Part shown: in pieces, positions 1-64,000 of the stretch
How the letters are laid out: each line of letters opens with the position of its first letter
Numbering within the stretch: position 1 is the stretch's first letter
Source: an uncultured Gemmatimonadales bacterium
GTDB taxonomy: Bacteria > Gemmatimonadota > Gemmatimonadetes > Gemmatimonadales > Gemmatimonadaceae
Length of the DNA stretch: 64,000 bases
NCBI GenBank assembly: GCA_963851265.1
Contig: CAWKNZ010000001.1
Location: 64,001-128,000, forward strand
Direction: 5' to 3'
The notes under the pieces: generated by a model
Databases searched by the model: none
Seen by the model: the letters and a program-made list of their open reading frames with translations, nothing else
What the model was told of the DNA's origin: nothing
Position numbers and translations under genes: made by a program

Positions 1-531
1 CGGATCGCCCCGCCCGTGCGCCTCGTCGTCTGCGGAAGCGGGCCCGATGCGGCGCCCGTCGTGCGACTCGCGGCCGGGTTGGGGTGGGACGTGACCGTGG
101 TCGCGCCGCACGCGGCGTCGGCGGGGCGCGGCGATCGCTTCCCGGGTGCGCGCATGGTCGCCTGCGCCGACCCCGCGCAGCTGGCCGACGCCGTTCCCAT
201 CGCCGCGCGCACGGCCGCGGTGGTCATGTCCCACGACTACGCGCGCGACCGCGCCTACCTCGGCGCCCTGCTCGACTCCGACGCAGGCTACGTGGGCGTG
301 ATGGGCCCGCGGCGGCGTACCGAGCGCATGCTGGCCGACCTCGCCGCGGCGGGGCGCACCTGGCTCGACGCGCGCCACGCCCACGTCTACGCCCCGGTCG
401 GTCTCGACGTGGGCGGCGACGGGCCCGAGGCGATCGCGCTCGCGATCGTGGCCGAGGTGAGCGCGACCGCAGGCGGCCGGGCCGGCGGCCACCTGCGCAC
501 CCGGCGCGCACCCATCCACGCCGACGTCTGA
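1..531 (+). CDS. xdhC: XdhC/CoxI family molybdoenzyme accessory protein, C-terminal Rossmann domain (5' part lies before the window)
   Basis: LVVCGSG...VMSHDY..D...YVGVMGPRRR...YAPVGLDVGGDGPEAIALAIVAEV is the typical XdhC C-terminal domain; ORF track 16..531. Confidence 0.85.
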   Translation, partial: RIAPPVRLVVCGSGPDAAPVVRLAAGLGWDVTVVAPHAASAGRGDRFPGARMVACADPAQLADAVPIAARTAAVVMSHDYARDRAYLGALLDSDAGYVGVMGPRRRTERMLADLAAAGRTWLDARHAHVYAPVGLDVGGDGPEAIALAIVAEVSATAGGRAGGHLRTRRAPIHADV

Positions 532-536
532 CACTG

Positions 537-1127
537 GTGCGCGTCGGCGCCGTCGTCCTGGCCGCGGGCGGGTCGACCCGGCTCGGGCGTCCGAAGCAAC
601 TGGTGCGCTACGCCGGCGAGCCGCTCGTGCGGCGCGCGGCCCGCGCGGTGATCGACGCCGGGGCGCGGCCGGTAGTCGTCGTGCTCGGCGCGCGCGCGCA
701 CGACGTCGCCCCCGCGCTCGACGGCGTGCCGGCGCTCACCGTCGTCACGCACGCGCGTTGGGCGGACGGGCTCGGCGCCTCGCTGGCGGCGGGACTGCGC
801 GCGCTCGACGCGCTCGATCCGGACACCCCCCCGGACGGCGTGCTGCTGACCGTGTGCGACCAGCCGCTCGTCGACGCGGCTGCGTTAGGCGCGTTGCTGG
901 AGGCGTTCACCGGGCCCGGGTGTGCCGCGGCGGCGGAGTATGCCGGGACGCTCGGGGTGCCGGCGGTGATCGGGCGCGACCATCTGGACGCGCTGCGTGC
1001 CGCGACCGGGGACGCGGGAGCCGGTAGGTGGCTGCGCGCGCACACCGCACTCGTCACGCGGGTGCCGCTCGCGGCGGCCGCGTTCGACGTCGACACCGAG
1101 GCCGACGTCGCGCGGTTCACCGAATAG
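537..1127 (+). CDS. mocA: Molybdenum cofactor cytidylyltransferase (MocA-like nucleotidyltransferase)
   Basis: GTG at 537; VVLAAGGSTRLGRPKQL, CDQP, GDAGA and FDVDT motifs; directly follows xdhC. Confidence 0.85.
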   Translation: MRVGAVVLAAGGSTRLGRPKQLVRYAGEPLVRRAARAVIDAGARPVVVVLGARAHDVAPALDGVPALTVVTHARWADGLGASLAAGLRALDALDPDTPPDGVLLTVCDQPLVDAAALGALLEAFTGPGCAAAAEYAGTLGVPAVIGRDHLDALRAATGDAGAGRWLRAHTALVTRVPLAAAAFDVDTEADVARFTE

Positions 1128-1273
1128 CCGGGGCGCGTGTCGCCACCGTCCGCCCGCCCGCCCGCCCTCGCCCGCGGCGCCGTGCGGGCCGTGCGTCGCG
1201 GAGTGAGCGGGGCGCCCCGCGCCGCGTGGAGCGGCGGCGCGGGGTGCTTCCTGCCTTACGTGGGCCGTTCCGC

Positions 1274-1657
1274 TCAGCGCGCCGGCGGGCGGCCCGGCGC
1301 CGTGCTACCCGGTGTGGTGCTACCCGGCGTCGTCGTGCTACCGGGCGTCGTCGTGCTACCTGGCGTGCCCGTGCTGCCCGGCGTCGTGCTGCCCGGCGTG
1401 GTCGTACCGCCCGGCGTGCCCGTGCTACCCGGCGTCGTCGTACCGCCCGGCAGACTCGTACCGCCCGTGGTTGCGCCGCCGGTCGTACCGCCGGTGGTCG
1501 CGCCGCCAGCCGTCGCGCCACCCGGCGCGGTGGCCGGCGACGGCGAGGAACCGGCCGACGACTGCGACGACGGGGTGCAGCGCGCGCTGGCGACGGCGAG
1601 ACCGGCGACGAGCACGCCCTGCGCGATCCGGCGGGTCATGGCATGAGAACTCGACAT
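1274..1657 (-). CDS. Small exported, possibly lipid-anchored, protein made mostly of Gly/Thr/Pro repeats
   Basis: AGGAG about 7 nt upstream of ATG 1657; signal-like RRIAQGVLVAGLAVASARC; then GGATT and TPG(S/G)T(T/G) repeats. Confidence 0.6.
   Translation of the reverse strand: MSSSHAMTRRIAQGVLVAGLAVASARCTPSSQSSAGSSPSPATAPGGATAGGATTGGTTGGATTGGTSLPGGTTTPGSTGTPGGTTTPGSTTPGSTGTPGSTTTPGSTTTPGSTTPGSTAPGRPPAR
1302..1452. repeat. Imperfect tandem repeat of about 18 nt (ccggcgtcgtcgtgcta-like) encoding PG(S/G)TTT units
   Basis: Visible tandem units, about 8 copies. Confidence 0.75.
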
Positions 1658-1813
1658 GGGACACTCCTGGAAAAGTTGGGAAGTGCGTGGCCGGCCCAAC
1701 GGGCTGCAGCCGGCCTCGTGTGTCCGCGCGTCAGCGGCGGTCACCGTGTTGCGACACCTCGCGAGGCGGTCACGCAAAACGGCTTCCGCCGCGCCGCCGA
1801 TATCGCGACTTCT

Positions 1814-1830
1814 TGCGCCACGCGTGCCAA
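1814..1830 (-). promoter_or_regulatory. Possible sigma54 -24/-12 promoter for the repeat protein gene
   Basis: TTGGCACGCGTGGCGCA on the minus strand has GG-N10-GC spacing; lacks the TT before GC. Confidence 0.3.
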
Positions 1831-1929
1831 TTTGTATGCGAGTGTGTGATTAACGGCACGAGCCGCGGCACGGTCGCGTCGCACGTGCGCTACACGGCGC
1901 GCGGCCCGCGCATTGCCCCACTTCGGCGC

Positions 1930-4131
1930 ATGATGAAACTCTCTGTCGAGGGAACGTCGCTCGACCGTGTCGAGGGTGCGGCCAAGGTCACGGGACGGGC
2001 GCACTACACGGCGGACCTGACGCCGCCCGGGCTCGCCCACGCGGTCGCAGTGCAGAGCCCGGTCGCGCACGGCCGAATCGCCGAGATCGACACGGCCCCT
2101 GCCCTGCGCGCGCCGGGCGTGCTCGCCGTGATCACGCACCACGACGCGCCGCGCCTGTCGCCGTCCATCGTCGCCATGGACACCACCGGCGAGCGCGGCG
2201 GTGCCGGCACGCAGCACCTCCCACTGCAGGACGACGTCATCCACCACTGGGGGCAGCACGTGGCCGTGGTCGTGGCGGAGTCGTTCGAGCAGGCCCGCCA
2301 CGCCGCCGCGCTCGTGCGCGCGCGCTACGACGCCGAACGACCGGTGCTCGACATGGACGGGCCCGATGCGGCCCCGTTCACACCCACCAAGGTGTGGGGC
2401 GCCGCACCCGAGACGAAGCACGGCGACGTCGCCGCCGGGCTCGCCGCCGCCGACGTGCGCGTCGACGCGACGTACGTCACGCAGGTGCAGCACCACAACT
2501 CGATGGAGTTGCACTCGACGGTGGCGGCGTGGGACGGCGACGCCCTCACGCTCTACGAACCGTCGACGTGGGTGTACGGCGTGCGGAAGACGGTGGCCGG
2601 GTGGTTCGGACTGTTCGAGCACCAGGTGCGCGTGGTCCAACACCACATCGGAGGGTCGTTCGGGCACAAGGGGCCGACGTGGCCGCACGTCGCACTCGCG
2701 GTCATGGCGGCGCGTCGCGTGGGCCGCCCGGTGCGCCTCACGCTCACGCGCCCGCAGGAGTTCACCTCGGTCGGCTACCGCCCGCGCATCCGCCACCGCG
2801 TCCGGCTCGGCGCCACGCGCGACGGACGGCTCACCGCGCTGTCGCACGAGGCCCTCGCGCAGACCGCCCCGTTCGACACGCGCGTCGTCGCGCCGGTCAC
2901 GGCCACCACGCGCAAGCTCTACGCGTGCGACAACGTCGAGACCTCCTACCGCCTCGTCCACCTCAACCGCAACGGGCCGTTCACGATGCGCGGGCCCGGC
3001 GAGACGCCGGGGCTGTTCGCCGTCGAGAGCGCGATGGACGAGCTGGCCTGCGCGTTAGGCATCGACCCGCTCGAGCTGCGCCTCCGCAACCACGCCGACG
3101 CCGACCCCGAGTCGGGCCGCCCGTGGTCGAGCAAGCGGCTGCGCGCGTGCTACGCCGAGGCCGCCGCGCGCTTCGGGTGGGCCGCGCGCGACCCGCGACC
3201 GCGGTCGATGCGCGCGCGCGACGGCGGCGCGCGCGTCGGCTGGGGGATGGCCACCGCGGCCTACCACGCCAAGGCCGAGAAGACCGCGGCCCGCGCGCGC
3301 CTCGCGCCCGACGGCGCGGGCGGTCACCTCGTCACGGTCGAGAGCGCGACCGCGGACCCGGGCACCGGCGCCCGCACCGTGATGACGCAGGTCGCCGCCG
3401 ACGCGCTCGGCGTCCCGCCCGAGCGCGTGCGCTTCCACCTCGGCGACACGCACCTGCCCGAGGCGCCCATAGCGGCGGGCTCGCAGACGACCGCGAGCGT
3501 GGGCCCCGCGGTGCGCGCCGCGTGCCTCGCGCTCCGCGACAAGCTCCGCGCGCTCGCCGCGGCGCAGGGCCACCCGTTAGGCGACGGCGGCGACGCGCTC
3601 GCCGGCTACGCCGCGGCGCTCGCCCGCGCCGGCCTCGACGCCGTCGACGCCGACGCCGCGGTGGCCCCGCCCGAGGCGGCCACCGCGGAGTACACGCGCT
3701 ACTCGTTCGGCGCGCACTTCTGCGAGGTGCTCGTCGCGCCCGCGACGGGCGCGGTACGCGTCGCCCGCCACGTCGCGGCGTTCGACGTCGGACGCGTGCT
3801 CAACCCGCGGACCACCGTCAGCCAGCTCCGGGGCGGGCTGATCTGGGGGATCGGGCAGGCGCTCACCGAAGGCACGCACTACGACCCGCACACGGGCAAG
3901 GTGGTCAACGACAACCTCGCCGACTACCACGTGCCCGTGAACGCCGACGTCCCCGACCTCGACGCGTTCTTCGTCGACGCGGACGACCCGCGCGAGCTCA
4001 ACCCGTTAGGCACCAAGGCCGTGGGCGAGATCGCGACCGTCGGCGCGGCCGCGGCCGTCGCCAACGCGGTCTACCACGCCACCGGCGTGCGCGTGCGCGA
4101 CCTGCCCATCACGCCCGACCGCCTGCTCTGA
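1930..4131 (+). CDS. Xanthine dehydrogenase family molybdopterin-binding subunit (YagR/PaoC-like)
   Basis: DRVEGAAKVTGRAHY, HHNSMELH, IGGSFGHK, MRGPGETPG, SQLRGGLIWGIG and KAVGE motifs. Confidence 0.92.
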   Translation: MMKLSVEGTSLDRVEGAAKVTGRAHYTADLTPPGLAHAVAVQSPVAHGRIAEIDTAPALRAPGVLAVITHHDAPRLSPSIVAMDTTGERGGAGTQHLPLQDDVIHHWGQHVAVVVAESFEQARHAAALVRARYDAERPVLDMDGPDAAPFTPTKVWGAAPETKHGDVAAGLAAADVRVDATYVTQVQHHNSMELHSTVAAWDGDALTLYEPSTWVYGVRKTVAGWFGLFEHQVRVVQHHIGGSFGHKGPTWPHVALAVMAARRVGRPVRLTLTRPQEFTSVGYRPRIRHRVRLGATRDGRLTALSHEALAQTAPFDTRVVAPVTATTRKLYACDNVETSYRLVHLNRNGPFTMRGPGETPGLFAVESAMDELACALGIDPLELRLRNHADADPESGRPWSSKRLRACYAEAAARFGWAARDPRPRSMRARDGGARVGWGMATAAYHAKAEKTAARARLAPDGAGGHLVTVESATADPGTGARTVMTQVAADALGVPPERVRFHLGDTHLPEAPIAAGSQTTASVGPAVRAACLALRDKLRALAAAQGHPLGDGGDALAGYAAALARAGLDAVDADAAVAPPEAATAEYTRYSFGAHFCEVLVAPATGAVRVARHVAAFDVGRVLNPRTTVSQLRGGLIWGIGQALTEGTHYDPHTGKVVNDNLADYHVPVNADVPDLDAFFVDADDPRELNPLGTKAVGEIATVGAAAAVANAVYHATGVRVRDLPITPDRLL

Positions 4132-4150
4132 ACGGCTCCTCCGAACGGCG

Positions 4151-5899
4151 TCAGCCACCCTCCCCCGCGAGCGCGCGCACCGCGGCGAGCGTGTCGGCCT
4201 CCGCGGCCGGCTTGTCGTCGCGCACGCGCAGGATGCGCGGGAAGCGCAGCGCGTAGCCGGCCTTGTGCCGCGCGCTCTTCTGCACGACGTCGAACGTGAC
4301 CTCCAGCACCACCTCCGGCCGCACCTGCTGGAAGCGCCCGAACTTCTGCACCGTCAGCGCCTGCAGCCGCTCGGTGAGCGCGGCGACCTCGACGTCCGTG
4401 AGGCCGTTGTACGCCTTGCCCACGGTGAGCAGCGCGGGGTCGTCCTCCGACGCGCGCACGGCGAAGGTGTAGTCCGAGAGATACTTGGCGCGCCGCCCGT
4501 GCCCCCACTCCGCGCCGACGATCACCACGTCGAGCGTGGCGAGCGCCTTCTTCAGCTTGATCCACAGCTTGCCGCGGCGCCCGGGCGTGTAGGGCGAGTC
4601 GAGCGCCTTCGCGATGATCCCCTCGTTGCCCGCCGCGCGCGCCGCCGCGAACGCGGCCTCCACCGCCTCGGCCGTCGACGCCAGCTCGTGCGGCGTGAGG
4701 CGCGCGTACGGCTCGCCGCCGGCCGCCTCCGGCCAGGCGAGCGTGGCGAGGCGCGCCCGGCGCGCGGTGTACGGCTCGTCGATCACCAGCGCGCCGTCCC
4801 AGGCGAGCGCGTCGTAGGCGACGAACTGCACCGGCACCTCCGCGCGCAGCGCCGCGTCGGGCGCCTTGCGCCCCAGCCGCCGCTGCATCGCCGTGAACGG
4901 CAGCGCGCGCCGCGGGTCGGCGGGGTCGTAGGCGAGCAGCTCGCCGTCGAGGATCACCCCGTCGCCCGCGGTCTCGCCCAACGACGCGAGCGCGCCCGCC
5001 ACCTCGGGGTACCCGTGCGTGATCTCGTCGAGGGTGCGCGAGTACAGCGCGACGCGCACGGCGCCGTCCGCGCCACGCCCCACGTGCGCCTGCGCGCGGA
5101 TGCCGTCGTACTTGTCCTCCACGGCGAACGGCGCCGGCAGCGCGGCCGCGATCTCCTCCGCCGTGTCGAGCGGCTGCGCGAGCATGAACCCCATCGGGTG
5201 AAAGAGCGCGAGCCGCGCGTCGCCCAGCCGCCCGCCCCGCGCGAGCACCGCGACCTCGCCCACGTCGCCGCGCAGCAGGTTGGCGTGGCGCACCGCGCCT
5301 AACGTCGCGCCGAACGCCTTCGCGAGCGCCTCCTCCACCTGCGCCTCCTTCAGGCCGATGCGCAGCTCGCCGCCGCCCAGCAGCAGCTTCGCCGCGTACT
5401 GCGCCTCCGCCGGGCCCAGCGCGGCGAGCAGCGCGCGCACGCGGTCGCGCTTGGCGTGCGCCCCCCGCGTGGCGGCCAGCGCGTCGAACTCGGCCGCCAC
5501 GTCGCCGAGCGACCACCCGCTCGCCGGCGGCGGCGGATCGCGCTCCTCGAGCAGCAGGCGGGCCACGTCGCCGAGGTCGCCCACCGCGACCACGCGCGCG
5601 TGCAGCGCCTCGCGCGTGGCGCCGGTGACGGTCGAGATCGCGTCGCTCACCGCCGCGCCACCCACGCTCGTGGTGCGCTGGTCGTGGCGCGGGAACGGCA
5701 GCCCCGAGAAGAACCGCGCGGCGACCGCGAGCGCGCCGTCGTCGAGCGTCGGGAAGTAGGCCTCCAGCGCGGCGCCCTTTTCGAGGCGCTTGGTCGTGGC
5801 GCGCACCGCGTCGGCCGTGTCGCACCAGCGCTGGAAGGCGTCGGCCCGCAGCGCGTCGGCGGCAGGCGTGGGGGAACTCGGCGTGTCGGTCACGCCCAC
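4151..5899 (-). CDS. ATP-dependent DNA ligase
   Basis: Motif I EDKYDGIRAQ, ILDGE, EGIIAK, WIKLK, ALRFPRILRVRDDK; N-terminal DNA-binding domain. Confidence 0.95.
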   Translation of the reverse strand: MGVTDTPSSPTPAADALRADAFQRWCDTADAVRATTKRLEKGAALEAYFPTLDDGALAVAARFFSGLPFPRHDQRTTSVGGAAVSDAISTVTGATREALHARVVAVGDLGDVARLLLEERDPPPPASGWSLGDVAAEFDALAATRGAHAKRDRVRALLAALGPAEAQYAAKLLLGGGELRIGLKEAQVEEALAKAFGATLGAVRHANLLRGDVGEVAVLARGGRLGDARLALFHPMGFMLAQPLDTAEEIAAALPAPFAVEDKYDGIRAQAHVGRGADGAVRVALYSRTLDEITHGYPEVAGALASLGETAGDGVILDGELLAYDPADPRRALPFTAMQRRLGRKAPDAALRAEVPVQFVAYDALAWDGALVIDEPYTARRARLATLAWPEAAGGEPYARLTPHELASTAEAVEAAFAAARAAGNEGIIAKALDSPYTPGRRGKLWIKLKKALATLDVVIVGAEWGHGRRAKYLSDYTFAVRASEDDPALLTVGKAYNGLTDVEVAALTERLQALTVQKFGRFQQVRPEVVLEVTFDVVQKSARHKAGYALRFPRILRVRDDKPAAEADTLAAVRALAGEGG

Positions 5900-5902
5900 G
5901 CC

Positions 5903-8021
5903 TCAAGGCACGTCGTGCACCACGCCGCCCACGGGTTCGACGGGCTGTGCGCCGGCGCGGTACCAGTACCCCACGCCGAGCAGGAACCCGCCCACCAGCA
6001 GGTAGCTCCCCACGCGCAACGCGACCGAGTCGAGCTGTGACACCTCCACGATCGCCTTGAGCGCGGCGTAGAGCGCGAGGGCGAGCCCGGCCTGCCGCGC
6101 CGCGGCCACCCGCCGCGCGCGCCCGACGGCGAGCGCGCCCACGCCGGCCACGGCGAAGTACCCGACCAGCAGAAACGTCGCTACGTCGGGCGCGAACGCG
6201 TGCGCGAGCTCCTCGCGCCCCCAGAGCAGCGCCACCGCGGCCGCGACCGCGACGACGGCGGCGCGCTCGGTGCGCGGCAGCAGGTCGTCGCCCGCGTGCC
6301 AGACGGCGCCCGCGCACACCGCCCACCCCCCGACGACCACGGCCACCGCGGCCGACGGGCCCGTCAGGAACGGCACGTAGCCGAACGCGGGGCGCGCGGC
6401 CAGCTGCACCGCACCCCACACCGCCGCCGCGGCCAGCACGCCCAGCGGTGCCGCGAGCGCGAGCAGCGGGCGACCGTCGCGACCGCCGCCCCTGCCGGGC
6501 GCGCGGGCGAACACCGCCGCGGCGAGCGCGCCGTGCGCCCCGAGCAGCGCGAGACGCGGCACGTCGTACGCCCGCGTCCAGTCGACCAGGGCGATCGCGC
6601 TCGCGAACCCCGCCGCCGCGAGTTGCGGGCCGAGGCGCGGGTCCGCACCCGCGCGCGCCTCCCCCGCCGTGCGCCGCGTGCCGCGCCACACGGCCGCGAC
6701 CCCCGCCGCCGACAGCGCGCTCCACAGCGCGGCCACGCCGGCCGCCATCGGCGTGCCCGCGCGGCCGAGCGCCACGAGCGCGGCGCCGAGCGTCGCGAGC
6801 GGCAGCGCGAGCCCGGCGAGCGCGAACTCGGCGGCGGTCACCGCGGCGGGGAGGGCCGCGCCGAGTACCGCGGTGATCAGCTGCGTTCCCGCCATCGCCG
6901 CGAGCGCATACCCGACGAGCGACGGCGTCGACCGCACGCTCGCCCCGGCCGCGGCCCACAGCACCACGGCCGCGGTCGACAGCTCGGCCAGCGCCAGCCG
7001 CGCCAGCAGCGCGCTGGTCGCGTCGCCGCGGGCCGACGGACCAGCGCCGCCCCGCACGCGCCGGAACAGAATGGCGAGCGGCCCGGCCGCGCAGGCGAGC
7101 GTGAACGCGGACGCCACCTCGTGGTCGTGAAGGAGGTCCCCGAGCAACAGACCGCTCGGCGCGCCCGCCGCGGTGCGGGCGCTCACACCCGGGTCGAGCT
7201 GCGCGAACGCGTACATCGCCGTGCCCGCGCCCAACAGGCGCGCGGCGCCGCGCCACGGGCGGCGCGCGTCCGTGCCGCGCACGAGCGCCGCGAGCCCGGC
7301 GGTGAGCACGAGCCAGCCGTACACGGGGCGCACGAGCGGGTGCACGTCGGCCACGCCACTCACGAACGGCGCGAGCAACGCGCCACCCACGCCGACCACG
7401 AACAGCGACTGCTGCCGCGTGCGCCAGGCGAGCGCCGTGAGCGCGCCCGACGCGGCCGCCGCGACCGCGAGTGCCCACTCCGCATTCACCACGTGCAGGT
7501 ACGGGCCCGCGGCCCACGCGTCCACGTGCACCACGGCGAGCGCGAGGGCGAGCAGCACCTCGCCGAACCGCTGCGCGCCGTCGCGGTGCCGCAACCGTTC
7601 GCCGAGCGCGGCGAGGGCCGCGGCCCCCAGCGCGCCGAGGGCCACGCGGGCCGCCGGGGCGAGCGTGAAGTTCTCGACCGCCCACGTGAGAAACGCGCCG
7701 ACGCCCATCAGCAGGACGAGTGCGCCCACCGCCACCGCCGCGTAGCGCCCGACGAGCGTCTCGAGTCCGGCGCGGTCGGCGGGAAACTCGGGAACGCCCA
7801 GCCCGGTCACCCAGTCGCGGGCGGCGAGGCGAAGCCGGGCGGCCGGGAGGCGGGCCGCCCGAGGAGCGCGGGGCTTGAAGGGCATCCGTCGTTTCCGATT
7901 CCGCGGCCGGTGTCGCGCCGCCACGGGCCGCGCGCAGCTCGGCGACCTCCTGGCGCAGGACCGCCACCTCACGTTCGAGCGCCGCGAGGCGGGCGTCGGG
8001 ATCGGGACGTGGCGCGGTCAC
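5903..8021 (-). CDS. DUF2339-like polytopic membrane protein with an apparent frameshift near 7835-7900
   Basis: Many TM helices in frame 5903..7972 (LETLVGRY...; ALKAIVEVSQL...RVGSYLLVGGFLL). The coiled-coil N-terminus MTAPRPDPDARLAALEREVAVLRQEVAELR starts at 8021 in another frame. Confidence 0.7.
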
Positions 8022-8081
8022 GCCGGAACATGGCGCCGGGCGCGCGGCACGCGCCAGAACGGCCGCGGCCCCCGGATCAGC

Positions 8082-9221
8082 TCACAGCTCCAACCCGAAC
8101 TGCGGCGTGTCGTCCGACCGGTCCGCCTCGGGCGCGAGCGCGGGCGTCGGCTTGCGTGCCGACTTGCGTGCCGCCGGGCGCGGCGCCGGGCGCGGCGCGT
8201 TCGCCGCGCTCGGCGCCCGCGCCGGGGCGCCCCCATCCTCGTCGGGCGTGCCCGCGCTTTGCGGGTGCTCCGCGAGCTGCTCCGCGTCGATGCCACGCGC
8301 GCGCAGCTCCGCAGCGAACGACGCGGGCCCGTGCACCGTCCACACCTTGCGCGCGCCGCTCTCGACCGCGGTCCGCACGAGTTCGTCGAAGTCGGCGTGG
8401 TCCGAGAGGGGAAGGACGAGGTCGCAGTCGCGATACATGTTGTGCGCCCCGGGGTGCAGCGCCCACCCGGTGAGATGACACACTCGCTTCCGCTCCAGCC
8501 CCTGCACCATCGCCGTCTTACGCGTTCCCGGCGTCGTGAGGAGCACGCGCCGCCCCACCTTGCCGCGCTCGTACCGCCCCCACGCGCCGGGACCGGGAAA
8601 GTCGTGCCCCAGCCGCACGTGCAGGTCGCACAGGTTGGCGATCGCGCCGTGCAGCACCACGTCGTACCCGTGGCGCGTCAGGTGCCAGAGCACCTCCTGC
8701 CCCTTGCCTAACGCATAGGCGAGCAGCACGGGCGTCGCCCCGTCCGCCAGCGCGTCGTCGACGAACGCGAACAGCCGGTCGAGCAGCTCGGCCTCGGCGG
8801 GAAACCGGTAGCGCGGATCGCCGAACGTGCACTCCATCACCAGCTCGTCCACGCGCGGAATTGTCACCGCGGGCGAGAAGGGGTTGGGCCGCAGCTTGTA
8901 GTCGCCCGTGTAGGCGAGGCGCCCCTCCGCCGACTCCGCGACCAGCATCGCGGAGCCGAGCGCGTGCCCGGCCGGGATGAGCGTGACGGCGGCGTCGGCG
9001 AACCGGGCGGTCTCGCCGAAGCGGAGCGTGACCGCATCGCGCGCGCCTCGACGGGCGTCGTGCAGGGCAGCCGTCTCGGCGGTGCAGAGGATGCGGGCCG
9101 CGCGCGAGCAGTGGTCGCTGTGGGCGTGCGAGACGAAGACGGTGCCCGGTGCGTCGCGCGCGTCGAGGTGAAGGTCGGACGGTGGGGAGTAGAGGCCCGA
9201 CGGGGTGAGGCGGAGCAGCAT
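8082..9221 (-). CDS. Ligase-associated DNA damage response exonuclease (MBL/beta-CASP fold)
   Basis: SHAHSDH, PAGHALGS, TGDYK, MECTFG, YALGKGQE, LSDHADF and TVHG motifs; upstream of the ligase. Confidence 0.88.
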   Translation of the reverse strand: MLLRLTPSGLYSPPSDLHLDARDAPGTVFVSHAHSDHCSRAARILCTAETAALHDARRGARDAVTLRFGETARFADAAVTLIPAGHALGSAMLVAESAEGRLAYTGDYKLRPNPFSPAVTIPRVDELVMECTFGDPRYRFPAEAELLDRLFAFVDDALADGATPVLLAYALGKGQEVLWHLTRHGYDVVLHGAIANLCDLHVRLGHDFPGPGAWGRYERGKVGRRVLLTTPGTRKTAMVQGLERKRVCHLTGWALHPGAHNMYRDCDLVLPLSDHADFDELVRTAVESGARKVWTVHGPASFAAELRARGIDAEQLAEHPQSAGTPDEDGGAPARAPSAANAPRPAPRPAARKSARKPTPALAPEADRSDDTPQFGLEL

Positions 9222-9240
9222 CGTGTCTACTATACCCCCG
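9222..9240. promoter_or_regulatory. Overlapping divergent -10 boxes serving two leaderless genes
   Basis: TACTAT (+, 9228-9233) is 7 nt before ATG 9241; TATAGT (-, 9234-9229) is 7 nt before ATG 9221. Confidence 0.7.
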
Positions 9241-9681
9241 ATGTTCGCCGACACCCTCCTCCAGCTCGAACGCGCCCACCTCCTCCGCCTGCTCATCTGG
9301 GGCGCCGGGAGCACCCTTGCCGGCACACTCCTGCTCGCCCTGCAGGCGCTCCAACGTACCGCCGGCCCCACCCCCCTCCTCCGCCACTTCGGCATCCAGA
9401 CCGCCGCGTGGGGCCTCATCGACCTCGCCCTCGCGCTCTGGGCCCAGCGTGGCCTCGCCCTTCGCGATTATTCCGCCGCCCGCCAGCTCGATCGCGTGCT
9501 CTGGCTCAACCTCGGCCTCGACGCCGGCTACGTCGGCGTCGGCGTGACGCTCGCCCTCTGCGGATGGCTGTTCGGCCGCCGGTACGCCCCGGTCGGCGCG
9601 GGCATCGGGGTGGCAATCCAGGGAATCGCGCTGTTTCTGCTCGATTTACTGTTCGTCCGACAGTTGCAGGCGAGCGTGTAA
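9241..9681 (+). CDS. Hypothetical membrane protein with about 4 TM helices
   Basis: Hydrophobic segments; NLGLDAGYVGVG motif; good codon usage. Confidence 0.75.
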   Translation: MFADTLLQLERAHLLRLLIWGAGSTLAGTLLLALQALQRTAGPTPLLRHFGIQTAAWGLIDLALALWAQRGLALRDYSAARQLDRVLWLNLGLDAGYVGVGVTLALCGWLFGRRYAPVGAGIGVAIQGIALFLLDLLFVRQLQASV

Positions 9682-9732
9682 CACCCCTCCCGACCCGGCT
9701 CAGCCCCACCCTGCCCCACCCTGCCCCGCGCG

Positions 9733-12039
9733 ATGCCGCCGTCCGCTGATCGCCCCGTCGGCAACCCCGCGGTCGTGTCTGGTCACTCGGGACTGAGGGT
9801 CTACCGGGCGCTCCCCGCCGCCGCCGGGCTCGCCGCGCTCGCGATCGGCACGCTGGTGCTCGTCGGCTGGACCACCAGGCTGGTCGTCCTCACCCGCGGG
9901 CTTTGGGCGACCACCGCCACGATGCCCGACACCGCGGTCGCCATCGTGCTGCTCGGCGTGTCGCTCTGGCTCCTCCGCCCGCGCGACGGCCGCGCACCGG
10001 CCGCCGGCACGCCCGCCGTCGGCATCGGACGCCTGTGCGCCGCCACGGCCTGCGTGCTCGCGCTGCTCATGGGTTTCGAGTGGGTCTCCGGGCGCGACCT
10101 CGGCATCGATCGCCTGCTGTTCTCGAGCGCGTTGACCGACGCCGTGCGGAACGGCGTCAGCGCGACGCCCGGGCGCATGGCGGGCAACACCACGCTCGCC
10201 GTGTTCCTGCTCGGCGCCGCCCTCCTCCTGCTCGACGCGCCCGCCCTCGAGGGCCGCGGTGCGGGCGCGCGCCTCGGACGCATCGCGCGGTGGGCGTGCA
10301 ACGGACTCGGCATCCTGCTGCCGTACTTCGCGGTCGTCGGGTACCTGTTCGGAGTGCGGCGGCTGTACAACCCGTCCGGGTTGCTCGCCGGTATGGCCCT
10401 CACCACCGCGTGCGCACTCACCTGCGTGGCCGTCGGGACCTCGCTCGCGCGCCCCGCCCGGGGCGTCGCGCGGCTGCTCACCGGCGAGGACGCGGGCGCC
10501 CACCTGCTGCGGCGTTCGCTACCGGTGACCGCGTTCGTGCCGGTGCTGCTCGGCTGGCTGCGCATCCGTGGCGAGGAACTCGGCTTCTTCACACCGCGCG
10601 TGGGCGTGGCGGCTATCGTCCTCGCGTTCACGGTCGTGATGGTCACGACCCTCACCCGGGCGGGCGCCGCCGCGTACAAGCTCGCCGCCGACCGCGCCCG
10701 CATCCTCGGCGAACGCGAGGCGGCGCGCGAAGCCGCACGCGAGGCGCTGGAGCGCGGCGAGGCCGAGTTCCGGGAACTGGCCGACAACCTTCCGCAGCTC
10801 GCGTGGATGGCCGACGCCACCGGCTCGATCTTCTGGTACAACCGGCGCTGGTACGACTACACCGGAAGCACGCCTGACCAGATGCTCGGCTCGGGCTGGC
10901 GTGTGGTCCAGCACCCCGACCACCTCCAACGCGTCGAGAACGGCTACCGGACCGCCGTCGCGCGGGGCACGCCGTGGGAAGACACCTTCCCGCTGCGCTC
11001 GGCCGACGGCGAGTGGCGCTGGTTCCTCTCGCGCGCCAACCCGATGCAGGCGTCGAGCGGAGGGACGGTTCGCTGGTTCGGTACCAACACCGACGTCACC
11101 GCGCAACGCGCCCTCGAGGCCGAGCGCGAGCGCCTGCTCGCCGCCGAACGCCTCGCGCGCGCCGACGCGGAGCGCGCGAGCGCGGAAGCCGCTGCGGCGA
11201 GTCGCGCCAAGAGCCAGTTCCTGGCGACGATGAGCCACGAATTGCGCACCCCGCTCAACGCGATCTCGGGTCACGTGCAACTCGTCGAACTCGGCCTGCA
11301 CGGGCCCGTCACCCCCGAGCAGCGTGACGCGCTCAACCGCGCCCAGCGCGCCCAGCGCCACCTGCTCGGCCTCATCAACGACGTGCTCAACCTCGCGAAG
11401 ATCGAGGCCGGGCGCGCCGACTACCGCATGGACGAGGTCGTCGTCGCCGAGCTCGCCGCAGACGTCACGTCGCTCGTCGCCCCGCAGCTCGCGGCCAAGG
11501 GCGTCACCTTCGCCGTCGACGTGCCCGACGAGCACGCGGCCGTCGCGTGGGCCGACCGCGAGAAGACATCACAGGTGCTGCTCAACCTGTTGAGCAACGC
11601 GATCAAGTTCACCGACGCCGGCGGACACGTCACCCTCGAGGCGCGCGCCGAGGACGGCGGCGCCGGACCCGTCGTGGTCTTCCGCGTGCGCGACACCGGG
11701 CGCGGAATTCCGTTCGAAGACCGCGACCGCATCTTCGAGCCGTTCGTGCAGCTCGACGCCGGGTACGCGCGGCAGCAGGAGGGTACGGGACTCGGGCTCG
11801 CGATCAGTCGCGACCTCGCGCGCGGCATGGGCGGCGACCTCACGCTCGTGACGAGCAGTGAGGACCACGGGTCGGTGTTCGCGCTTACGCTCCCCCGCGT
11901 GCTGCCGTCTGGCCCCGACGCCGACCGCCGAACCGGCGAGGAGCGACGCGACGGTCAACGCCGCGAAACCGCCGACCGGCGCACCGGCGAGGAGCGGCGC
12001 GACGAGCTGCTGGACCCGAACATCACGTTCGACAACTGA
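9733..12039 (+). CDS. Membrane-bound PAS sensor histidine kinase with an Arg-rich C-terminal repeat tail
   Basis: About 7 TM; PAS (YNRRWYDYTG..HPD); H-box FLATMSHELRTPLN; NLLSNAIKFT, DTGRGI, GTGLGL. Confidence 0.93.
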   Translation: MPPSADRPVGNPAVVSGHSGLRVYRALPAAAGLAALAIGTLVLVGWTTRLVVLTRGLWATTATMPDTAVAIVLLGVSLWLLRPRDGRAPAAGTPAVGIGRLCAATACVLALLMGFEWVSGRDLGIDRLLFSSALTDAVRNGVSATPGRMAGNTTLAVFLLGAALLLLDAPALEGRGAGARLGRIARWACNGLGILLPYFAVVGYLFGVRRLYNPSGLLAGMALTTACALTCVAVGTSLARPARGVARLLTGEDAGAHLLRRSLPVTAFVPVLLGWLRIRGEELGFFTPRVGVAAIVLAFTVVMVTTLTRAGAAAYKLAADRARILGEREAAREAAREALERGEAEFRELADNLPQLAWMADATGSIFWYNRRWYDYTGSTPDQMLGSGWRVVQHPDHLQRVENGYRTAVARGTPWEDTFPLRSADGEWRWFLSRANPMQASSGGTVRWFGTNTDVTAQRALEAERERLLAAERLARADAERASAEAAAASRAKSQFLATMSHELRTPLNAISGHVQLVELGLHGPVTPEQRDALNRAQRAQRHLLGLINDVLNLAKIEAGRADYRMDEVVVAELAADVTSLVAPQLAAKGVTFAVDVPDEHAAVAWADREKTSQVLLNLLSNAIKFTDAGGHVTLEARAEDGGAGPVVVFRVRDTGRGIPFEDRDRIFEPFVQLDAGYARQQEGTGLGLAISRDLARGMGGDLTLVTSSEDHGSVFALTLPRVLPSGPDADRRTGEERRDGQRRETADRRTGEERRDELLDPNITFDN

Positions 12040-12042
12040 CCC

Positions 12043-12537
12043 GTGGCCGAAACCACACTCGACCTGCGACACCTCCCCAAGCACGACGCCTACGCCCAGC
12101 TCGACGCGCATGTGCGCGCGGTGCTCGCCGGCGTCGACGACCCTATTGCCGGGATGGCGACCGTGAGCTGCCTCGTGCACCACGCCTTCGGCCACCTGTG
12201 GACCGGGTTCTACCGCGTCGTCGACCCCGGCCGGCTGCTGCGTGTGGGCCCGTACCAGGGCACGCTCGGCTGCCTCGACATCGCGTTCGGCCGCGGCGTG
12301 TGCGGCACCGCGGCGGCCGACGGGCGGACGGTGGTGGTCGAGGACGTCGAAGCGTTTCCGGGCCACATCGCATGCGACGCGCGGTCGCGCAGCGAGATCG
12401 TGGTGCCGGTGTGGGACCGCGACGGCGCGCTCCTGGCCGTGCTGGACGTGGACAGTGAGCGCGTGGGCGCGTTCGACGCCGACGACGCCGCGGGGCTGGC
12501 GCGGATCGTCGCACGCTTCGCCGAACCGCCGGCGTAA
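12043..12537 (+). CDS. msrC: GAF-domain free methionine-R-sulfoxide reductase-like protein
   Basis: WTGFY, GPYQG, C..I.FGRGVCGTAA, FPGHIACD, SEIVVP, LDVDS. Confidence 0.85.
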   Translation: MAETTLDLRHLPKHDAYAQLDAHVRAVLAGVDDPIAGMATVSCLVHHAFGHLWTGFYRVVDPGRLLRVGPYQGTLGCLDIAFGRGVCGTAAADGRTVVVEDVEAFPGHIACDARSRSEIVVPVWDRDGALLAVLDVDSERVGAFDADDAAGLARIVARFAEPPA

Positions 12538-12610
12538 CGGACCGCCTCGCACCGCCCCGCCGCACGACCGGCCCCACGCTCCGGCCCGCCCGGTATTACA
12601 ATCCCCCCCG

Positions 12611-13234
12611 ATGGCCGTCCCCGGATACTCCGACCGCGTCAACCACGCGCTCGCCTTCGCCGCGAAGCACCACGACCGCGAGGTGCGCAAGGGCACGCGG
12701 GCGCCCTACTTCACCGCGCCGGCCAACGTGGCCGTGATCCTCACGCGCTACGATTGCGACGAGGACACCGTCGTGGCCGGGGTGCTGCGCCACGCGGTCG
12801 AGGACATGCTGCGCGACGGGGCGAGCGAGGACGGCGTGCACGAGCGCCTGGCCGACAAGTTCGGCCCCGACGCGGTGGAGGCGGTGCTGCACGTGGCCCG
12901 CCGCCGCTTCGACGACGACGGCGTCGAGCTGTCGCACGAGGAGCAGAAGCACGACACGCTCGACCGCCTCGCCAGCGCGTCGGACGCGGCGCGGTGGGCC
13001 TTCGCCGCACACGAGGTGCACGACGCGGCCACCCTCCTCGCCGACCTGCGGCGCACGAGCTTTCCCGACTCGGTATGGCAGCGCGTCGCCGAAGGGCCGG
13101 TCGGGCGAGTCCGCTGGTACCACGACGCCGCGGCACGCCTCGCCGCCGTCGGATTCCACGCCGGCATCATCGACGAGTTGCGCGGCGCCGCCGCAGCCCT
13201 CGACGGCAGCGCGCCCGCGTCGATGGCCCGATAG
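12611..13234 (+). CDS. Mesh1/SpoT-like HD-domain protein with degenerate metal ligands
   Basis: ALAFAAKHH..RKG...PY pattern; LRHAVED in place of LHDVVED; TACAAT 8 nt before the ATG. Confidence 0.75.
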   Translation: MAVPGYSDRVNHALAFAAKHHDREVRKGTRAPYFTAPANVAVILTRYDCDEDTVVAGVLRHAVEDMLRDGASEDGVHERLADKFGPDAVEAVLHVARRRFDDDGVELSHEEQKHDTLDRLASASDAARWAFAAHEVHDAATLLADLRRTSFPDSVWQRVAEGPVGRVRWYHDAAARLAAVGFHAGIIDELRGAAAALDGSAPASMAR

Positions 13235-13260
13235 CCGGGTCGACGCACGAAACACGAGAG

Positions 13261-13288
13261 GCGGGGGGCCCGGTGACGGGCCCCCCGT
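13261..13288 (+). terminator. GC-rich hairpin after the HD gene
   Basis: cggggggcccg-GTGA-cgggccccccg, 11-bp stem with GNRA loop; no clear U-tract. Confidence 0.6.
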
Positions 13289-13317
13289 CGTGCGTCCGGG
13301 CTGGCAATCTCGACCAT

Positions 13318-13345
13318 TCAAGTCTGACTGCGGTCGTGCCGATAA
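13318..13345 (+). promoter_or_regulatory. sigma28 (FliA/WhiG/SigD)-like promoter, copy 1
   Basis: TCAAGT-N14-GCCGATAA; same boxes and spacing recur at 19257. Confidence 0.7.
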
Positions 13346-13415
13346 CGGAGCCCGAGGCGCTCGCCACCTCCGGCTCCGCACCTCGCTCCACTCCGCTTTC
13401 ACAGCAAAGACGCAT

Positions 13416-13532
13416 ATGTCGCCACGTCGCAACAGCAGCCCCCGGCTGCCGCGCGCGCGCCACATCGCCCGCGTCGGCCCGGCGCTCGGCCCCGCCGCCC
13501 GCGCCGGCACCCCCGCACCCCGGATCGGCTGA
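13416..13532 (+). CDS. 38-aa leader ORF, copy 1 (MSPRRNSSPRLPRARHIARVGPALGPAARAGTPAPRIG)
   Basis: Stop overlaps the next start (TGATG); first 20 codons nearly identical to the copy at 19355; same length. Confidence 0.55.
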   Translation: MSPRRNSSPRLPRARHIARVGPALGPAARAGTPAPRIG

Positions 13533-14221
13533 TGCCCCTCGCCTTAACCTCGTTCCGCCGCGGCCTGCGCGCCGCCACGCCCGCGATCGCCCTCGGCACC
13601 GCAGCCCTCACCGCGGCGCTCGCGGCCTGCTCCGACAGCAACAGCCCGACTGGCCCGGTCGTCGCGAGCGCCCGCACGCCGCAGCCCGTTGGGCCCGCGT
13701 ATGCGACCGCGAGCACGGCGGCCTCCCAGGTGCTCAGCCAGACCCAGAGCGGCGACACCACGGTCACGACCCTGCAGCTCGGCACGAGCACCGGCCAGCT
13801 GGTCGCGCAGATCGGGAACGCGAGCAAGATCGTCTTCCCGTACGCCGCCGCTTCGGTGTGTGACCCGGCGAGCTCGAGCTATGGCATCGGCACGTGGAAC
13901 AGCCCGTGTACCGCCGCCACGACCCCGATCCAGATCACGGCTAAGACGTGGGTCGACCCGGAGACCGGCAAGACCCGGAGCAGCTTCTCGCCGGCGCTCC
14001 GCTTCGTGCCCGGGCTCAAGAGCAGCGGTCACGCTCTACCTCCACGACCCGAACCAGCGTCGCGAGGCGACGCGATCTGGTACTGTCCCGACGGCGCGCT
14101 CACGTTGCGTGGACGAGGCGAGCGCGGACCCGAGCGTGGCCACCCAGTACGGCAGCAGTAGCCAGCGGGTCTACGCGCGGCCATCAAGCACTTCTCCGGC
14201 TACACCGTCGTCGTCAACTGA
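13532..14221 (+). pseudogene. HFS-motif lipoprotein paralog 1, 3' part broken by about 4 frameshifts (pseudogene or assembly error)
   Basis: Lipobox LAAC. Segments homologous to the 20089 paralog alternate between two frames: RFVPGLKS / AVTLYLHDP / IWYCPDG / CVDEASADPSV / IKHFSGYTVVVN-stop at 14221. Confidence 0.75.
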
Positions 14222-14225
14222 CGGC

Positions 14226-14293
14226 GCGCGGACGGACGCGATCGGGGGCAGTCGGGCAGATGCCCGACTGCCCCCGATCGCGTCCGTCCGCGC
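14226..14293. terminator. Perfect inverted repeat with 33-bp arms and a 2-nt spacer
   Basis: 14226-14258 is the exact reverse complement of 14261-14293. Confidence 0.8.
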
Positions 14294-14419
14294 CGCACGA
14301 AGCCCGTCTCGCCCCGCGGTGCCGGGCGATGTCACGCCCGGCCGACATACCCGTCCTATCGACGGCCACCGAGTGGCCTCTCGATTCGCACGCCCGTTCC
14401 CGCCGTCCCTGGTCCGCGC

Positions 14420-17400
14420 ATGTCCGCGCTCGCGCATCCCGCGCCCCGCCCCGCACACCTCCGCCTCGTGCCGGCTCACGCCGACGCGCTGCAGACGCGC
14501 GTCGCCGAACTGGTAGCGAGGGGGCAGGAGGCCGAGCGGCAGGGGCATCGGGCCGCCGCCCGCGCGAGCTTCGAACAGGCGCTGCACGCGCTCGACGACG
14601 CGGCGACGGCGCGCGAGCACGCGTCGGCCATCGTGCGCATGATCGCGCGCACCTGCCAGATGGATTCCGAGCCGGACGCCGCGCTCGACTGCCTCGAACT
14701 CGCGCTGGCGATCGCCGAAGCCTGGGCCGACGGAACGGGCATCGGCCACGCCATCAACGGGCAGGCGATCGTGAACTGGCAGACGGGGCGCCTCGATGAG
14801 GCGGAGCGCCTGTACCTGCTCGCGCGCACGCGCGCCCTGCAGAGCGGCGACGCGAAGCTCGCGGCGATGACCGCACAGAACCTCGGCGTCCTCGCGAACG
14901 CGCGCGGCGACTACGAGGTCGCCCAGCGCCACTACGAGCGGAGCCTCGCCGAGTACCGCGTGCTCGGCCTCACGCACGACGTGGCCGTCGCGCTCAACAA
15001 CCTGGGACGGCTGCACACCGCGCGCGGGCAGTGGAAGGCGGCGGAGCAGGTGCTCGTCGAGGCCGCCGAGATCTGCGACCTCGCGGGCGACGTTGCCACA
15101 CGCATCGCGGTCGACGCGAACGTGGCGGAGATGTGGGTCGCGCAGGGCGCGTTCGACCGCGCGCAGGCCGCGGTCACCCGCGCGATCGAAGGTGCGACGA
15201 ACGTCGGGGACACGTCGGTCCTGGGGCAGGCGGACAAACTGCTCGGGATCATCGCGCGCGAGGCGGGCGAGTTCGTGACCGCCGAACGGTATTTCGTACA
15301 TGCCGACGAGGTGGCGAGGGCGCGCCAGGACGTGCTGCTCCAGGCGGAGATCGCCCGCGAGCGCGGGGACCTGGCGCAGCGCGTCGGGAAGAACCGCGAC
15401 GTGCTGCAGCACCTCAATCGCTCGCACCGGCTGTTCACCGAGTTGCGCGCGGGCGCCGACGTGGCCGACATCGACCGGCGGCTCGGCGGGCTCGAGGCGC
15501 AGTTCCTCGAGGTCGCGCGCCGGTGGGGCGAGTCGATCGAGTCGAAGGACTGCTACACCCAGGGGCACTGCCAGCGCGTGGCCGACCTCGCGTGCCTCCT
15601 CGCCGAGCACGCGGGGGCCGACCACGGCTTCGACGCGCAGGCCATGTTCTGGTTCCGGATCGGGGCGCTGCTGCACGACGTCGGCAAGCTGATGATTCCG
15701 CCCGAGGTGCTCAACAAGCCGGGCAAGCTGACCGACGAAGAGTGGATCCTGATGCGGAGCCACACGACCGCGGGGGTGGCGATCCTCGCCGACATCGAAT
15801 TCCCCTGGGACGTCCGCCCGATCATCGAGTCGCACCACGAGCGGTGGGACGGGCGCGGATACCCGAACCGCCTCGTCGGCGAGGCCATCCCGCTCACCGC
15901 GCGCATTCTGTGCGTGGCCGACGTCTACGACGCGCTCACCTCGGTCCGGTCGTACAAGCGCGCCCTGACGCACGACGAGGCCGTGGGCATCATGCGCCGC
16001 GACGTCGGGACCATGTTCGACCCGCAGGTGTTTGCCTGGTTCGAGGAGATCGCCGCCGAGTGGGCGGGGCGCGTCGCCGCACCCGACGCGTCGCCGCCTG
16101 CCGCCGCCGCACCGGCGGTCGCGCCGCCCGCAGCGCCGGCGTCCGAAACCGGGACGTCGTCGGTGAGCGAGTCGGAAGCCCCCGCGCGCGCCGACGTGCC
16201 CGACGACCTCACCGGGCTGCCGCTCCGGCGAGCGTTCCGCGATACCGCCGAACGCATCCTCGCCGCGCGGCGGACCACCGGCCGGCCGGTGTCGCTGCTC
16301 GTCATCGACGTCGACCACTTCAAGCTCGTCAACGACACCTTCGGGCACCTGCAGGGCGACGACATCCTGCGGGCCGTGGCCGACCAGATCCGAGCCAGCA
16401 CCCGCCCGGTCGACTACCCGGCACGGTACGCGGGCGACGAGTTCGTGGTGCTCCTGCCCGGGACACGGCTCGACGAGGCACGGGCCGTGGCCGAGCGGAT
16501 CCGGTCGGCGGTCGCGCGTGCGACCTGTCCGCGGCGCGACGGACCGGGCGTGGTCTCGGTGACGCTGTCGATCGGTGTCGCGACCCTCCCGCAGCACGGC
16601 GAGACCCTCGAAGCCCTGTTCGCGGCGTCCGATGCGGCGCTCTACGACGCCAAGCGCGCCGGCCGGAATGCCGTGAGCGCGGGGTCGGCCGACGCCGACC
16701 GGCGCCGTGACCTGATGCTTGAGTGCTTCGTGGGGCGTGTGGCCGAGCGTGCCCACCTGCGCGAGCGCCTCGACGCGGCCGCCCAGGGCCGCCCGCACGT
16801 GGTCGCCGTGTGCGGCGAGGCGGGCGTCGGCAAGTCGACGCTGGTCAAGCAGCTCGCACCCGACGTCGGCATTCGCTCCGGCTCGCTCATCACCGGGCGG
16901 TGCGTCGACACCGACCTGCGCGCGCCGTACGCGCCCTGGGTGGACGCGGTGCTCGGCGTGCTCCGTGCCGGCATCGCCCCCCGGCATGCGTGGCGCGAGC
17001 TGACGCGCCTCGTCCCCGAGCTGGTCGGCGGTGCGGACGCGTCCCGTCGCGAGACGGGTTCGCCGCACGCGCTGCTCGAGGAACTCGACCTCTTCTTCCG
17101 CCTCGCGTCGGAGATCCGACCCATAGTCGTCGTGCTCGACGACATGCAGTGGGCGGACACTGCCAGCTGGAGCGCGCTCGAGTACCTCGTCGGCCGGTTC
17201 GACACGCAGCGGCTGCTGATCTGCCTCACCATCCGCGCCGAGGACCTCGACGATGCGGGCGACGCACGCCGCCGCCGGCTCTCGCGCGCCGACGTCTATA
17301 CCGAGATCTCGCTCCCCCGGCTCACCGAGGCGGACCTCGCGCTGTGGCTGCGGACGGCCCTCGGAGGCCAGGAGCCCGAGCCTGCGCTCCTCGCCTACCT

Positions 17401-19240
17401 CGTCGCGCAGAGCGAGGGGAACTCGTTCTTCGCGCTGCAGACGCTCCGCGCGCTCGCCGACGACGAGCGCCTGACGTTCGTCGACGGGCGCTGGACGTTC
17501 GATGCCGCGGCCGACGGCTCCATGCCGCGCGCGATCCACGATCTGCTCGCGCGCCGGGTCGCTCGGCTCGACCGACCCTGCCGCGACGCCCTCGCGGTCG
17601 CGGCCGTCCTCGGACGCGAGTTCGACCCGGAGACCCTGGTCGCGGCGTGCGAGGGGAACGAGGCCGGGGTACTCGACGCCCTCGATGCCGGGATGGAGGC
17701 CGCGGTGCTGGTCCCGTCCGAGATCTCGCCGACGGCCGTCGCGTTCGCGCACACGCTCCTCACGCGCGTGCTGCAGGACGGGATCAACCCGCTGCGCCTG
17801 CGTCGCATTCACGAGCGCGTGGGGCGTGCGCTGGAGTCGCGCGGCGGGCACGCGCCGGCCCAGGTCGCGCTGCACTTCGACCGCGCGGGGTGTGCCGAGG
17901 ACGCCTACCGGACGGCCATGAACGCCGGCGCGCGCGCGGCCGACCTGTACGCGTACGAGACGGCGGCGGACCTCTTCGAGATGGCACTCCGGCACGCGCG
18001 CACGCTGCGCGAGACGGCCGACGTCGAGTGGCGCACCGCGCAGATCGCCGAGATCCGCGGCCGCTACGCCGACGCGGAACGTGCGTGCGACGCCGTCCTC
18101 ACCACGTTCGCCAGCGGGGCGGCGGAGATCGGGATCCTGCGTGCGGCGCGCCGCATGCGCGAGCGACTCCGCCTTCAGCGAGGGGCGTCGGCGAGCCAGG
18201 TCGCCGAGACGTGTACCGAACTGCTCGCCGAGGCGCGCGCGGCCGGTGCCGACGAGGAGATCGTCCCGCTCCTGATCATGATCTCGACGGCGCACGGGCG
18301 GCGCGGCGACGGGTCCGAAGCGGCGCGAATCGCCCGCGACGCGAACGACGAGGCCGAGCGGCTCCGCAGCCTCCCGCTCCAGGCGGACGCCGCGATGCGG
18401 CTCGGGTCGACGGTCCTCGAGATCAGTCCCGCCGACGCCGTCCCGCACTACCGGCGGGCGCTCGACATCTTCACGCGCCTCGACAACCGGTACGGGCAGC
18501 TGCGCGCACAGATCAACATCGGCGTGGCCTGCGACCGGGCGGGGAACAGCCCGGGGGCGGAGGTCTCGTACGCGACCGCGCTGTCGATCGGGCGCGACAT
18601 CCGCGCGACGGACCTCACCGGCATCGCGTCGCTCAACCTCGGCGTGCTCCTGCTCAAGACTGGCCGGTTCGACGGCGCACGGGAGCGCTTCGAGGAGGCG
18701 CGACAGCTCTTCGTGACGATCGCGAACGAGCCGTACCGACTGGCCGCGCTGTACAACCTCGCGAACGTCGCCCGCGAGTGCGGCGACGCGGCCGGCGCGC
18801 TCGAGCTGTACGGCGCGGCCATCTCGCTCGCCGAGTCGTTGGGTCACGCCGACGTGCACGCCGGCGCCCTCGCCGGCGCCGGATTGGCCGAACTCGACCT
18901 CGGCGCGATGCGCGGCGCGCGCGTGCACCACGACGCCGTGCGCGCGCTCGTCGACGGGCGGACGGACGCGTGGTTCGAGGGGCGCGAGCTGTGCGAGGCG
19001 CTCGACGTCCGGCTCGCCGCGCAGGATGGGTCGGAGTCCGAGGCGGTCGCCCGACTGCTCGACGCGCTCGACCGCGCGGAGCTGCACAACCAGTACGCCG
19101 CCATCTGGCTCGGGGCCGAGTGCGCGGCCGTGCTCCGGAGCGCGGGACGCGTGGCCGAAGTCACGCTGCACCGGTTCCTCGTGCACGCGCGCGCCCTCGG
19201 CTACGACCCGCTCGTCACGCGACTGCGCGCGGACGGTTAG
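14420..19240 (+). CDS. 1606-aa TPR / HD-GYP / GGDEF / STAND-type AAA ATPase / TPR signalling protein
   Basis: TPR repeats (ALNNLG); HD-GYP YTQGHCQRV, LHDVGK, HHERWDGRGYP, VADVYDAL; IDVDHFKLVNDTFGH..RPVD..RYAGDEF; Walker A GEAGVGKST, Walker B VVLDDMQWAD; C-terminal TPRs. Confidence 0.93.
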   Translation: MSALAHPAPRPAHLRLVPAHADALQTRVAELVARGQEAERQGHRAAARASFEQALHALDDAATAREHASAIVRMIARTCQMDSEPDAALDCLELALAIAEAWADGTGIGHAINGQAIVNWQTGRLDEAERLYLLARTRALQSGDAKLAAMTAQNLGVLANARGDYEVAQRHYERSLAEYRVLGLTHDVAVALNNLGRLHTARGQWKAAEQVLVEAAEICDLAGDVATRIAVDANVAEMWVAQGAFDRAQAAVTRAIEGATNVGDTSVLGQADKLLGIIAREAGEFVTAERYFVHADEVARARQDVLLQAEIARERGDLAQRVGKNRDVLQHLNRSHRLFTELRAGADVADIDRRLGGLEAQFLEVARRWGESIESKDCYTQGHCQRVADLACLLAEHAGADHGFDAQAMFWFRIGALLHDVGKLMIPPEVLNKPGKLTDEEWILMRSHTTAGVAILADIEFPWDVRPIIESHHERWDGRGYPNRLVGEAIPLTARILCVADVYDALTSVRSYKRALTHDEAVGIMRRDVGTMFDPQVFAWFEEIAAEWAGRVAAPDASPPAAAAPAVAPPAAPASETGTSSVSESEAPARADVPDDLTGLPLRRAFRDTAERILAARRTTGRPVSLLVIDVDHFKLVNDTFGHLQGDDILRAVADQIRASTRPVDYPARYAGDEFVVLLPGTRLDEARAVAERIRSAVARATCPRRDGPGVVSVTLSIGVATLPQHGETLEALFAASDAALYDAKRAGRNAVSAGSADADRRRDLMLECFVGRVAERAHLRERLDAAAQGRPHVVAVCGEAGVGKSTLVKQLAPDVGIRSGSLITGRCVDTDLRAPYAPWVDAVLGVLRAGIAPRHAWRELTRLVPELVGGADASRRETGSPHALLEELDLFFRLASEIRPIVVVLDDMQWADTASWSALEYLVGRFDTQRLLICLTIRAEDLDDAGDARRRRLSRADVYTEISLPRLTEADLALWLRTALGGQEPEPALLAYLVAQSEGNSFFALQTLRALADDERLTFVDGRWTFDAAADGSMPRAIHDLLARRVARLDRPCRDALAVAAVLGREFDPETLVAACEGNEAGVLDALDAGMEAAVLVPSEISPTAVAFAHTLLTRVLQDGINPLRLRRIHERVGRALESRGGHAPAQVALHFDRAGCAEDAYRTAMNAGARAADLYAYETAADLFEMALRHARTLRETADVEWRTAQIAEIRGRYADAERACDAVLTTFASGAAEIGILRAARRMRERLRLQRGASASQVAETCTELLAEARAAGADEEIVPLLIMISTAHGRRGDGSEAARIARDANDEAERLRSLPLQADAAMRLGSTVLEISPADAVPHYRRALDIFTRLDNRYGQLRAQINIGVACDRAGNSPGAEVSYATALSIGRDIRATDLTGIASLNLGVLLLKTGRFDGARERFEEARQLFVTIANEPYRLAALYNLANVARECGDAAGALELYGAAISLAESLGHADVHAGALAGAGLAELDLGAMRGARVHHDAVRALVDGRTDAWFEGRELCEALDVRLAAQDGSESEAVARLLDALDRAELHNQYAAIWLGAECAAVLRSAGRVAEVTLHRFLVHARALGYDPLVTRLRADG

Positions 19241-19256
19241 GCGGTCAGGCGCGCGC

Positions 19257-19283
19257 TCAAGTCGCGCCGGGCTGTTGCCGATA
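19257..19283 (+). promoter_or_regulatory. sigma28-like promoter, copy 2
   Basis: TCAAGT-N14-GCCGATA, same spacing as copy 1. Confidence 0.7.
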
Positions 19284-19354
19284 CTCCGGCCCGAGGGCGT
19301 CGCCACCTCCGGCGCCGCGCCTCGACCCACCCCGCTTCCACAGCAACGACGCAT

Positions 19355-19471
19355 ATGTCGCCACGCCGCAACAGCAGCCCCCGGCTGCCGCGCCTGCGCC
19401 ACATCGCCCGCGTCCCCTCGGCGGCAGGCCCCGCCGGTGGCGCGGTCTTCACGTTCACCTTGAGCATCTGA
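19355..19471 (+). CDS. 38-aa leader ORF, copy 2 (MSPRRNSSPRLPRLRHIARVPSAAGPAGGAVFTFTLSI)
   Basis: Translated by hand; ATG lies 78 nt after the start of GCCGATA, as in copy 1; stop is 3 nt before the next ATG. Confidence 0.55.
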   Translation: MSPRRNSSPRLPRLRHIARVPSAAGPAGGAVFTFTLSI

Positions 19472-19474
19472 CTA

Positions 19475-20089
19475 ATGCGCCACCTCACATCATTCCGCCG
19501 CGCCGTGCACGTCGCGACGCCCGCGCTCGCCCTCGGCACGGCCGTCGTCACGGCCGCCCTCGCCGCCTGCTCCGACACCCCGACCGGGCCGGCCACTCCG
19601 AACGCGGCCGAAGCCGCGTTCCATCCGGGCCTGCACGCGAACGTGTCCTCGAGTCCGATGGCGGTCACGCCCGTCAAGCGGACGCAGCGTGTCGCGCAGG
19701 ACTCGGTCGTCACCTTCACCGTGCAGCCCGGCGGGACGACGTTCCGCGGCCCGGACGCCTCGATCAGCTTCCCGGCCGGGTTCGTGACCAAGCCGACGCA
19801 GTTCACGGCCACCCGCAAGGGTGGCAGCGCCCTCGCCTACGACTTCCAGCCCTCGGGCACCTTCACGAAGCCGGTGACGGTCACGTTCACGCTCGCAGGG
19901 GCGGCGATCCCGGCCGGCGCGAATCTCTCGGCGCTGCAGGGCGCCTACGTGCAGGATTGGAGTCAGGTCAGCGACTCCACGGCTGCGGTCAGCGAACTCG
20001 AGCCCACCACGGTCGACCCGAAGTCGGGCACGGTGACGATGACCCTCTCGCACTTCTCCGGCTACCTCGTCTCGTGGGGGCGGCGCTAA
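19475..20089 (+). CDS. ZU5-like lipoprotein ending in HFSGY (paralog 2)
   Basis: Lipobox LAAC; ISFPAGFV...DFQPSGTFTKPVTVTF...LSHFSGYLVSWGRR resembles the ZU5 pattern. Confidence 0.75.
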   Translation: MRHLTSFRRAVHVATPALALGTAVVTAALAACSDTPTGPATPNAAEAAFHPGLHANVSSSPMAVTPVKRTQRVAQDSVVTFTVQPGGTTFRGPDASISFPAGFVTKPTQFTATRKGGSALAYDFQPSGTFTKPVTVTFTLAGAAIPAGANLSALQGAYVQDWSQVSDSTAAVSELEPTTVDPKSGTVTMTLSHFSGYLVSWGRR

Positions 20090-20829
20090 TGCGTAGCACG
20101 TTCGCCCCCCTGCGTTACGCCGTGCGCGCGGCCACGCCCGCGCTCGCCCTCGGCGTCGCCACGCTCACCGCGGTGCTGGCCGCGTGCTCCGATAGCTCCA
20201 CCGGCCCGACGCAGCCCAGCGCGCCGTCGGCGAGTCGTGCGGTCGCTCCGCCGCCCCCCGCGGCGATGCTCGCCGCGCTCTCGCAGGGCGTCCAGGGCGC
20301 GACCACCGGCCCGTCGTTCTCCCGCGTGGCCGAGCAGTCGGCGGTGGCGCACGGCGATACCGCCATCATCACGCTGACCTTCGACCCCACGGTCGCGCAC
20401 ACCGTCGCGTTCAACACGCGCACCAGCCAGAACGGCGTCGCCCTCGCCGCCAACTCGGTGTGCAACCCGGCGACGTCGGGCTACGGGCCACTCCTGTGGG
20501 ACGCGCCGTGCCAGGTGGCGACGAAGCCCTTCACCCTCACCGTCCGGGGCTGGATGGGAACCGATGGCCAGCCGAAGGTCGCGTTCTCGCCGGACATCCG
20601 GTTCGCGCCGTCGGCCACCAACTGGCTCTGGCTGGCGGGACCCGGCGCCGGGTCCGCGAAGGGCGTGATCGCGTGGTGCCCGACGGCCGGCGGCCTGTGC
20701 GTCAACGAGTCCGCGCTCGACGGAAGCGTGATGACCGGCACCGACAAGGGGATCTACTACCGGCGGATCAAGCACTTCTCCGGCTACACCGTGGTGGTGA
20801 ACCGGACCGGGGCGGTCGACGGTCTCTGA
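20089..20829 (+). CDS. HFS-motif lipoprotein paralog 3
   Basis: TAATG overlap with the previous gene; lipobox LAAC; two Cys pairs shared with paralog 1; ends IKHFSGYTVVVNRTGAVDGL. Confidence 0.8.
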   Translation: MRSTFAPLRYAVRAATPALALGVATLTAVLAACSDSSTGPTQPSAPSASRAVAPPPPAAMLAALSQGVQGATTGPSFSRVAEQSAVAHGDTAIITLTFDPTVAHTVAFNTRTSQNGVALAANSVCNPATSGYGPLLWDAPCQVATKPFTLTVRGWMGTDGQPKVAFSPDIRFAPSATNWLWLAGPGAGSAKGVIAWCPTAGGLCVNESALDGSVMTGTDKGIYYRRIKHFSGYTVVVNRTGAVDGL

Positions 20830-20869
20830 CGGGGCGCTCGACCGCTGGGCCTCGATCGTCAGGCACCGA

Positions 20870-20932
20870 GCACGCGGAAACACACGGGGCCGCCGGGCGA
20901 CATGCCCGGCGGCCCCGTGTGTTTCCGCGTGC
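20870..20932. terminator. Perfect inverted repeat with 29-bp arms between convergent genes
   Basis: 20870-20898 pairs with 20904-20932; 5-nt loop. Confidence 0.8.
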
Positions 20933-20937
20933 GAGCC

Positions 20938-22650
20938 TCAGCGTGTGGCCACCGTGCCGTGCGCGGCCTGCCCGGAATCGCCCGCGATGCCCCAGTCGGC
21001 GATTCCGGCCCACCAGGCGTCGGCGCGCATCGCGACCGGTCGCAGGTCCCGTCGCACGGCGGCGATGCTGCGCGGCTCGTATAGCCACACCGCGGGCGCG
21101 TCGTCGATGATCGTGGCGTAGGCGCGCCGAACGAGTGCCGTGCGGCGCTCCGGCTGGAACTCGGCGGAGGCGCTGTCGAGGAGCGCGTCGAAGGTCGCGT
21201 TCGTCCAGCGCCCGGAGTTGGCGCCGCCGTCCGCGCCGCGCGGCGTGCCCCAGTCGTGGCGCAGCGTGGTCGGATTCGGGTCGGTTCGCCACGAATTGAG
21301 CGCGACGTCGAAGTCGCCCGCGTGCAGGCGCTCGATGAAGCTTCCCGGGTCGACCGCGTCGATGTTCACGCGCACGCCGATCTGGGCCAGCTGGGCCTGC
21401 AGCAGCACCGCGAGACGCATGCGCGGCACGCTACTCGTGGGAACGAGGAGTGCGAGGTCGAGCGGCCGGCCGGCGCGCGCGCGCCGGCCCGACGTCGGGT
21501 CGAGCCGCCAGCCCAGGGCGTCGAAGCCGCGCGCCGCGGCGGCCGGATCGTAGGCGATCTGGCGGAGCGTCGTATCCGCCGTGGGTTGCGCGCGCGTGAA
21601 CGGTCCGAGGGCGACGCGGGCGCTGGGGCCGAGCGCGTTGCGCACCACCGCCGCGCGGTCGATCGCCTGGGTGAGCGCGACGCGTGCGGCGCGGTCGGCG
21701 AACGGCGCACCGATGCCGGCCCCGCGCGCGCCGGTGCGCGCCCGCTCGTTGAAGACGAGGAAGGCGTAATCCAGGCTGCCGTATTCGACGGTGCGCAGCC
21801 GGGGCGAGCGCGCCGCGCGGTCGATGGCCTCGCCGCGGACGGCTTCGAGCACGTCCGCCTGCCCCGACAGGACGCTGGCGAGCGCCGCGTTGGGGTCGCC
21901 GGTGACCGTCCAGACGACGCGGTCGAATCGCGGACGGCCGCGGTAGTTGGTCGTATCGGCGTTGAGGGTCAGCTGACGGTGGTGGTCCCAGGCGGCGAAC
22001 CGGTAGCGTCCGGAGCCGATCGGATGCGCGGCGAACGCGGACGTCGCGACGGCCGAACGCGGTACGCTGCCGAGCAGGTGCTCGGGCATCACGGCCAGGT
22101 TGTAAGCGACCTGGAAGAACTGCTCGGGGGAGCGGCGGTGCCACCACACGACGGCGGTGAGCGAGTCGCGCACGGCGACCGAGTCCATGCCCGCGAAATC
22201 GGAGGCGTGGACCGAAGCGCCCGTCGTGTCGGTGAACAGGGCGAACGAGAAGCGTACGTCGCGCGCGCGTACCGGCCGGCCGTCGTGCCAGCGTGCGCGC
22301 GGGTCCAGCTCGAAGGCGATCGAGAGCGAATCGGGGGCCCACGTCCAGCGCCGTGCGAGCTGCGGGCGGTAGCCGCCGTCGCCGTTGGTGGGGACCGAGT
22401 CGTCGGCGGTCGCGAGATGGTCGAAGACGAGGTCGACCGCCTGCTTGCCCTGGGTCGTGGCGACGAGCGGCGGGATCAGCTGGTCGGCGTCGGCCGGCGT
22501 CGCGATCACGAGGGCCTGGGCTCCGCGTCCCGACGGGGGGGTGCCGCGTCCGCAGGCCGCGACGGTGAGGGCCGCGAGCGCGGCGAGCGGGAGCGCGTGC
22601 GGGCTGGGGGCGTGCGGGCGGGGGGCGTGCGGGCGCGGCGACGGCGGCAT
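20938..22650 (-). CDS. Peptide ABC transporter substrate-binding lipoprotein (family 5)
   Basis: VAAC lipobox; PQLARRW, ARWHDGRPVRARDVRFS and IGSGRYRF motifs. Confidence 0.88.
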   Translation of the reverse strand: MPPSPRPHAPRPHAPSPHALPLAALAALTVAACGRGTPPSGRGAQALVIATPADADQLIPPLVATTQGKQAVDLVFDHLATADDSVPTNGDGGYRPQLARRWTWAPDSLSIAFELDPRARWHDGRPVRARDVRFSFALFTDTTGASVHASDFAGMDSVAVRDSLTAVVWWHRRSPEQFFQVAYNLAVMPEHLLGSVPRSAVATSAFAAHPIGSGRYRFAAWDHHRQLTLNADTTNYRGRPRFDRVVWTVTGDPNAALASVLSGQADVLEAVRGEAIDRAARSPRLRTVEYGSLDYAFLVFNERARTGARGAGIGAPFADRAARVALTQAIDRAAVVRNALGPSARVALGPFTRAQPTADTTLRQIAYDPAAAARGFDALGWRLDPTSGRRARAGRPLDLALLVPTSSVPRMRLAVLLQAQLAQIGVRVNIDAVDPGSFIERLHAGDFDVALNSWRTDPNPTTLRHDWGTPRGADGGANSGRWTNATFDALLDSASAEFQPERRTALVRRAYATIIDDAPAVWLYEPRSIAAVRRDLRPVAMRADAWWAGIADWGIAGDSGQAAHGTVATR

Positions 22651-22757
22651 GCGGCCGGGGAGTGTGGGGCGGCAGGATGGCGGGCGGGCCGCTCCTGCGG
22701 AGGGGGCGGCGCGGATCGGATGCGATCTGCACCGGGCGTCACCCCCTCAGACGCCCA

Positions 22758-24131
22758 TCACACGCCCGCGGGCACGCCCTGCGGCACGCCGGCCGGCACG
22801 CGCGCGTCGTCGGCGGCCGCGTCGGCCGCGGTCGGGTAGGTGCGCTCGACGTACTCCTCCAGGATACCGAGGAACTCCTCGACGATCCGGTCCCCCTTGA
22901 GCGTCGTCATCAGCCGCCCGTCCACGTAGACCGGCGCCTTGGGCTCCTCGAACGTTCCCGGCAGCGAGATCCCGATGTTCGCGTGCTTGCTCTCGCCCGG
23001 CCCGTTCACCACGCACCCCATCACGGCCACCTTCATGTCGACCACGCCCGGGTGCGAGCGCTTCCACACCGGCATCTGCTCGCGCAGGTACGTCTGGATG
23101 TCCTCGGCCATGTGCTGGAAGAACGTGCTCGTCGTGCGCCCGCACCCCGGGCAGGCCGTGACCTGCGGCGCGAAGCTGCGCATGCCTAACGACTGCAGCA
23201 CCTGCTGCGCGACGTAGACCTCCTCGGTGCGGTCGCCGCCGGGCTTGGGCGTGAGCGAGACGCGGATCGTGTCGCCGATGCCGTCGGCCAGCAGGATCGA
23301 CAGGCCGGCCGTCGAGGCGACGACCCCCTTGCTCCCCATCCCCGCCTCGGTGAGGCCGAGGTGCAGCGGGTAGTCGCAGCGCCGGCCGAGCCGGCGGTAC
23401 ACCTCGACGAGGTCGGGCACCACCGAGACTTTGGCCGAGATGATGATCCGGTCGTGCCCGAGCCCGACCTCCTCGGCCAGCGCGGCGGAGCGGAGCGCGC
23501 TCTCGAGCATCGCCTCCATGTAAACCTCCTTCGCGCCTAACGGGGCGGCGCTCGCGGCGTTGGCGTTCATCATCGCCGTGAGGAGGTCCTGGTCGAGCGA
23601 GCCCCAGTTGACGCCTATGCGCACGGGCTTGCCGTGGTCGATCGCGACGCGCACGATCTGCGCGAAGTTCTCGTCGCGCCGCTTGTTGCCGACGTTGCCC
23701 GGGTTGATGCGGTACTTGTCGAGCGCGGCGGCCGCGGCCGGGTACTTCGTCAGCAGCAGGTGCCCGTTGTAGTGGAAGTCGCCGACGAGCGGCACGTCCA
23801 GCCCGAGGTCGTCGAGCCGCGCGCGGATCTCGGGGACGGCGGCGGCGGCCTCCTCGTTGTTCACCGTCACGCGCACGATCTGCGAGCCGGCCCCGAACAG
23901 CGCGGCCACCTGCGCGACCGTGCCCGCGGCGTCGGCGGTGTCGGTGTTGGTCATCGACTGTACGACCACCGGGTGCGCCGACCCGACGGCGACGTTGCGG
24001 ACCCAGCTCGTCACCGTCGCGCGGCGGCGGGCGAAGGGGGACGGCTCGGCGGCGGTCGGACCCGCGGCGGGCGGGACGGCACTGCTCGCCTGCGTGGCGA
24101 GGTCGGCGACGGGAAGCGGCGAGGACGGCAT
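22758..24131 (-). CDS. ispG: (E)-4-hydroxy-3-methylbut-2-enyl-diphosphate synthase
   Basis: [53 protein letters not shown]; probable ATG 24131 with TAGCTT 8 nt upstream. Confidence 0.97.
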
Positions 24132-24340
24132 GGGCTGGGAAGCTAGCAATCGAGGTGGTCACCGATGCTACCCCGCAGGCGCCGCCGCGGCGCGCGGTAC
24201 CGGGCGGCGGGAGCCCGTCGGCACGCATCGCGCGTGGTCGGGGCACGACCCCGCAGCGGGGTTCTCGTCTCGGTGCCTCGAACCGAGCGGCGCCTCGAAC
24301 CGAGCGGACGGCTCGGATCCATCCTCACTCCCGACACCTC

Positions 24341-24901
24341 GTGCCCAACGTTTCCGTGTCCGCCCATCGCCTCGCGGCCCTCGCCGCGTCCGCCGTCGTC
24401 GGCCTCGTGCTGCACGCCGCGCCCGCCCGCGCCCAGATCCCGGGCGTGCCCGGCATCAACCCGTTCAGCTTCGGCGTCGAGGCCGGGCCGGCGTTCCCGG
24501 TCGGACAGTTCGGCGACGTCGCCAAGACCGGCTTCACGGCGGACGCCCTGGTCGAGGCGCGGCTTCCGATTCTTCCAGTCGGGCTCCGGTTCGAGGGGGG
24601 GTACATGCAGTTCGGCGGCAAGCTGGGGCTCGGCAACCTGCACGCGATCTCGGGTTCGGCCGACGTCGTGCTCCGGACGAGCCCCGTCGCGCTGACCCTC
24701 GTACGTCCGTACCTGCTCGGAGGCCTCACCGTGGCCAACGTCAACCAGGGCGGCGGGACCAAGGTCGGCGTCAACGTCGGTGCTGGCCTGTCGGTGCCGC
24801 TCGCCGTGGTCACGGCGTTCGGCGACGTGCGCTACACCCACGTGGCCACGGCCGGAACGGGGCTCAGCGTGGTGCCGGTGCGCGTGGGGCTGCGGTTCTG
24901 A
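24341..24901 (+). CDS. Small outer-membrane beta-barrel protein
   Basis: Signal peptide ending ARA-Q; alternating beta strands; RPYLLGG; C-terminal VGLRF. Confidence 0.75.
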   Translation: MPNVSVSAHRLAALAASAVVGLVLHAAPARAQIPGVPGINPFSFGVEAGPAFPVGQFGDVAKTGFTADALVEARLPILPVGLRFEGGYMQFGGKLGLGNLHAISGSADVVLRTSPVALTLVRPYLLGGLTVANVNQGGGTKVGVNVGAGLSVPLAVVTAFGDVRYTHVATAGTGLSVVPVRVGLRF

Positions 24902-25117
24902 GCGGGTTCTGATCGGGATTCGAACAAGGCGCGTGTAAAGCCGGCGTGCCCCCGCAAGGCGTGACTATTGTGTCAACTCCCCGGCGTTCGTATGTTGGCC
25001 CCGTTCCGGCGGACGCGCCGGACGGTCCACCGTGGGGGGCGCAGGTCCCGCGGACGTTTGTCGGGGTACGGGGTTCCGCTCCCTGGACAACACAACATCT
25101 CAGAGGAGTAGGATCGC

Positions 25118-25333
25118 ATGCGTACGACCGGCAAGGTGAAGTGGTTCAACGACGCCAAGGGCTTTGGGTTCATCACGCCCGACAACGGTACGAAGGACTG
25201 CTTCGTCCACTACAGCGCCATCCAGGGTCAGGGCTTCAAGACGCTGGCCGAGGGTGACCCGGTGGAGTTCGAGATCGTGCAGGGCCAGAAGGGGCCGGCG
25301 GCCGAGAACGTTTCGCGCGTCGGCGCCCGCTAA
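25118..25333 (+). CDS. cspA: Cold-shock protein
   Basis: [41 protein letters not shown]; paralog letter uncertain. Confidence 0.95.
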
Positions 25334-25385
25334 GCAGCTGTCGGGCGGCCCCCTGACGGCCGCTCGCGGCGGGTTCGGTACGAGG

Positions 25386-25420
25386 ACGGCGGGGGGCTGG
25401 ATCTTCCAGCCCCCCGCCGT
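25386..25420 (+). terminator. Hairpin after the cold-shock gene
   Basis: acggcggggggctgga-tct-tccagccccccgccgt, 16-bp stem. Confidence 0.65.
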
Positions 25421-25435
25421 GCGTTCGCCCACTTC

Positions 25436-26923
25436 ATGACCCTCGATCTGCAACACGCCGCGCCGCATGGTCGCCCGCTCGGCGACCTTCCGGTGGTCGT
25501 CGTCGGCGCGGGCGTCGCGGGGCTCACCTGCGCGCGCGCCCTGCACCGCGCGGGCCGCCGCGTACTCGTGCTCGAGCGCGAGCACGGGGCCGGCGGGCGC
25601 GCGCGCTCGCGTGCGGTCGACGGCTACACGATCGACCGCGGCTTCCAGGTGCTCTTCACCGCCTACCCGGTGTTAGGCGCGGCGCTCGGCTTCGTCTCGC
25701 CCGCGGGCGACGAGCGCGCGCCCGCGGCGCACCCGGACGACGCCGGGCTCGCGCTGCGCCGCTTCTCGCCCGCCGCGCGCGTCGTCACCGAGGGCAGCGC
25801 GTCGTACGTGGGCGACGCGCTGCGCGCGCCGCTCCGCGCGCCGCTCGACAGTCTGCGCATGCTCACGGGGACGGCGATCGCCCGCGCGCTCCCGCTCGCC
25901 GACAAGCTGCGCGTGCTCGCGCTCAAGCGGCTCGCGCTCTCGCTCTCGGTCGAGGAGTGCTTCGCCGAGCGCTACGACGCGACGACGGCGCGCGAGTTCC
26001 TCGCCGCGCGCGGCTTCACCCCGCACGCGATCGCGCGCTTCTTCGCGCCGTTCTACGGCGGCATCCTGCTCGACCCCGCGCTCGGCACGAGCGCGTCGGT
26101 GCTGCTCTTCACGTTCAAGATGCTCGCCGAGGGCGACGCGGTCCTGCCCGCGGCGGGTATCGGCGCGATCGCCCGGCGCCTCGCGGCGGAACTCCCGGCC
26201 GGCGCGCTGCGCACCGGCGTGACCGTGGCCTCGGTGCACGCCGAGGGCGGCCGCGCCTGCGGCGTGGTCACGGCCGACGGCGAACACCTCGACGCGGCTG
26301 CGGTGGTGCTCGCCGCCGAGTCGCCCGCCGCGGCCCGCCTCGCCGCGACCGCCGGCGTCACGCTCGACGTGCCACACGGCGCGCTCGGCTCCACCACGCT
26401 CTACTTCGCCGCGCGCGAGGCCCCGCTCCCCGGTCGCGCCATCTGGCTCAACGCCGCGGGGCACGAGCGCACGCACGAGCAGGGCAGCCAGGGCGTGGCC
26501 GCGCGCGGCAACGATCCGTGGCCCGCGGTGAGTCACGCGGTCACGCTCACCGAGGTCGCGCCCGAGTACGCCGCGGCCGACGCGGCGCACGGCCGCCACC
26601 TGCTCGCGGCCAGCGCGGTGGGTGCGGCCGCGGCGCTCGACGACGACGTGCTCGCCGCGCGCATGCTCGCCGAACTCGCGGGGATGCGCCACGCGGCCGG
26701 GCTGGGGCCTGTCCCGGCGCTCGCGCGCGTCGCGGTCGAGCGCGTGCCCTACGCGCAGTTTCCGCAGCCCCCCGGCACGCGCGCGCGGCGCACGCCCGCC
26801 GCCACCGTGCTGCCCGGACTGTGGCGCGCGAGCGAGACGGCGCACTCGAGCTCGTTCGAGGGCGCGGCGCGGGGCGGGACGATCGCCGCGGAGGCGGTGC
26901 TCGCCGCGGCCGCGATCGCCTAA
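25436..26923 (+). CDS. FAD-dependent oxidoreductase (amine oxidase/phytoene desaturase-like)
   Basis: VVGAGVAGL..A, LE...GGR, DRGFQVLFTAYP, SSFEGA. Confidence 0.85.
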   Translation: MTLDLQHAAPHGRPLGDLPVVVVGAGVAGLTCARALHRAGRRVLVLEREHGAGGRARSRAVDGYTIDRGFQVLFTAYPVLGAALGFVSPAGDERAPAAHPDDAGLALRRFSPAARVVTEGSASYVGDALRAPLRAPLDSLRMLTGTAIARALPLADKLRVLALKRLALSLSVEECFAERYDATTAREFLAARGFTPHAIARFFAPFYGGILLDPALGTSASVLLFTFKMLAEGDAVLPAAGIGAIARRLAAELPAGALRTGVTVASVHAEGGRACGVVTADGEHLDAAAVVLAAESPAAARLAATAGVTLDVPHGALGSTTLYFAAREAPLPGRAIWLNAAGHERTHEQGSQGVAARGNDPWPAVSHAVTLTEVAPEYAAADAAHGRHLLAASAVGAAAALDDDVLAARMLAELAGMRHAAGLGPVPALARVAVERVPYAQFPQPPGTRARRTPAATVLPGLWRASETAHSSSFEGAARGGTIAAEAVLAAAAIA

Positions 26924-26956
26924 CGCCTCAGCCGGCGCGCCCCGCCGGAGCGCTAC

Positions 26957-27568
26957 CTAAGCAGCGTCGCCCGGGGGGCGCGCGACGCACAGCCCGCTCG
27001 TCAGCAGCGTCCACACGACGTCGTACGCCGCGTCGACGTCCGGGTCGGCCCACGCGCGCGCGTGCGCCGGATGGTGGAACCGGGCGGTGGCGAACAGCAC
27101 GGCCCGCGCGGTCGCCACCGGGTCGACCGGTCGGATCGTGCCCTCCTCCACGCCGGCGCGGACGACCGCCGCCGCCAACCCCACCAACTCGTCGAGGTGG
27201 GACCCGGCCACGGACTCGGCTTCGGTGGCCAGCGTTCGGTACGCGGCGAACAGCTCGGGGTCCTCGGTCGCGCGGCGGCGCTTGGCGGCGACGAGCGCGT
27301 CGAACAGCTGCCGCAACCGCTCGGGCGCCGGCCCGCCGCCGCGCGCGATGTCCCGCAGCGGAGGCATGATCGCCTCCACCCACCGGCCGACGACGAGGTC
27401 CCGCAATTCGGCCTTGCTCGCCACGTGCCGGTAGACGGCCGCATGACTCACGCCCAGCGCGCGGGCCACGTCGACGACGGTCGCCTTGGCCGGACCGAAG
27501 CGGCGAATCACGTCCTCGGCCGTGGCCAGCACCCGCTCGCGGGTGAGTGGGGCGTCAGCTGGTGCCAC
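26957..27568 (-). CDS. TetR family transcriptional regulator
   Basis: N-terminal HTH: ATVVDVARALGVSHAAVYRH. Confidence 0.92.
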   Translation of the reverse strand: MAPADAPLTRERVLATAEDVIRRFGPAKATVVDVARALGVSHAAVYRHVASKAELRDLVVGRWVEAIMPPLRDIARGGGPAPERLRQLFDALVAAKRRRATEDPELFAAYRTLATEAESVAGSHLDELVGLAAAVVRAGVEEGTIRPVDPVATARAVLFATARFHHPAHARAWADPDVDAAYDVVWTLLTSGLCVARPPGDAA

Positions 27569-27649
27569 GAGGATCCGGGCGCACGCCGGGCTCCGCTGCC
27601 GCGTCCGCTGCCACGCCGACGGGGGTGGGGCCCGGCGCGTTGGCCGGCA

Positions 27650-28549
27650 TCAGTGCGCCGCGGCCGGGGTGCTGGCCGCGATCCCGTCCAACTCGGCCAC
27701 GGCGTCGGGCGGCAGCGTCAACTGCGCGGCCGCGAGGTTCTCGCGGAGGTGCGCGACCGACGAGGTGCCGGGGATGAGCAGGATGTTAGGCGAGCGCTGC
27801 AGCAGCCACGCCAGCGCGACCTGCAACGGGGTGGCCCCCAGCCGGGCCGCGACGTCCGACAGCGTGGACGACTGGAGCGGCGTGAAGCCGCCGAGGGGAA
27901 AGAAGGGCACGTAGGCGATGCCCTGCCGTTCGAGGTCGTCGACGAGGGCGTCGTCCTCGCGGTGGGCCAGGTTGTATTCGTTCTGCACGCACACGACGTT
28001 CGTGATCGCCTGCGCCTCGGCCACCTGGGCCGCCGTGACGTTGCTCAGCCCGACGTGCCGGATCAACCCCTGACGCTGCAGGTCGGCCAGGACCGCCACG
28101 CGCTCGGCGATCGACCCCTCGCCGGGCCCATGGCCGGCTCCCATCCCCATCGCGCGGAAGTTGACGACGTCGATCGCGTCGATGCCGAGGTTGCGCAGGT
28201 TGTCGTGCACGGCCGCGGTGAGCTCCGCGGGCGACTGGGCCGGTTGCCACGACTGGTCGGCCGGCCGGCGTGCCCCGACCTTGGTCACGATCACCAGGTC
28301 CGCCGGGTACGGGTGCAGCGCCTGGCGGATGATCTGGTTCGTGACGTGCGGGCCGTAGAAGTCGGAGGTGTCGATGTGGTCGACGCCTGCCGCGACGGCC
28401 TCGCGGAGGACGGCGACGGCGGCGTCCGGATCTCTGGGCGGCCCGTACACGCCGGGTCCGGCCAGCTGCATCGCCCCGTATCCGAGCCGGTGGACCGTGC
28501 GGGAGGTGCCGGGAAAGGTGAACGAACCGCCGAGCATGGACGCACTCAT
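27650..28549 (-). CDS. Aldo/keto reductase
   Basis: RLGYGAMQL, IDTSDFYG, TKVG, GLSN, VQNEYN, IPGTSS..HLRENL. Confidence 0.93.
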   Translation of the reverse strand: MSASMLGGSFTFPGTSRTVHRLGYGAMQLAGPGVYGPPRDPDAAVAVLREAVAAGVDHIDTSDFYGPHVTNQIIRQALHPYPADLVIVTKVGARRPADQSWQPAQSPAELTAAVHDNLRNLGIDAIDVVNFRAMGMGAGHGPGEGSIAERVAVLADLQRQGLIRHVGLSNVTAAQVAEAQAITNVVCVQNEYNLAHREDDALVDDLERQGIAYVPFFPLGGFTPLQSSTLSDVAARLGATPLQVALAWLLQRSPNILLIPGTSSVAHLRENLAAAQLTLPPDAVAELDGIAASTPAAAH

Positions 28550-28617
28550 GGGTGCTGCTCCTCTTCAGGGATGGCCTACGCGAACCCGCGATGACGCGAG
28601 CAAGTGTAGCCTCCTCA

Positions 28618-28648
28618 GTTACAGAAATCTACATATGAAATCTGTAAC
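28618..28648. promoter_or_regulatory. Probable TetR operator upstream of the AKR-tetR pair
   Basis: AT-rich GTTACAGA-N15-TCTGTAAC inverted repeat. Confidence 0.6.
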
Positions 28649-28666
28649 GTCCGCGTCTCGACTCGT

Positions 28667-30088
28667 TCAGCGGCCGGGGAGCGGGGCGTCGCCGGTGCGC
28701 GCGGCCTCACGCCGCGCCGCGTCCAGCTGCGCCCGCACCGCCGCGGGCCCGGTCCCGCCGGGCAGGTCGCGGTGCGCCACGCTCGCCTCGGGCGCGAGCG
28801 CGGGACCCGCGCCGGCGAGCGCCGGGTGCGCGGCGGCGTAGCGCGCGTTGCCCAACGCATCCAGCTCCACCCCGCCCTCCTCGGCCTCGCGCACGAGGGC
28901 GCCGACCGCGCCGTGGGCCTCGCGGAACGTCGCCCCGCGCCGCACCATGTGGTCGGCGAGGTCGGTGGCCATCATCGCCGGCGTGACCGCGGCGCGCAGC
29001 CGCGCGGTGTCGAAGGTGAGCTCGGCGACCGTCCCGGCCGTCGCGGGGAGCACGACGAGCGCGAGGTCCACGGCGTCGAACAGCGCGCGCTTGTCGTCCT
29101 GCAGGTCCTTGTTGTACCCGCTCGGCAGCCCCTTGAGCGCGCCGAGCATCGCCACCAGGTCGCCTAACGAACGGGCCGCCGCGCCGCGCGCGAGCTCCAG
29201 CGCGTCGGGGTTCCGCTTCTGCGGCATCATGCTCGACCCCGTCGAGAACCCGTCGCCGAAGCGCACGAACCCGAACTCGCTCGAGCCGAAGAGGATGAGG
29301 TCCTCGGCGAGCCGCGACAGGTGCGCCCCCATGAGCGCGAGCGCGAACAGCACCTCGGCCACGAAGTCGCGGTCGCCCACGGCGTCGATGCTGTTCTCGC
29401 TCACCGCCTCGAAGCCGAGCGCGCGGCGCAGCGACTCGCGCGGGACCGGGAAGGCCGAGCCCGCGATGGCGCCGGAGCCTAACGGCATCGTCGACGCGCC
29501 GCGGGCGGCCCCGGCCAGCCGCCGGCGGTCGCGCGCGAGCGGCCACACGTGCGCCAGCAGCCAGTGCGCCGCCGAGACGGGCTGCGCGCGCTGCAGGTGC
29601 GTGTAGGCGGGCATGAGCGCGTCCTGCAGCCCCTCGGCGCGCCCGACGAGCACCGCCTGCAGCTCGCGCGCGGCCGCGTCCACCCGGCGGCAGGCGTCCA
29701 TCGCCCAGAGCCGGGTCGCGGTCGCCACCTGGTCGTTGCGGCTGCGCCCCGTGTGCAGCTTGCCCGCCGCGGGTGCGCCGTCCAACACCTCGTGGAGCAG
29801 CCGGTCGATGAACGTGTGCACGTCCTCGTCGGCCGCGGTCGTCGGCTCGCCGGCCGCGATCCGCTCGCCGACCCGGTCGAGTCCCGCGACGATCTGGTCG
29901 CGCTCCGCCGGGGTGAGCACGCCGCCCTCGGCCAGCGCGGCGGCCCACGCCTGCGACAGGCGGATGTCGTGCGGCCAGAGGCGGAGGTCGACGCCGATGC
30001 TGCGGTTGATCGCGTCGAGGAGGGGGGAGGGGCCGCCGGCAAAGCGGCCACCCCAGAGCTTGTGGCCGGGGGACGGGACGGAAGTCAT
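28667..30088 (-). CDS. argH: Argininosuccinate lyase
   Basis: LWGGRF, LHTGRSRNDQ, YTHLQRAQP, GSSMMPQKRNPD. Confidence 0.97.
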   Translation of the reverse strand: MTSVPSPGHKLWGGRFAGGPSPLLDAINRSIGVDLRLWPHDIRLSQAWAAALAEGGVLTPAERDQIVAGLDRVGERIAAGEPTTAADEDVHTFIDRLLHEVLDGAPAAGKLHTGRSRNDQVATATRLWAMDACRRVDAAARELQAVLVGRAEGLQDALMPAYTHLQRAQPVSAAHWLLAHVWPLARDRRRLAGAARGASTMPLGSGAIAGSAFPVPRESLRRALGFEAVSENSIDAVGDRDFVAEVLFALALMGAHLSRLAEDLILFGSSEFGFVRFGDGFSTGSSMMPQKRNPDALELARGAAARSLGDLVAMLGALKGLPSGYNKDLQDDKRALFDAVDLALVVLPATAGTVAELTFDTARLRAAVTPAMMATDLADHMVRRGATFREAHGAVGALVREAEEGGVELDALGNARYAAAHPALAGAGPALAPEASVAHRDLPGGTGPAAVRAQLDAARREAARTGDAPLPGR

Positions 30089-30170
30089 GCCGAAAGATGC
30101 GTCGCCCGCGCGCGGCGCGGTCGCGCGCCGCGCGCGGAACGACAGACGTGGGGCCGTCGTTCCGCCGCGC

Positions 30171-31544
30171 TCAGTCTCCCGCCAGCGCCGGCTCGCTCTG
30201 CTCCGCTTCGACGGTCGGGAACTTCGCATCGCCCGACGCGATCGGCGCGTCGGTGGACGCCTCGTTGGCGGGTACGGCGGCGAGCCGCGCGGGGGTCGCC
30301 GTCACCGCGCCCGACTGCTCCAGGTCCTTGAGCGCGCGCACCCGCTGCGACAGCCCGTACAGGCGGATGAAGCCGGCCGCATCGGACTGCTGGTAGACGT
30401 CGTCCTCGCCGAAGGTGACGAAGCGCTCGTCGTAGAGGGCGTGCGGGCTCTCGCGGCCCACCACGGCGGCCGAGCCCTTGAAGAGGCGCATCGTGACCGT
30501 GCCCGACACGCGCTCCTGCGTCACGTTCACGAACGCGTCGTAGGCCTCACGCTCGGTGGTCCACCAGCGGCCCTCGTAGACGAGGTCCGCGTAGCGCGGC
30601 GCGATCACGTCCTTGGCGGCGAGGGTGCGCCGGTCGAGGACGAGCTGCTCGAGCTCCGAGTGCGCGGCATACAGGATGGTGCCGCCCGGCGTCTCGTAGA
30701 CGCCGCGCGACTTCATTCCGATGAGGCGGTCCTCGACGAGGTCGATGCGGCCGACGCCGTGGCGGGAGCCCAACGAGTTGAGCCGCTCGAGGAGGGCGAC
30801 CGGGCCGAGCCGCTCGCCGTCGACGGCCACCGGGGTGCCCTGCTCGAAGGTGATCGTGACCTGCTCGGGCGCGTCGGGCGCGGCGGTGACGGGGTCGGCC
30901 GTGAGCTGGAACATGTCCTCGGCCGGCGCGACGGCCGGGTTCTCGAGCTGCCCGCCCTCGTGCGACAGGTGCCAGATGTTGGAGTCGCGCGAGTAGATCT
31001 TGGTCAGCGTCGCGGTCACGGGCACGCCCTTCTCGGCCGCGTAGCGCAGCGCGTCCTCGCGCGAGCGGATGTCCCACTCGCGCCACGGCGCGATCACGGG
31101 CAGCTCGGGGGCGAACGCCATGTAGGTCAGCTCGAAGCGGACTTGGTCGTTGCCCTTGCCGGTGCAGCCGTGCGCGAGCGCGTCGGCGCCGACCTGGCGC
31201 GCGACCTCGACCTGACGGCGCGCGATGAGCGGGCGCGCCATCGAGGTGCCGAGCAGGTACTTGCGGTCGTAGATGGCGCCGGCGCGGAGCGTCGGGAAGA
31301 TGAAGTCGCGGACGAACTCCTCGCGCAGGTCCTCGATGTAGCAGGCCTCGGCGCCCGACGCGATGGCCTTCTGCCGCACGCCGTCCAGCTCGTCGCCCTG
31401 CCCGATGTCGGCCGCCACGCAGATGACCTTCGCGCCCGGGTAGTGTTCCTTGAGCCACGGGACGATGATCGAGGTGTCGAGCCCGCCCGAGTAGGCGAGT
31501 GCGATGGTGCGGACGGCGGGGGTTAGCGGCGACGAGCGGGACAT
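30171..31544 (-). CDS. argG: Argininosuccinate synthase
   Basis: [42 protein letters not shown]. Confidence 0.98.
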
Positions 31545-31557
31545 GGGCGACTCCGGT

Positions 31558-31584
31558 TAGATATGCAGATTATCTGCATATCTA
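31558..31584. promoter_or_regulatory. Perfect palindrome upstream of argG; candidate ArgR operator
   Basis: TAGATATGCAGAT-T-ATCTGCATATCTA, 13-bp arms; ARG-box-like TGCA...TGCA core. Confidence 0.65.
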
Positions 31585-31778
31585 GCCAATCCGGGGGGGA
31601 TGTCAACGAGATTGCGGGGCGCGCGCGCTGCGAGTTGGATGCCGGCGCCGGTCGCCGGGCTCGGGTGGACTGGCGCGCGCGTGGTACGCGCGCCACTCTC
31701 TAGGGCACGCCGGCGTGCGGCGCGCATTGCGAGTACGCGGAAGCAGACTCGGCGACGCCGAGGAGGGGGGAAGAGGAG

Positions 31779-32336
31779 ATGCGGACGAGCACTGGGGGCT
31801 GGCGGTGTGCGGTCGCGTGGGTGGTGGTGGCGGGTTGTGCGAGTGGGGGGAGCGGCGGCGCGACGCGTGGGGCGAACGATCCACGGCCCGTGGCTGTGCG
31901 GGGTGCGACGGACGGTTCGTCGCGGACGCGCCTGGACGACAGTGTCCAGGTGGGCTACGGAATGCAGCAGCGCCGTCAGATGACGGGGAGCGTGGCGAGC
32001 GTGTCGGGAGACGACGCACGCACGCAGCACATGATGCGGACCGAAGAGCTGCTGATGCGGGTGCCGGGCGTGATGGTCACGCCGCACAGCGACGGGAGCT
32101 ACAGCGTCGTGATCCGCGGCGTGTCGACGCTCAGCCCGTTCGCGCGGACCGACCCGCTGTTCGTGATCGACGGGATGGCGGTGAACGACGGCGTGGGCGT
32201 GTTGAACAGCATCCCACCGCAGGACGTGGAGCGGATCGACGTGATCAAGGATGCGGAGGCGAGCATCTACGGATCGCGCGCGGCGAACGGGGTGATTCTG
32301 GTGCGCACGCGGCACGCGAGGCCCGCGCACGACTAG
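31779..32336 (+). CDS. Stand-alone TonB-dependent-receptor plug-domain lipoprotein
   Basis: VAGC lipobox; VGYG...TGSVASV, PGV, IRG, PLFVIDG, IDVIKD..ASIYGSRAANGVILVRT, then stop. Confidence 0.85.
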   Translation: MRTSTGGWRCAVAWVVVAGCASGGSGGATRGANDPRPVAVRGATDGSSRTRLDDSVQVGYGMQQRRQMTGSVASVSGDDARTQHMMRTEELLMRVPGVMVTPHSDGSYSVVIRGVSTLSPFARTDPLFVIDGMAVNDGVGVLNSIPPQDVERIDVIKDAEASIYGSRAANGVILVRTRHARPAHD

Positions 32337-32471
32337 TGGCCCGCCAGGGTAGTCGTGGCGGTTGGGAGTAGCGGCGGGCCAGCGTGGGGTGGATGTCGGT
32401 CGAGGTGAAGCGCCAGGTCGTGCCGACGTCGGCGTTCCATTTCTTCGGGGGCCTCCTCACGCACCGGCCGG

Positions 32472-32963
32472 TCAGTGCGCGCCATCGGCGGCGGGACGGG
32501 GGCGTCGGGGCCGGCGCGCGCGGGCGACGGTGGGGAGTGGCGGGGCCGCCTCGTGCACGGCGCGTACGGTGCCGACCACGCGAGCGAGGCCGCGCACGAG
32601 GCGCAGCGCGTCGGCGGAGTCGGCGAGGAGGGCGGCGACGCCGGCCGGGGTGGCGAGCTGGAGGCGTTCGGCGAGCAGGGCGAGCGTCTCGACGCGGGCG
32701 AGGGCGGATTGCGCGGCGAGGAGGGCGCGGCGGTGTTCCGCTCGATCGTAAGCGAGGTTGCCGGCCGCGATGTGGGCGGGCGCGGCGGCACCCGCGCGGC
32801 GCAGGTCGGTGCCGAGGCGGTCCTGGTCGGCCGCGGGCAGCGTCGCGGCCAGCTCGTGCGCGTGGGCGGCGACGTCGAGGGCGCGCTGCCACGCGCGGAG
32901 GATGCGGTAGCCGGCGGGCGGGGTGGGGGTGGTGTGCGAGGTGAGGGCGGCGAGGTTGGTCAT
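32472..32963 (-). CDS. Four-helix-bundle protein (23S rRNA IVS protein family)
   Basis: YRILRAWQRA...LP......L...LRRA..A.PAHIAAG pattern. Confidence 0.7.
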   Translation of the reverse strand: MTNLAALTSHTTPTPPAGYRILRAWQRALDVAAHAHELAATLPAADQDRLGTDLRRAGAAAPAHIAAGNLAYDRAEHRRALLAAQSALARVETLALLAERLQLATPAGVAALLADSADALRLVRGLARVVGTVRAVHEAAPPLPTVARARRPRRPRPAADGAH

Positions 32964-33114
32964 GGGCGGCTCCGGGTGAGAGGAGCGGCCACGGTAGGCC
33001 GTGCCGGCCGCTCGGTGGGAGGCCGAAACGTCGCCGAGTGGGGTCGGATGGTGCGGCGGACGGCGAGCGGCCCGTAGTCGCCGGCTCGCCTGTCCGATCG
33101 GCTCGCCGGCCGTG

Positions 33115-33603
33115 CTACCCGGCTCCCGCGAGCTGCTGCAGGCGTTCGGTGATGCGCAGCCGGGCGTCCGTCGAGCGGCAGATGATGAGGATCGTGTCGT
33201 CGCCGCCGATCGTGCCGATGACGTCGGGCCAGGCGGCGGCGTCGAGGGCGGCGGCGATGGGTTGGGCGCCGCTCGGGACGGTGTGGACGACCGCGAGTTC
33301 GCCGACGCCGTCGAGTCGGTCGAACAGTTGCGGGAGGAGGGTGGCGAGGGCGGCGCGTGCCTGGTCGGCGCCGGAGGTCGCGTTGGCGTTCGTGGAGATG
33401 TAGCGCATGCCGTCGCCGGTGGGGACGCGGGCGAGGCGGAGTTCGTGCAGGTCGCGCGAGAGGGTGGACTGCGTCACGTCCCAGCCGCGGTCGTGGAGGT
33501 GGCGGCGGAGTTCCTCCTGGCTGCCCACGACGTGCGCGCCGACGATGTCGAGGATGGCGCGGTGGCGGTCGCGTTTGGTCGTGGCGGACGGTTGGGCAGT
33601 CAT
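33115..33603 (-). CDS. argR: Arginine repressor
   Basis: SQEELR, VTQSTLSRDL, GTIGGDDTILII; TATTCT 5 nt before ATG 33603. Confidence 0.93.
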   Translation of the reverse strand: MTAQPSATTKRDRHRAILDIVGAHVVGSQEELRRHLHDRGWDVTQSTLSRDLHELRLARVPTGDGMRYISTNANATSGADQARAALATLLPQLFDRLDGVGELAVVHTVPSGAQPIAAALDAAAWPDVIGTIGGDDTILIICRSTDARLRITERLQQLAGAG

Positions 33604-33653
33604 CCTGCAGAATACGGGCGGGGTCACGGCGTTCGCCAGCATATTTTACCGTC

Positions 33654-34610
33654 ATGACCGCCCCTCCTCGTAAGCCGAGTGTGCCAAAGCCGACGGTGCC
33701 GAAGCCGAGTGCGCGGAGTGGTGGGAAGCCCGGAGCGCGGCCGATGGTCGCGCTGGACCGGGCGCTGGAGCGGTTGCCGCTGTTCCGGCTCAGCGATTCG
33801 GCGGACGATGGGGCGCTGACGTACGTGCCGCGTCCCGGGTCGCGGTGGCGGGTGCTGCCTGCACCGGGCGACCGGCTGCCGGGTACGTTCGACCAGGACG
33901 TGTACGTGGGGCTGCTGCACTGGTGGACCGAGGCCGGCCGTCCGGATGACGGCGCGATCAGTTTCACGCTCCACGCCTTTCTGCGCGCGCTGGGCCGCAC
34001 GCCCGACGGGCGCACGTACGAGCAGCTGCGCGGGGCGTTGACGCGGTTGGAGCGCACGACGCTCGAGTCGAGCGGGGCGGCGTACGCGACCGGCGGGGTG
34101 GAGGACGTGGGCGGCGTGTCGCGGTTCGCGGTGCTCGCCTCGGTGGTGATCGAGCGGCGGCGGGTGGTCGAGGAGGAGCAGCAGGAGCAGCTGGCGCTCT
34201 TTCCGGAGCTGGCCGCGACCGAGCCGGGGGACGCGCGGGTCGTGTTGGGGCCGGCGTTGCGGGCGAGCGTGGCCGCCGGGCGCACGTCGACCATCTCGTG
34301 GGCGCGGTACCAGCGGCTGCGGTCGCCGGTGGCGCGGCGGCTGTACCGCCTGCTCACGGCGTTGTGGGCCGACGGGGCCGGCGAGGCCGGGTCGGAGATC
34401 GACGGGCTGGAGGGCGGGCGGTGCCGGGTGCCGCTGGAGCGGTGGGCGGAACAGCTGCCGCTCACGCAACGTTACCCGTCGCACCTGCAGCGCGTGCTCG
34501 CCCCGGCGCACGAGATGCTGATGAAGGTCGGGGTGGTGAGCGCGGCGGCGTGCGTGCAGGACGGGCGCGCGTGGTGGGTCGAGTACGCCGCGCCGTCGCG
34601 ACCGTCGTAG
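33654..34610 (+). CDS. Replication initiator protein A (RPA-family)-like protein
   Basis: LPLFRLS, TFDQDVYVGLL, ISFTLHAFLRALG..PDGRTYEQLRGALTRL, YQRLRSPVARRLYRLL. Confidence 0.7.
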   Translation: MTAPPRKPSVPKPTVPKPSARSGGKPGARPMVALDRALERLPLFRLSDSADDGALTYVPRPGSRWRVLPAPGDRLPGTFDQDVYVGLLHWWTEAGRPDDGAISFTLHAFLRALGRTPDGRTYEQLRGALTRLERTTLESSGAAYATGGVEDVGGVSRFAVLASVVIERRRVVEEEQQEQLALFPELAATEPGDARVVLGPALRASVAAGRTSTISWARYQRLRSPVARRLYRLLTALWADGAGEAGSEIDGLEGGRCRVPLERWAEQLPLTQRYPSHLQRVLAPAHEMLMKVGVVSAAACVQDGRAWWVEYAAPSRPS

Positions 34611-34679
34611 GAACTCCTCCGCCCGCGGCGTGGTATCCGCTACGTTGCTGGTCCCCCACTCCGTCGAGCGTCGAAGCGC

Positions 34680-36332
34680 ATGCGTCTGACCCGTCGTACC
34701 GGCCGGATGGCCGCCGTCGCCACCGTTGCCCTCGTGCCACTGGTGGCCGGGGGGTGGCTCGCCCAGTCCCGAGGTGCGCGCGAGGGCCCGCAGCTCCTCG
34801 AGCAGACCATGGGGCTGATTTCGCAGCGTTTCGTCGACACGGTCGGCGCGGGGCTGCTCTACGAGAAGGCGGCGCGGGGGCTCGTCAAGGAGCTCAACGA
34901 TCCGTACTCGGAGCTGTTCACGCCGAAGCAGATCGCCGACTTCACCCGCAACACCAACGGGCGCTACGCGGGTATCGGGATGGAGATCACGCCGCCGCAG
35001 GCCGGCTACGTGACGGTGTCGCGCGTCTTCCCGCACTCGCCGGCCGAAGGCGCGGGGGTGCAGGAAGGTGACCGCATCGCGGGGATCGACACGGCGAGCG
35101 CGAAGGGCTGGTCGAGCACGCAGGTGTCCAACACGCTGCTCGGCACGCCGGGCACGCCGGTGACCGTCAAGTTCCTGCGCCCGGGCGTGACGCAGCCGAT
35201 CGTGGCGCGGCTGACGCGCGCGATCATCCACGTGCCGGCCGTGCAGTTCGGGATGGTGCTCGACGGCACCGTGGGCTACGTGCCGGTGCAGCGCTTCAAC
35301 GAGACGACGGCCCAGGAGATCGCCGACGCGATCCGCACGCTCGAGCGGCAGGGGGCGAAGAGCCTCGTGCTCGATCTGCGCGACAACGGCGGCGGGATCC
35401 TCGACCAGGCCGTCGCGACGAGCAACCTGTTCATGCGCCGCGGCCAGGAGATCCTGAGCCAGCGCGGGCGGCAGGGCGAGTCGCAGGTGTACGTCGCCAC
35501 CGAGGCGCCGCTCGCGCCCACCATCCCGATGGTCGTGATGACCAACGGCGGCACGGCGTCGGCATCCGAAATCGTCGCGGGCGCGCTGCAGGACCACGAC
35601 CGCGCGCTCGTGGTCGGCACGACGAGCTTCGGGAAGGGGCTCGTGCAGACGCTCTTCCCGCTCGACGGCGGGTACGCGTTGAAGCTGACGACGGCCAAGT
35701 GGTTCACGCCCACGGGGCGCTCGATCCACAAGGAGCGCAAGCTGCAGGCGGACGGCCAGTTCGTCGAGGTCCACCCCGACTCGCTCGAGACGGACTCGGC
35801 CAAGAAGGCGCGCCCGGTGTACCACAGCGACGCGGGCCGGGTGGTCTACGGGGGCGGCGCGATCACGCCCGATGTGACGGTCAAGCCCGACACGCTCACC
35901 ACGCCGGAGCAGACGTTGGCGAAGGCGCTGGCGCCGAAGTTCCCCGAGATCTACGGCATCCTGAGCGACATCGCGTATGCGAAGCGCGGGCAGGTCCGCC
36001 CCGACTTCACGGTGCTGCCGGCGTGGCGCGAGGAGTTCTACCAGCGGCTGGTCGCGGCGAAGATTCCGGTCGACCGCGCGCAGTGGAACGCGGGGCACGA
36101 GTGGGTCGACCGCCAGATCGAGCAGCGCGTCGCGCGGGTGGCGTTCGGCGACACGACGGCGTTCCGGCATGCGATGAAGGACGACGTGCAGCTGGAGCGT
36201 GCGGTGCAGATCCTCAAGAAGGGCAGCACGCAAAAGGAGCTGTTCGCGGTGGCGCAGGCGATGGCCCCGGCGAGCACGGCCAACCGGATGGTGGCCCCGA
36301 GGGCGACGACGGCGTCGACGCCGCAGCGGTAG
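34680..36332 (+). CDS. ctpA: S41 family carboxyl-terminal processing protease
   Basis: DPYS, GIGM (PDZ), LDLRDNGGG, TASASEI, SFGKGLVQ. Confidence 0.93.
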   Translation: MRLTRRTGRMAAVATVALVPLVAGGWLAQSRGAREGPQLLEQTMGLISQRFVDTVGAGLLYEKAARGLVKELNDPYSELFTPKQIADFTRNTNGRYAGIGMEITPPQAGYVTVSRVFPHSPAEGAGVQEGDRIAGIDTASAKGWSSTQVSNTLLGTPGTPVTVKFLRPGVTQPIVARLTRAIIHVPAVQFGMVLDGTVGYVPVQRFNETTAQEIADAIRTLERQGAKSLVLDLRDNGGGILDQAVATSNLFMRRGQEILSQRGRQGESQVYVATEAPLAPTIPMVVMTNGGTASASEIVAGALQDHDRALVVGTTSFGKGLVQTLFPLDGGYALKLTTAKWFTPTGRSIHKERKLQADGQFVEVHPDSLETDSAKKARPVYHSDAGRVVYGGGAITPDVTVKPDTLTTPEQTLAKALAPKFPEIYGILSDIAYAKRGQVRPDFTVLPAWREEFYQRLVAAKIPVDRAQWNAGHEWVDRQIEQRVARVAFGDTTAFRHAMKDDVQLERAVQILKKGSTQKELFAVAQAMAPASTANRMVAPRATTASTPQR

Positions 36333-36350
36333 TCAGCAGGGGGAGAGAGA

Positions 36351-36389
36351 GGACCGGGGGCTCGAAAGGGCGACCCGGTCCTTTTTTTT
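36351..36389 (+). terminator. Rho-independent terminator
   Basis: ggaccggg...cccggtcc stem followed by T8. Confidence 0.88.
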
Positions 36390-36476
36390 GGGCGGGAGCG
36401 GTTCCGTGAGAGGAGGTCCGCCCGATCCGCGCCACCACACCGCCGGTTCCAACGCTCCGGCTCTCATCCAGCCTCC

Positions 36477-37529
36477 ATGCCCCGCGTCCTCGCGCTGCTC
36501 CTCCTCTGCCTGGCCTCGTCGTCGCTCCCTGCGCAGATCCCGACCGGCTCGCGCCCGGTGCCGGCCGACAGCGGCGAGCGTCACCTGACCAACGTCCGCC
36601 AGCTCACCTTCGGCGGCGAGAACGCCGAGGCCTACTTCAGCGCCAGCGGCGACTACCTCACCTTCCAGGGGCGCGTCGACCAGACCGGCTGCGACCAGCA
36701 GTACGTGGTGCGCGTCGCCGACGGCGGCGCCCTCACGCGCGTCTCGCCGGGCGGGGGCAAGACGACGTGCGGCTTCTTCTACGGCGACGACCGGCGCGTC
36801 CTCTTCGGCTCCACCCACGACAACGTGCGCGGCTGCCCCTCCCCGCCCGACAAGTCGCGCGGCTACGTCTGGAAGCTCGACAAGTACGACGTCTACACCG
36901 CCGCCCGCGACGGCTCCGACGTTAGGCGACTGACCAACTACGGGACGTACACCGCCGAGGCGGTGGTCTCGCCCGACGGCCGGCGCGTCGTGTTCACGTC
37001 GCGCAAGGGCGGGGACCTCGACATCTACACGATGAACGTCGACGGGAGCGACGTCCGCCAGCTCACCCACACGCTCGGCTACGACGGCGGGCCGTGGTGG
37101 AGCCCCGACGGCACGCGGATCGTCTACCGCGCGTGGCACCCGACGGATTCGGCGGACGTGGCGCAGTACAAGGCCCTGCTCGCCGACGACCTCGTGAAGC
37201 CCAACCGGATGGAGCTGTGGGTGATGAACGCCGACGGAAGCGGCCAGCGCCAGATCACGCACCTCGGCGGGGCCAACTTCGGGCCGAGTTGGACCGCGGA
37301 CGGGCGCCGGATCATCTTCTCGAGCAACTACCGGCAGCCGCGGAGCGGGAACTTCGACCTGTACCTCGTGAACCTCGACGGCACCGGGCTGGAGCAGGTC
37401 ACGACGAGCCCTACCTTCGACGGGTTCCCGATGTTCAGCCGCGACGGGCGGCACCTCGTGTGGGCCTCCAACCGCCGCGCCGCGACCCCGGGCGAGACGA
37501 ACCTGTTCGTCGCCGACTGGCGCGAGTGA
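36477..37529 (+). CDS. Exported TolB-like PD40 beta-propeller protein
   Basis: Signal peptide; GENAEAYFS; repeated SPDG..I.F.S and DGS..RQLT units. Confidence 0.88.
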   Translation: MPRVLALLLLCLASSSLPAQIPTGSRPVPADSGERHLTNVRQLTFGGENAEAYFSASGDYLTFQGRVDQTGCDQQYVVRVADGGALTRVSPGGGKTTCGFFYGDDRRVLFGSTHDNVRGCPSPPDKSRGYVWKLDKYDVYTAARDGSDVRRLTNYGTYTAEAVVSPDGRRVVFTSRKGGDLDIYTMNVDGSDVRQLTHTLGYDGGPWWSPDGTRIVYRAWHPTDSADVAQYKALLADDLVKPNRMELWVMNADGSGQRQITHLGGANFGPSWTADGRRIIFSSNYRQPRSGNFDLYLVNLDGTGLEQVTTSPTFDGFPMFSRDGRHLVWASNRRAATPGETNLFVADWRE

Positions 37530-37552
37530 CCACGGCCTAACGTCACCGCACG

Positions 37553-38443
37553 GTGGGCGCGACGGCGCTGCTCCTCGTCCTCGTTTCGGCGGGGTGTCAC
37601 GCGTACTGGAACTTCCTGCTCAAGCGCGCGGGCGGGTCGCACGCGTTCGTCGCGGCCAGCAAGGCGAGCGAGGCGGTGGTCTTCCTGCCCGCGTTCGTCG
37701 CGCTCCTCGTGCGCGCGCCCGCGGGCGCGTTCGACGGCGTGGGCGGTGCGGTGCTCGGCTACGTCGCGGTGGGAACGGCGCTCGTGCTGGCGACCTACGC
37801 CGCCCTCGCCGCGGCCTACCGCCACGGCGACCTCTCGTTCGCGTACCCGATCGCGCGGGGGAGCACGCTCGTCTTCCTCCCCGTGCTCGGCTGGCTCACG
37901 TTCGGCGAGCGACTCGGCCCGCTCGGTTGCGTGGCGGTCGCGGCCATCGTGTCGGGCGTGCTCGCGATGCAGCTGCCGGCGCTCACGCGCGCGGGCGTGC
38001 GGGCGCTCGGCGCGGCGGTGCGCGGGCCCGCGACGGGGTACGCGCTGCTCGTGGCGCTCGTGCTCGCGGGGGGGACGATCTGGGACAAGCTCGCCGTGCG
38101 CGAGGTGCCACTGTTCGCCTACTTCTACGGCTACACGGCGGCCGCGGGGGTGGGCTATCTCGCCATCGTCGTGCGGCGCGAGGGCTGGCCCGCGGTGCGC
38201 GCCGAGTGGCGGGCGCGGCGCGGCACGGCGGTCGCGGTCGGGGTGCTCAACACGACCAGCTACGGCCTCGTGCTGCTCGCGCTGCGCGGGGGCGGGTCGA
38301 CGTACGTGGTCGGGCTGCGGCAGTTGAGCATCGCCGGGGGCGTGGCGTTAGGCGCGCGCCTGGGCGAGCGCGTCACCGCCCCGCGGTGCCTGGGCGTGGG
38401 GCTCGTGGTCGTGGGGTGCGTGCTGATGGCGTGGGGTCGGTGA
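37553..38443 (+). CDS. EamA/DMT family transporter
   Basis: HAYWNFLLK, AYRHGDLSFAYPIARG; about 10 TM. Confidence 0.85.
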   Translation: MGATALLLVLVSAGCHAYWNFLLKRAGGSHAFVAASKASEAVVFLPAFVALLVRAPAGAFDGVGGAVLGYVAVGTALVLATYAALAAAYRHGDLSFAYPIARGSTLVFLPVLGWLTFGERLGPLGCVAVAAIVSGVLAMQLPALTRAGVRALGAAVRGPATGYALLVALVLAGGTIWDKLAVREVPLFAYFYGYTAAAGVGYLAIVVRREGWPAVRAEWRARRGTAVAVGVLNTTSYGLVLLALRGGGSTYVVGLRQLSIAGGVALGARLGERVTAPRCLGVGLVVVGCVLMAWGR

Positions 38444-39987
38444 CGGGGCGAGCGCGGCCCGCGCGCCGACTGCGGCCGGGGGCGGTGACCGTCGCCTGCC
38501 TGACGCTCGGCGCGGTGGCGGCGGTCGCGTCGCGCGCGACGCGGCGCGCGGCCCGGCCCGGGCACGCCGCCTTCGAGCCGTGCGTCGTGTGGGCGGTGCG
38601 CGAGGTCGGCCGCTGCGGCACGGTGGTCGTGCCGGAGGACCGCGACCGCGCCGCGCGCGACGCGCGCGACGGACAGGCGTACTCGGGGCGGACCATCCGG
38701 CTTCGGGTGGTCGTGCTCCGCGCCCGCGGGCGCGCGCCGTTCGGCGAACCCGTGGTGCTGCTCGCAGGCGGTCCGGGGCAGGGCGCGGCGACGGGCGCCG
38801 TGGCGTACGCAAACGAGATCCTCGGCGACCTGCGCGCGCGCCACGACGTCGTGCTCGCCGACCAGCGCGGCACGGGGCGGTCGAACCCGCTCGCCTGCGA
38901 CCTCGCCGGCAACGCCCTGCAAGCGCACGTCTCGCCGTCGTTCCCGCTCGACGCGGTGCGCCGCTGCCGCCTCGCGCTCGGACGCCTTGCGGACCTCACG
39001 CAGTACACGACCGCGCGCTCGGCCGACGACCTCGCCGACGTGCTCGACGCGTTGGGCGTCCGCCGCGCGCACGTGTTCGGGGTGTCGTACGGCGGGCGGC
39101 TGGCGCTCGCGTTGCTGCGCCGACACCCGGAGCGCGTGCGCACGACCGTCGTCCAGAGCGCCCCGCCCCCGGAGCGGGTGATCCCGCTCGCGGCGGCGGC
39201 CGCCGGGGCGCGCGCGTTCGCCGCGCGCGCGGCCGAGTGCCGCGCGGATGCCGCGTGCGCGGTCGCGGCGCCGGACCCGGACGGCGATCTGCGCCGGGTG
39301 CTCGACCACCTCGCCGCGCACCCGGTGCGGGTGTCGCGCTGGAACTGGCGTCGACTGCGGCGCGAGGCGGTGGTCGTGACGCGGCGCGCGTTCGCGGAGT
39401 TCAGCTGGTCGCGGCTCTACGGCGCGGGGGATGCGCGCGGGATGCTGGCCCTCACACACCGCGCCGCGCTCGGCCACTGGGACGAGTGGGTCGACGCGGC
39501 CGCGCAGCACGGGCGGTGGCGCGAGTACGCGCGCAGCCGCGGCCTCACGCTCAGCGTGCTCTGCACCGAGGACGCGCCCCGCATCGCGCGCGCGGACACG
39601 GCGCGCCTCGCGGCCGCGAGTCCGCTCGGCCTGCCGATCGCCGCGGAATTGGTGGCAGCATGCGCCGAATGGCCGCGCGGGCCGCTCGCGCCGTCCGACA
39701 CCCTGCCGGTGCGCGCGGACGCCCCGGTGCTGTTCCTCTCGGGCGCGCTCGACCCGGTGGTGCCGCCGGAGTGGGCCGACTCCGCGGCGGCGTTCCTCCC
39801 GGCCGCGTGGCGTCTCGTCGCGCCCGGACAGGGGCACGCGACGGCGGACGGGTGCGTGCGGGAGGCGATCGGCGCGTTCGTCGAACGCGGCGGGGCGGCC
39901 GCGGCGGCGGCCCCGTGCGTGAGGCGATGGACGGTCGAGCCGCCCGGCGCCGGCGGGTTGCTCGCGGACGGCCACGCGCGTCGGTAG
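38440..39987 (+). CDS. Alpha/beta hydrolase (TAP-like peptidase family)
   Basis: GTGA overlap; LAGGPGQG, DQRGTGRS, GVSYGG, DPVVPP, GQGH. Confidence 0.85.
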   Translation: MTGRARPARRLRPGAVTVACLTLGAVAAVASRATRRAARPGHAAFEPCVVWAVREVGRCGTVVVPEDRDRAARDARDGQAYSGRTIRLRVVVLRARGRAPFGEPVVLLAGGPGQGAATGAVAYANEILGDLRARHDVVLADQRGTGRSNPLACDLAGNALQAHVSPSFPLDAVRRCRLALGRLADLTQYTTARSADDLADVLDALGVRRAHVFGVSYGGRLALALLRRHPERVRTTVVQSAPPPERVIPLAAAAAGARAFAARAAECRADAACAVAAPDPDGDLRRVLDHLAAHPVRVSRWNWRRLRREAVVVTRRAFAEFSWSRLYGAGDARGMLALTHRAALGHWDEWVDAAAQHGRWREYARSRGLTLSVLCTEDAPRIARADTARLAAASPLGLPIAAELVAACAEWPRGPLAPSDTLPVRADAPVLFLSGALDPVVPPEWADSAAAFLPAAWRLVAPGQGHATADGCVREAIGAFVERGGAAAAAAPCVRRWTVEPPGAGGLLADGHARR

Positions 39988-40017
39988 GATATCCGCACAG
40001 CACCCACCCCGGCCGCC

Positions 40018-40293
40018 ATGCCACCCTCCGCCCTGCTCGACCAGATGGCCACGCGGCGCCGCGAGGAGGCGCGCGCCGCGGACCGCGATCGCACCCGCGA
40101 CTTCGTCCGCACGGGCCTGGAGTGCGTGGGCTGGTGCGCGATCGGGCTTTTGGGGATTGCCTGGGCGGTGCACACGACCGACGAGGCGCTCGGGACGATG
40201 GCGTTCTGGGGAGGGTTCGGGGTCGGGAACGGGGGCTGGCTGTTCTCGGTGTTGGGAGCGTATCGGAGGGGGGAGCGGCGCGGCGACTGGTAG
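40018..40293 (+). CDS. Small hypothetical membrane protein (2 TM)
   Basis: Two hydrophobic segments; fills the gap between genes. Confidence 0.6.
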   Translation: MPPSALLDQMATRRREEARAADRDRTRDFVRTGLECVGWCAIGLLGIAWAVHTTDEALGTMAFWGGFGVGNGGWLFSVLGAYRRGERRGDW

Positions 40294-40315
40294 GGACGGG
40301 CCGTTCCACCGGGCG

Positions 40316-40984
40316 TCATCCGTCCCGCCGGCCCAAGCCGGACCCTTCGACCCCCGCGTTCACGAACAACGCCTCGTGTCCGCGGCCCCCGACCCGCACC
40401 GCCGTCACCCCCGCGTGGTCCACCCGCATCCGGAATGCGGATTCCCGCGTCAGTCCGATCGCGTGCACCAGCAGCGCGCGGATGAACCCCGCGTGCGCCA
40501 CCGCGACCACGTCGTGTCCGTCCGCCCTCCCCGCCTCCGCGGCGTCGCGCAGCCACGCCCCCGCGCGCGCGACCACGTCGCCGAATCCTTCCCCTCCCGG
40601 CGTCCTGGCCTCCTGCCAGTCCGCCATCCACGCGCCTAACGCGACCCCGTCGTCGCGCTCCAGCTCCTCCCACGTGCGCCCGTCCCACCGCCCGAAGTGC
40701 ATCTCGCGCAGCCGGGGGTCGGTGCGGATCGGCGGCGCCATGCCCCAGCCCCCGGCGAGCAGTCGGGCGGACTCCCGCGCGCGCAGCAGGTCGCTCGACA
40801 TGAGGAGCGGCGGGCGGGGGAGTGTCCACGTCGCCGCGAGGCGGGCGAGCGCGTCGCGGCCGGCCGGCGCGAGCGGCAGGTCGGTGTGCCCCACGCAGCG
40901 CCCCTCTGCCCCCTGCGCCTCGCCGTGGCGGACGAGGTAGAGCGTGACGGGGGCGTCGACGGGAGCCGCTAACGGCGCAGCCAC
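40316..40984 (-). CDS. Histidine phosphatase (CobC-like alpha-ribazole phosphatase)
   Basis: LVRHGE, SSDLLRA, LREMHFGRWDG, PGGE, VAHAG; start at GTG 40984 uncertain. Confidence 0.8.
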   Translation of the reverse strand: MAAPLAAPVDAPVTLYLVRHGEAQGAEGRCVGHTDLPLAPAGRDALARLAATWTLPRPPLLMSSDLLRARESARLLAGGWGMAPPIRTDPRLREMHFGRWDGRTWEELERDDGVALGAWMADWQEARTPGGEGFGDVVARAGAWLRDAAEAGRADGHDVVAVAHAGFIRALLVHAIGLTRESAFRMRVDHAGVTAVRVGGRGHEALFVNAGVEGSGLGRRDG

Positions 40985-41757
40985 GCCGAGGCGAGCAGGA
41001 GGTACGTCGACAGCTCGACCATCTGGTTGGCCGCGCCGAGGCAGTCGCCGGTCATCCCGCCCAGGCGGCGGCGGAAGTAGCGGGCGGCGAGGGCCGTGAC
41101 CAGGGCGGCGAGGGCGACGGCCGCGGCGACCGCGGCCGCGCCTAACGGTACGAGCGCGGCGGCGGTGACGGCGAGCGCGGCGACGGTCCCCGCCGCGAGC
41201 CGCGGCGTGGTCACGCTCGCCGCGAACGGGCGACTCTTGGCGCCGGGCTCCTCGTCCGGGCGCACGTAGGGCAGTCCCCAGATCAGCGGCAGGCTCGACC
41301 AGCGGCCGAGGGCGTGCGCGGCGACCAGGGCGCGGACCGCCGTGCCCGCGTGCGCGTCGGCGACCGCGGCGACGGCGCCCACCTTGGCGAGCAGGGCGAG
41401 CCCGAGCCCGACCGCGCCGTACGACCCGATGCGGCTGTCCTTCATGATCGCGAGCACCTGCCGCTTGTCCCACCCCCCGCCGAAGCCGTCGCAGCTGTCG
41501 GCGAGGGCGTCCTCGTGGAACGCGCCCGTGAGCCACACCGTGGCCGCGGTCGAGAGTGCGGCCGCGACGAAGGGCGGCCAGACGCGTGCGGCGACCCAGA
41601 GGACCGCGCCGCCCGCGAGCCCGACGATCACACCGACGGCCGGGAAGTAGGCCGTCGAGCGCGCGAGGTGCGCGGGATCGTAGCCCACCCAGCGCGGGAC
41701 CGGAATCCGCGTGAGGAACATGACCGCGGTCAAGAAGACGCGGAGCTCGTCGATCAC
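40969..41757 (-). CDS. cobS: Adenosylcobinamide-GDP ribazoletransferase (cobalamin synthase)
   Basis: FLTRIP, TGAFHEDALADSCDG, IMKDSRIGSYG, GGMTGDCLGA. Confidence 0.95.
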   Translation of the reverse strand: MIDELRVFLTAVMFLTRIPVPRWVGYDPAHLARSTAYFPAVGVIVGLAGGAVLWVAARVWPPFVAAALSTAATVWLTGAFHEDALADSCDGFGGGWDKRQVLAIMKDSRIGSYGAVGLGLALLAKVGAVAAVADAHAGTAVRALVAAHALGRWSSLPLIWGLPYVRPDEEPGAKSRPFAASVTTPRLAAGTVAALAVTAAALVPLGAAAVAAAVALAALVTALAARYFRRRLGGMTGDCLGAANQMVELSTYLLLASAWLRR

Positions 41758-42422
41758 GGGCGGCAGTCGAGCAGCACCGCCGACGCGTTGGGCTGCGCGA
41801 CGGACCAGAAGGCGGCAGGCGGGAGGCCGCGGGCGTGGAGCAGGATGACGCGGTTGACGTGGCCGTGGGCGAACACGACGATCGTGCGGCCGGGGTGCGC
41901 GCCGACCAGTTGGTCCCAGGCGGGGATCACGCGCGCGGCGAGCGCGTCGAGCGATTCGCCGCCGGGCGGGGCCACGCTCCAGGGGTCGGCGTTCCACCGG
42001 GCGTCGAGGTCGGGCCAGCGCGCCCGGCGCTCGTCGGGCGCGACGCCTTCCCACGCGCCGTAGCCGAATTCCCCGAACGCCGGGACGAGTTCGACGCGGA
42101 GCGGACCGCCGTCCGGACGACCGGCCGCGCCGCGCCCGGCGAGGACGAGGTCGGCGGTCTCGCGCGCGCGGGCGAGCGGCGACGTGTAGGCGGCGTCGAA
42201 GGCGACCGGGGCGAGGCGTGCGGCGAGCGCGAGCGCTTGCGCGCGTCCGCGCGGCGAGAGCGGCACGTCGCGCGAGCCCTGGTAAACGCCGCGCGCGTTC
42301 CAGTCCGTCTCGCCGTGCCGGACGAGCACGGCGCGCGTGCGCGCGGCGCCGCGCACGACCTCCCACGTTTCTGCGGGCCCGGGGCCCGCGACGGCGCCCA
42401 CCGTGGCCCCGGGCGCGCTCAC
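41754..42422 (-). CDS. Second histidine phosphatase (CobC-like)
   Basis: LVRHGETDWN, SPLARARETA, GAWEG, PGGES, AHG. Confidence 0.85.
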   Translation of the reverse strand: MSAPGATVGAVAGPGPAETWEVVRGAARTRAVLVRHGETDWNARGVYQGSRDVPLSPRGRAQALALAARLAPVAFDAAYTSPLARARETADLVLAGRGAAGRPDGGPLRVELVPAFGEFGYGAWEGVAPDERRARWPDLDARWNADPWSVAPPGGESLDALAARVIPAWDQLVGAHPGRTIVVFAHGHVNRVILLHARGLPPAAFWSVAQPNASAVLLDCRP

Positions 42423-43063
42423 AGCTCGATGCCGGGCTGCGCGCCAATACCCTGGTCGGCGTAGGGGTGCTTGACGACGCGCATCTCCGTGACGAGGTCG
42501 GCCGCGGTGACGAGTGCCTCGGGCGCGTCGCGTCCGGTGATCACCACGTGGGTGCCCACGGGCCGCGCGCGGATGGCGGCGAGCACCTCGCCGACGTCGA
42601 GCCAGCCGTAGTTGAAGGCGTAGGTCATCTCGTCGAAGATGAGCACGTCGAACTCGCCGCCGGCGAGCGCGGCCCGGCACCGCTCCCACCCCGCCTCGGC
42701 GAGGGCGCGGTCGGCGGCGATGTCGTCCGAGAGCCAGGTGAAGCCGTCGCCTAACGGCACGATTTCGACGCCGAGGCGGGCGGCGGCGACGTGCTCGCCG
42801 TAGGGGTTGGCGGCGCTCTTGATGAACTGGAACATCGCCACCCGCATGTCGCGCCCGGCGGCGCGGAGGAGCAGGCCGAGCGCGGCGGTCGTCTTGCCCT
42901 TGCCGTGGCCGGTGTTGACGATGAGCAACCCGTGGCGCCGCTCGCGCGGGGGGACGCGGTACGGGCCGGGCCGCTTCTGTTTGGGGCGCGGCGCGCGGCG
43001 CCCCGCGGGCGTGGTCGCCGCGGCGTCGGCGGGCGGGGTCGAGGGGTCGTTCGGGTCAGCCAC
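42419..43063 (-). CDS. cobO: Cob(I)yrinic acid a,c-diamide adenosyltransferase
   Basis: TGHGKGKTTAALG, QFIK, FDE, TGR, ADLVTEM..VKHP. Confidence 0.95.
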   Translation of the reverse strand: MADPNDPSTPPADAAATTPAGRRAPRPKQKRPGPYRVPPRERRHGLLIVNTGHGKGKTTAALGLLLRAAGRDMRVAMFQFIKSAANPYGEHVAAARLGVEIVPLGDGFTWLSDDIAADRALAEAGWERCRAALAGGEFDVLIFDEMTYAFNYGWLDVGEVLAAIRARPVGTHVVITGRDAPEALVTAADLVTEMRVVKHPYADQGIGAQPGIEL

Positions 43064-44204
43064 GGTCGGCGGTCGAAGAGGGGGGGGCCTGCGGCGCGTC
43101 GGTGCGCGCGCGGCGGTCGGCGCCGCCGAGCGCGTCGCCGAGCGCGTCGGCGAGTGCGTCGGCGAGGCGCGCGTTCTCGGGCGGCGTGCGCGCGGCCACG
43201 CGCACGTGGGCGGGGAGCCCGAACGAGGCGCAGTCGCGCACGCGCAGCGCGTGGCGGTCGCGCAGCGCGCGCGTCAGCCGCGCGCCGGCGCCCGCGTCGT
43301 CGCCGGCGCGCAGCAGGAAGTAGTGTACGTCGGACGGCACGTCGCACGCGGGCGCGAAGGTGGCGCGGAGCACGGCCGCGGCGTCGCGCAGCAGGGCCGC
43401 CGTGCGGCGCGCGTGTTCGAGCGCCCCGGGGGTGCACGCGGCGACGGCCGCGGCCTGCGCCGCGGTCGAGACGCCCCACGGCATCCGCGCCCGATCAAGC
43501 GCGGCGACGGCCTCCGCGGTTCCCGCGGCGTAGCCGACGCGCACGCCGGCCAGCGCGTGGTCCTTGGTGAGCGAGCGCAGGTGTAGCACCGCGGGGTGTC
43601 CGGGCAGCGCGGGCGTGCCTAACGGCTCGCGCGCGAACGCGTCGAACGACTGGTCGAGGACGAGCCGCGCGCCCGCCGCGGCGCACGCGTCGGCGACCTC
43701 CCGCACGGCCGCGAGCGGCCACGCGCGCCCGGTCGGGCTCTCGGGGGTGCACAGGAAGGCGACGCGCGGGCGCTCCGCGGCAACCGCCTCGGCGAACGGC
43801 TGCCCGCGCGCGGGGGTCACCACGCGCGCGCCCGCGAGTTCGGCGGCGCGCGCGTACTCGCCGAACGCGTGACGCGGAACGAGCACGCCGGCGTCGCCCC
43901 GCCCGTCGCCGCCGCGCGCGAACGCGAGTGTGGCGGCGAGGATCAGCTCCGCCGCGCCGGCGCCCACCGCCACGCAGTTCTCGGCCACGCCCGCGTGGGC
44001 GGCCAGCGCGGCGCGGGCCGCGCCGCACGTCGGGTCGGGGTACGCGGCGAGGCGCGCGGGGGCGGTCGCGGCCCGGACCGCCTCGACGACGACGTCGGCG
44101 GGGCCGTACGCGTTGACCGAGGTGGAGAAGTCGGCCCACACGGGACGCAGGTGCTCGTCCCCCGACGGACCGCCGTGTGCGACGCGCCCGGGGGTGACGC
44201 TCAC
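43056..44204 (-). CDS. cobD: Threonine-phosphate decarboxylase (PLP class I/II aminotransferase fold)
   Basis: HGG, DFSTSVN, YPD, P.SPTG, DQSF, LRSLTKDHALAGVRVGY; in the cob operon. Confidence 0.8.
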   Translation of the reverse strand: MSVTPGRVAHGGPSGDEHLRPVWADFSTSVNAYGPADVVVEAVRAATAPARLAAYPDPTCGAARAALAAHAGVAENCVAVGAGAAELILAATLAFARGGDGRGDAGVLVPRHAFGEYARAAELAGARVVTPARGQPFAEAVAAERPRVAFLCTPESPTGRAWPLAAVREVADACAAAGARLVLDQSFDAFAREPLGTPALPGHPAVLHLRSLTKDHALAGVRVGYAAGTAEAVAALDRARMPWGVSTAAQAAAVAACTPGALEHARRTAALLRDAAAVLRATFAPACDVPSDVHYFLLRAGDDAGAGARLTRALRDRHALRVRDCASFGLPAHVRVAARTPPENARLADALADALGDALGGADRRARTDAPQAPPSSTADRG

Positions 44205-44211
44205 GCGACCG

Positions 44212-45189
44212 TCACCGGCGACGACCCTCGAGTGCGACGGCGGCCGCAGCCGCGAGCGCGACCGCGGCGCCGACCACGCGCCGCGCGCGGGCGAGGTCGC
44301 CCGCCACCGGCGCGCGGCCGGCCGCGTGCAGCACGTACAGCCGGCCGGCGCCGTCGGCTGCCGCGCCGCGCTTGTCGAGCCGCACGCCGAGCGCGCCGGC
44401 CATCGCCGCCATCGGCCAGCCGGCGTTGGGGCTCGGCGTGCGCCGGGCGTCGGCGCGGGCGGCGCCTAACGCCCGACGGGTGGACCCGCCGCCCGCGGGG
44501 GCGGCGAGCGCGACGAGCAGGGCGGCGAGCCGCGCCGGCGCGAGGTTGAGCGCGTCGTCCGCGCGCGCCGCCGCCTTGCCGAACCATTCGAGCTCGGGCG
44601 TGCGGTAGCCGAGCATGGCGTCGGCGGTGTTCACGAAGCGGTGGGCGTAGGCGAGCGCGAGTCCGCCGGCCGCGTGCGCGAGGAGCGGTGCGACCACGCC
44701 GTCGCCCAGATTCTCGGCGAGCGACTCGATCGCCGCGCCGGCCACCTCGGACGCCGTGAGGTGCGCGGTGTCGCGCGAGACGAGGTGCCACGCGAGCAGT
44801 CGCCGCGCCTCGGGGAGGTCGCCGCGGCCGAGGGCGCGCTCCACCGCGCCGCCGGCCGCGAGCAGCGCGCGCACGGCGAACGCGGGCTTGAGCAGGAGCC
44901 CGCCGAGCGCCGTGCGGAGCCGCGCGTCGGGCACCCGCGCGAGCGCCCGCTCGGCGAGGAGCCCGGCCGCGCCCGCGGCCAGCGCGCCCGCGCCTAACGT
45001 CGCCGCGCCCGCGATCAGGGCGGCCGCCGGCGACCGGCGCGCGCCGGCGTGCCACGCGCGCGCGCGGCCGAGTGGGCGCCCCATCCAGACCGTCGGGTGG
45101 AGCGCGTTCGGCGGCTCGCCGAGGACGATGTCGGCCGCGAGGGCCGCGGCGACGCGCGCCGCGCGTCGCGGCGGAGGAGAAACGATCAG
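44212..45189 (-). CDS. cbiB: Adenosylcobinamide-phosphate synthase (start codon unclear, CTG inferred)
   Basis: GEP...[45 protein letters not shown]. Confidence 0.9.
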
Positions 45190-46277
45190 AACGTGCGAAT
45201 CTGGATGTCGGACGGCCCCGCGCCGACCGCGACGCTGTCGCGCAGCGCGAACGTGCCCGCGCTGTAGACGAACACCTGCGGGGCGAGCGCCGGATTTGCG
45301 CTGCCGAAGAACACCTGGTACAGCGAGCCGTCGGTGGTCGCCGCGGCGCCGAACGCGCCGCGGCACGTGCCCGTGGTCCCGATCGGGGCGCACACCGGGT
45401 TGGACGGGCCGCGCACGAACTGGCGCGTGGCCGTGTTCCACACGAGCGTGCCGAAGTAGTAGCCCGAGACGTAGGCGAGGCCGTTGGCGTCGATCGTGAT
45501 CCCGCCGGGTCCGACGCCCATCCCCGGGACGGTGGTCTCGAGGGCCATCGTCGTCGGGTTGATCACCCCGAGGCTCCCCGGCGTCACGTAGTCGCCGGTG
45601 TTGACGACGTAGATCTTGCCGTCCGGGCCCACCGCGGCGGAGGTCGCGTTCGTGCCGCCGGTCGACACCGTGCCGGTGACCGTCATCGTCGCCGGGTCGA
45701 TCGCCGTCACGATGCTGTTGCCGATCGGGGCGTAGCTGGCGTTGAGGTTGCCCGAGACGACGAAGACGCGGTTGGCGGCTACCACCACCTCGGTCGGCGC
45801 CGGCGCGACGCCGACGGTGGTGGTGATCGCGTCGCCGGTTTGGCCGACGCGGAAGCGGCCGACGGTGTTGTTGCCCGTGTTGGCCGCGACGACGGTGCTG
45901 TCGTCCACCCACGCCGAGCCCGTCGCGTTGCCGGACGCGAAGGTGAAGAAGCGCTTCACGGTCCCGCCCGCGAGGTCGACGAGCGCGACGCTCGCCGCGT
46001 CGCCGAGCGGCACGGCGGCGCTGCGGCCCCGGAGCGAGAGGCTGACCGGCGTCACCGTGCTGCTGCTGCCTAACGGAATGGTCTGCGTGGTCGTCGGGCT
46101 GCCGAGCTGGAAGAGCGTGAGCGCGTGCCCCGTCGAGTTGACGACGACGCCGATCTGGTGGTTGCTGGAAGTGCCGCCGAGGAACCCGGGGGCGACCGGG
46201 TTGGTGACGGAGTCGCTGCTGCACCCCGCGGCGGCCAGCACGAGGAATGCGGCGGCGGGGCGGACGGAAGTGTGCAC
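45186..46277 (-). CDS. YncE/BtuG-like beta-propeller lipoprotein
   Basis: AAGC lipobox; repeated propeller blades (V..ID..T..V); follows the TonB receptor in a B12 operon. Confidence 0.7.
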
Positions 46278-46300
46278 GGGCGTTGGGTGGAGTGGAGAGG

Positions 46301-48619
46301 TCAGGGACGCACGGCGCCGCGCCGCAGGCGGAGCGCGACGCTCCACGTGCGGCCGGGGAACGGGTAGTCGATCAGCATCGCGGCCGACCGGTCGAAGAGG
46401 TTCTCGACGCCGGCGGTCGCGTCGAGCGCCCAGCCGCTGGCCGCGTTAGGCCGGGCGACGGGCACCGCCAGTCGCGCGTCGGTGCGCCAGTAGGGCGCGA
46501 GCGAGTTCACGGCGTAGCCCGGGACGGTGCGGCGCTCGCCGACGTAGCGCGCGACGACGTCGACGCGCGTGCCGGCGGGGGCGAGGCGCGGCACGAGCGC
46601 GCCGCCCGAGACGCTCGCCGTCGTGCGCGGGCGGTAGACGACCTGCCCGCCGAGCACCGGCCCGGCGTAGGTCACGTCGGCGCGGGCGAGGGCGCCCCGC
46701 ACGTCGACGCCTAACGCGGGGAGGGCGGCGCGCACGGTGCCCTCGCGGCCGGCGCGGCGCACGTCGTAGTTGGTCGGGCTCCAGACGAAGCGGTAGTCCG
46801 GCATCCAGAGGATCATCCCGTCGACGTCGGCGCGGTACGCGCTCCCCTCCGCGTCGATCCGCGCGGGGCCGACCGGGAGGTCGCGCACGGCGGCGTGGGC
46901 CTCCCGCTCGCCGCGCACGCGTTCGGGGCGGAGGTCGGGGTTGGGGCGCACGAGCACGCCCTCGTGGAAGAACTGGTCGGCCAGCGTCGGCGACGAGAAC
47001 GACGAGCTGACCGAGCCGCCGAGCGAGACCCGCCCCGCGGTGAGGGCGAGCCCGGCCCGCGGCGACGCGACCGTGCCGGCGACGAGCGAGTTGCGGTCGA
47101 GCCGCGCGCCGGCATCGGCGGAGAGTTCGAGCGGCGCGCCGAGCACGCGGCCCGCCGTGCGTGCGAGACGGAGCGCGCCCCACGTGCCGAGCTGGCGCTG
47201 GTTCCCCGGCGCGCCGTCGGCCAGCTCGTTCGACCGCATGCGGTAGAGGCGGCCTTCCGCCCCGAGTTCGGCGGTCGCAGCGGCGAATCGGGCGTGCAGC
47301 GGCGCGGTCACGCCCCCCGTCGCGACCGCGGAGCGTGCGTCGACCGCGTCGTCGTACGCGGCGCCGAACGGCGGGGTCGGGTCGGCGAACGCGGCGCGCT
47401 CGCGGGCGAGCGACGCCGACCCCGTCCACGTGACGCGCTCGCCCGTCCACCGGCCGTCGAGCGCGGCCGTCGTGCGGTCGCCCGACTCGCGCCCGCTGAG
47501 CGACGGCTGCACTATGGAGCCGACGAGCCCGCGGGCGCTCTCCTGCCAGGTGGCGCGCGCGCGCAACGAGCCGCGGTCGCCGTCGAGCGCGGCGGTCCCG
47601 ACGAGGTCGCTGACGCGCGCGTCCGCGTTCTCGCGCCGCGCGGTGCCGCCGCCGCGCTCGGGCGGAACGTCGTACGAGAAGTCCCCGCGCTCGCTCCGTC
47701 GGTCGGCGGTGAACGACCCGCTCAGCCGCCGCGTGTCGCCGCGTGCGGCGCCGTCTGCCGCGCCGCCGTCCGCCGTGCCGAGTTCGCGCGTGCCGCCCAC
47801 CGCCAGTCCGGCGTCCCGTTCCCCCCACGCGCCCGTGCGCGCCGTGACCGACGCCTCGCGCTCCACGCGGCGCGTCTCGACGAGGATCACGCCGCCTAAC
47901 GCGCGGTCGCCGTAGCGCGCCGACTGCGAGCCCGGCAGCACGGTGACGCGCTCGACGGCGTCGAGCGAGAGGCGCGACAGGTCGGCGTCGCCGGTGATCG
48001 TCGAGTTGAGCGGCACGCCGTCGACGAGCACGAGCACCTCGCCCGCGCTCGACCCGCGGATCGAGGCGTGGGCGGGCGCGCCCGGCCCGCCGGCCTGCGT
48101 GACCACCACGCCGGGCGTCGCCTGCAGCAGCTCGCCCACGTCGCGCCGTCCCGAGCGCTCGATCGTTGGACGGTCGAACACGGCCGCGCCGGGCGCGTCG
48201 GCGGGGCGCCGGGCGTCGACGCGCACGGCGGCGAGCCGCCGCGCGGCGGCCTGCAGCGTCACGCGCACGACCTCCGCCCGCCCGTTGGCGATCGCGACGG
48301 CCACGTCGCGCGGCGCGTAGCCGAGCGCGCGGACGCGGAGCGCGTGCGCGCTCGGGTCGAGTCCGCGGAGCACGAAGGTGCCGTCCTCCGCGGTCGCGGC
48401 AGCCGCACCGGCGTCGTCCGCCTCGACCCGTGCGCCCGGGACGGGCCGTCCGGTGCGCCCGTCGACCACGCGCCCGCGCACCTCGCCCGGGACCTGTGCG
48501 CGCGCCGCACAGGGTGCGGCCGCCAGCGCCACGGCCAGCGTTGCGACGCGTGTGGCACCCGGCGTGGCGACCCGTGTGGCCGCCGGCGCGACGCGCGGCC
48601 CGCGCCTCCCCGCGTTCAC
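46301..48619 (-). CDS. TonB-dependent receptor, probably for cobalamin (BtuB-like)
   Basis: N-terminal CarboxypepD_reg-like domain; plug [38 protein letters not shown]-terminal ENLFD...YPFPGR. Confidence 0.88.
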
Positions 48620-49533
48620 GATGCGGCCCCCTCGAGCGGCACGACCTGCGGCGCCGCGTGCGCGCGCCCGCCGTGCCCGAAGGGCGCCACCTCCACCGGC
48701 CAGCCATACACCTGCGACACGCGCGCCGCGGTGAGCACCTCCGCGGGCGCGCCGTCCGCGGCCACCCGCCCCGCGTGCATGAGCACGAGCCGGTCGGCGT
48801 AGCGGGCCGCGAGGTTGAGGTTGTGCGTGACGAGCAGCACCGTGGTGCCCGCGTCGGCGAGCGTGCGGGCGAGGCCGAAGAAGGTCATCTCGTGCGCGAG
48901 GTCCAGCGCCGCGGTCGGCTCGTCGAGGGCGAGGGCGGCGCCCGGGGCGGGCTCGGCCGAGGCGTCTCGCGCGACCTGCGCGAGCGCGCGCGCCAGTCGC
49001 GCCCGCTGCCGCTCGCCGCCGCTCAGCGTGGCCACCGCCCGCTCGGCGAACGGGCGCATGCCGACGCGCGCGATCGCGGCGTCGACCACCGCGCGGTCGG
49101 CGGGGCGCGCGGACTCCCACCGGCCGAGGTGGGGGTAGCGGCCCATCTCGACGAGGGCGCGCACGGTGAGCGGGAAGGCGAACTCCTCGCCCTGCGGCAC
49201 GACGCCGACGCGCCGCGCCAGCTCGGCGCGCGGCCACGCGCCCAACGGCGTGCCCGCGAACGCCGCCGTGCCGCTGGCGGGGGCGAGGGTGCCCAGCAGG
49301 AGGGCGAGCAGCGTCGACTTGCCCGCGCCGTTGGGGCCGAGCACGGCCGTCAGGCGTGCGGCGGGCACGTCGAGCGTGACGTCGTCCACGGCAGCGCGCT
49401 CGGCGCCGGGGTGGCGATAGGTGACGCGCTCCGCGGTCCAGCCGGCGGCCGGGACGTCCGGCGCGGCCCGGACCGCGTTGGGCGACGCGTCGGGCGACGC
49501 GTTGTGGAACGCGGCGGTCGGCGGCGACGTCAC
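48616..49533 (-). CDS. ABC transporter ATP-binding protein (BtuD/HmuV-like)
   Basis: GPNGAGKST, LSGGERQR, LDEPT. Confidence 0.92.
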   Translation of the reverse strand: MTSPPTAAFHNASPDASPNAVRAAPDVPAAGWTAERVTYRHPGAERAAVDDVTLDVPAARLTAVLGPNGAGKSTLLALLLGTLAPASGTAAFAGTPLGAWPRAELARRVGVVPQGEEFAFPLTVRALVEMGRYPHLGRWESARPADRAVVDAAIARVGMRPFAERAVATLSGGERQRARLARALAQVARDASAEPAPGAALALDEPTAALDLAHEMTFFGLARTLADAGTTVLLVTHNLNLAARYADRLVLMHAGRVAADGAPAEVLTAARVSQVYGWPVEVAPFGHGGRAHAAPQVVPLEGAAS

Positions 49534-50546
49534 GCGACGCCCGGCCGCCGCAGCAGCCACACGAAGAAGGGCACGCCGACGAACGCGGTGACGACGCCGA
49601 TCGGCAGCTCGGTGGCGCCGGCGGCGGTGCGGGCGAGGGTGTCGGCGGCGACGAGGAAGATCGCGCCGGCGAGCGCGGCGCAGGGCAGCAGCGCGCGGTT
49701 GTCGCTCCCCCACACGAGGCGCACCGCGTGCGGCACCACGAGCCCCACGAAGCCGATCGTGCCGCTCACCGCGACCGAGGCGGCGGCGAGCAGCGTGGCC
49801 ACGCCGAAGGCGACGAGCTTGGTGCGCTCGACGCGGGTGCCGAGGTGGGCGGCGGTCGCCTCGCCGACCGCGAGCAGGTTGAGCGGGCGCGCGAGCGCGG
49901 CGAGCACGGCGAGCGCCGGGGCGAGGCAGAGGCCTAACGTGCCCACCGAGCCCCACGTCGCGCCGGCGTGGCTCCCCATCATCCAGAAGATCGCCGAGCG
50001 CACCGCCTCGACGTCGGCGAACGAGAGCGCGAGCCAGATCGCGGCGACGAGGAAGCTGCTCGTCGCGACGCCGGCGAGCAGGAGCACGCGCGCGTCGAGG
50101 GCGCGCCCGACGCCGGCCGCGAGGCGCAGCACGAGCAGCATCGTCAGCGTCGCGCCCGCGAAGGCGGCCGCGGGCAGCGCGAGCGGGGTGCGCGCCGCGA
50201 GCCCCGTCACGACCGTGAGCACCGCGCCGGCGGCCGCGCCGCTCGAGACGCCGAGCACGTACGGGTCGGCGAGCGGATTGCGGAGCAGCGCCTGGAAGGT
50301 CGCCCCGCTCGCCGCGAGCGCGGCGCCGACGAGCGCGGCCTGCGCCGCGCGCGGCAGCCGCAACTCGCGCACGATGGTGACCACGGTCGGGTCGCCGCGG
50401 CCGGCGACGGCGCGCAGCACGGCCCCGGCGCTGAGCGCCGTCGCGCCGAGCCGCACCGCGCCGACGAGGGTCGCGGCGAGCACGGCCGCGAGCACGACGA
50501 GGCGCGTGGCGAGCGTCCAGCGCGAGGGCGAACCGGTGAACGCCAC
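49530..50546 (-). CDS. FecCD/BtuC family permease
   Basis: LRLPR, RNPLADPYVLGVSSGA, GFVGLVVPH, ELPIGV. Confidence 0.93.
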   Translation of the reverse strand: MAFTGSPSRWTLATRLVVLAAVLAATLVGAVRLGATALSAGAVLRAVAGRGDPTVVTIVRELRLPRAAQAALVGAALAASGATFQALLRNPLADPYVLGVSSGAAAGAVLTVVTGLAARTPLALPAAAFAGATLTMLLVLRLAAGVGRALDARVLLLAGVATSSFLVAAIWLALSFADVEAVRSAIFWMMGSHAGATWGSVGTLGLCLAPALAVLAALARPLNLLAVGEATAAHLGTRVERTKLVAFGVATLLAAASVAVSGTIGFVGLVVPHAVRLVWGSDNRALLPCAALAGAIFLVAADTLARTAAGATELPIGVVTAFVGVPFFVWLLRRPGVA

Positions 50547-50547
50547 G

Positions 50548-51597
50548 CTACGGGGCTGCGGTCGCGGGCGCCGCGGTCGCGGGCGCCGCGGTCGCGAGGC
50601 CGGCGCTGACCTCCGGATGCAGCACCGCGCGCAACGCGCGCGCGGCCGCACCGATGTGCGGGCCCGGGCGGTTGACGAGGTTCTCCTCGACCGTGGCCAC
50701 GTGTCCCGCGCGCACCGCCCCCACGTCCCGCCACCCGCCGCGCGCACGCAACTCGGCCAGCGCCGCGCCCGGCGCCTCGCCTCTCGACCGCTCGCCGCGC
50801 GGCACGATGACGAGGTCGGGGTCGCGGTGGACGATCTCTTCCATCGCCACCGTCGGCCACGGCGCCCGCACGTCGGGGAACACCGACTGGCCGCCGGCGA
50901 GGCCGATGAGCTGGGCGATGAAGGTGTGCGGCCCGGCGGTCATTGGCGGGTCGTTGAAGACGACGTAGAACACGCGCGGCCGCGGCCGGCCGGCCACCGA
51001 GGCGCGTACGGCGTCGAAGTCGTGGTGGACCGACGCGGTGACCGCGCGCGCGGCGGAGTCGCGCCCCGTGAGGCGGCCGATCGTCGCGAGGTTGCGGAAC
51101 ACGTCGACCGTGTCCTCGGTGCGCAGCGAGAACACCGGCACGTCCAACGCGGCGAGCTTCTCGCGCACCTGCTGGCGCTTGTCGTTCTCCCAGCCGAGCA
51201 CGAGGTCGGGGTGGAGGGCCACAATGGCCTCGACGCTCGGGTCGAGGCCGCCGCCCACGGACGGCACCGCGGCGACTTCCGGCGCGACGTCGTAGCGCGT
51301 GCGGCCGACGATGCGGTCGGTGGCGCCCAGCGCGACGAGCGTCTCGGTCGCGCTGGGAATGAGGCAGATGATGCGGCGGGCGGGACCGGCGAGGTGGACC
51401 GTCCGGCCGCCGTCGTCGACCAGTGTGAGGCCTGCCGTCGCGGCCGAGTGCGTCGCAGCCGGGTGCGCCGCGGCGGGGTGCGCCGCGGCCGTGCGGTCGG
51501 CGCATCGCGCGGCGCCGAAGAGCACGCACGCGCCGAGCGCGAGCGGCGCGACGAGCGCCGCGGCGCGGCGGAGAGTGCCGATCGGGGGGGAAAACAC
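50548..51597 (-). CDS. Cobalamin ABC substrate-binding protein (BtuF-like)
   Basis: RIICLIPSATE, VGRT, E.IVALHPDLV, RPGP; first gene after the riboswitch. Confidence 0.88.
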   Translation of the reverse strand: MFSPPIGTLRRAAALVAPLALGACVLFGAARCADRTAAAHPAAAHPAATHSAATAGLTLVDDGGRTVHLAGPARRIICLIPSATETLVALGATDRIVGRTRYDVAPEVAAVPSVGGGLDPSVEAIVALHPDLVLGWENDKRQQVREKLAALDVPVFSLRTEDTVDVFRNLATIGRLTGRDSAARAVTASVHHDFDAVRASVAGRPRPRVFYVVFNDPPMTAGPHTFIAQLIGLAGGQSVFPDVRAPWPTVAMEEIVHRDPDLVIVPRGERSRGEAPGAALAELRARGGWRDVGAVRAGHVATVEENLVNRPGPHIGAAARALRAVLHPEVSAGLATAAPATAAPATAAP

Positions 51598-51756
51598 GAA
51601 ACCCGTCCTTCGGATGCCGAGGGACGGGTGGGGGGAGGATGGGGCCGCGGGGACGGCCGAGCCGCGCGGAGCGGCCGGGCCGAACGTGACCGGTGGTCCG
51701 TGGGACCATCCACCCCGCACCCCTCCCTCGAGGGGCTTGCATGCGGGCGCGGGCGG

Positions 51757-51950
51757 GGCCGGTCTCCTGACTCGAGGCGGGGCCGCCCGCCTTCCCGACG
51801 CGGCGCGCGTCAGTGGCGTGGTGGGCGGTCCGGGGGCGGCGGGCGTGCAGCCAGCTGCGCTGCACGGGTCGTCGCGCCTCTCACAGTGGCGGGGCCGTGC
51901 CGGATTCGCACCGGCTTCCAACTACGTGACCCCGCTCGCACCATCAGTTG
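51757..51950 (-). ncRNA. Cobalamin riboswitch
   Basis: Minus strand GGAAGCCGGTGCGAATCCGGCACGGCCCCGCCACTGT ... GCCACTG ... GGGAAGG ... AGTCAGGAGACCGGCC (B12 box); ends approximate. Confidence 0.93.
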
Positions 51951-52033
51951 TCCGGTCAACCCTAGCGCGCGACGGGGTCGGTGGCAACCGGCTTGCCCCG
52001 ATCGCCACCGTGCACTCCTGCTCGCTCATCGCC

Positions 52034-53191
52034 GTGTTCGTCCGACGGCTCCCCCCACGGTTGGGTTGCCGCGTCGCGGCCGTGGTCGCTCTCGCGGCAG
52101 CTGCGCGTGCGACCGCGGCGCAGCCCGCCCACTCGCAGCCCGCCCACCCGCAGCCCGCCCACCCGCAGCCGGCGCGCCCCGCGGCCGTGCACGGCCTCTA
52201 CGTTCCGGCCGCGGTCGCGGGGTCGCGTCCGGCTCTCGATTCGCTGCTCGACCGATTGCGCGGAACGAGCGTCAACGCGGTGGTGCTCGACGTCAAGGAG
52301 AACGGGGTCGTGCCGTACCGCAGCCGCGTGCCGCTCGCGCGCGCGGTCGGTGCGGTGCGCCCGGTGATCGCCGACCTGCCCGCACTGCTGCGCGCGGTGC
52401 GCGCGCGCGGGCTGTACCCCATTGCGCGCATCGTCTGCTTCCGCGACCCGGTGCTGGCCGGCGCGCGCCCCGACCGGGCGATCCTGGGGCGGGACGGGCG
52501 GCCGTGGCTCGACCCCGCCTACCGCCAGCGGTGGGTGGATCCGTACGACGCGCGCGTGTGGGCGTACAACGTCGCGCTCGCGCGCGAGGCGGTCGCGTCC
52601 GGCTTCGGCGAGGTGCAGTGGGACTACGTGCGCTTCCCCGACGTGCCCGACTCGGTGCGCGCGGGCCTCGTGTTCCCGGCCGCGCACGGGCGGTCGCCCG
52701 CCGCCGCCATCGACGCGTTCGTCGCGGGTTCGCGCCTGACGTTAGGCCGGCTCGGCGCGCCGGTGACGGTCGACGTGTTCGGCCGCGCGATCACCGAGTC
52801 CGGCGACTCGGAGGGGATCGGCCAGGACTGGGACTCGCTCGCCACGACGGCCGACGCGATCCTGCCGATGATCTACCCGTCGCACTACCGCGCGGGCAAC
52901 TTCGACCTGCCCGACCCGAACGCCGCGCCCTACGAGCTGGTCCGGCGCGCGATGGCGGCGGCGGTGGCGCGCACCCGCTCCCTCCCGCGCGCGCGGGCGC
53001 GCATCCGCCCGTGGCTGCAGGCGTTCACCCTCGGCGCGCCGCCGTACGGGGGGGACGAGGTGCGGGCACAGGTGCGGGGGGCCGCCGACGCGGGGGTGCG
53101 GGAATGGGTGTTGTGGAACGCGGCCGGGGAGTATTCGGACGACGTGCTGGCCGGCGTGGCGCGGGACAGGGGCGGACGTGGGGGGCCGTGA
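52034..53191 (+). CDS. Exported putative glycoside hydrolase (DUF4015-like)
   Basis: NAVVLDVK, IARIVCFRD, WVDPY, GFGEVQWDYVRFPD, PMIYPSHY, RPWLQAF, WNA; start approximate. Confidence 0.8.
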   Translation: MFVRRLPPRLGCRVAAVVALAAAARATAAQPAHSQPAHPQPAHPQPARPAAVHGLYVPAAVAGSRPALDSLLDRLRGTSVNAVVLDVKENGVVPYRSRVPLARAVGAVRPVIADLPALLRAVRARGLYPIARIVCFRDPVLAGARPDRAILGRDGRPWLDPAYRQRWVDPYDARVWAYNVALAREAVASGFGEVQWDYVRFPDVPDSVRAGLVFPAAHGRSPAAAIDAFVAGSRLTLGRLGAPVTVDVFGRAITESGDSEGIGQDWDSLATTADAILPMIYPSHYRAGNFDLPDPNAAPYELVRRAMAAAVARTRSLPRARARIRPWLQAFTLGAPPYGGDEVRAQVRGAADAGVREWVLWNAAGEYSDDVLAGVARDRGGRGGP

Positions 53192-53291
53192 CCGGCCGGG
53201 TCACCGGCCGGCGCGACGCTCCCTTCCGCGCGGCGCTCCCAGGGGCGCCCCTCGTCACCGCAGATTCCCGACGCTCTCCCTACCCGCCGAC

Positions 53292-54875
53292 ATGCACGCT
53301 GCCGTTCCTGCCCGCGTCCTGATGGTCCAGGGCACCACGTCGGACGCCGGCAAGTCGACGCTGGTGGCCGCGCTCTGTCGCGTGTTCGCCCGCGCCGGCT
53401 ACCGAGTCGCCCCGTTCAAGGCGCAGAACATGTCGAACAACGCCGCCGTGGTCGACGGCGGCGAGATCGGGCGCGCGCAGGCCGTGCAGGCGACGGCCGC
53501 GGGCGTCGCGCCCACGGTCGACATGAACCCCGTGCTGCTCAAGCCGCAGGGCGACCGCACGTCGCAGCTCGTCGTGTTGGGCCGCGCGCAGCGCGCGCAC
53601 GACGCGGTGGGCTACTACGCGCGGAAGGCCGAGCTGTGGCCGGTGGTCACGGCCGCGCTCGACCGGCTGCGCTCCGCGCACGACGTGGTGGTGATCGAGG
53701 GCGCGGGGAGTCCGGCGGAGATCAACCTCGCGCAGTACGACATCGTCAACATGCGCGTGGCGCGATACGCGGGCGCGCCGGTGCTGCTCGTCGGCGACAT
53801 CGAGCGCGGGGGCGTGTTCGCCGCGCTCTACGGCACGGTCGCGCTGCTCGCCCCCGAGGAGCGCGCACTCGTGCGCGGCTTCGTGATCAACAAGTTCCGC
53901 GGCGACCCGTCGCTGCTCACGCCCGGGTTCGCGATGCTGGAGGAGCGCACGGGCGTGCCGACGTTGGGCGTCCTGCCCTACCTCGACCTGTCGCGCGTGC
54001 CGGCGGAGGACGGGCTCGCACTCGACGCGCAGGGGCGCCTCGCGGGCCTCGCGCACGACGACGAGGGATCCCCCGCGCTCGACGTCGCCGTCCTGCGCCT
54101 GCCGCGGATCGCGAACCTCGACGAATTCCAGCCGCTCGCCTGCGAGCCCGGCGTGCGCGTGCGCTTCGTGCGCTCCCCCGAAGCGCTCGGCGCCCCCGAC
54201 CTCGTGATCGTTCCCGGCACCAAGGCCACGCGCGCCGACCTCGCCTGGGTGCGCGCGCAGGGGCTCGACGCCGCGGTCCGCCGGGCGCACGCCGCGGGCG
54301 CCCGGGTGCTCGGCATCTGCGGCGGCTACCAGATGCTCGGCCTCCGCGTGGACGACCCGCACGGCGTGGAAGGCGCGCCCGGCGGCGACGACGGGTTCGG
54401 CCTGCTCCCGGTCGCCACCGAGTTCGCGGCCGACAAGGTCACCGCGCGCGTGCGCGCGCGCCCGGGCCACGGCGAACCGTTAGGCGCGCCCGCGGGCCTC
54501 GCGCTCGACGCCTACGAGATCCACATGGGCCGCACGCGCCCGACGGGCCCGCTCGGGCCCCCGCCGTTCGCCGTGGGCGACGCGGGCGCGGCCGACGGCG
54601 CGACGTCGGCGGACGGCACCGTCGTGGGGACGTACCTGCACGGCCTGTTCGAGAACCGCGCGTTCCTGCGTGCGGTGGTCGCGGCCGCGGCCGCCCGCAA
54701 CGGCGTGGCGCTCGCGCCGCACGCCACCGACGGCGGGCCGGACGACCCGCGCGACGGCGCCGTCGAGCGCGCGTTCGACGCGCTGGCCGACTCCGTACGC
54801 GCGCACCTCGACCTCGGGGCCGTGACCGCGATGATGGGACTGCCGCCGCTCCCCGCCCCGCCGCCCGATGACTAA
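53292..54875 (+). CDS. cobQ: Cobyric acid synthase
   Basis: MVQGTTSDAGKS, PFKAQNMS, EGAGSPAEINL, GICGGYQMLG, GTYLHG. Confidence 0.96.
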   Translation: MHAAVPARVLMVQGTTSDAGKSTLVAALCRVFARAGYRVAPFKAQNMSNNAAVVDGGEIGRAQAVQATAAGVAPTVDMNPVLLKPQGDRTSQLVVLGRAQRAHDAVGYYARKAELWPVVTAALDRLRSAHDVVVIEGAGSPAEINLAQYDIVNMRVARYAGAPVLLVGDIERGGVFAALYGTVALLAPEERALVRGFVINKFRGDPSLLTPGFAMLEERTGVPTLGVLPYLDLSRVPAEDGLALDAQGRLAGLAHDDEGSPALDVAVLRLPRIANLDEFQPLACEPGVRVRFVRSPEALGAPDLVIVPGTKATRADLAWVRAQGLDAAVRRAHAAGARVLGICGGYQMLGLRVDDPHGVEGAPGGDDGFGLLPVATEFAADKVTARVRARPGHGEPLGAPAGLALDAYEIHMGRTRPTGPLGPPPFAVGDAGAADGATSADGTVVGTYLHGLFENRAFLRAVVAAAAARNGVALAPHATDGGPDDPRDGAVERAFDALADSVRAHLDLGAVTAMMGLPPLPAPPPDD

Positions 54876-55464
54876 CGGCCCCGCGCACGGGTTCCTCCCC
54901 CTCACCCTGCTGCTCGGCGGCGTGCGCTCGGGCAAGAGCGCGCGCGCGGTCGCGATGGCCGATGCCCTCGCCGGCGCGGACGGGCGCGTGCTCTTCGCGG
55001 CCACGGCCGAGGCCTTCGACGACGACATGGCGCGTCGGATCGCCGCGCACCGGGCGGAGCGCCCACCGCACTGGCACGCGGTCGAGGCCCCGCTCGACCT
55101 CGCCGGGGCGGTCTCGGGCGCGCTCGCGGCGGCGGACGCGCCCTACGCGGCCGTCGTCGTCGACTGCCTCACGCTCTGGACGAGCAACCTGCTCCTCTCG
55201 CTCGCCGACCCGCGCGAGGCGGAGGCGCTCGCGGCCGAGCGCGCGGGGGAGTTGCTCGCCGTCGTGCCGGCCGCGCGGGGCGCGCGGTGGATCGTGGTGA
55301 GCAACGAGGTCGGGCTCGGCGTCGTCCCCGCGAGCGCGTTAGGCCGCGCCTTCCGCGACGCGCTCGGCCGCGTGAACCAGCGCGTCGCGGCCGCGGCCGA
55401 CGAGGTCACGCTGATGGTCGCGGGGCTGGAGGTGCCGGTGCGGGCGCGCCGGCCGCCGGGGTAG
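54868..55464 (+). CDS. cobU: Bifunctional adenosylcobinamide kinase/guanylyltransferase
   Basis: GGVRSGKS, RIAAHR, VDCLTLW, VSNEVGLG, FRDALG..NQ. Confidence 0.95.
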   Translation: MTNGPAHGFLPLTLLLGGVRSGKSARAVAMADALAGADGRVLFAATAEAFDDDMARRIAAHRAERPPHWHAVEAPLDLAGAVSGALAAADAPYAAVVVDCLTLWTSNLLLSLADPREAEALAAERAGELLAVVPAARGARWIVVSNEVGLGVVPASALGRAFRDALGRVNQRVAAAADEVTLMVAGLEVPVRARRPPG

Positions 55465-55477
55465 ACCGACGCGCGCC

Positions 55478-56080
55478 TTACGGCACCGGCGCGCCGACGG
55501 CGCGCGCGATCGCGCGCGCGATCTTCGCGCCGCCAACGACGGAGGGTTCGATGGGGTTGGCGTAGTCGGCGGCCTCGGTGCAGACGAGGCGCAGCTCGAT
55601 CGTCGGCACGTCGTGCTCGGCCGCGAGCCGGAGGATGGCGTCGTTGAACACCGCCAGCGCGACGGCGGCCGTGCGCGCGGTGGGCGGCGCCAGCCGGCCG
55701 TTGTAGACCGTGCACACCGTCACGGGCAGCCCGCGCGCGCGCACCGCGCCGAGCATCGCGCGGTAGCGCGCCTCGAAGCCCTCCACCGCGTCGGCGAGCC
55801 AGCCGAGCACCTCGGCGCTCGACCGGGCGGGCCGGTCGAGAAGGTCGGCGTGGCCGAGCGCGTCGTTGCCGCCCGCGCTCACGACGAGGTGCGTGACGTC
55901 GCGCGGAACGCCCGCGAGCTGGCGCGCGACGTCGGTCAGCACGGCGCCGTCGACCGCGGCCAGCGTGGCCCGCCACGCGGGGGGAAGGACGCCCGCGAGC
56001 TGCGTGCACACGTCGGGGCCGCCGGCCACGTAGGCGGCGTTGTCGAAGATCGAGTCGCCGAGCAGGGCGAGGTGCGGCAT
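55478..56080 (-). CDS. SGNH/GDSL hydrolase
   Basis: LLGDSIFDN, SAGGNDAL, DYANPIEPS. Confidence 0.85.
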   Translation of the reverse strand: MPHLALLGDSIFDNAAYVAGGPDVCTQLAGVLPPAWRATLAAVDGAVLTDVARQLAGVPRDVTHLVVSAGGNDALGHADLLDRPARSSAEVLGWLADAVEGFEARYRAMLGAVRARGLPVTVCTVYNGRLAPPTARTAAVALAVFNDAILRLAAEHDVPTIELRLVCTEAADYANPIEPSVVGGAKIARAIARAVGAPVP

Positions 56081-56419
56081 GAGTCTGGGAACGAGGTGCG
56101 CGCCGGGCGTTCCGTGCAACTGCAGCATAGCCGGTGGCGCAGTCTCGCGGACGCGGCACTGCTCGCGCGCCGCGACCGGCGCGCGTTCGCGTGGACCGTT
56201 CCCGGCGCGCGCGCCGGCGGCGGATCGGACGCCTAACGCGTCCGCCCGCGGCCCGCGCGACGCCGTGCGCGCGGACGCCTCCCGGAAAGTGTAGCAGGAT
56301 TGCCACATCGGTGACGGCCGCACCGTGGTGCGGCGTGTGTCGACGCGCGGACGTCGCCCGACGGCCGGAGGCGATCCCCAGAACTGAATGCTTCAGTTGC
56401 CGCCGTTCGCCGCGATCTG

Positions 56420-57433
56420 CTACGTCGCCAGCGGCCGCAGCCCGCGTTCGATCTCTGCCCGCCGCGGCTCCAGGAACGGCGGCAGCGCCAGACGCTCGCC
56501 GAGGTGCGCCGCATCCTCGTCCGTCGCGAACCCCGGCCCGTCCGTCGCCAGCTCGAACAGGATCCCGTTCGGCTCGCGGAAGTACACCGACTCGAAGTAG
56601 TACCGGTCCACGAGCCCCGACGTGCGCACCCCCGCGCGGGTGAGTCGCTCCAGCCACGCGCGCTGCGCCGCGTCGTCGCGCACGCGCAGGGCGAGGTGGT
56701 GCACGCCCCCGTGCCCCAGCCGCGCGGGCGCGAGTCCGCGACGCTCCGTCACGTGCAACTCCGCGCGCGCCCCGCCTGCCCCGGTTGCGAACGCCACGCG
56801 CTCCGCGCCGGACGCGTCGGGCCCGTCCGCCGCCTCACGTCCCGCCGCACGGAAGTCGAGCACTCCGGTGAGCAGCCGCTCGAGCGGTGCGAGCGACGCG
56901 ACCGTGAGCGACACCGGCCCGAGCCCGCGGATCGCTTGCGCTTCCGGCACCCCGCTCCCCTCCCACGGCGTGAACGCCTCGCCCCCCGCCGACACGTTCA
57001 GCCCCGAGTCCGGATCCCCCGAGTCGTCGACGAGCGCGAAACGCTGACCCTCGCCGTCGACGAACGGCAGCGTCGTGCGCCCGAACTCCTCGCGCGTGGG
57101 CTCGCACGCCACGCCCGCGTCGGCGAGGCGACGCGCCCACCAGTCGACCGCGGCCGCGCCCCGCACGCGCAACGACAGGCGCGCGATCTCGTTCACCCCC
57201 GGGCGCCGCGGCGGCGTCTGCGGCCAGTCGAAGAACGTCACTTCCGTGCCCGGGTTGCCCACCGCGTCGCCGTAGAACAGGTGGTAGGCGCTCACGTCGT
57301 CCTGGTTGACCGTCTTCTTGACGAGTCGCAGCCCGAGCACCCGCGTGTAGAAGTCGAGGTTGCGCTCCGGGGCGGCCGTGACCGCGGTGACGTGGTGCAG
57401 GCCGGCGAGCGGCGGAAGGTCGGCGTTGGGCAT
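56420..57433 (-). CDS. Ring-cleaving dioxygenase (VOC; MhqO/PcpA-like)
   Basis: GLHHVTA, KKTVNQDD...YHLFYG, GGVHHLA, DRYYFESVYFREP, ELATDGPGF. Confidence 0.93.
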   Translation of the reverse strand: MPNADLPPLAGLHHVTAVTAAPERNLDFYTRVLGLRLVKKTVNQDDVSAYHLFYGDAVGNPGTEVTFFDWPQTPPRRPGVNEIARLSLRVRGAAAVDWWARRLADAGVACEPTREEFGRTTLPFVDGEGQRFALVDDSGDPDSGLNVSAGGEAFTPWEGSGVPEAQAIRGLGPVSLTVASLAPLERLLTGVLDFRAAGREAADGPDASGAERVAFATGAGGARAELHVTERRGLAPARLGHGGVHHLALRVRDDAAQRAWLERLTRAGVRTSGLVDRYYFESVYFREPNGILFELATDGPGFATDEDAAHLGERLALPPFLEPRRAEIERGLRPLAT

Positions 57434-57455
57434 CGTGAGAGACCTGGAGGAAAGC

Positions 57456-57953
57456 TCAGCGCAGCGCCGCGCGGCCGCGCACGTCGATGGGCACGCGCAC
57501 GTCGCCCACCGGCGTGTGCGCGAGCACGACCTCGCCGAGCACGCGGAAGTCCGCCGTGCCCGTGGAGGTCGCGGCGCCCACCGCGCCGACGCCGGCGCGC
57601 ACGAGCCCGGCCAGCGGCACGCGCACGGGAAGCAGCAGCGTGGCCGAGTCGCGTGCGCCCACGGACAGCGAGTCCGTCGCCTCCCCGCTCCCGATCTCGG
57701 CCGAGTCGGCCGTCAGGAGGCGGTAGCGTGCGCGCACCGCATGCAACGGGTACGGATTGGGGTTGTGCACGACGGCGGTCACGTCCACCGTGCCCCCATC
57801 CAGCCCCACGCCGCGCAGCGTGGCCCCGGTGAAGGTGAGCGTCGGGCGCTCGAACACCCGGTCGACCGCCGCGCGGCAGCCCGCCGCGACGACGGCGGAG
57901 GTGAGGAGTGCGGCCACGCCGGCGCGTGCGGGGAGTCGTGAGAAGGAGTGCAT
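57456..57953 (-). CDS. LEA_2/WHy-domain lipoprotein
   Basis: AAGC lipobox; VHNPNPYPL motif. Confidence 0.8.
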   Translation of the reverse strand: MHSFSRLPARAGVAALLTSAVVAAGCRAAVDRVFERPTLTFTGATLRGVGLDGGTVDVTAVVHNPNPYPLHAVRARYRLLTADSAEIGSGEATDSLSVGARDSATLLLPVRVPLAGLVRAGVGAVGAATSTGTADFRVLGEVVLAHTPVGDVRVPIDVRGRAALR

Positions 57954-58006
57954 GACCGCTCCCTCTGCAATCGCCGCGCGCGCCGGATCGTCCGCTCGCC
58001 GGGCGC

Positions 58007-60787
58007 TCAACGCGCGTACCGGGCGCGCACGGCGACCGTGCGCCGCAGCTCGTCGGCGCTCTGCAGCACCTTGAGCCGGAGGTCCGCGGGCAGCGCACCG
58101 GTGCTGCCCGGCCCGTGCGCGGCGAGGTACGCGTCGACCGCGGCCAGCGCCTCGGGGCGCGTCCCCGCCCCGACGAGCGCGTCGAGCCAGCCGCCGACGA
58201 AGAAGATCCGCCGGTTGCGCTGCAGCCAGGGGAGGGAGTCGAGCGCGGGCGCGACGTAGGGCAGCACCAGCGCGTCCTGCGCCGGCGCGGTGAACGCGCC
58301 GAGGCTCGCGCTCGCCCACTCCTCGTTGAGCGAGGCGTCGGCGAAGTAGCGTCGGAAGTACTCGGCCTTGGTCGCCGCGTCCGGGCGTGCGGCGCCGGCC
58401 ACGAACGCGCGCCGCCGGCCGTCGCTCGTCGGGTCGCGGAGCGCCTCGGCGGCGAGCCGACGCTCCGCCGTGGGCGCGCCCCGGGCGACGAGCGTGGTCA
58501 CGATCGCCCACCGCGTGGGCGGGCGGAGCGGCGCGCCGGCCGCCGCGGCCGAGTCGAGCCGCGCGTCGAGCCGGTCGAGTGTGTGGTACGGGTCGGCCGC
58601 GACGGGCACCGCGGCCACCGCGACCAGCGCGTCGAGGTGCAGCTTGCGGATGCCGTACGGACGCGCGGTGTCGTCGGCCGCGCGCTCGAGCGCCTGGGCG
58701 ACGCCGGGGAGGAGCGCCTCGCCCTGCGCGGGGCCGAGCCAGCGCGTGCTCGCGCGCGTGACGCGGGCGAGCACGAACGCGGCGATCTGCTCGTCGTGCT
58801 CGCGCGGTAGGGCGGCGAGGGCCACCTCGAGGAAGCGCGCCGGGGCGTAGCGCCCCTCGCGCGCGAGGTCCCACAGCGCGCCCCAGAGCTGCGCGCGCAG
58901 CAGCGCGTCGGCCGCCACGGCGCCGTCGGCGGCGACGAGGTGCCGCTCCGCCCAGCGCACGCTCGGCGTGTCGAGCAGGGGCAGCGCGTACGCGTAGTCG
59001 CCCGCGTTGGGGAAGAGCAGCGCGGCCGCCGTGTCGGGCGACGCGTTAGGCGCCGCGGGCGCGGCGGGCAGCGCGACCGTCGCCGCCCGCGCGTCGAGCG
59101 CGACCGGCACGCGCGCCGGCGGCGCGCCGTCGCGCACGGCGAGCAGCTCGGCGCGGATCGGCCACGGCGCCGCGCCCGACACCGCGGGCTGCGCGGGGCG
59201 CTGCGTCACGCGCACCGCCTCCGGGGCGCCCGCGGGGCCGCCCCGCGTCGCCTCGGCGCGCGTCGCCTCGACGCGCGTCGCCTCGACCACCGGGATGCCC
59301 GGGCGCAGGATGTAGGCGTCGCCGAACGGGCCGAGGTCGCGCCCGGCCGCGCGCCCGACGGCGGCGAGCAGGTCGCGCCACGTCGCGTTGCCGAACGCGT
59401 GCGCGGCGAGGTAGGCGCGCAGCCCGCCGCGGAACGCGCGCGGGCCGACCACCGCCTCGAGCTGGCGCAGCACCGCGGGCGCCTTGTTGTAGACGATCGC
59501 GCCGTAGTTGCTCTTGGCCCGGTCGAGGTTGTCGAGCGGCTGGTAGACGGGCGTCGTGCCTAACGACGCGTCGACGGCCGCGGCGGGCGGGGCGTTGCGC
59601 AGGTAGAACGTCTTCCACGCGCCGCCGGCGGGGTCGAGGTCGTCCTGCACCTTGGCCGCCATGTACGTGGCGAAGCCCTCCTTGAGCCACAGGTCGTCGA
59701 ACCAGCGCATCGTGACCAGGTCGCCGAACCACTGGTGCGCGACCTCGTGGTACACCGTCGCGGTGCGCGCGAGGCGCTGCGGCGCGGTCGGCCGCTCGCG
59801 GTAGACGAAGCCGTCCTCGTTGTAGAACACCGCGCCCGGGTGCTCCATCCCGCCGAACGGGAAGGCGGGCGCGAGCACGACGTCGAACTTGCCGAACGCG
59901 TACGGCCGCCCGAAGTAGTCGCCCAGCCACGCGAGCGCGCGCCCGTTGGCGTCGAGGATCGAGTCCGCCTCGACCTCCGCCGCGCGCGAGCGGCGCACGT
60001 AGAGCGTCATCGCGCGGCCCGACGCCGTCCGCGTGATCCCCCGCCACGGGCCGGCCGCGAACGCGACGAGGTAGGTGCTGATCGGCGCCGTCTCCGCGAA
60101 GCGGAACGTGCGCACGCCGCCCGCGGGCGGCGCGGCGCCTAACCGGCCGCCCGGTGCGGAGTCGACCGCGGCGCCGTTGGCGACCGCCGTCCACCCCGCG
60201 GGCACGGTGAGCGCGAGCGACACGCGCGCCTTGAGGTCCGGCTGGTCGAAGCACGGGAAGAGCGCGTGCGCGTCGGACGGCACGAGCAGCGTGTAGAGGT
60301 AGTCGGCGCCGTCGGCCGCGTCGTGGTAGCGGATCACGCTCGCGCCGGACGGGGCGACCGCCGCCGCCGCGGAGAACGCGACCACGTTCTCGCCGGGGCG
60401 GAGCGCCGCGGCCGGGATCCGCACGTGCCCGCGCGCCCACACGTATCCGGTCCCGGGCGCGCCGCCCGCCGCGAGCGGGCGCCCGTTGGCCGCGACGTCC
60501 GTTAGGCGCAGGCCGCGGAAGTCGAGCACCGCGTCGCCGCCGCCCGCGCGGCGGAAGCGCACCGCGACGCGCACCGCCGCGGTGTCGCGCCCGGCGACGT
60601 CGACGTCGATCGCGTAGCGCACGTCGCGCACGCGGGCGGCGCGCCACTCGGCGAGCGCGCGCGAGACGCCGGGCGTGTCGGCGCCCGGGATGGTGCGCTG
60701 CGACACCGCAGCATGCGACACGCCGTTGCTGGCAGTCGGGGCGTGCGCTATTGCGCGCGTGCCCGCGGCCGGTGACAAAACGATCAT
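58007..60787 (-). CDS. pepN: M1 family aminopeptidase
   Basis: FPCFDQPDLKA, GGMEHPG, HEVAHQWFG...WLKEG, YNKA; start uncertain. Confidence 0.92.
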   Translation of the reverse strand: MIVLSPAAGTRAIAHAPTASNGVSHAAVSQRTIPGADTPGVSRALAEWRAARVRDVRYAIDVDVAGRDTAAVRVAVRFRRAGGGDAVLDFRGLRLTDVAANGRPLAAGGAPGTGYVWARGHVRIPAAALRPGENVVAFSAAAAVAPSGASVIRYHDAADGADYLYTLLVPSDAHALFPCFDQPDLKARVSLALTVPAGWTAVANGAAVDSAPGGRLGAAPPAGGVRTFRFAETAPISTYLVAFAAGPWRGITRTASGRAMTLYVRRSRAAEVEADSILDANGRALAWLGDYFGRPYAFGKFDVVLAPAFPFGGMEHPGAVFYNEDGFVYRERPTAPQRLARTATVYHEVAHQWFGDLVTMRWFDDLWLKEGFATYMAAKVQDDLDPAGGAWKTFYLRNAPPAAAVDASLGTTPVYQPLDNLDRAKSNYGAIVYNKAPAVLRQLEAVVGPRAFRGGLRAYLAAHAFGNATWRDLLAAVGRAAGRDLGPFGDAYILRPGIPVVEATRVEATRAEATRGGPAGAPEAVRVTQRPAQPAVSGAAPWPIRAELLAVRDGAPPARVPVALDARAATVALPAAPAAPNASPDTAAALLFPNAGDYAYALPLLDTPSVRWAERHLVAADGAVAADALLRAQLWGALWDLAREGRYAPARFLEVALAALPREHDEQIAAFVLARVTRASTRWLGPAQGEALLPGVAQALERAADDTARPYGIRKLHLDALVAVAAVPVAADPYHTLDRLDARLDSAAAAGAPLRPPTRWAIVTTLVARGAPTAERRLAAEALRDPTSDGRRRAFVAGAARPDAATKAEYFRRYFADASLNEEWASASLGAFTAPAQDALVLPYVAPALDSLPWLQRNRRIFFVGGWLDALVGAGTRPEALAAVDAYLAAHGPGSTGALPADLRLKVLQSADELRRTVAVRARYAR

Positions 60788-60823
60788 ACGAGAGGGCTCG
60801 ACGAAACGATTGCGCGGAAACAG

Positions 60824-63406
60824 GTGACGGCGGTGCGCCGACCCATCATGTTACGCCGTTCCTGCAGCCCGCCGCCGCCCGACTTCGTGCCGACGCCGTC
60901 CGCGACTCCGACCGATCTCGCGTTTACCAGTCCGGTAGTGCTTCGCACCCCCGCCAGCGCGTGGGTGCTCGACGCCCTGGACGAAGCGCTGTTTCTCGTC
61001 GACGCCGCGGGGCAGGTCACGTGGTGTAGCGCGCGCGCCCAGGAAATGCTCGCGGCGCCGCGCGACGAACTCACCGGCCGCCCGGTGCGCGACGCGGTCC
61101 CCGGCCTTCCCGCGCTCGACGCGCCGCCCGCGCGCCCGGTGACGTGGCGCGCACTCCGCCTCACGCGCCACGACGGCACCGCGCTCTGGGCCGACGTCAC
61201 CGCCGCCGCCCGCCGCCCGCTCGTCGCCGCAGCGGTCGACGGGCCGGGCCTCGCGCACGCGCGCGCCCACGCCGACGCCCACGGCGACGCCACCGGGTAC
61301 GGCAGCGACTATGTGACCGCGTACGCCGTGGCCGACGTCACCCCGCGCGTCACCGCCGAGGCGGCGCGCCGGCGCGCGGAGGATCGCTTCGGCACGCTCG
61401 TCGAGCAGGCGGTCGAGGGCATCTACGTCGTGCAGGACGACCGGTTCGTCTACGTGAACGCGCAGCTCGCCGCGCTCACCGGCTACTCGGTCGACGAACT
61501 CCTCGCGCTGCCCTCGGTGGGCGTGCTGCTCGCGCGCGGCGCGTACGCGCGCGCGGCCGCGACGCTCGCCCCCGAACAGGCGCGCGAGCGCAAGCGCGAG
61601 CGCGCCGACGACCGCCGCCGCTCCGACGCGCTGCTGCTCTGGAGCGCGGGGCGCCTGCCGCCCTTCGAACTGCGGCGCAAGGACGGCACGCGCCGCGAGG
61701 TCGAGCTGCGCGGGCGCGTAGCCGAGTACGGCGGCCGCCCCGCGGCGATCGGCACCGCGGTGGACGTCACCGAGCGCCGCCGCACCGAGGCCGCGCTCCG
61801 CCGCCAGGCGCTCATCGTCGACGTGCTGCACGACGCGGTGGTCGTGCTCGACCCCGACTTCCGCGTGCTCGACTGGAACCGCGGCGCGGAGCGCATGTAC
61901 GGCCACGCGCGCGCGCAGGCGGTGGGGCGCGACGCGCACTTCATGCACCCGGCCGTGCCGGCCGACGACGCCGCGGGCGCCGACGCGCAGGGCGCCGCGC
62001 AGCGCGCCGCCCTCGCGCGCGACGGCCGGTGGACGGGCGAGCTGCCCTTCGTGACGCGCGCGGGCACCGAGGGCGTCGCCGACGTCACCCTCGTCGCCAA
62101 CCGCGCGGCCGACGGCACCCTCCTCGGCTACATCGAGGTCAGCCGCGACGTGACGGCCCGCCGCCGCGCCGAGGCCGCGCTCGCCGCGCGCGAGGTGGAG
62201 CTGCGCCAGGCGCAGAAGATGGAGGCCGTCGGCCGCCTCGCCGGCGGCATCGCGCACGACTTCAACAACCTGCTCGCCGCCATCTCGAGCTACGCCGAGC
62301 TGCTGCTCGACGCGCTCCCCGAAGATCCCGAGGCCGCCGCCCCGGGCGCGCTCGCCGCCGTGGTCGCCGACGCGCGCGAGGACGTGCGCGAGATCCGCCG
62401 CGCGGCCGAGCGCGGGGCCACCCTCACGCGCCAGCTGCTCGCCTTCGGACGCGGGCAGCTGCTGCAGACGCGCGAGATCGACCTGAACGTGGTCGTCGGC
62501 GACCTCGGTCGCATGCTGGGCCGCGTGTTGGGGGCCGAGGTCGAGCTGCGGCTGGACCTCGCGGCCGACGCCGCGCCGGTGCTCGCCGACCCGGGGCAGC
62601 TGGAGCAGGTGCTGCTCAACCTCGCCGTGAACGCGCGCGACGCGATGCCCGGCGGCGGCGTGCTCTCGATCGGCACCCGCCACGTGGCCGTCCCCGCCGC
62701 GGGTGCGGGCGACCTGTCCCCCGGGCGGTACGTCGCGGTCGACGTGCGCGACACGGGCGTCGGCATGGACGCCGCCACGCGCGCGCGGATCTTCGAGCCG
62801 TTCTTCACGACCAAGCCCGCCGGGCAGGGCACGGGGCTCGGGCTGGCGATGGTCTACGGCATCGTCGCGCAGACGGGCGGGCGCGTGACGGTCGACAGCG
62901 CGCCGGGGAGGGGCACCACCTTCACCGTCTACCTCCCCGCACTCGCGGCGGCCGCACCGGCCGCACCCGAGCCCGCCCGCGAGTCGGCCGCGGCGCCGCG
63001 CGCGCCCGACGGCGCGGGCACGACGGTGCTCGTCGTCGACGACGAATCGGCGGTGCGCGGCGCCGCGGCGCGGGTGCTCGCCCGCCGCGGCTACACGGTG
63101 CTCGAGGCGCGCGACGGCGTCGAGGCGTTAGGCGTCGCCGAGCGCTTCGCGGGCCCGGTGCACCTGCTCCTGAGCGACGTGCGCATGCCCGGCATGGACG
63201 GGCGCGAACTCGCCCGCCGCTTCCGCGTGGCGCGCCCCGAAGCGCGCGTGCTGCTGATGACCGGCTACCCGGGGTCGGAGTCGCCCAACCCCGACGGCGA
63301 CGCGGACTCCGCGACCGACCTCGACGCGCCCGCGCTCCAGAAGCCGTTCACCCTCGAGCTGCTGGCCGAGCGCGTGCGGGAAGTGACCGCGCGCGCCGAG
63401 CGGTAG
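60824..63406 (+). CDS. Cytoplasmic multi-PAS hybrid histidine kinase/receiver protein
   Basis: Three PAS-like segments; QKMEAVGRLAGGIAHDFNN, NARDAM, FTTK..GTGLGL; receiver VVDD, LSDVRMP, KPF. Confidence 0.93.
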   Translation: MTAVRRPIMLRRSCSPPPPDFVPTPSATPTDLAFTSPVVLRTPASAWVLDALDEALFLVDAAGQVTWCSARAQEMLAAPRDELTGRPVRDAVPGLPALDAPPARPVTWRALRLTRHDGTALWADVTAAARRPLVAAAVDGPGLAHARAHADAHGDATGYGSDYVTAYAVADVTPRVTAEAARRRAEDRFGTLVEQAVEGIYVVQDDRFVYVNAQLAALTGYSVDELLALPSVGVLLARGAYARAAATLAPEQARERKRERADDRRRSDALLLWSAGRLPPFELRRKDGTRREVELRGRVAEYGGRPAAIGTAVDVTERRRTEAALRRQALIVDVLHDAVVVLDPDFRVLDWNRGAERMYGHARAQAVGRDAHFMHPAVPADDAAGADAQGAAQRAALARDGRWTGELPFVTRAGTEGVADVTLVANRAADGTLLGYIEVSRDVTARRRAEAALAAREVELRQAQKMEAVGRLAGGIAHDFNNLLAAISSYAELLLDALPEDPEAAAPGALAAVVADAREDVREIRRAAERGATLTRQLLAFGRGQLLQTREIDLNVVVGDLGRMLGRVLGAEVELRLDLAADAAPVLADPGQLEQVLLNLAVNARDAMPGGGVLSIGTRHVAVPAAGAGDLSPGRYVAVDVRDTGVGMDAATRARIFEPFFTTKPAGQGTGLGLAMVYGIVAQTGGRVTVDSAPGRGTTFTVYLPALAAAAPAAPEPARESAAAPRAPDGAGTTVLVVDDESAVRGAAARVLARRGYTVLEARDGVEALGVAERFAGPVHLLLSDVRMPGMDGRELARRFRVARPEARVLLMTGYPGSESPNPDGDADSATDLDAPALQKPFTLELLAERVREVTARAER

Positions 63407-64000
63407 CGCCGAGCGGCGGCCGTCCCGGCCGCCGCGAGCCCGGTGCCCGCGACCACCCACGCGAGCCACGCGAGCCGCTCGGCGCCGGTGAGCTCGCGCG
63501 CGGTCTCCCAGAGCACTGCCGGGACGGTGAGCGCGAGCGCGGCCGCGCGTCCGGGCTGCGCGGTCGGTACCGCCACGCGCGCGCGCAGCACCGGCGTGAC
63601 GAGGTCGCGCCGGCCGTCGCGCAGCGCGCCGACCACCGCGCCGCCGAGCTGCGCGGGCGTCATCGCGCGCCAGCCGGGCACGCGCACGAGGTTCCACCCG
63701 GCGGTGGTCCGCCCCCAGCCGTGGTGGTTGGACGCGACCACCGGGACGAGGCCCAACACGGCCGCGCGCGCCGCGATCGCCGCGCCGTCGCGGTCGGTCT
63801 GCGCGTAGCCGCGCGGCGCGCCGTCGGCCACCTCGACGGCGCGCAGCGCGGCGGCCCCGTCGCGCGCGGCGGGCGTGAGCGCGTCGAACACGGGGTCGGG
63901 GATGGTCGCGATCGTCACCGGGCGGTCGCCGTCGGGCAGCGCGCCGTCGTGCTCCAGCCGTGGTAGCACCTCCTCCATGTGGTCGTTGGGGAGCAGTGCG
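63265..64000 (-). CDS. C-terminal part of a probable membrane-anchored PHP-like protein (starts beyond the window)
   Basis: AVEV, VASNHHGWG..WNL motif and a C-terminal TM helix; open frame overlaps the kinase 3' end. Confidence 0.45.
   Translation of the reverse strand, partial: ALLPNDHMEEVLPRLEHDGALPDGDRPVTIATIPDPVFDALTPAARDGAAALRAVEVADGAPRGYAQTDRDGAAIAARAAVLGLVPVVASNHHGWGRTTAGWNLVRVPGWRAMTPAQLGGAVVGALRDGRRDLVTPVLRARVAVPTAQPGRAAALALTVPAVLWETARELTGAERLAWLAWVVAGTGLAAAGTAAARRYRSARAVTSRTRSASSSRVNGFWSAGASRSVAESASPSGLGDSDPG

What the first reader, a model, noticed from the sequence alone, without database searches (positions are those of the whole stretch)
884..63133. Highly iterated non-palindromic motif CGTTAGGC/GCCTAACG across the window
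Seen (hand count, may miss some): GTTAGGC on + at 884, 3054, 3576, 4005, 19236, 25672, 27785, 36921, 38347, 46445, 52741, 54479, 55338, 59045, 60501, 63127; GCCTAAC at 5297, 8706, 23184, 23535, 26918, 29162, 29477, 37535, 40634, 41140, 42749, 43617, 44464, 44992, 46068, 46709, 47894, 49932, 56231, 59558, 60137. That is 37 sites, 33 with the full 8-mer, against roughly 2 expected for the 8-mer at about 75% GC. Mostly read as rare TTA-GGC (Leu-Gly), but also as GTT-AGG, CCT-AAC, CTA-ACG, as stop codons and in intergenic DNA, so the signal is at DNA level. No strand bias (16 vs 21), unlike Chi or KOPS. Inference: a DNA-uptake-sequence-like, HIP1-like, methyltransferase or nucleoid-protein target.
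Basis: partly seen in the sequence, partly recalled or inferred. Interest (0 to 1): 0.8.

Follow-up and report, generated by a model that had tools for sequence, protein, structure and literature searches.

The report
Genome-wide DNA word CGTTAGGC, uptake-signal-like
A soil bacterium of the Gemmatimonadaceae and a scattered set of its relatives have the eight-letter DNA word CGTTAGGC written through ordinary genes, stop codons and spacers far more often than chance or codon habits allow, in the manner of the DNA-uptake "self tags" of Neisseria and Haemophilus, but what reads the word is still unknown.

Summary
CGTTAGGC occurs 33 times in the window (0.94 expected) and 1396 times in the 4.6-Mb genome, where it is by far the most over-represented 8-mer. 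It survives a codon-aware null: 1029 copies inside genes against 42.

The signal is in the DNA, not in translation. In all four readable frames on both strands, the rare codon that completes the word is used 10-52% of the time, against 0.2-2.6% elsewhere.

- **Turnover:** sites change by synonymous substitution between species.
- **Polarity:** none was seen.
- **Spacing:** a second copy within about 250 bp is avoided, whatever kind of site the neighbour is.
- **Spread:** patchy. 12 of 301 genomes of the phylum are enriched, and one genus holds about 4000, about 4000 and 66 copies.

Best reading (0.5) is a transmission bias like that of DNA uptake sequences. None of these tracks the word: Vsr, ComP, integron integrase, lamin-tail proteins, three pilin-cluster proteins tested, and one unnamed protein of the pilus locus. 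ComEC and PilQ are found everywhere.

The word equals the integron attC core, but this link is unexplained. This scan has already reported the same word from other windows of this genome and from one other genome.

The parts
883..890 (+). CGTTAGGC read GCG-TTA-GGC in the MobA-like NTP transferase gene (537-1127 +)
3053..3060 (+). CGTTAGGC read GCG-TTA-GGC in the molybdopterin-binding oxidoreductase gene (1846-4131 +)
3575..3582 (+). CGTTAGGC read CCG-TTA-GGC, same gene
4004..4011 (+). CGTTAGGC read CCG-TTA-GGC, same gene
5297..5304 (-). CGTTAGGC read ACG-TTA-GGC in the ATP-dependent DNA ligase gene (4151-5899 -)
8706..8713 (-). CGTTAGGC read GCG-TTA-GGC in a metallo-beta-lactamase-fold gene (8082-9254 -)
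19236..19242 (+). 7-mer GTTAGGC supplying the TAG stop (GGT-TAG) of the TPR-HD-GGDEF-AAA signalling gene (14420-19240 +)
23184..23191 (-). CGTTAGGC read TCG-TTA-GGC in ispG/gcpE (22758-24131 -)
23535..23542 (-). CGTTAGGC read CCG-TTA-GGC in ispG/gcpE
25672..25678 (+). 7-mer (TGTTAGGC) read GTG-TTA-GGC in the flavin amine oxidase gene (25436-26923 +)
26918..26925 (-). GCCTAACG on the + strand supplying the GCC-TAA stop of the amine oxidase gene
27785..27791 (+). 7-mer read on the antisense strand as CCT-AAC in the aldo/keto reductase gene (27650-28549 -)
29162..29169 (-). CGTTAGGC read TCG-TTA-GGC in the argininosuccinate lyase gene (28667-30088 -)
29477..29484 (-). CGTTAGGC read CCG-TTA-GGC in the argininosuccinate lyase gene
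36920..36927 (+). CGTTAGGC read C-GTT-AGG-C (Val-Arg) in a PD40 beta-propeller gene (36477-37529 +)
37535..37542 (-). CGTTAGGC in the 23-base spacer between genes 36477-37529 and 37553-38443
38346..38353 (+). CGTTAGGC read GCG-TTA-GGC in an EamA transporter gene (37553-38443 +)
40634..40641 (-). CGTTAGGC read GCG-TTA-GGC in a histidine phosphatase gene (40316-40984 -)
41140..41147 (-). CGTTAGGC read CCG-TTA-GGC in cobS (40969-41757 -)
42749..42756 (-). CGTTAGGC read CCG-TTA-GGC in the corrinoid adenosyltransferase gene (42419-43063 -)
43617..43624 (-). CGTTAGGC read CCG-TTA-GGC in an aminotransferase gene (43056-44204 -)
44464..44471 (-). CGTTAGGC read GCG-TTA-GGC in cobD/cbiB (44212-45084 -)
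44992..44999 (-). CGTTAGGC read ACG-TTA-GGC in cobD/cbiB
46068..46075 (-). CGTTAGGC read CCG-TTA-GGC in a gene without a Pfam match (45186-46277 -)
46444..46451 (+). CGTTAGGC read on the antisense strand as CCT-AAC in the TonB-dependent receptor gene (46301-48532 -)
46709..46716 (-). CGTTAGGC read GCG-TTA-GGC in the TonB-dependent receptor gene
47894..47901 (-). CGTTAGGC read GCG-TTA-GGC in the TonB-dependent receptor gene
49932..49939 (-). CGTTAGGC read ACG-TTA-GGC in the FecCD permease gene (49530-50546 -)
52740..52747 (+). CGTTAGGC read ACG-TTA-GGC in a DUF4015 gene (52082-53191 +)
54478..54485 (+). CGTTAGGC read CCG-TTA-GGC in cobQ (53322-54875 +)
55337..55344 (+). CGTTAGGC read GCG-TTA-GGC in cobU (54868-55464 +)
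56231..56238 (-). CGTTAGGC in the spacer between genes 55478-56128 and 56420-57433
59044..59051 (+). CGTTAGGC read on the antisense strand as CCT-AAC in the M1 aminopeptidase gene (58007-60706 -)
59558..59565 (-). CGTTAGGC read TCG-TTA-GGC in the M1 aminopeptidase gene
60137..60143 (-). 7-mer (GGTTAGGC) read CGG-TTA-GGC in the M1 aminopeptidase gene
60500..60507 (+). CGTTAGGC read on the antisense strand as GC-CTA-ACG in the M1 aminopeptidase gene
63126..63133 (+). CGTTAGGC read GCG-TTA-GGC in a PAS hybrid histidine kinase gene (60938-63406 +)

Best explanation
(C/T)GTTAGGC is a signal in double-stranded DNA that some protein reads without regard to strand or reading frame. It is kept at hundreds to thousands of copies by a transmission bias (molecular drive), not by the benefit of each single site. 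The most likely source of that bias is sequence-preferring DNA uptake followed by homologous recombination, as with the DUS of Neisseriaceae and the USS of Pasteurellaceae. On this reading, fragments that carry the word enter cells more often. Alleles in which a synonymous change has created the word therefore spread. The word accumulates wherever the protein sequence permits it, until nearly every stretch of a few hundred bases to a few kilobases holds one. Shown here: the DNA-level nature of the word, its strength, its turnover between species, its lack of polarity, its short-range interference and its patchy spread.
For: (1) Strength and specificity. There are 1396 copies, 24 times the order-3 Markov expectation, and this is the top z-score of all 8-mers. 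Of 1925 TTAGG in the genome, 96% follow G and 93% precede C. The 24 one-mismatch words together are at observed/expected 0.99 by my sum of the order-2 expectations.

(2) DNA level, both orientations. When the rest of the word is in place, the completing codon is used as follows: TTA 570/2013 (0.2% elsewhere), CCT 140/473 (2.6%), CTA 42/413 (0.2%), GTT 30/58 (2.6%), AGG 30/118 (1.5%). In addition, 89 of 422 TAA stops are GCC-TAA-CG and 74 of 721 TAG stops are CGT-TAG-GC. 217 sites are intergenic.

(3) Short-range interference. Occupancy of eligible sites is 12/238 when another copy lies within 200 bp, against 25-38% at 300-5000 bp. This holds whether the neighbour is a TTA-frame site (19/273), a site in another frame (9/113) or intergenic (3/28). 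The same deficit below 200-300 bp is seen in G001, G004 and G012, whose densities differ threefold. It matches the experimental finding that two USS within 100 bp do not raise uptake, and the view that even spacing follows from drive (PMC7811141, passages read; PMC2397512 and PMC1939737, passages).

(4) No polarity. Counts are 708 forward and 688 reverse. Sense and antisense occupancies are alike in two regions where gene strand is strongly one-sided.

(5) Turnover. At about 80% identity, 32-56% of sites are shared with G001 or G004. The unshared orthologues are mostly CGCTCGGC, CGTTGGGC or CGCTGGGC, that is, other Leu codons.

(6) Close pairs of 45 bp or less are intergenic in 15 of 19 cases. 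Most lie just behind gene ends, and several form hairpins.

(7) The machinery exists. ComEC is found in 31/31 genomes. A full-length PilQ-like secretin is found in 30/31. G000 has DprA and a pilin-PilMNO-PilQ locus. tRNA-Leu(UAA) is present.

(8) Occupancy rises with GC3, from 13% in the lowest sextile to 36% in the highest. This is what a recombination-linked process would give, if GC3 marks recombination. That last step is my inference.
Against: No uptake or transformation has been shown for this phylum. No paper in the library joins Gemmatimon* with 'DNA uptake sequence'.

The one known receptor type is missing. ComP_DUS has no match over its cut-off in any of the 10 enriched genomes, and its only match over the cut-off is in the poor genome G014.

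The competence genes found are equally present in poor genomes, so they explain nothing.

The spread is patchy even within a genus (G235 3896, G292 4141, G288 66). DUS and USS, by contrast, are family-wide.

Sampled poor relatives show no alternative word, or 'dialect' (G006 400 kb, G015 200 kb, G020 80 kb).

The long stretches without the word are not foreign DNA. They are core genes: gidA, parAB and mnmE in one, and dprA, mutS2, dnaG, pheST and recN in another.

One-mismatch variants are not over-represented as a class, unlike DUS and USS (against PMC1939737).

The identity with the integron core is left as a coincidence.
Confidence: 0.5

Rival explanations
1. Motif-directed biased repair or gene conversion. 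A sequence-specific enzyme (a nicking endonuclease, a glycosylase, or a methyltransferase-linked repair as proposed for HIP1 and for Dcm/Vsr) resolves mismatches in favour of the word. Heteroduplexes and replication errors are therefore converted towards CGTTAGGC.
For: Sites arise by single synonymous substitutions. The patchy spread, even within a genus, looks like a mobile enzyme gene. The most enriched one-mismatch word is TGTTAGGC (243 copies, 13-26 times expectation), which is what CpG deamination of the word would give. CGTTGGGC, one transition away, is at 2.2 times expectation.
Against: Vsr (PF03852) was found in 0 of 10 enriched genomes and only in 3 poor ones. A site-autonomous repair bias does not predict that an eligible site within 250 bp of another copy stays unconverted. 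One-mismatch words are not depleted as a class. The word is not palindromic, unlike HIP1 and the Dcm site. No candidate enzyme was identified.
Confidence: 0.15
2. A binding site for an abundant chromosomal protein. This could be a nucleoid-associated or chromosome-organising factor, or a non-polar protective 'self' signal against a nuclease. Each site would be kept by selection for that function.
For: The exclusion zone is a fixed 200-300 bp, whether the mean spacing is 0.76 kb or 2.6 kb. The densest genome is more regular than random (G012, CV 0.82). There are direct pairs 12-19 bp apart in spacers. The largest stretch without the word in G000 (45 kb, 0 of 37 eligible sites occupied) surrounds [16 protein letters not shown], and the same region is at about half density in G001 and G004.
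Against: Selection on each of thousands of sites would have to beat a codon bias that holds TTA at 0.2% elsewhere. That is hard without a drive (my inference). No polarity was seen, so Chi-like and KOPS-like roles are excluded. The parB region of G012, an independent genus, has normal density. A core chromosomal function would not be expected to differ 60-fold within one genus.
Confidence: 0.15
3. An integron link. The word is read by the integron integrase or a relative of it, for example as secondary 'attG' integration sites or as decoys, or it spread from attC sites.
For: The word fits the attC/attI core GTTRRRY and its inverse RYYYAAC (consensus recalled, not taken from a call). G000 itself has attC-like pairs of the form GCCTAACGCC, then 90-114 nt, then CGTTAGGCG, at C10:188.9-203.8 kb and at C6:1591 beside intI. 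In poor relatives most hits are arrays spaced about 0.5-0.6 kb, some of them beside intI (G021:C80, G019:C26 and C83).
Against: By my reading of the table, integrase over the cut-off occurs in 13 of 21 poor and 5 of 10 enriched genomes. It is present in both enriched and poor members of genus g42. It is split by an inserted serine-recombinase gene in G000. In G001 it is a partial match with a stop, and in G012, the densest genome, it is fragmented. The sites arise by substitution without insertion or deletion. They lie inside essential genes, where cassette insertion would be lethal. None of the window's sites forms an attC-like pair.
Confidence: 0.08
4. An artefact of sequencing, base-calling or assembly at a modified motif.
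For: The platform of this assembly is unknown to me. The word has an AT core that is odd for a 73% GC genome.
Against: The word is enriched in many independent assemblies with 1 to 960 contigs. Orthologous sites are shared between species. The protein sequence is kept, because Leu-Gly is conserved with other Leu codons in the relatives. A tRNA-Leu(UAA) exists. Contigs of a public soil run are identical over three sites, though this may be the source sample.
Confidence: 0.01

Closest known systems
DNA uptake sequences: DUS of Neisseriaceae (10-12 nt, read by the minor pilin ComP) and USS of Pasteurellaceae (9-nt core, receptor unknown)
   Same: A short exact non-palindromic word at 0.3-1.2 per kb. 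Equal on both strands, with no replichore polarity. Written into coding DNA at permissive frames, and also into spacers. Some inverted pairs lie behind genes. Spacing is more even than random, and a second copy close by brings no gain. The word is shared by related species, with turnover of single sites.
   Different: It is 7-8 nt long and lies in another phylum. No uptake has been shown, and there is no ComP homologue. The spread is patchy even within a genus, not family-wide. No dialects were found in the poor relatives sampled. One-mismatch words are not enriched as a class. Stretches without the word hold core and DNA-maintenance genes, not foreign DNA. The word coincides with the integron core site.
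HIP1 of cyanobacteria (GCGATCGC), and over-representation linked to Dcm/Vsr very-short-patch repair
   Same: A hyper-abundant octamer placed in genes against codon habits. Its spread among relatives is patchy.
   Different: HIP1 is a palindrome tied to methyltransferase sites (recalled, not taken from a call). This word is asymmetric, and Vsr was not found in any enriched genome.
Chi sites and the FtsK/SpoIIIE orienting sequences (KOPS, SRS)
   Same: An over-represented asymmetric octamer read by a DNA-handling protein.
   Different: Those are strongly skewed towards one strand of each replichore and are only mildly over-represented (recalled). Here sense and antisense occupancies are alike, and the excess is 24-fold.
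Integron attC/attI core site GTTRRRY with its inverse core RYYYAAC
   Same: The sequence is identical. Real attC-like pairs and cassette arrays with this exact 8-mer occur in this genome and this order.
   Different: More than 98% of the copies in G000 are single sites inside ordinary genes, without the paired imperfect palindrome. Their abundance does not follow the integrase gene.

Membership tests
DNA uptake sequences (DUS/USS) | Competent cells take up DNA carrying the word in preference to DNA without it | not testable with these tools
   Needs a cultured enriched strain. No paper in the library links Gemmatimon* with 'DNA uptake sequence'.
DNA uptake sequences (DUS/USS) | One exact short word hugely over-represented genome-wide | tested here: met
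   1396 copies against 58 expected (order-3 Markov), the top z-score of all 8-mers. 1029 against 42 under a synonymous-codon shuffle.
DNA uptake sequences (DUS/USS) | Both orientations equally frequent, no replichore polarity | tested here: met
   708 forward and 688 reverse. Occupancy is 27% and 31% for sense sites against 14% and 27% for antisense sites in two regions of one-sided gene strand. The replichores themselves could not be mapped, because GC skew is flat.
DNA uptake sequences (DUS/USS) | Present in coding DNA at frames the protein tolerates, and in spacers | tested here: met
   781 TTA-GGC, 166 CCT-AAC, 60 CTA-ACG, 22 GTT-AGG, 150 at stop codons and 217 intergenic.
DNA uptake sequences (DUS/USS) | Even spacing, with no gain from a second copy close by | tested here: met
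   Occupancy is 12/238 within 200 bp against 25-38% at 300-5000 bp. The effect is independent of the neighbour's type and is seen in four genomes. Literature: PMC7811141 (passages read).
DNA uptake sequences (DUS/USS) | Inverted pairs that act as terminators behind genes | tested here: inconclusive
   5 to 6 hairpin pairs, and 15 of 19 close pairs intergenic, mostly behind gene ends. This is far fewer than in Haemophilus (109 pairs, PMC7811141). Terminator function was not tested.
DNA uptake sequences (DUS/USS) | Under-represented in recently acquired DNA | tested here: inconclusive
   Occupancy falls with lower GC3. However, the two regions without the word that I annotated hold core genes, not mobile DNA.
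DNA uptake sequences (DUS/USS) | The word, or a dialect of it, is shared across the whole family | tested here: not met
   Only 10 of 71 sampled genomes of the family exceed twice the control. Genus g42 holds 3896, 4141 and 66 copies. No other hyper-abundant word was found in G006, G015 or G020.
DNA uptake sequences (DUS/USS) | ComP-type minor pilin receptor (Neisseriaceae only) | tested here: not met
   PF16732 gives 13 of 31 genomes with weak matches. The only match over the cut-off is in the poor genome G014.
DNA uptake sequences (DUS/USS) | Uptake and recombination machinery present (ComEC, DprA, type IV pilus) | tested here: met
   ComEC in 31/31. A PilQ-like secretin in 30/31, just under the cut-off. 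G000 has DprA and a pilin-PilMNO-PilQ locus. All are present in poor genomes too.
HIP1 / VSP-repair-driven words | A palindromic word overlapping a methyltransferase site, with a Vsr-type endonuclease | tested here: not met
   The word is asymmetric. Vsr is found in 0 of 10 enriched genomes. Methyltransferases were not surveyed.
Chi / KOPS | Strong strand skew that switches at the origin and the terminus | tested here: not met
   Motif strand follows gene strand only through the number of eligible sites. Occupancies of the two orientations are alike.
Integron attC site | An inverse core and a core 50-150 nt apart, forming an imperfect palindrome, in arrays beside intI | tested here: not met
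   Only about 8 such pairs among roughly 1760 7-mer sites in G000, and none among the window's 37 sites.

The most novel reading that the evidence does not exclude
The uptake machinery, or another DNA-capturing protein, of these bacteria would have evolved to fish for gene cassettes. Every attC site carries GCCTAAC...GTTAGGC. On this reading, the genome-wide spread of the word through housekeeping genes is the by-product of that preference acting as a molecular drive. This would couple natural transformation and integrons at the level of DNA recognition, and it would explain why the most abundant word of these genomes is spelled exactly like the attC core.
Probability: 0.1. Interest if true: 0.9.

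Novelty: new variant of a known kind. Interest (0 to 1): 0.8.

Why it matters
Uptake-type "self tags" are known from only two proteobacterial families, and the receptor is known in only one of them. Here a word of the same strength appears in a soil phylum, with a different sequence and no ComP.

Its on/off spread even within one genus offers a natural experiment for finding what reads such words, and for settling whether drive alone can write them.

If the word instead marks a repair bias or a chromosomal protein, it would be a new genome-shaping force strong enough to override codon bias at a quarter of all eligible sites.

There is also a practical side. The word inflates TTA, CCT, CTA and AGG codon counts and fixes the context of a fifth of TAA stops. 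This matters for codon-usage work and for gene prediction in these genomes.

Tried and rejected
1. **Vsr-type repair.** PF03852 was found in 3 of 31 genomes, all poor.

2. **ComP receptor.** Only weak pilin-like matches, with no pattern.

3. **ComEC and PilQ as discriminators.** They are present in 31/31 and 30/31 genomes.

4. **Integron integrase as reader, or as a casualty of the word.** No relation to abundance.

5. **Lamin-tail-domain proteins.** Found in 7 of 31 genomes, with no pattern. I read only the search listing and abstract start of PMC12478041.

6. **An unnamed 376-aa protein of the pilus locus, and three pilin-cluster proteins of G000.** Tested against enriched and poor genomes, with no pattern. 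These were single-protein queries, and pilins diverge fast, so absence is 'not found with this query'.

7. **Dialects.** No other hyper-abundant word in 400 kb of G006, 200 kb of G015 or 80 kb of G020. The top words of G029 are tandem heptamer arrays, which are a different thing.

8. **Exclusion of the word from the ParB/origin zone as a general rule.** Seen in G000, and partly in G001 and G004, which are syntenic and so not independent. Not seen in G012.

9. **Rare-codon clustering as the cause of the interference.** Rejected, because intergenic and other-frame neighbours interfere just as much.

10. **Divergent flanks as a mark of sites imported by recombination.** The flanks of species-specific sites are no more divergent than those of control words (0.80 against 0.78-0.80). 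Shared sites lie in more conserved regions (0.87 against 0.83, P = 4e-5), but this is confounded with GC3.

11. **Replichore skew.** Not measurable, because GC skew is flat and the assembly has 12 contigs.

12. **Literature.** A full-text search for the 7-mer gave 4851 papers, and none of the 30 listed was relevant. A search for attG + integron + GTT gave nothing bearing on genome-wide words among the 10 of 59 papers listed.

13. **Public reads.** Only one soil run holds part of the stretch, and it is kept as contigs with the library type not on record. It cannot settle the platform question.

14. **Named relatives.** The ispG query reached mostly other phyla. Only 7 Gemmatimonadaceae loci came back, and 1 of them is enriched.

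Full report
**1. The observation**

CGTTAGGC or its complement occurs 33 times in the 64-kb window. Dinucleotide-preserving shuffles expect 0.94 and 2.01. The window is 73-78% GC. It is C1:64001-128000 of a 4.6-Mb assembly in 12 contigs.

Genome-wide there are 1396 copies, at 0.27-0.41 per kb on every contig. Under Markov models of order 0 to 3 the expectation is 145, 83, 50 and 58. The word has the highest z-score of all 8-mers (175), and the next-ranked words are its shifted versions.

The word is sharply bounded. Of 1925 TTAGG in the genome, 96% follow G, 93% precede C and 77% have C two bases before. The flanks carry no consensus beyond codon periodicity.

**2. It is a DNA word, not a codon effect**

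I called genes with a codon model trained on this genome: 3631 genes covering 87% of the DNA. The 1396 sites divide as follows.

| Reading | Sites |
|---|---|
| xCG-TTA-GGC on the coding strand | 781 |
| G-CCT-AAC-G (antisense) | 166 |
| GC-CTA-ACG (antisense) | 60 |
| C-GTT-AGG-C (sense) | 22 |
| GCC-TAA stop | 81 |
| CGT-TAG stop | 69 |
| Intergenic (15.5% of sites, on 12.8% of the DNA) | 217 |

The excess of the Leu-Gly frame is only a matter of how many sites can hold the word. When the rest of the word is already in place, the rare codon that completes it is used at similar rates in every frame.

| Completing codon | Use in context | Use elsewhere |
|---|---|---|
| TTA | 570/2013 (28%) | 0.2% |
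| CCT | 140/473 (30%) | 2.6% |
| CTA | 42/413 (10%) | 0.2% |
| GTT | 30/58 | 2.6% |
| AGG | 30/118 | 1.5% |

A fifth of all TAA stops (89/422) are GCC-TAA-CG, and a tenth of TAG stops (74/721) are CGT-TAG-GC.

A shuffle of synonymous codons within each gene keeps the protein and each gene's own codon counts. It leaves 42.0 +/- 6.5 copies against 1029 observed. In the window's genes it leaves 0.80 +/- 0.90 against 30.

The window's 37 sites lie in ordinary genes: cobalamin salvage and transport, argH, ispG, an ATP-dependent DNA ligase, sensor kinases and a peptidase. A tRNA-Leu(UAA) gene is present.

**3. It is real, and it is inherited with turnover**

The same word is enriched in all four other genomes of the genus (727 to 2415 copies). 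It is also enriched in five further genera of the 31 relatives first searched. The highest count is 6360 copies in G012, whose GC content is only 63%. Most other relatives hold 6-50 copies, fewer than the reversed-word control.

I aligned 400 kb each of G001 and G004 to G000; 280 kb and 252 kb aligned, at about 80% identity. Between 32% and 56% of sites are shared. Comparable GC-rich control words are shared at 18-55% (mostly 20-40%). The unshared orthologues are chiefly CGCTCGGC, CGTTGGGC and CGCTGGGC. So the Leu-Gly is kept and only the codon changes.

Contigs of one soil-metagenome run are identical over three of the window's sites. That run may be the window's own source.

The nearest named relatives of the window's ispG are Gemmatimonadaceae MAGs. 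One of 7 such loci is enriched, at 0.75 per kb. Seventy-two loci from other phyla hold 6 copies in 1.29 Mb.

**4. Features that constrain the mechanism**

(a) *No polarity.* Counts are 708 forward and 688 reverse. In two regions of contig C2 where genes are strongly one-sided, sense occupancy is 27% and 31%, against 14% and 27% for antisense. GC skew is flat, so the replichores themselves could not be mapped.

(b) *Specificity.* The 24 one-mismatch words together sit at observed/expected 0.99 (my sum of the order-2 column). Only TGTTAGGC (243 copies), AGTTAGGC and CGTTGGGC are raised.

(c) *Short-range interference.* An eligible site is occupied in 6/118 cases when another copy lies within 100 bp. 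The figures are 6/120 at 100-200 bp, 24/126 at 200-300 bp, 25-38% between 300 bp and 5 kb, and 2/32 beyond 10 kb. The effect is the same whether the neighbour is a TTA-frame site (19/273), a site in another frame or on the other strand (9/113), or intergenic (3/28). It is therefore not a matter of clustered rare codons. Inter-site distances below 200-300 bp are depleted in G000, G001, G004 and G012, although their mean spacing ranges from 0.76 to 2.6 kb. G012 is more regular than random, with CV 0.82.

(d) *Close pairs.* The few pairs that do exist at 45 bp or less are intergenic in 15 of 19 cases. Most lie just behind gene ends or between convergent genes, and several form hairpins.

(e) *GC3.* Occupancy rises with GC3, from 13% in the lowest sextile of genes to 36% in the highest.

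(f) *Stretches without the word.* There are 23 of 12 kb or more. The two regions I annotated are not mobile DNA.
- The largest (C1:182876-227962; 37 eligible sites, none occupied) holds mnmG/gidA, parA, parB and mnmE.
- The other (C2:1124879-1172684) holds obg, dprA, hrcA, dnaJ, mutS2, dnaG, infC, rplT, pheST, folD, xseA, dxs and recN.

**5. Spread**

I surveyed 301 genomes of the phylum at 80% completeness or more. Reading the table by eye, the word exceeds twice the reversed-word control in these groups.

| Group | Enriched genomes |
|---|---|
| Own family | 10 of 71 |
| Second family of the order (both in genus g72) | 2 of 125 |
| All other genomes | 0 of 105 |

Within genus g42, two genomes hold 3896 and 4141 copies and the third holds 66.

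These tallies include four unpublished genomes (G011, G078, G117, G198). All four are poor in the word, and no conclusion rests on them.

Poor relatives do not carry another word in its place (G006, G015, G020).

**6. The integron coincidence**

The word fits the integron core GTTRRRY and its inverse RYYYAAC (consensus recalled).

G000 has genuine attC-like pairs, GCCTAACGCC followed after 90-114 nt by CGTTAGGCG, in an array on contig C10 and beside intI on C6. In poor relatives most hits are arrays spaced about 0.5-0.6 kb, some of them beside an integrase gene.

Yet the integrase does not follow the word.
- By my reading of the table, it is over the cut-off in 13 of 21 poor and 5 of 10 enriched genomes.
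- It is present in both enriched and poor members of g42.
- In G000 it is split by an insertion that carries a large serine recombinase.
- In G001 it is a partial match with a stop, and in G012 it is fragmented.

Copies arise by substitution, not by insertion. None of the window's sites is part of an attC-like pair. I cannot explain the identity of the two sequences. By my own estimate, chance would give it at well under 1%.

**7. Search for a reader**

| Candidate | Result |
|---|---|
| Vsr | 0 of 10 enriched genomes |
| ComP_DUS | nothing over cut-off in enriched genomes |
| ComEC | 31/31 |
| PilQ-like secretin | 30/31 |
| Lamin-tail proteins | 7/31, no pattern |
| Unnamed 376-aa protein of the pilus locus | no pattern |
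| Three proteins of two pilin clusters | no pattern |

No candidate emerged.

**8. Interpretation**

Something holds the least-favoured Leu codon at 28% of eligible sites. It acts alike on both strands and in all frames. It turns sites over between species. It stops acting when another copy is within about 250 bp. Such a force is more easily a bias in transmission than selection on each site.

The one documented bias of this kind is sequence-preferring DNA uptake followed by recombination. The published properties of DUS and USS match what is seen here:
- no orientation bias;
- many copies inside genes;
- even spacing;
- no gain in uptake from two copies within 100 bp;
- a few inverted pairs behind genes.

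These come from passages of PMC1939737, PMC2397512 and PMC7811141.

The misfits are real:
- the spread is patchy even within a genus;
- there is no dialect in the poor relatives sampled;
- there is no ComP;
- core DNA-maintenance genes lie among the stretches without the word;
- one-mismatch words are not enriched as a class.

I put the uptake-type drive at 0.5, a motif-directed repair bias at 0.15, a chromosomal protein site at 0.15, an integron-linked reader at 0.08 and an artefact at 0.01. The rest is something not yet thought of.

**9. Earlier work in this scan**

At least six other windows of this genome and one other genome have already been reported with the same word and the same uptake-like reading.

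To my knowledge from those short notes, the following are new here:
- the distance-dependent interference and its independence of neighbour type;
- the codon-aware nulls;
- the rise of occupancy with GC3;
- the finding that stretches without the word are core DNA;
- the absence of dialects;
- the within-genus contrast;
- the negative phyletic tests.

I found no paper on this word in the library. The earlier notes are unchecked AI notes, and they are not independent support.

Noticed in passing
L091-L100 (G029:C4:100001-300000): A relative from another family of the order lacks the word. Instead it has tandem heptamer arrays (GAGGTRA)n, often as inverted pairs 80-550 bp apart. AGAGGTAA occurs 44 times against 0.5 expected in 200 kb. 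This looks like a dispersed intergenic element, not a single-copy word.
   Followed up: partly
L127 (G000:C6:1-9000), about 3005-6044: The genome's integron integrase gene is split. Model positions 2-265 map to 5244-6044 and positions 260-313 map to 3005-3166. About 2.1 kb lies between them and encodes a large serine recombinase (Resolvase, Recombinase and Zn-ribbon domains).
   Followed up: partly
G000:C10:188935-203785 (L128) and C6:1591-1701: attC-like elements of the form GCCTAACGCC, then 90-114 nt, then CGTTAGGCG, with small ORFs between them. This is a cassette array, or a cluster of attC sites lacking an integrase.
   Followed up: no
G000:C1:182876-227962 (L121-L123), just outside the window: The longest stretch of the genome without the word (45 kb, 0 of 37 eligible sites occupied) surrounds mnmG/gidA, parA, parB and mnmE, which is probably the origin region. 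The syntenic regions of G001 and G004 are at about half density. The parB region of G012 is normal.
   Followed up: yes
window 29485-36919: A 7.4-kb stretch without the word holds argG, a stand-alone TonB Plug fragment (31890-32336), a gene for a 23S rRNA intervening-sequence protein (32472-32963), ArgR, a gene like replication initiator protein A (33744-34610) and an S41 peptidase. The fragment and the RPA-like gene may be remnants of a mobile element.
   Followed up: no
window 40316-55464: A cobalamin salvage and transport cluster: two histidine phosphatases, cobS, cobO, an aminotransferase, cbiB, a TonB-dependent receptor, an ABC importer, cobQ and cobU. It is ordinary, but it is the part of the window richest in the word.
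   Followed up: partly
genus g42 (G235, G292, G288): Two genomes of one genus hold about 4000 copies of the word and the third holds 66. All three have an integron integrase over the cut-off.
   Followed up: partly
window 49019-49352: Soil-metagenome contigs pile up to word depths of 132-3376 on this 330-base part of the ABC-transporter ATPase gene. This is a conserved nucleotide-binding motif shared by many organisms, not a feature of this genome.
   Followed up: no

Follow-up and report, generated by a model that had tools for sequence, protein, structure and literature searches.

Leader ORFs that are constrained at the nucleotide level and coupled to the next gene are known from tap-repA (plasmid R1), mok-hok and uof-fur. 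SecM, MifM, ErmCL and Apc/Apd are ribosome-arrest leader peptides, and SecM-type sensors also carry export signals. In the available text of one report, four coupled upstream ORFs (uORFs) of Sinorhizobium meliloti were found by their Shine-Dalgarno match and mostly overlap the main start as ATGA (PMC13285730). In the accessible part of an account of enterococcal cCF10/iCF10, the active part is the hydrophobic C-terminal 7–8 residues and the peptide is what is selected (PMC7117660). Excerpts on two further systems describe the E. coli flgKL promoter of FliA, with TCAAGT and GCCGATA boxes at 14-base spacing, together with FliA control of the c-di-GMP genes yhjH and ycgR (PMC4183435), and a B. 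subtilis MAIN (microbial GAIN) domain, which cuts itself at an HFS motif (PMC3482391; bioRxiv 10.64898/2026.05.12.724683).

The window analysed here is a 64,000-nucleotide stretch of an uncultured Gemmatimonadales bacterium, in which a first-pass annotation had described a gap-free duplicated 215-nt cassette with two 38-codon leader ORFs, each ending at a lipoprotein start. The pair is real and its geometry is as described: 13318-13532 and 19257-19471 align without gaps at an offset of 5939 with 165 of 215 nt identical, beyond chance (BLAST E 6e-47 within the genome), the start of GCCGATA lies 78 nt from the ATG in both, and both ORFs measure 117 nt (38 aa). Their first 60 nt agree at 57 positions, with a synonymous change in codon 4 and an Ala/Leu change in codon 14; the back part is divergent (33/57) at equal length, and the junctions read TGATG in copy 1 and TGA-CTA-ATG in copy 2. 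Beyond the cassette, the 68 nt upstream of the two copies share only 20 positions. What did not stand is the idea of two uniform copies, for the genome holds four, and copies other than this pair have untranslated parts with indels of 1-3 nt and ORF lengths of 36, 37 and 40 codons.

The search for further copies that the annotation had proposed brought the total to eight, in three of five genomes of one genus and on one metagenome contig. A family-wide DNA search, which scored two candidates per genome, found the cassette in 3/401 genomes, all of that genus, and there were no matches in 396 other family genomes. A pattern scan of metagenomes matched seven stretches, one a true copy (L061) and six by chance, and viral contigs held none. 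Among proteins of 22-70 aa, the 40-aa copy as query gave one candidate and none that was scored, and Pfam and NCBIfam assigned neither window leader ORF to a family. A search of sequencing runs listed no RNA run as a holder; in three DNA runs, one contig spans 13212-13466 with one letter differing. The unpublished genome G011 is the basis of no claim made here. Each copy is an operon head, in which a sigma-28-type promoter and a 5' hairpin are followed by a start region and an ORF of 36-40 codons (Table 1).

Table 1. Features of the two cassette copies and their surroundings, in window coordinates
Feature	Position	Strand	Basis or remark
GC-rich hairpin, probable terminator	13260..13289	+	inverted repeat read from sequence; no U-tract
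Sigma-28/FliA-type promoter, copy 1	13318..13345	+	TCAAGT, 14 nt, GCCGATAA
5' leader hairpin, copy 1, close to expected transcription start	13352..13385	+	folding and covariation
A/C-rich start region, copy 1	13400..13415	+	nearly invariant in 8 copies
Leader ORF 1, 38 aa, TGA overlapping lipoprotein ATG	13416..13532	+	signal-peptide homology
Lipoprotein 1, ZU5/GAIN-like family	13532..14221	+	sequence comparison
Long hairpin after lipoprotein 1	14236..14283	+	sequence; similar hairpin in orthologous loci L034, L061
TPR - HD-GYP - GGDEF - AAA - TPR protein between the two copies	14420..19240	+	Pfam
Sigma-28/FliA-type promoter, copy 2	19257..19284	+	motif match
5' leader hairpin, copy 2	19291..19324	+	folding and covariation
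A/C-rich start region, copy 2	19339..19354	+	alignment
Leader ORF 2, 38 aa, TGA three bases ahead of lipoprotein ATG, same frame	19355..19471	+	signal-peptide homology
Lipoprotein 2, 204 aa, ZU5-like fold ending in HFS and one strand	19475..20089	+	structure model
Lipoprotein 3, 246 aa, TAATG overlap with lipoprotein 2, ZU5/GAIN-like fold	20089..20829	+	structure model

The sigma-28-type promoter at the 5' end of the cassette had been missed in the first pass. Exact TCAAG-N15-GCCGATA occurs five times in the genome against 0.07 expected, and four of the five are cassettes; the cassette motif also precedes fliC, flgM and motA, and the genome has a FliA match above cut-off. Seven of the eight copies keep TCAAG, and seven keep GCCGATA. 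A sigma-70 promoter scan gave no sites. From these data a sigma-28 consensus can be proposed for a lineage of Gemmatimonadota. The two boxes are 15 bases apart in the cassettes and at motA and 14 apart at fliC and flgM, and we count this extra base against the reading favoured below. Upstream, the hairpin at 13260..13289, which a terminator scan did not call, probably separates copy 1 from an HD-domain gene (12611-13234).

Compensatory base changes support the 5' hairpin, with both sides changed in 4 of 11 pairs, z from -2.1 to -4.6 in seven of eight copies, and a paired fraction or covariation score that 0-1 of 500 shuffles reach. In an Rfam scan of 13000-21000 (E up to 5), none of the 15 matches reached its gathering score and none fell on a cassette. 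The start region that follows, 13400..13415 in copy 1, has no Shine-Dalgarno match. Its context recurs ahead of the starts of the intact paralogues L039, L134, L141 and L144, and in intact paralogues, too, this region marks the start and follows the cassette-type promoter, which suggests that the region was inherited from intact lipoprotein genes. Opening the upstream ATG costs a predicted 5.4-8.9 kcal/mol, cheaper than 66-95% of 170 gene starts sampled from a crude gene model and than 96-100% of 80 internal ATGs. For the lipoprotein starts the predicted cost is 8.0-17.3 kcal/mol, similar to coupled genes (median 13.4).

Homology points to the origin of the leader ORF. Specifically, ORF 1 shares 20 of 38 residues without gaps with the signal of the intact protein P0024, matches P0046 by BLASTP (17/31, E 3e-7) and matches P0154 by profile (96%, E 1.8e-9), and ORF 2 shares 17 of 38 gapless positions with P0024 (BLASTP 13/20, E 6e-6). 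All of the ORFs have 17-21 gapless identities over 36-40 residues with their best intact signal, against a median of 5-6 across 170 family proteins, and the leader ATG sits at the start position of the intact paralogues. Furthermore, the lipobox Cys lies at 35-42 in 11 intact relatives and the stop at codon 37-41 in the eight leader ORFs. As a working export signal the ORF has a positively charged n-region homologous to family signals; it has no hydrophobic h-region, its best 12-residue hydropathy being -0.2 to 1.6 where six intact signals reach 1.7-2.2, and no lipobox Cys or mature domain, Cys being absent from the ORF in 8/8 copies. These comparisons indicate that the leader ORF is an entire lipoprotein signal peptide in decay with its hydrophobic core gone, the Arg-rich front corresponding to the n-region and the variable back to the decayed h-region. 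The leader TGA may have arisen by a TGC-to-TGA change. The intact-type signal pattern was found in 0/2 and 0/3 genomes of two sister genera and in 14/400 family genomes, of which two hold known copies and twelve have it in unrelated genes; these pattern searches recovered DNA for neither P0024 nor P0154, the closest intact relatives.

The selection check proposed in the first pass shows that constraint on the leader acts on nucleotides, because synonymous sites are nearly frozen and yet the peptide is without protein-type selection. The pN/pS ratio is 1.42-1.45 in the leader ORF and 0.32 in the next signal peptide, and with one copy per lineage it is 2.4 (0.145/0.060). Fourfold sites are invariant in 8/10 columns, with differences at 0-2 of 12-16 positions against 4.2-5.6 expected, although these pairwise counts are not independent because the eight copies come from only four lineages, 83-100% identical; the same codons in intact paralogues are not frozen (35/101). 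Likewise, the genes of the lineages carrying the syntenic orthologues W1, G1b and M1 differ at 35-36% of fourfold sites and the ORFs at 1 of 14-16. A site-rate model makes about 59% of sites invariable (log-likelihood gain 7.8), codon usage scores low, near non-coding, and among overlapping coding frames there is no sense shift and no antisense frame with pN well below pS. Plain coupling needs no frozen synonymous sites, and therefore something more acts on codons 1-20: in a 90-nt stretch, such sites mark a putative RNA-level function.

The ATG, the frame and the stop position are maintained in 8/8 copies, so that the loss of ATG or frame in homologous cassettes, which the first-pass annotation had named as grounds for abandoning its leader, is not seen. 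The base preceding the ATG varies, and the ORFs of 36, 37, 38 and 40 codons are all in frame while the untranslated part has 1- and 2-nt indels; an open frame alone means little because stops are rare at 73% GC, and the frame argument draws on about three indel events. The TGA overlaps the lipoprotein start as TGATG in three copies and stands three bases before the ATG in five, and where these operons have a second lipoprotein, its signal is of the same type and it too is joined through a stop-start overlap. Of the roles suggested earlier, translational coupling is thus the one that gains, from the conserved start, frame and adjoining stop and from the open ATG context, as a prediction from sequence. 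We favour, with moderate confidence, a leader cistron that couples its translation to that of the lipoprotein. FliA would start a transcript that opens with the hairpin, and ribosomes would load at the open A/C-rich region taken from an ancestral lipoprotein gene, translate the signal-peptide remnant to a TGA near the former lipid-accepting Cys, and halt at or next to the ATG of a lipoprotein gene with its own, different signal and a more structured start, which they would deliver or unmask. The leader peptide would be a by-product, selection would act on where the ORF starts and stops, on its frame and on the bases of codons 1-20, and the cassette would serve as a portable operon head.

The downstream lipoproteins carry complete signals of their own and have the ZU5/GAIN/MAIN fold and motif in the predicted models, autoproteolysis being putative. 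Ankyrin ZU5 tops the fold search (Z 10.1-10.3), with GAIN, UNC5b and FIIND lower: the model of lipoprotein 2 (pLDDT 84.7) aligns with it at Z 10.1, rmsd 2.6 over 113 residues, and that of lipoprotein 3 (pLDDT 77.5) at Z 10.3, rmsd 2.8 over 128, and with BAI3 GAIN at Z 8.7, rmsd 3.5 over 130. HFS, an HX(S/T) motif before the last strand, is present in 163/170 family proteins, the tail after HF having a median of 14 residues across the 170. In lipoprotein 1, small indels in the 3' third break the frame, so that the called ORF ends at 14161 and HFS lies in another frame; this is either an assembly error or a true break, and the three DNA runs list no contig across it. The hairpin at 14236..14283 is a probable transcript end. 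Of 51 loci retrieved by the lipoprotein profile, 19 have an HD-GYP relative no more than 4 kb away, and annotated neighbours (window, L031, L032, L033) comprise HD, HD-GYP/GGDEF, ABC-F, GMC oxidoreductase, BNR-repeat and solute-binding genes. Stand-alone ZU5/GAIN-fold lipoproteins, which usually have a TPR - HD-GYP enzyme nearby, would belong to this clade's flagellar regulon.

It is also worth considering that the front of the signal sequence may hold a second, regulatory message, which a trans-acting factor would read in the RNA or the neighbouring TPR - HD-GYP phosphodiesterase in the peptide. When a new signal took over export, this message would have been important enough to be retained in a translated ORF of its own, promoter and ORF being copied as one control unit before several self-cleaving lipoproteins. 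We regard this as a tentative possibility. If true, it would connect a peptide and c-di-GMP signalling system absent from the literature searched with the flagellar sigma factor, and the ORF would be a regulatory uORF that arose from a signal peptide and whose intermediates still exist.

It is unlikely, though deserving of attention, that codons 1-20 are an RNA control site, either folding back as a stem over the upstream ATG or being bound by a small RNA or an RNA-binding protein; the ORF would then relay control to the lipoprotein through coupling, which would add to the coupling reading and not replace it. The synonymous freezing persists after correction for amino-acid make-up, rates differ strongly among sites, and two fixed blocks surround a variable middle, the second able to pair with the start region in a stem with 90% of cells paired (8-54% for slid partners) and nine outer pairs almost intact. 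However, only 1 of 23 pairs is changed on both sides, and 29-45 of 500 shuffles reach the observed values. Single-copy z runs from -1.6 to +0.6, two of eight copies fold otherwise, and the column-shuffle p is 0.04. Furthermore, the upstream ATG is among the genome's more open starts, no Rfam family reaches gathering score, and the 16 13-mer and 68 12-mer intergenic antisense matches, at chance level, include no standout candidate. The two copies in genome G001 are identical over 93 nt despite differing flanks, an identity that gene conversion, evident in that genome, explains equally well.

That the peptide itself works is doubtful, whether by stalling ribosomes or as a free copy of the n-region that a partner reads in the cytoplasm. 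The neighbouring TPR - HD-GYP protein, a recurrent neighbour, might be such a partner by analogy with enterococcal pheromones, which are cut from lipoprotein signals, and their short inhibitor ORFs. Fourteen of 38 residues are invariant, and both residue blocks with their variable spacer occur in 11/170 intact family proteins with two different mature domains, block conservation of an extent that exceeds what is usual for an n-region. These residues are nonetheless invariant because the bases are, third positions (15/19) being as fixed as first or second (13/19), and enterococcal pheromones, in the available account, stem from the hydrophobic signal end that has decayed here (PMC7117660). The stalling peptide of the first-pass annotation does not fit the pN/pS of the leader or its frozen fourfold sites. 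A ribosome-arrest leader is not supported at pN/pS 1.42 with an arrest-type tetrapeptide in 1/8 copies.

More doubtful still is a neutral relic, a functionless signal peptide that broke recently and was propagated as operons were duplicated and genes converted. The narrow range, the conversion in G001 and the near-non-coding codon usage fit it, but the ORFs of W1, G1b and M1 differ little, and paralogue conversion cannot lower divergence between species; and the ATG and stop position survive despite the wide divergence of codons 21-38. We regard it as already disfavoured. Read-through or recoding of the TGA to give an N-terminally extended lipoprotein is very improbable: the five copies with TGA plus one codon between ORF and lipoprotein do keep one frame, but the TGATG of the other three, in two species, breaks it and keeps the stop beside the start, the bases following TGA vary, and the lipoproteins have signals of their own. 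Least probable of all is the precursor of RiPP type put forward earlier, for which the constant front, variable back and near-constant length would speak, since that pattern is the n-region and decayed h-region, no copy has a Cys, protein-type selection is missing, and the neighbours scanned (window, L031, L032, L033) include no modifying enzyme, peptidase or exporter.

An old lipoprotein export tag, then, has lost its tagging role and survives behind a flagellar-type promoter as a short ORF that most likely hands ribosomes on to the lipoprotein gene after it. The origins of bacterial uORFs are rarely traceable; here there are intact ancestors, decayed copies and shuffled genes downstream, so that the path leading from an export signal to a leader cistron can be followed step by step. 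We hesitate to give this general weight because the element is confined to one genus. A literature search, with most subscription papers outside its reach, returned no description of the cassette or of a signal-peptide-derived uORF.

It is informative to set the cassette beside the known systems. It shares nucleotide-level constraint and coupling with tap-repA, mok-hok and uof-fur, but its ORF derives from the family that it precedes and an antisense scan gave only chance-level matches. With the arrest leaders SecM, MifM, ErmCL and Apc/Apd it shares a short Arg/Pro-rich ORF before a gene, but not a common arrest motif, protein-type selection or a working hydrophobic segment, and the gene downstream concerns neither secretion nor resistance. 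The available part of the cCF10/iCF10 account offers a signal sequence put to a second use, short ORFs that resemble signals and a nearby protein of peptide-binding (TPR) type, as here; in the cassette, however, the hydrophobic part has decayed and selection is on nucleotides (PMC7117660). Its TCAAGT and GCCGATA boxes are those of E. coli class 3 FliA promoters, as at flgKL, but in the excerpts consulted the E. coli spacing from TCAAG is 14 bases and not 15, and the cassette targets are lipoprotein operons (PMC4183435). Fold and HFS are common to the downstream lipoproteins and the ZU5/MAIN domains as far as described in the sources at hand (PMC3482391; bioRxiv 10.64898/2026.05.12.724683), although in the present family it is the sole domain on the lipid anchor, with no adhesion or enzyme modules attached; the preprint's main text mentions neither Gemmatimonad nor lipoprotein. 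The S. meliloti uORFs, in the part of that report drawn on, likewise have a short leader ORF, a stop on or near the main start and a peptide that is apparently unimportant, but the cassettes lack the Shine-Dalgarno match, join by TGATG or TGA-N3-ATG, and consist of a recognisable former signal peptide in a multi-copy operon head with frozen synonymous sites (PMC13285730).

The 215-nt cassette is a real element under selection. It forms the head of an operon, with a predicted sigma-28 promoter and a leader ORF that descends from a lipoprotein signal peptide now in decay; we hold it somewhat better than even that this ORF works by translational coupling, and a constraint at the RNA level comes on top. 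The first-pass annotation had described two cassettes that are colinear without gaps, and this stands: at an offset of 5939 nt, 165/215 bases are identical, against 20/68 just upstream. Both leader ORFs have 38 codons and agree at 57 of the first 60 bases. They meet the lipoprotein genes, as described there, at TGATG in copy 1 and TGA-CTA-ATG in copy 2. The nucleotide search that it proposed for further copies shows four cassettes rather than two in the window's own genome (G000; 4.6 Mb, 73% GC). Outside this genome, G001 has two and G002 one, these being genomes of the same genus. A pattern scan of metagenomes in which the ATG was not fixed gave seven matches, of which one, on contig L061, is a true copy; a DNA search over 401 family genomes matched three, all within the window's genus. 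Gene conversion is evident among the G001 paralogues, which share 93 identical bases around the leader start (L033:7769-7861 and L034:8138-8230) between differing flanks, and one lineage-specific codon suggests that the L033 copy may have converted the L034 copy.

Features of the window discussed here, with their positions
Feature	Positions	Strand	Remark
Tandem array, 15–18-nt units, 7 overlapping copies	1296-1486		Probably a low-complexity protein repeat
Cassette, copy 1	13318-13532
Leader ORF 1	13416-13532
Lipoprotein 1	13532-14221		Small indels relative to the L034 orthologue at 13990-14190
GATGTCACG word	14330-14350		Upstream of the TPR–HD-GYP gene
TPR–HD-GYP gene	14420-19240
Cassette, copy 2	19257-19471
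Leader ORF 2	19355-19471
Lipoprotein 2	19475-20089
Lipoprotein 3	20089-20829
Family-5 solute-binding (OppA-like) gene	20938-22650	-	Adjoins lipoprotein locus

The origin of the leader ORF is best considered beside intact lipoprotein genes of the same genus, which start in the same A/C-rich context, equally far from the same promoter; their DNA can be aligned to that of the leader ORF without gaps. Among the 170 family proteins yielded by two homologue searches, 11 have signals carrying both of the leader ORF's constant residue blocks; between each leader ORF and the intact signal closest to it, 17–21 positions are identical without gaps, against a median of 5–6 over all 170. A profile comparison of leader ORF and intact signal gives 96% (E 1.8e-9), and the window's two leader ORFs give BLASTP E values of 3e-7 and 6e-6 as single comparisons. 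The lipobox Cys of the intact relatives lies at residue 35–42, mostly 38–39, and the leader ORFs stop at codon 37–41. Little is left of their hydrophobic core, the best 12-residue stretch having a hydropathy of -0.2 to 1.6 where intact signals have 1.7–2.2, and no Cys occurs in any of the eight copies. Four of the eight end in GCC TGA, which differs by a single base from codons for the Ala-Cys that closes a lipobox, so it is plausible that the stop arose by a change of TGC to TGA. Furthermore, one family protein, P0154, bears a leader-type signal on a mature domain 55–57% identical to that of lipoprotein 2, which today has a different signal and lies behind a leader ORF. Taken together, these findings make the leader ORF the old signal peptide, which stayed put when a new signal was placed before the mature domain.

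A leader ORF was expected to keep its start in homologous cassettes, and it does, with an ATG in 8/8 and a variable base before it. Its length is 38 codons in five copies and 36, 37 and 40 in the others; the TGA overlaps the following ATG in three copies and lies three bases ahead of it in five, and the untranslated part of the cassette carries 1- and 2-base indels. The peptide is without protein-type selection: pN/pS is 1.42 over leader codons 2–20, as compared with 0.32 in the downstream signals. Fourfold columns, by comparison, are invariant in 8/10 cases in the leader and 3/15 in the downstream signals. Across species, fourfold differences number 23 in 220 leader comparisons and 35 in 101 where five intact orthologues are compared at these codons (the pairs are not independent), and whole orthologous lipoproteins differ at 27–51% of such sites. 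When the background rate of each codon family is taken into account, seven leader pairs from different species show 0–2 differences of 12–16, against 4.2–5.6 expected (p 0.001–0.15), and the intact signals agree with expectation. Three of the cassette copies are syntenic orthologues, so paralogue conversion cannot explain this low divergence. Codon-usage scores of the leader (0.05 to -0.26) lie near or below the 5th–15th percentile range of gene fronts (mean 0.21, sd 0.15), and the other reading frames of the region, on both strands, show no coding pattern.

Plain coupling does not need frozen synonymous sites. In the main rival explanation, the leader would be a target site for a small RNA or a protein. 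Leaders with such sites are known from tap-repA, mok-hok and uof-fur; a k-mer scan of intergenic DNA found no partner here. Pairing between codons 16–20 and the start region is feasible, and six of the eight copies fold so; both sides of this stem change in only 1/23 pairs, values as high as those observed arise in 29–45 of 500 shuffles, the single-copy z is -1.6 to +0.6, and the ATG is still comparatively open. A working leader peptide is less likely, because the invariant residues follow from invariant bases, although the same residue blocks persist in the proteins of the intact relatives. Read-through of the leader TGA is unlikely, as three copies break the shared frame. The first-pass annotation had proposed a leader for coupling or stalling; coupling is the best-supported model, and the pN/pS of 1.42 speaks against stalling. 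Its other proposal, a RiPP-type precursor with constant leader and variable core, fails on that same ratio and on the lack of Cys.

At the 5' end of the cassette stand TCAAGT and, after 14 bases, GCCGATA, which we read as a predicted sigma-28 promoter. G000 contains five exact matches to TCAAG-N15-GCCGATA where 0.07 would be expected, and the cassettes account for four of them. Near variants precede fliC, flgM and motA (identified by Pfam), with a shorter spacing at fliC and flgM and a longer, cassette-like one at motA, and a single FliA in this genome exceeds the family cut-off. Likewise, the E. coli flgKL FliA promoter, as listed in Table 2 of PMC4183435, has identical boxes at a spacing one base less than in the cassettes. 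Family lipoprotein genes lacking a leader ORF are preceded by the motif as well, in the genomes G000, G002, G003 and G004 and in three from other genera. Just downstream of the promoter is a hairpin (z -2.1 to -4.6 in 7/8 copies) that is preserved despite varying sequence, with changes on both sides in 4/11 pairs and a paired fraction or covariation score that 0–1 of 500 shuffles reach. In other Gemmatimonadaceae, 16 of 48 lipoprotein-family loci (L062-L112) have a sigma-54-like box (consensus TGGY-N7-TTGC) 40–300 nt before the lipobox, against one in the reversed control, which suggests that in the window's clade sigma-28 may have taken over the family from sigma-54. A second TCAAGTTT word, preceded by repeated GTGAC words, lies ~25–30 nt before the -35 box of the sigma-28 promoter at lipoprotein genes in L122, L125, L128, L143 (G417) and L191 (G051); this region possibly holds tandem promoters or an activator site.

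For the lipoproteins behind the cassettes, neither Pfam nor NCBIfam has a family that scores over cut-off. The best structural match to the models of lipoproteins 2 and 3 (pLDDT 84.7 and 77.5) is the ankyrin ZU5 domain (Z 10.1 and 10.3), and GAIN, UNC5b and FIIND domains rank below it. In 163/170 family proteins an HFS motif precedes the last strand, and the tail has a median length of 14 residues. PMC3482391 describes bacterial ZU5 domains, and a preprint (bioRxiv 10.64898/2026.05.12.724683) describes self-cleavage of microbial GAIN domains at HFS. Among 51 loci found via the downstream lipoprotein (L062-L112), 48 are from Gemmatimonadota and 19 have a TPR–HD-GYP gene at most 4 kb away; in G000 such a gene adjoins three of four close lipoprotein paralogues. 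These stand-alone, short-tailed HFS lipoproteins of ZU5/GAIN fold and the TPR–HD-GYP protein form a candidate peptide/c-di-GMP signalling pair. The frame of lipoprotein 1 is broken in the assembly and that of the first lipoprotein behind the G002 copy (L035) is likewise split, by either long-read error or true decay. Lipoprotein genes are shuffled among loci behind the same head (L032, L034, L035, L061 and window positions 13532 and 20089), and at syntenic sites their order and partner vary between species, consistent with recombination through common signal-peptide DNA. The GATGTCACG word is kept in the window, L034 and L061, in two of them with a GCCGACA-like box after it, and is possibly a promoter or operator. 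An OppA-like gene adjoins the lipoprotein locus in the window and three other loci (L181, L182, L128), and in only 1/51 family loci.

Returning to translational coupling, opening the upstream start costs 5.4–8.9 kcal/mol, less than 66–95% of 170 sampled gene starts and 96–100% of 80 internal ATGs, both sets drawn from a crude gene model; the lipoprotein starts cost 8.0–17.3, resembling genes that closely follow a stop (median 13.4). Although the anti-SD at the end of the G000 16S rRNA is intact, SD-like words show no enrichment ahead of called starts (17%, and 17% in the reversed control, with the crude gene model). Given no SD excess, SD pairing may count for less in this genome than the openness of the start and the handing-over of ribosomes. 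Second lipoproteins with the same signal type have a stop-start overlap to the first. In the coupling model, ribosomes would load at the start inherited from the old lipoprotein gene, and translation of the leader cistron would then couple them to the present one. The literature searched, largely that outside subscription journals, described neither such an origin of a uORF from a signal peptide nor this multi-copy operon head; coupled uORFs are already a known kind. PMC13285730 reports coupling of four S. meliloti uORFs, shown via start mutations, a parallel to the coupling proposed here between leader cistron and lipoprotein gene.

Follow-up and report, generated by a model that had tools for sequence, protein, structure and literature searches.

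The window, a stretch of 64,000 nucleotides from an uncultured Gemmatimonadales bacterium (contig CAWKNZ010000001.1, positions 64,001 to 128,000), contains a locus in which lipoprotein genes flank a gene for a 1606-aa protein. The layout claimed in a preliminary description of this DNA (promoter, ORF, lipoproteins, hairpins, and 1606-aa gene) is present at the coordinates listed in Table 1, except that the ORF of lipoprotein 1 is not intact. Two 187-nt cassettes (13318-13504 and 19257-19443) share 81% identity, and each begins with TCAAG-N15-GCCGATA. The flanking of the large gene on both sides is a feature of this locus; the orthologue from the same genus has the upstream cassette only. The gene for a solute-binding protein, 145 bp from the cassette, lies beyond the range of the preliminary description and is absent from it.

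Table 1. Features of the lipoprotein/receptor locus (positions are those of the window).
Feature	Position	Strand	Remarks
sigma28-type promoter (TCAAG-N15-GCCGATA)	13318..13344	+	motif match, same as flagellin promoter
38-codon leader ORF 1	13416..13532	+	stop coupled to next start
lipoprotein 1, class B (Cys-insert) ZU5 domain	13532..14221	+	frameshifted in this assembly
33-bp perfect hairpin	14226..14293	+	without U-tract
1606-aa receptor-enzyme, TPRn-HD-GYP-GGDEF-STAND-TPRc	14420..19240	+	ORF and domain matches
TPRn, ~8 TPRs	14480..15514	+	candidate pocket, class A tails
HD-GYP phosphodiesterase domain	15515..16054	+	HDVGK, HHERWDGRGYP, DVYDAL motifs
GGDEF domain	16202..16669	+	AGDEF active site, RPVD (RxxD) inhibitory site
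STAND-type NTPase (AAA_16)	16727..17869	+	Walker A GEAGVGKS, Walker B region LDDMQWAD
TPRc, MalT-like C-terminal TPR sensor	18047..19219	+	candidate pocket, class B tails
second sigma28-type promoter	19257..19283	+	motif match
second 38-codon leader ORF	19355..19471	+	ORF
lipoprotein 2, class A ZU5 domain	19475..20089	+	lipobox Cys at 19568
lipoprotein 3, class B ZU5 domain	20089..20829	+	lipobox Cys at 20185
29-bp perfect hairpin	20870..20932	+	inverted repeat
family-5 ABC solute-binding protein (peptide/nickel type)	20938..22650	-	convergent, candidate importer subunit

Lipoprotein 1 has its lipobox Cys at 13628, an HF/S site at 14189-14197, and the tail SGYTVVVN. Its reading frame switches between ~14030 and ~14180, with an in-frame TAG at 14159, ahead of HFSGY at 14189. 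A single short-read contig, covered to a depth of 3.4 and apparently from the same organism (it may stem from the source sample itself), has one base fewer at 14105 and one fewer at 14175; because it lacks these two bases, the frameshift is probably an assembly error. The predicted released tail of lipoprotein 2 is SGYLVSWGRR (20057-20086), and that of lipoprotein 3 is SGYTVVVNRTGAVDGL (20779-20826).

The flagellin gene of this genome carries the same promoter motif 81 nt before its start, and FliA is also encoded. The assignment of the cassette promoters to sigma28 is supported by these two observations, but it does not extend to lipoprotein loci in general: a promoter-like site was present upstream of 23 of 273 lipoproteins, versus 9 on the opposite strand. 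Judged from the sequence, sigma28 control of the precursors is real and mostly confined to the genus. No sigma70 promoter was detected, and the hairpins lack a U-tract terminator. The z values of the hairpins are about -13 (33 bp) and -12 (29 bp). Genome-wide, 16 hairpins have at least 25 perfect bp, three of them located directly 3' of these lipoprotein cassettes; the 33-bp hairpin likely serves as a transcript end or stabiliser. The leader was also considered as a structured RNA and this was rejected, as it had no Rfam match at the gathering score, and the consensus fold of five copies gave a covariation penalty of +3.72 with many broken pairs.

The preliminary description offered the product of the leader ORF as one possible signal. 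All seven copies of this ORF are open over 36-38 codons and stop 0-5 nt away from where the lipoprotein begins, and a product made in the cytoplasm would need no import to reach a TPR domain. However, these copies belong to only 7 of ~300 lipoprotein genes, all from this genus or a very close relative, and there is no selection at the protein level: variable sites are distributed 6/6/4 over the codon positions, with 25 synonymous and 86 non-synonymous pairwise differences, whereas the signal peptide next to it, which is under purifying selection, has 4/5/17 and 127/79 (seven copies in each case). The first codons of the ORF match the start of the signal peptide, that is, the N-terminus, of paralogous lipoproteins. 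The 38-codon ORF is probably what remains of the 5' end of an ancestral lipoprotein gene and encodes no selected peptide, and we regard its product as a very improbable ligand.

The domain order previously read from the 1606-aa gene was borne out by profile matches to TPR_12, HD_5, GGDEF, AAA_16, and C-terminal TPRs; an HTH was not matched in this search. The protein is cytoplasmic (highest 19-residue hydropathy 1.34), and its catalytic motifs appear intact. In the HD-GYP domain, the HD dyad, HHE, and GYP motifs are all present, as they are in 224 of 250 relatives. The AGDEF active site is shared with 78 of 107 full-length relatives and may or may not support cyclase activity; the portions of the literature available to us describe AGDEF as active in VCA0965 (PMC3974145) and term it degenerate in NbdA. 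The STAND domain matches AAA_16 with an E value of 4.8e-28, has a Walker A motif in 116 of 121 relatives, and is followed by a helical sensor repeat; most receptors are without this domain. The model of TPRn (17 helices, pLDDT 96.6) is a TPR superhelix with a concave pocket. It carries Asn113/154/194/234 together with R73, K273, R280, R313, and E314. At least three of the four Asn of this ladder are kept in 181 of 190 distinct receptors; the six receptors without any ladder Asn comprise three with no lipoprotein and three, from one clade, with class B only. At some loci stand-alone TPRn genes adjoin TPRn-HD-GYP genes, and other loci adjoin sigma54 activators.

Each of the three lipoproteins in the window consists of a single ZU5/GAIN-fold domain with an HFSGY motif and a short tail. 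Across the family, precursors of 200-250 residues share the order lipobox, low-complexity linker, one domain, and short tail. The fold model (pLDDT 68.9) has ankyrin ZU5 as its top structure match (Z 10.0, rmsd 2.8, 113 aligned), followed by the GAIN domain of CD97 (Z 8.2) and the FIINDs of NLRP1 and CARD8 (Z 6.3-7.2). Foldseek matched the model to ZU5-ANK with an E value of 1e-4, and 12 of 57 family members match Pfam ZU5; lipoproteins 2 and 3 themselves matched no named Pfam, NCBIfam, or PADLOC family. These matches back the earlier suggestion that the HFS lipoproteins are of an autoproteolytic type, with cleavage as a prediction. By analogy with other domains of this fold, each lipoprotein probably removes the final seven to ten residues of its own chain. 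About ten relatives are without the His or the nucleophile (GF/T, SF/S, TEF/A, GF/S, and others), yet they adjoin receptors. The lipoproteins contain neither an adhesion domain nor a C-terminal handle by which the strand could be pulled out. A search among longer proteins for a natural lipoprotein-TPR fusion, a weak search in which 8000 candidates were scored, gave one 409-aa match with no recorded Pfam domain.

The preliminary description named unlinked genes in related genomes as evidence that would count against its proposal; we examined relatives and found the lipoprotein and TPR/c-di-GMP genes linked. A lipoprotein lies within 5 kb of 34 of the 42 TPRn-HD-GYP genes in 41 genomes, a count that is partly circular because the lipoprotein profile was built from such neighbours. 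Among the matches listed for genomes outside profile building, a lipoprotein was found within 5 kb of 64 of 79 TPR genes (receptor matches of at least 220 bits; genomes G000-G040 and 85 further matches fall outside this count), and 50 of 75 lipoproteins are located directly upstream, on the same strand, and within 500 bp. In a set of loci selected on the receptor only, some of which repeat ones counted earlier, a lipoprotein accompanies 42 of the 48 distinct receptors that have room upstream. Related genomes inflate all of the counts; those for receptors (n=190), class sorting, and the 42 of 48 were de-duplicated. In other orders and classes of the phylum, a lipoprotein is present at 11 of 15 loci and adjacent at 10.

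The lipoprotein-receptor pair spans the phylum Gemmatimonadota. The phylum accounts for 75 of 77 loci, and one 2.4-kb contig is labelled Acidimicrobiales; the Atlas clusters are mostly Gemmatimonadota, with homologues mostly named "hypothetical". At 14 lipoprotein loci a receptor was not detected at the thresholds used, and some receptors (L003, L012, and L042-L044 among them) are without a lipoprotein.

Class B lipoproteins form one clade in a 165-row tree, and the two classes sort with the TPR domains of the receptors. Of 117 loci whose receptor has TPRn but not TPRc, 115 contain class A only; of seven with TPRc but not TPRn, six contain class B. Where both TPR domains are present, class B is found at 37 of 57 loci and class A only at 20. 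The fused receptor of the window has both TPR domains and both lipoprotein classes alongside. Since class B is a single clade, this sorting may reflect shared history.

The tail consists of the last strand, S-x-Y-x-(V/I/L)-x-x, and a variable extension. The conservation of Ser1 and Tyr3 is partly built in, because the tails were excised using that pattern, and lipoproteins without it fall outside the tail counts. In 147 of 302 cases (not de-duplicated) the tail has only 7-8 residues; cleavage would therefore release no cargo domain. Of 60 distinct tails with at least 20 residues, 30 carry a second copy of the motif at their C-terminal end, beyond the fold, whereas 2000 shuffles gave a mean of 1.1 and a maximum of 7. 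In 27 of the 30, the protein ends within 7-9 residues of the start of the second copy. On the 165-row tree the gain takes five changes, i.e., about five origins. No His-triad accompanies the second copies, so another protease would be required for their release. Duplicated pheromones are known in Rap propeptides, according to the accessible text of PMC11343458.

The signal peptide was weighed as a ligand in place of the tail. Enterococcus pheromones derive from lipoprotein signal peptides, and purifying selection acts on the 20 codons that precede the lipobox Cys, which are near-identical in the seven close-relative copies. Over the phylum, however, the signal peptides vary whereas the tail is conserved, and the duplicated motif is that of the tail; we consider a signal-peptide ligand quite improbable.

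An SBP_bac_5 gene is found near 46 of 190 distinct receptors, with co-directional permeases in 13; the other 144 have no solute-binding gene within the fetched stretch. At one locus (L146), a lipoprotein gene is divergent to an oppA-oppB-oppC-receptor series with overlapping stop and start codons. This genome has six SBP_bac_5 genes in 4.6 Mb. The best NCBIfam matches of the solute-binding protein in the window are to nickel-binding NikA, below the cut-off.

We searched for signs of contact between tails and receptors. A complex prediction for one TPRn (L166, 135-row alignment) with its natural 32-residue tail (15 rows) scored 0.02 against a mark of 0.32; the controls were not folded, and the result is uninformative either way. 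Across 43 pairs with non-Gly heptapeptides, receptors tend to be acidic at positions 121 and 350 when the second tail residue is Arg; on the tree this amounts to just four independent pairs, with a median p of 0.25. Among 303 tests, position 121 gave the top complementary score (2.64), but scores in the anti-complementary direction went as far as -2.91. The top mutual-information columns between tail and receptor had no clear enrichment at groove positions.

Four findings, the second copies, the Asn ladder, the linkage to solute-binding genes, and the class sorting, suggest that the tail is a ligand. Peptides from the flanking cassettes had been proposed as the input to the large protein; the leader ORF product drops out, and the cleaved lipoprotein tail stands as the best candidate. 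Our main reading, to which we assign a probability of roughly 0.6, is a hitherto undescribed form of peptide signalling in which the lipoprotein precursor processes itself and the receptor is a TPR c-di-GMP protein. The lipoprotein, in which the lipobox is evident, would be exported and lipid-anchored via its N-terminal Cys, and the ZU5/GAIN domain would cut itself between F and S of HF/S, as PIDD, GAIN, and MAIN domains lead us to expect. The last strand, S-x-Y-x-(V/I/L)-x-x, would then depart from the domain, possibly triggered by force, unfolding, or a protease. A family-5 ABC system, the genes of which are linked, may bring the tail into the cytoplasm, where it would dock on the concave Asn ladder of the TPR domain and switch the attached enzyme. 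Following the observed sorting, class A tails would act on TPRn-HD-GYP and c-di-GMP breakdown, and class B tails on STAND-TPRc-GGDEF and c-di-GMP synthesis. The protein of the window fuses these two modules, with both precursor classes encoded alongside.

Alternatively, the tail is only structural, and the lipoproteins are envelope proteins (adhesins or scaffolds) that are co-regulated with, or downstream of, the c-di-GMP enzyme, while the TPRs bind another protein. We judge this unlikely, though it has several points in its favour. The first tail is the last beta-strand of the ZU5 fold, and structural constraint could account for its length and pattern. The triad is missing from some lipoproteins, and the stand-alone TPRn genes next to TPRn-HD-GYP genes would fit a protein partner. 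In the available text of the respective reports, MAIN fragments remain tightly associated after cleavage (bioRxiv 10.64898/2026.05.12.724683), and TPR-TPR control of a cyclase operates free of peptide (PMC12282931). However, a structural tail leaves unexplained the second motif copies outside the fold with their ~5 origins, the importer genes, and the kept Asn ladder.

The TPR/STAND protein could also be an NLR-like self-sensor for envelope damage or mislocalisation within one cell, with no cell-to-cell signalling; the tail, or the whole unexported lipoprotein, would enter the cytoplasm only upon failure of export or of the membrane. NLRP1 and CARD8, with their FIINDs, are the comparison for such self-sensing. 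The fold matches to these two proteins, the STAND-TPR architecture, the low peptide diversity, and the missing adjacent importer at most loci agree with an alarm, whereas the importer operons favour regulated uptake, the STAND domain is missing from most receptors, and no defence-system model was matched. On balance an alarm seems improbable.

A more specific version of the signalling reading is tentative, and we lean somewhat against it: the ZU5/GAIN "Stachel" would be a free diffusible pheromone, shed as heptapeptides, possibly upon mechanical or envelope stress, and re-imported by a dedicated permease, with two classes setting c-di-GMP synthesis and breakdown through one fused receptor. If so, Gemmatimonadota would share a cell-to-cell language across the phylum, and the system would functionally connect the tethered agonists of adhesion GPCRs with quorum sensing of the Rap/Phr type. 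The low diversity of the tails (SGY.. in 145 of 198) is odd for strain-specific pheromones.

The proposed system operates like Rap/Phr but falls outside RRNPP. As described in the available text of PMC9765709, the RRNPPA systems (Rap-Phr, NprR-NprX, PlcR-PapR, AimR-AimP) resemble it in that the gene for an exported precursor adjoins one for a cytoplasmic TPR superhelix, some peptides are duplicated, and some receptors are orphans. The short C-terminal peptide has a putative counterpart in the conserved C-terminal motif of the lipoproteins, and the oligopeptide permease a candidate one in the linked solute-binding and permease genes. Among RRNPPA structures, the model of TPRn matches Rap-phi105 (Z 27.4, rmsd 3.5, 308 aligned), NprR (24.8), and AimR (23.0); MalT DIII, APPBP2, and LGN match equally well or better, and the RRNPPA matches therefore do not establish common descent. 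In contrast to RRNPPA, the precursor here is a lipoprotein of 200-250 residues that folds and contains its own predicted cleavage site; the TPR comes first in the receptor, followed by HD-GYP/GGDEF/STAND outputs, with neither HTH nor three-helix bundle; and the phylum is Gemmatimonadota. The STAND NTPase followed by a MalT-like TPR sensor resembles MalT-type regulators, but the output is an N-terminal GGDEF/HD-GYP rather than a C-terminal HTH, and the proposed ligand is a peptide. In RcbA/RcbB of Vibrio vulnificus, too, a c-di-GMP enzyme is under the control of an N-terminal TPR, which responds to a protein encoded by the neighbouring gene; according to the accessible text (PMC12282931), the partner there is a cytoplasmic TPR protein, and lipoprotein, peptide, and importer are all missing.

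On the precursor side, MAIN domains likewise have an HFS motif and a GAIN-B/ZU5 sandwich, and are secreted and envelope-tethered; they are cut between F and S, the site predicted here. As far as the available text goes (bioRxiv 10.64898/2026.05.12.724683), MAIN proteins average 158 kDa and have a C-terminal anchor and an N-terminal cargo that is released, whereas the lipoproteins here are N-terminally anchored and cargo-free, and only the strand can leave. Adhesion GPCRs share the fold, with the post-cut strand as the proposed agonist, but their Stachel works in cis, as part of the same chain as the 7TM receptor, whereas in the present system the genes are separate and the compartments different. 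The secreted ZU5 autopeptidases of polymorphic toxins and surface proteins belong to the same domain family; in the text available to us (PMC3482391) they reside in large RHS, adhesin, and enzyme proteins, whereas here the domain stands alone beside signalling genes. We found no account of the lipoprotein/TPR-c-di-GMP pairing in a literature search that had subscription journals and bioRxiv supplements outside its scope; the terms Gemmatimonad, TPR, lipoprotein, and c-di-GMP do not occur in the main text of the MAIN paper (bioRxiv 10.64898/2026.05.12.724683), and the available parts of PMC8195603 and PMC7159879 contain nothing on a lipoprotein/receptor system.

In this genus the precursors would be expressed from a late flagellar (sigma28) promoter; the signal would therefore report motile cells, and the tail would adjust the balance between swimming and settling. 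The candidate ligand sequences follow directly from the genes, and both partners are small domains that E. coli should be able to express, which puts the idea within reach of experiments on synthetic peptides. In the accessible portions of the sources, Firmicutes are the group for which signalling by peptides through cytoplasmic TPR proteins is described (PMC9765709), and no signalling role is known for the fragment C-terminal to the cut in microbial GAIN-like domains (bioRxiv 10.64898/2026.05.12.724683). If the main reading is true, it would supply both peptide-TPR signalling beyond Firmicutes and a signalling role for that fragment. It would mean that an abundant and poorly understood soil phylum has a self-maturing peptide signal wired directly to c-di-GMP.

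The layout claimed in the preliminary description is present: two cassettes, 81% identical to each other over 187 nt, flank a 1606-aa TPR/HD-GYP/GGDEF/AAA_16/TPR gene, with three lipoprotein genes and two perfect hairpins. A cassette comprises a sigma28-type promoter, a uORF, one or two lipoprotein genes and a hairpin. The source assembly (4.6 Mb, 73-74% GC) contains the locus within C1:64001-128000, and Gemmatimonadota is named in 75 of the 77 titles of the large protein's relatives. In this assembly, frame switches near 14030-14180 disrupt the ORF of lipoprotein 1. We favour an assembly error over a pseudogene, because the genus has an intact orthologue and single bases at 14105 and 14175 are absent from a short-read contig (depth 3.4; it may derive from the source sample). 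An ABC-F-like gene elsewhere in the source genome (L001:9759-10976) is seemingly frameshifted, a further hint of indel errors.

Features of the locus and its surroundings (window coordinates)
Feature	Position	Strand	Remark
PAS/HisKA histidine kinase	9733-12039		
GAF-only protein and HD_4 (SpoT-hydrolase-like) protein	12043-13234		Immediately 5' of the locus; we take the GAF-only protein to be free methionine sulfoxide reductase-like
Hairpin	13246-13299		z -4.3; between HD gene and first promoter
Lipoprotein 1	13532-14221	+	Class B
Receptor	14420-19240	+	TPRn-HD-GYP-GGDEF-STAND-TPRc
Lipoprotein 2	19475-20089	+	Class A
Lipoprotein 3	20089-20829	+	Class B
SBP_bac_5 gene	20938-22650	-	
ispG (GcpE)	22758-24149	-	Upstream of SBP_bac_5 gene, same strand

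The large protein (hereafter the receptor, with N- and C-terminal TPR domains TPRn and TPRc) has no transmembrane-like stretch; its highest 19-residue hydropathy is 1.34. It retains the HD-GYP motifs, Walker A/B, and an AGDEF site with an RxxD I-site; activity is reported to be possible with AGDEF (PMC3974145). The receptor most plausibly represents a fusion of two sensor-enzyme modules, since TPRn-HD-GYP and GGDEF-STAND-TPRc also occur separately among its relatives, which include stand-alone TPRn and the full fusion. Of 16 TPRn receptors that lack STAND, 13 have a degenerate GGDEF domain. The TPRn model (pLDDT 96.6) resembles MalT DIII, APPBP2, LGN, Rap, NprR and AimR (Z 23-30, scores that for helical repeats do not show common descent), and as modelled it shows a fold of the peptide-binding type. 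Among 190 distinct receptors a ladder of asparagines is kept at Asn113 (176), Asn154 (180), Asn194 (181) and Asn234 (177). Stand-alone TPRn frequently adjoins a sigma54 activator, and such an activator is found in 21 of 127 lipoprotein loci. Loci L046, L062, L120, L125-L127, L130 and L201 hold one run of lipoprotein, stand-alone TPRn, short sigma54 activator and TPRn-HD-GYP, often followed by SBP_bac_5; the activator may be under the control of the same TPR.

Across 41 related genomes, a lipoprotein gene lies within 5 kb of 34 of the 42 TPRn-HD-GYP genes (21/27 outside the genus), but the profile used for this count was built from such neighbours; the search was hence repeated on a phylum sample, with new genomes only. 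Within the same order, 64 of 79 receptors had a lipoprotein within 5 kb, so the linkage in relatives that had been set beforehand as a test is present; 50 of 75 lipoproteins lay directly upstream of the receptor on the same strand. The first profile placed a lipoprotein beside 0/16 receptors of other orders and classes; a wider profile found one in 11 of 15 such loci, 10 of them adjacent, with tails (the residues after the predicted HF|S cut) such as SRYALSRE and SYWALASD. When loci were picked by receptor alone, 126/157 contained a lipoprotein, or 42/48 after de-duplication and where upstream room was available. In the source genome, the receptor paralogue at C2:907-912 kb has neither a lipoprotein nor the Asn ladder, and a cassette at C3:264 kb has no receptor. 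Loci L001-L004 of the source genome hold three further receptor paralogues and four further lipoproteins; they form two pairs, a receptor that lacks both lipoprotein and ladder, and a cassette of two lipoproteins that has no receptor. A decayed lipoprotein gene (L022:7407-7627; tail region EQF-SRYVLAW) lies next to a receptor whose ladder is intact.

Nearly all of the lipoproteins consist of a signal peptide with a lipobox-like Cys (the pattern is not matched in 4 of those listed), a low-complexity linker and a single domain. At an E-value of 0.001 or lower the family comprises 2467 representatives, and 12 of 57 members match Pfam ZU5. The lipoprotein 2 model best matches ankyrin ZU5 (Z 10.0, rmsd 2.8, 113 aligned), followed by CD97 GAIN, UNC5b, CARD8/NLRP1 FIIND and Nup98, and Foldseek is concordant. 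The lipoproteins are members of the ZU5/GAIN superfamily, without MAIN architecture. As the MAIN preprint describes them, MAIN proteins have a C-terminal anchor and release a large N-terminal cargo, and B. subtilis MAIN is cut at HF|S (bioRxiv 10.64898/2026.05.12.724683); the lipoproteins here, in contrast, are anchored N-terminally and have a short tail and no cargo. Tails are 7-8 residues long in 147/302 lipoproteins, which, with the N-terminal anchor, leaves the strand itself as the sole releasable part. Lipoproteins of L092, L101 and L142 have Cys in the nucleophile place (HF|C); these and those of L083, L141, L071 and L076, several of them upstream of ~700-aa double-TPR proteins, have a Cys nucleophile or lack the His, and possibly are processed in trans or act as decoys. 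Long tails in L165-L172, L181 and L236-L250, and also in L039, L041 and L134-L136, contain a Cys pair, which suggests a disulfide loop between or after peptide motifs. Locus L111 (4643-8394) has six tandem lipoprotein genes with three different tails, then three TPR genes, and proteins P0001-P0003 and P0007-P0009 (376-410 aa) have two tandem ZU5 matches.

Conservation of the first tail could be accounted for by structure alone, as expected if the tail were purely structural and the genes simply co-regulated. Four observations exceed this: second motif copies, the Asn ladder, importer genes and class sorting. Of 60 distinct tails of at least 20 residues, 30 carry the motif once more at their end, where shuffles give a mean of 1.1, and the intervening linker, unrelated in sequence, spans up to about 70 residues. 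In 27 of the 30 the protein ends 7-9 residues after the copy starts, and the lipoprotein tree requires 5 changes. The second copy cannot serve as the domain's own cut strand, and we consider the purely structural reading unlikely. The copies resemble the duplicated pheromones described for Rap propeptides (PMC11343458). A lipoprotein is present in 165/178 loci with room where the receptor ladder is intact versus 5/9 where it is degenerate, in counts that include non-independent kin and many loci chosen for having a lipoprotein. Class B lipoproteins (the Cys-insert clade) go with STAND-TPRc: they occur in 6/7 TPRc-only loci, and in 115/117 TPRn-only loci every lipoprotein is class A. Of 57 two-domain receptors, 37 are accompanied by class B; the 20/57 with class A only, and the fact that class B is a single clade, count against a sorting of classes by TPR domain. 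For 25 of these 57 there are two peptides, from A plus B or from a single B precursor with two copies; the order in the window is B, A, B.

An SBP_bac_5 gene is found in the locus of 46/190 receptors, with co-directional permeases in 13; six such genes in the source genome would place one in an estimated ~2% of random 11-kb stretches. The window copy is convergent to the cassette, 145 bp away, and clusters with copies beside full-length receptors of three other genomes (support 100, quick tree). Solute-binding and permease genes precede the receptor on the same strand in L143, L146-L148, L150, L160, L163, L196, L202, L205, L206 and L232, most with a lipoprotein gene divergent upstream; in L146, the one locus of these whose gene order was read closely, the lipoprotein is divergent to oppA-oppB-oppC-receptor, an operon in which no ABC ATPase gene was seen. 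These genes are candidate peptide importers, in a family (5) that binds nickel too.

The sigma28 promoter of the preliminary description holds locally. A strict pattern has 7 genome matches, 4 before these cassettes; a looser one has 49, most of them apparently within coding sequence. The flagellin promoter is among these 49, and the genome encodes FliA and flagellin. The motif precedes only 23/273 lipoproteins (control 9), mostly in the source genus, and sigma28 control is thus not general. Of the two peptide inputs proposed earlier, the lipoprotein tails are retained and the uORF product is not. The uORF (7 copies, 36-38 codons) does not show the codon pattern of a peptide under selection (variable sites 6/6/4, syn/non-syn 25/86, versus 4/5/17 and 127/79 in the signal peptide just 3'), and in paralogues its start context is the N-terminus of the lipoprotein itself. 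The most plausible reading is a leftover 5' end, retained as nucleotide sequence and perhaps serving translational coupling; no support was found for leader RNA structure.

We put the probability of peptide signalling at about 60%. The lipoprotein would be exported, lipidated and cleave itself; the strand after the cut would be set free, taken up and bound in the TPR groove, altering c-di-GMP turnover. Genes, folds, motifs and linkages are observed, and each biochemical step is inferred. Strand release is the main gap, because MAIN and GAIN fragments remain bound and nothing obvious would pull on the strand. That the system is instead a damage alarm within a single cell seems improbable, more so than a structural tail.

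The lipoprotein-receptor module is real, conserved and apparently undescribed; we found no account of the pairing in the literature, although the supplementary lists of the MAIN preprint, outside our coverage, may include these domains. The module would work like RRNPPA systems, for which PMC9765709 describes a precursor gene beside the receptor gene, a C-terminal peptide, Opp import, a TPR pocket, duplicates and orphans. It falls outside that family, because its receptor lacks the HTH or three-helix bundle at the N-terminus and its precursor is folded and predicted to cut itself. The module is apparently a variant of peptide-TPR signalling that has not been described before.
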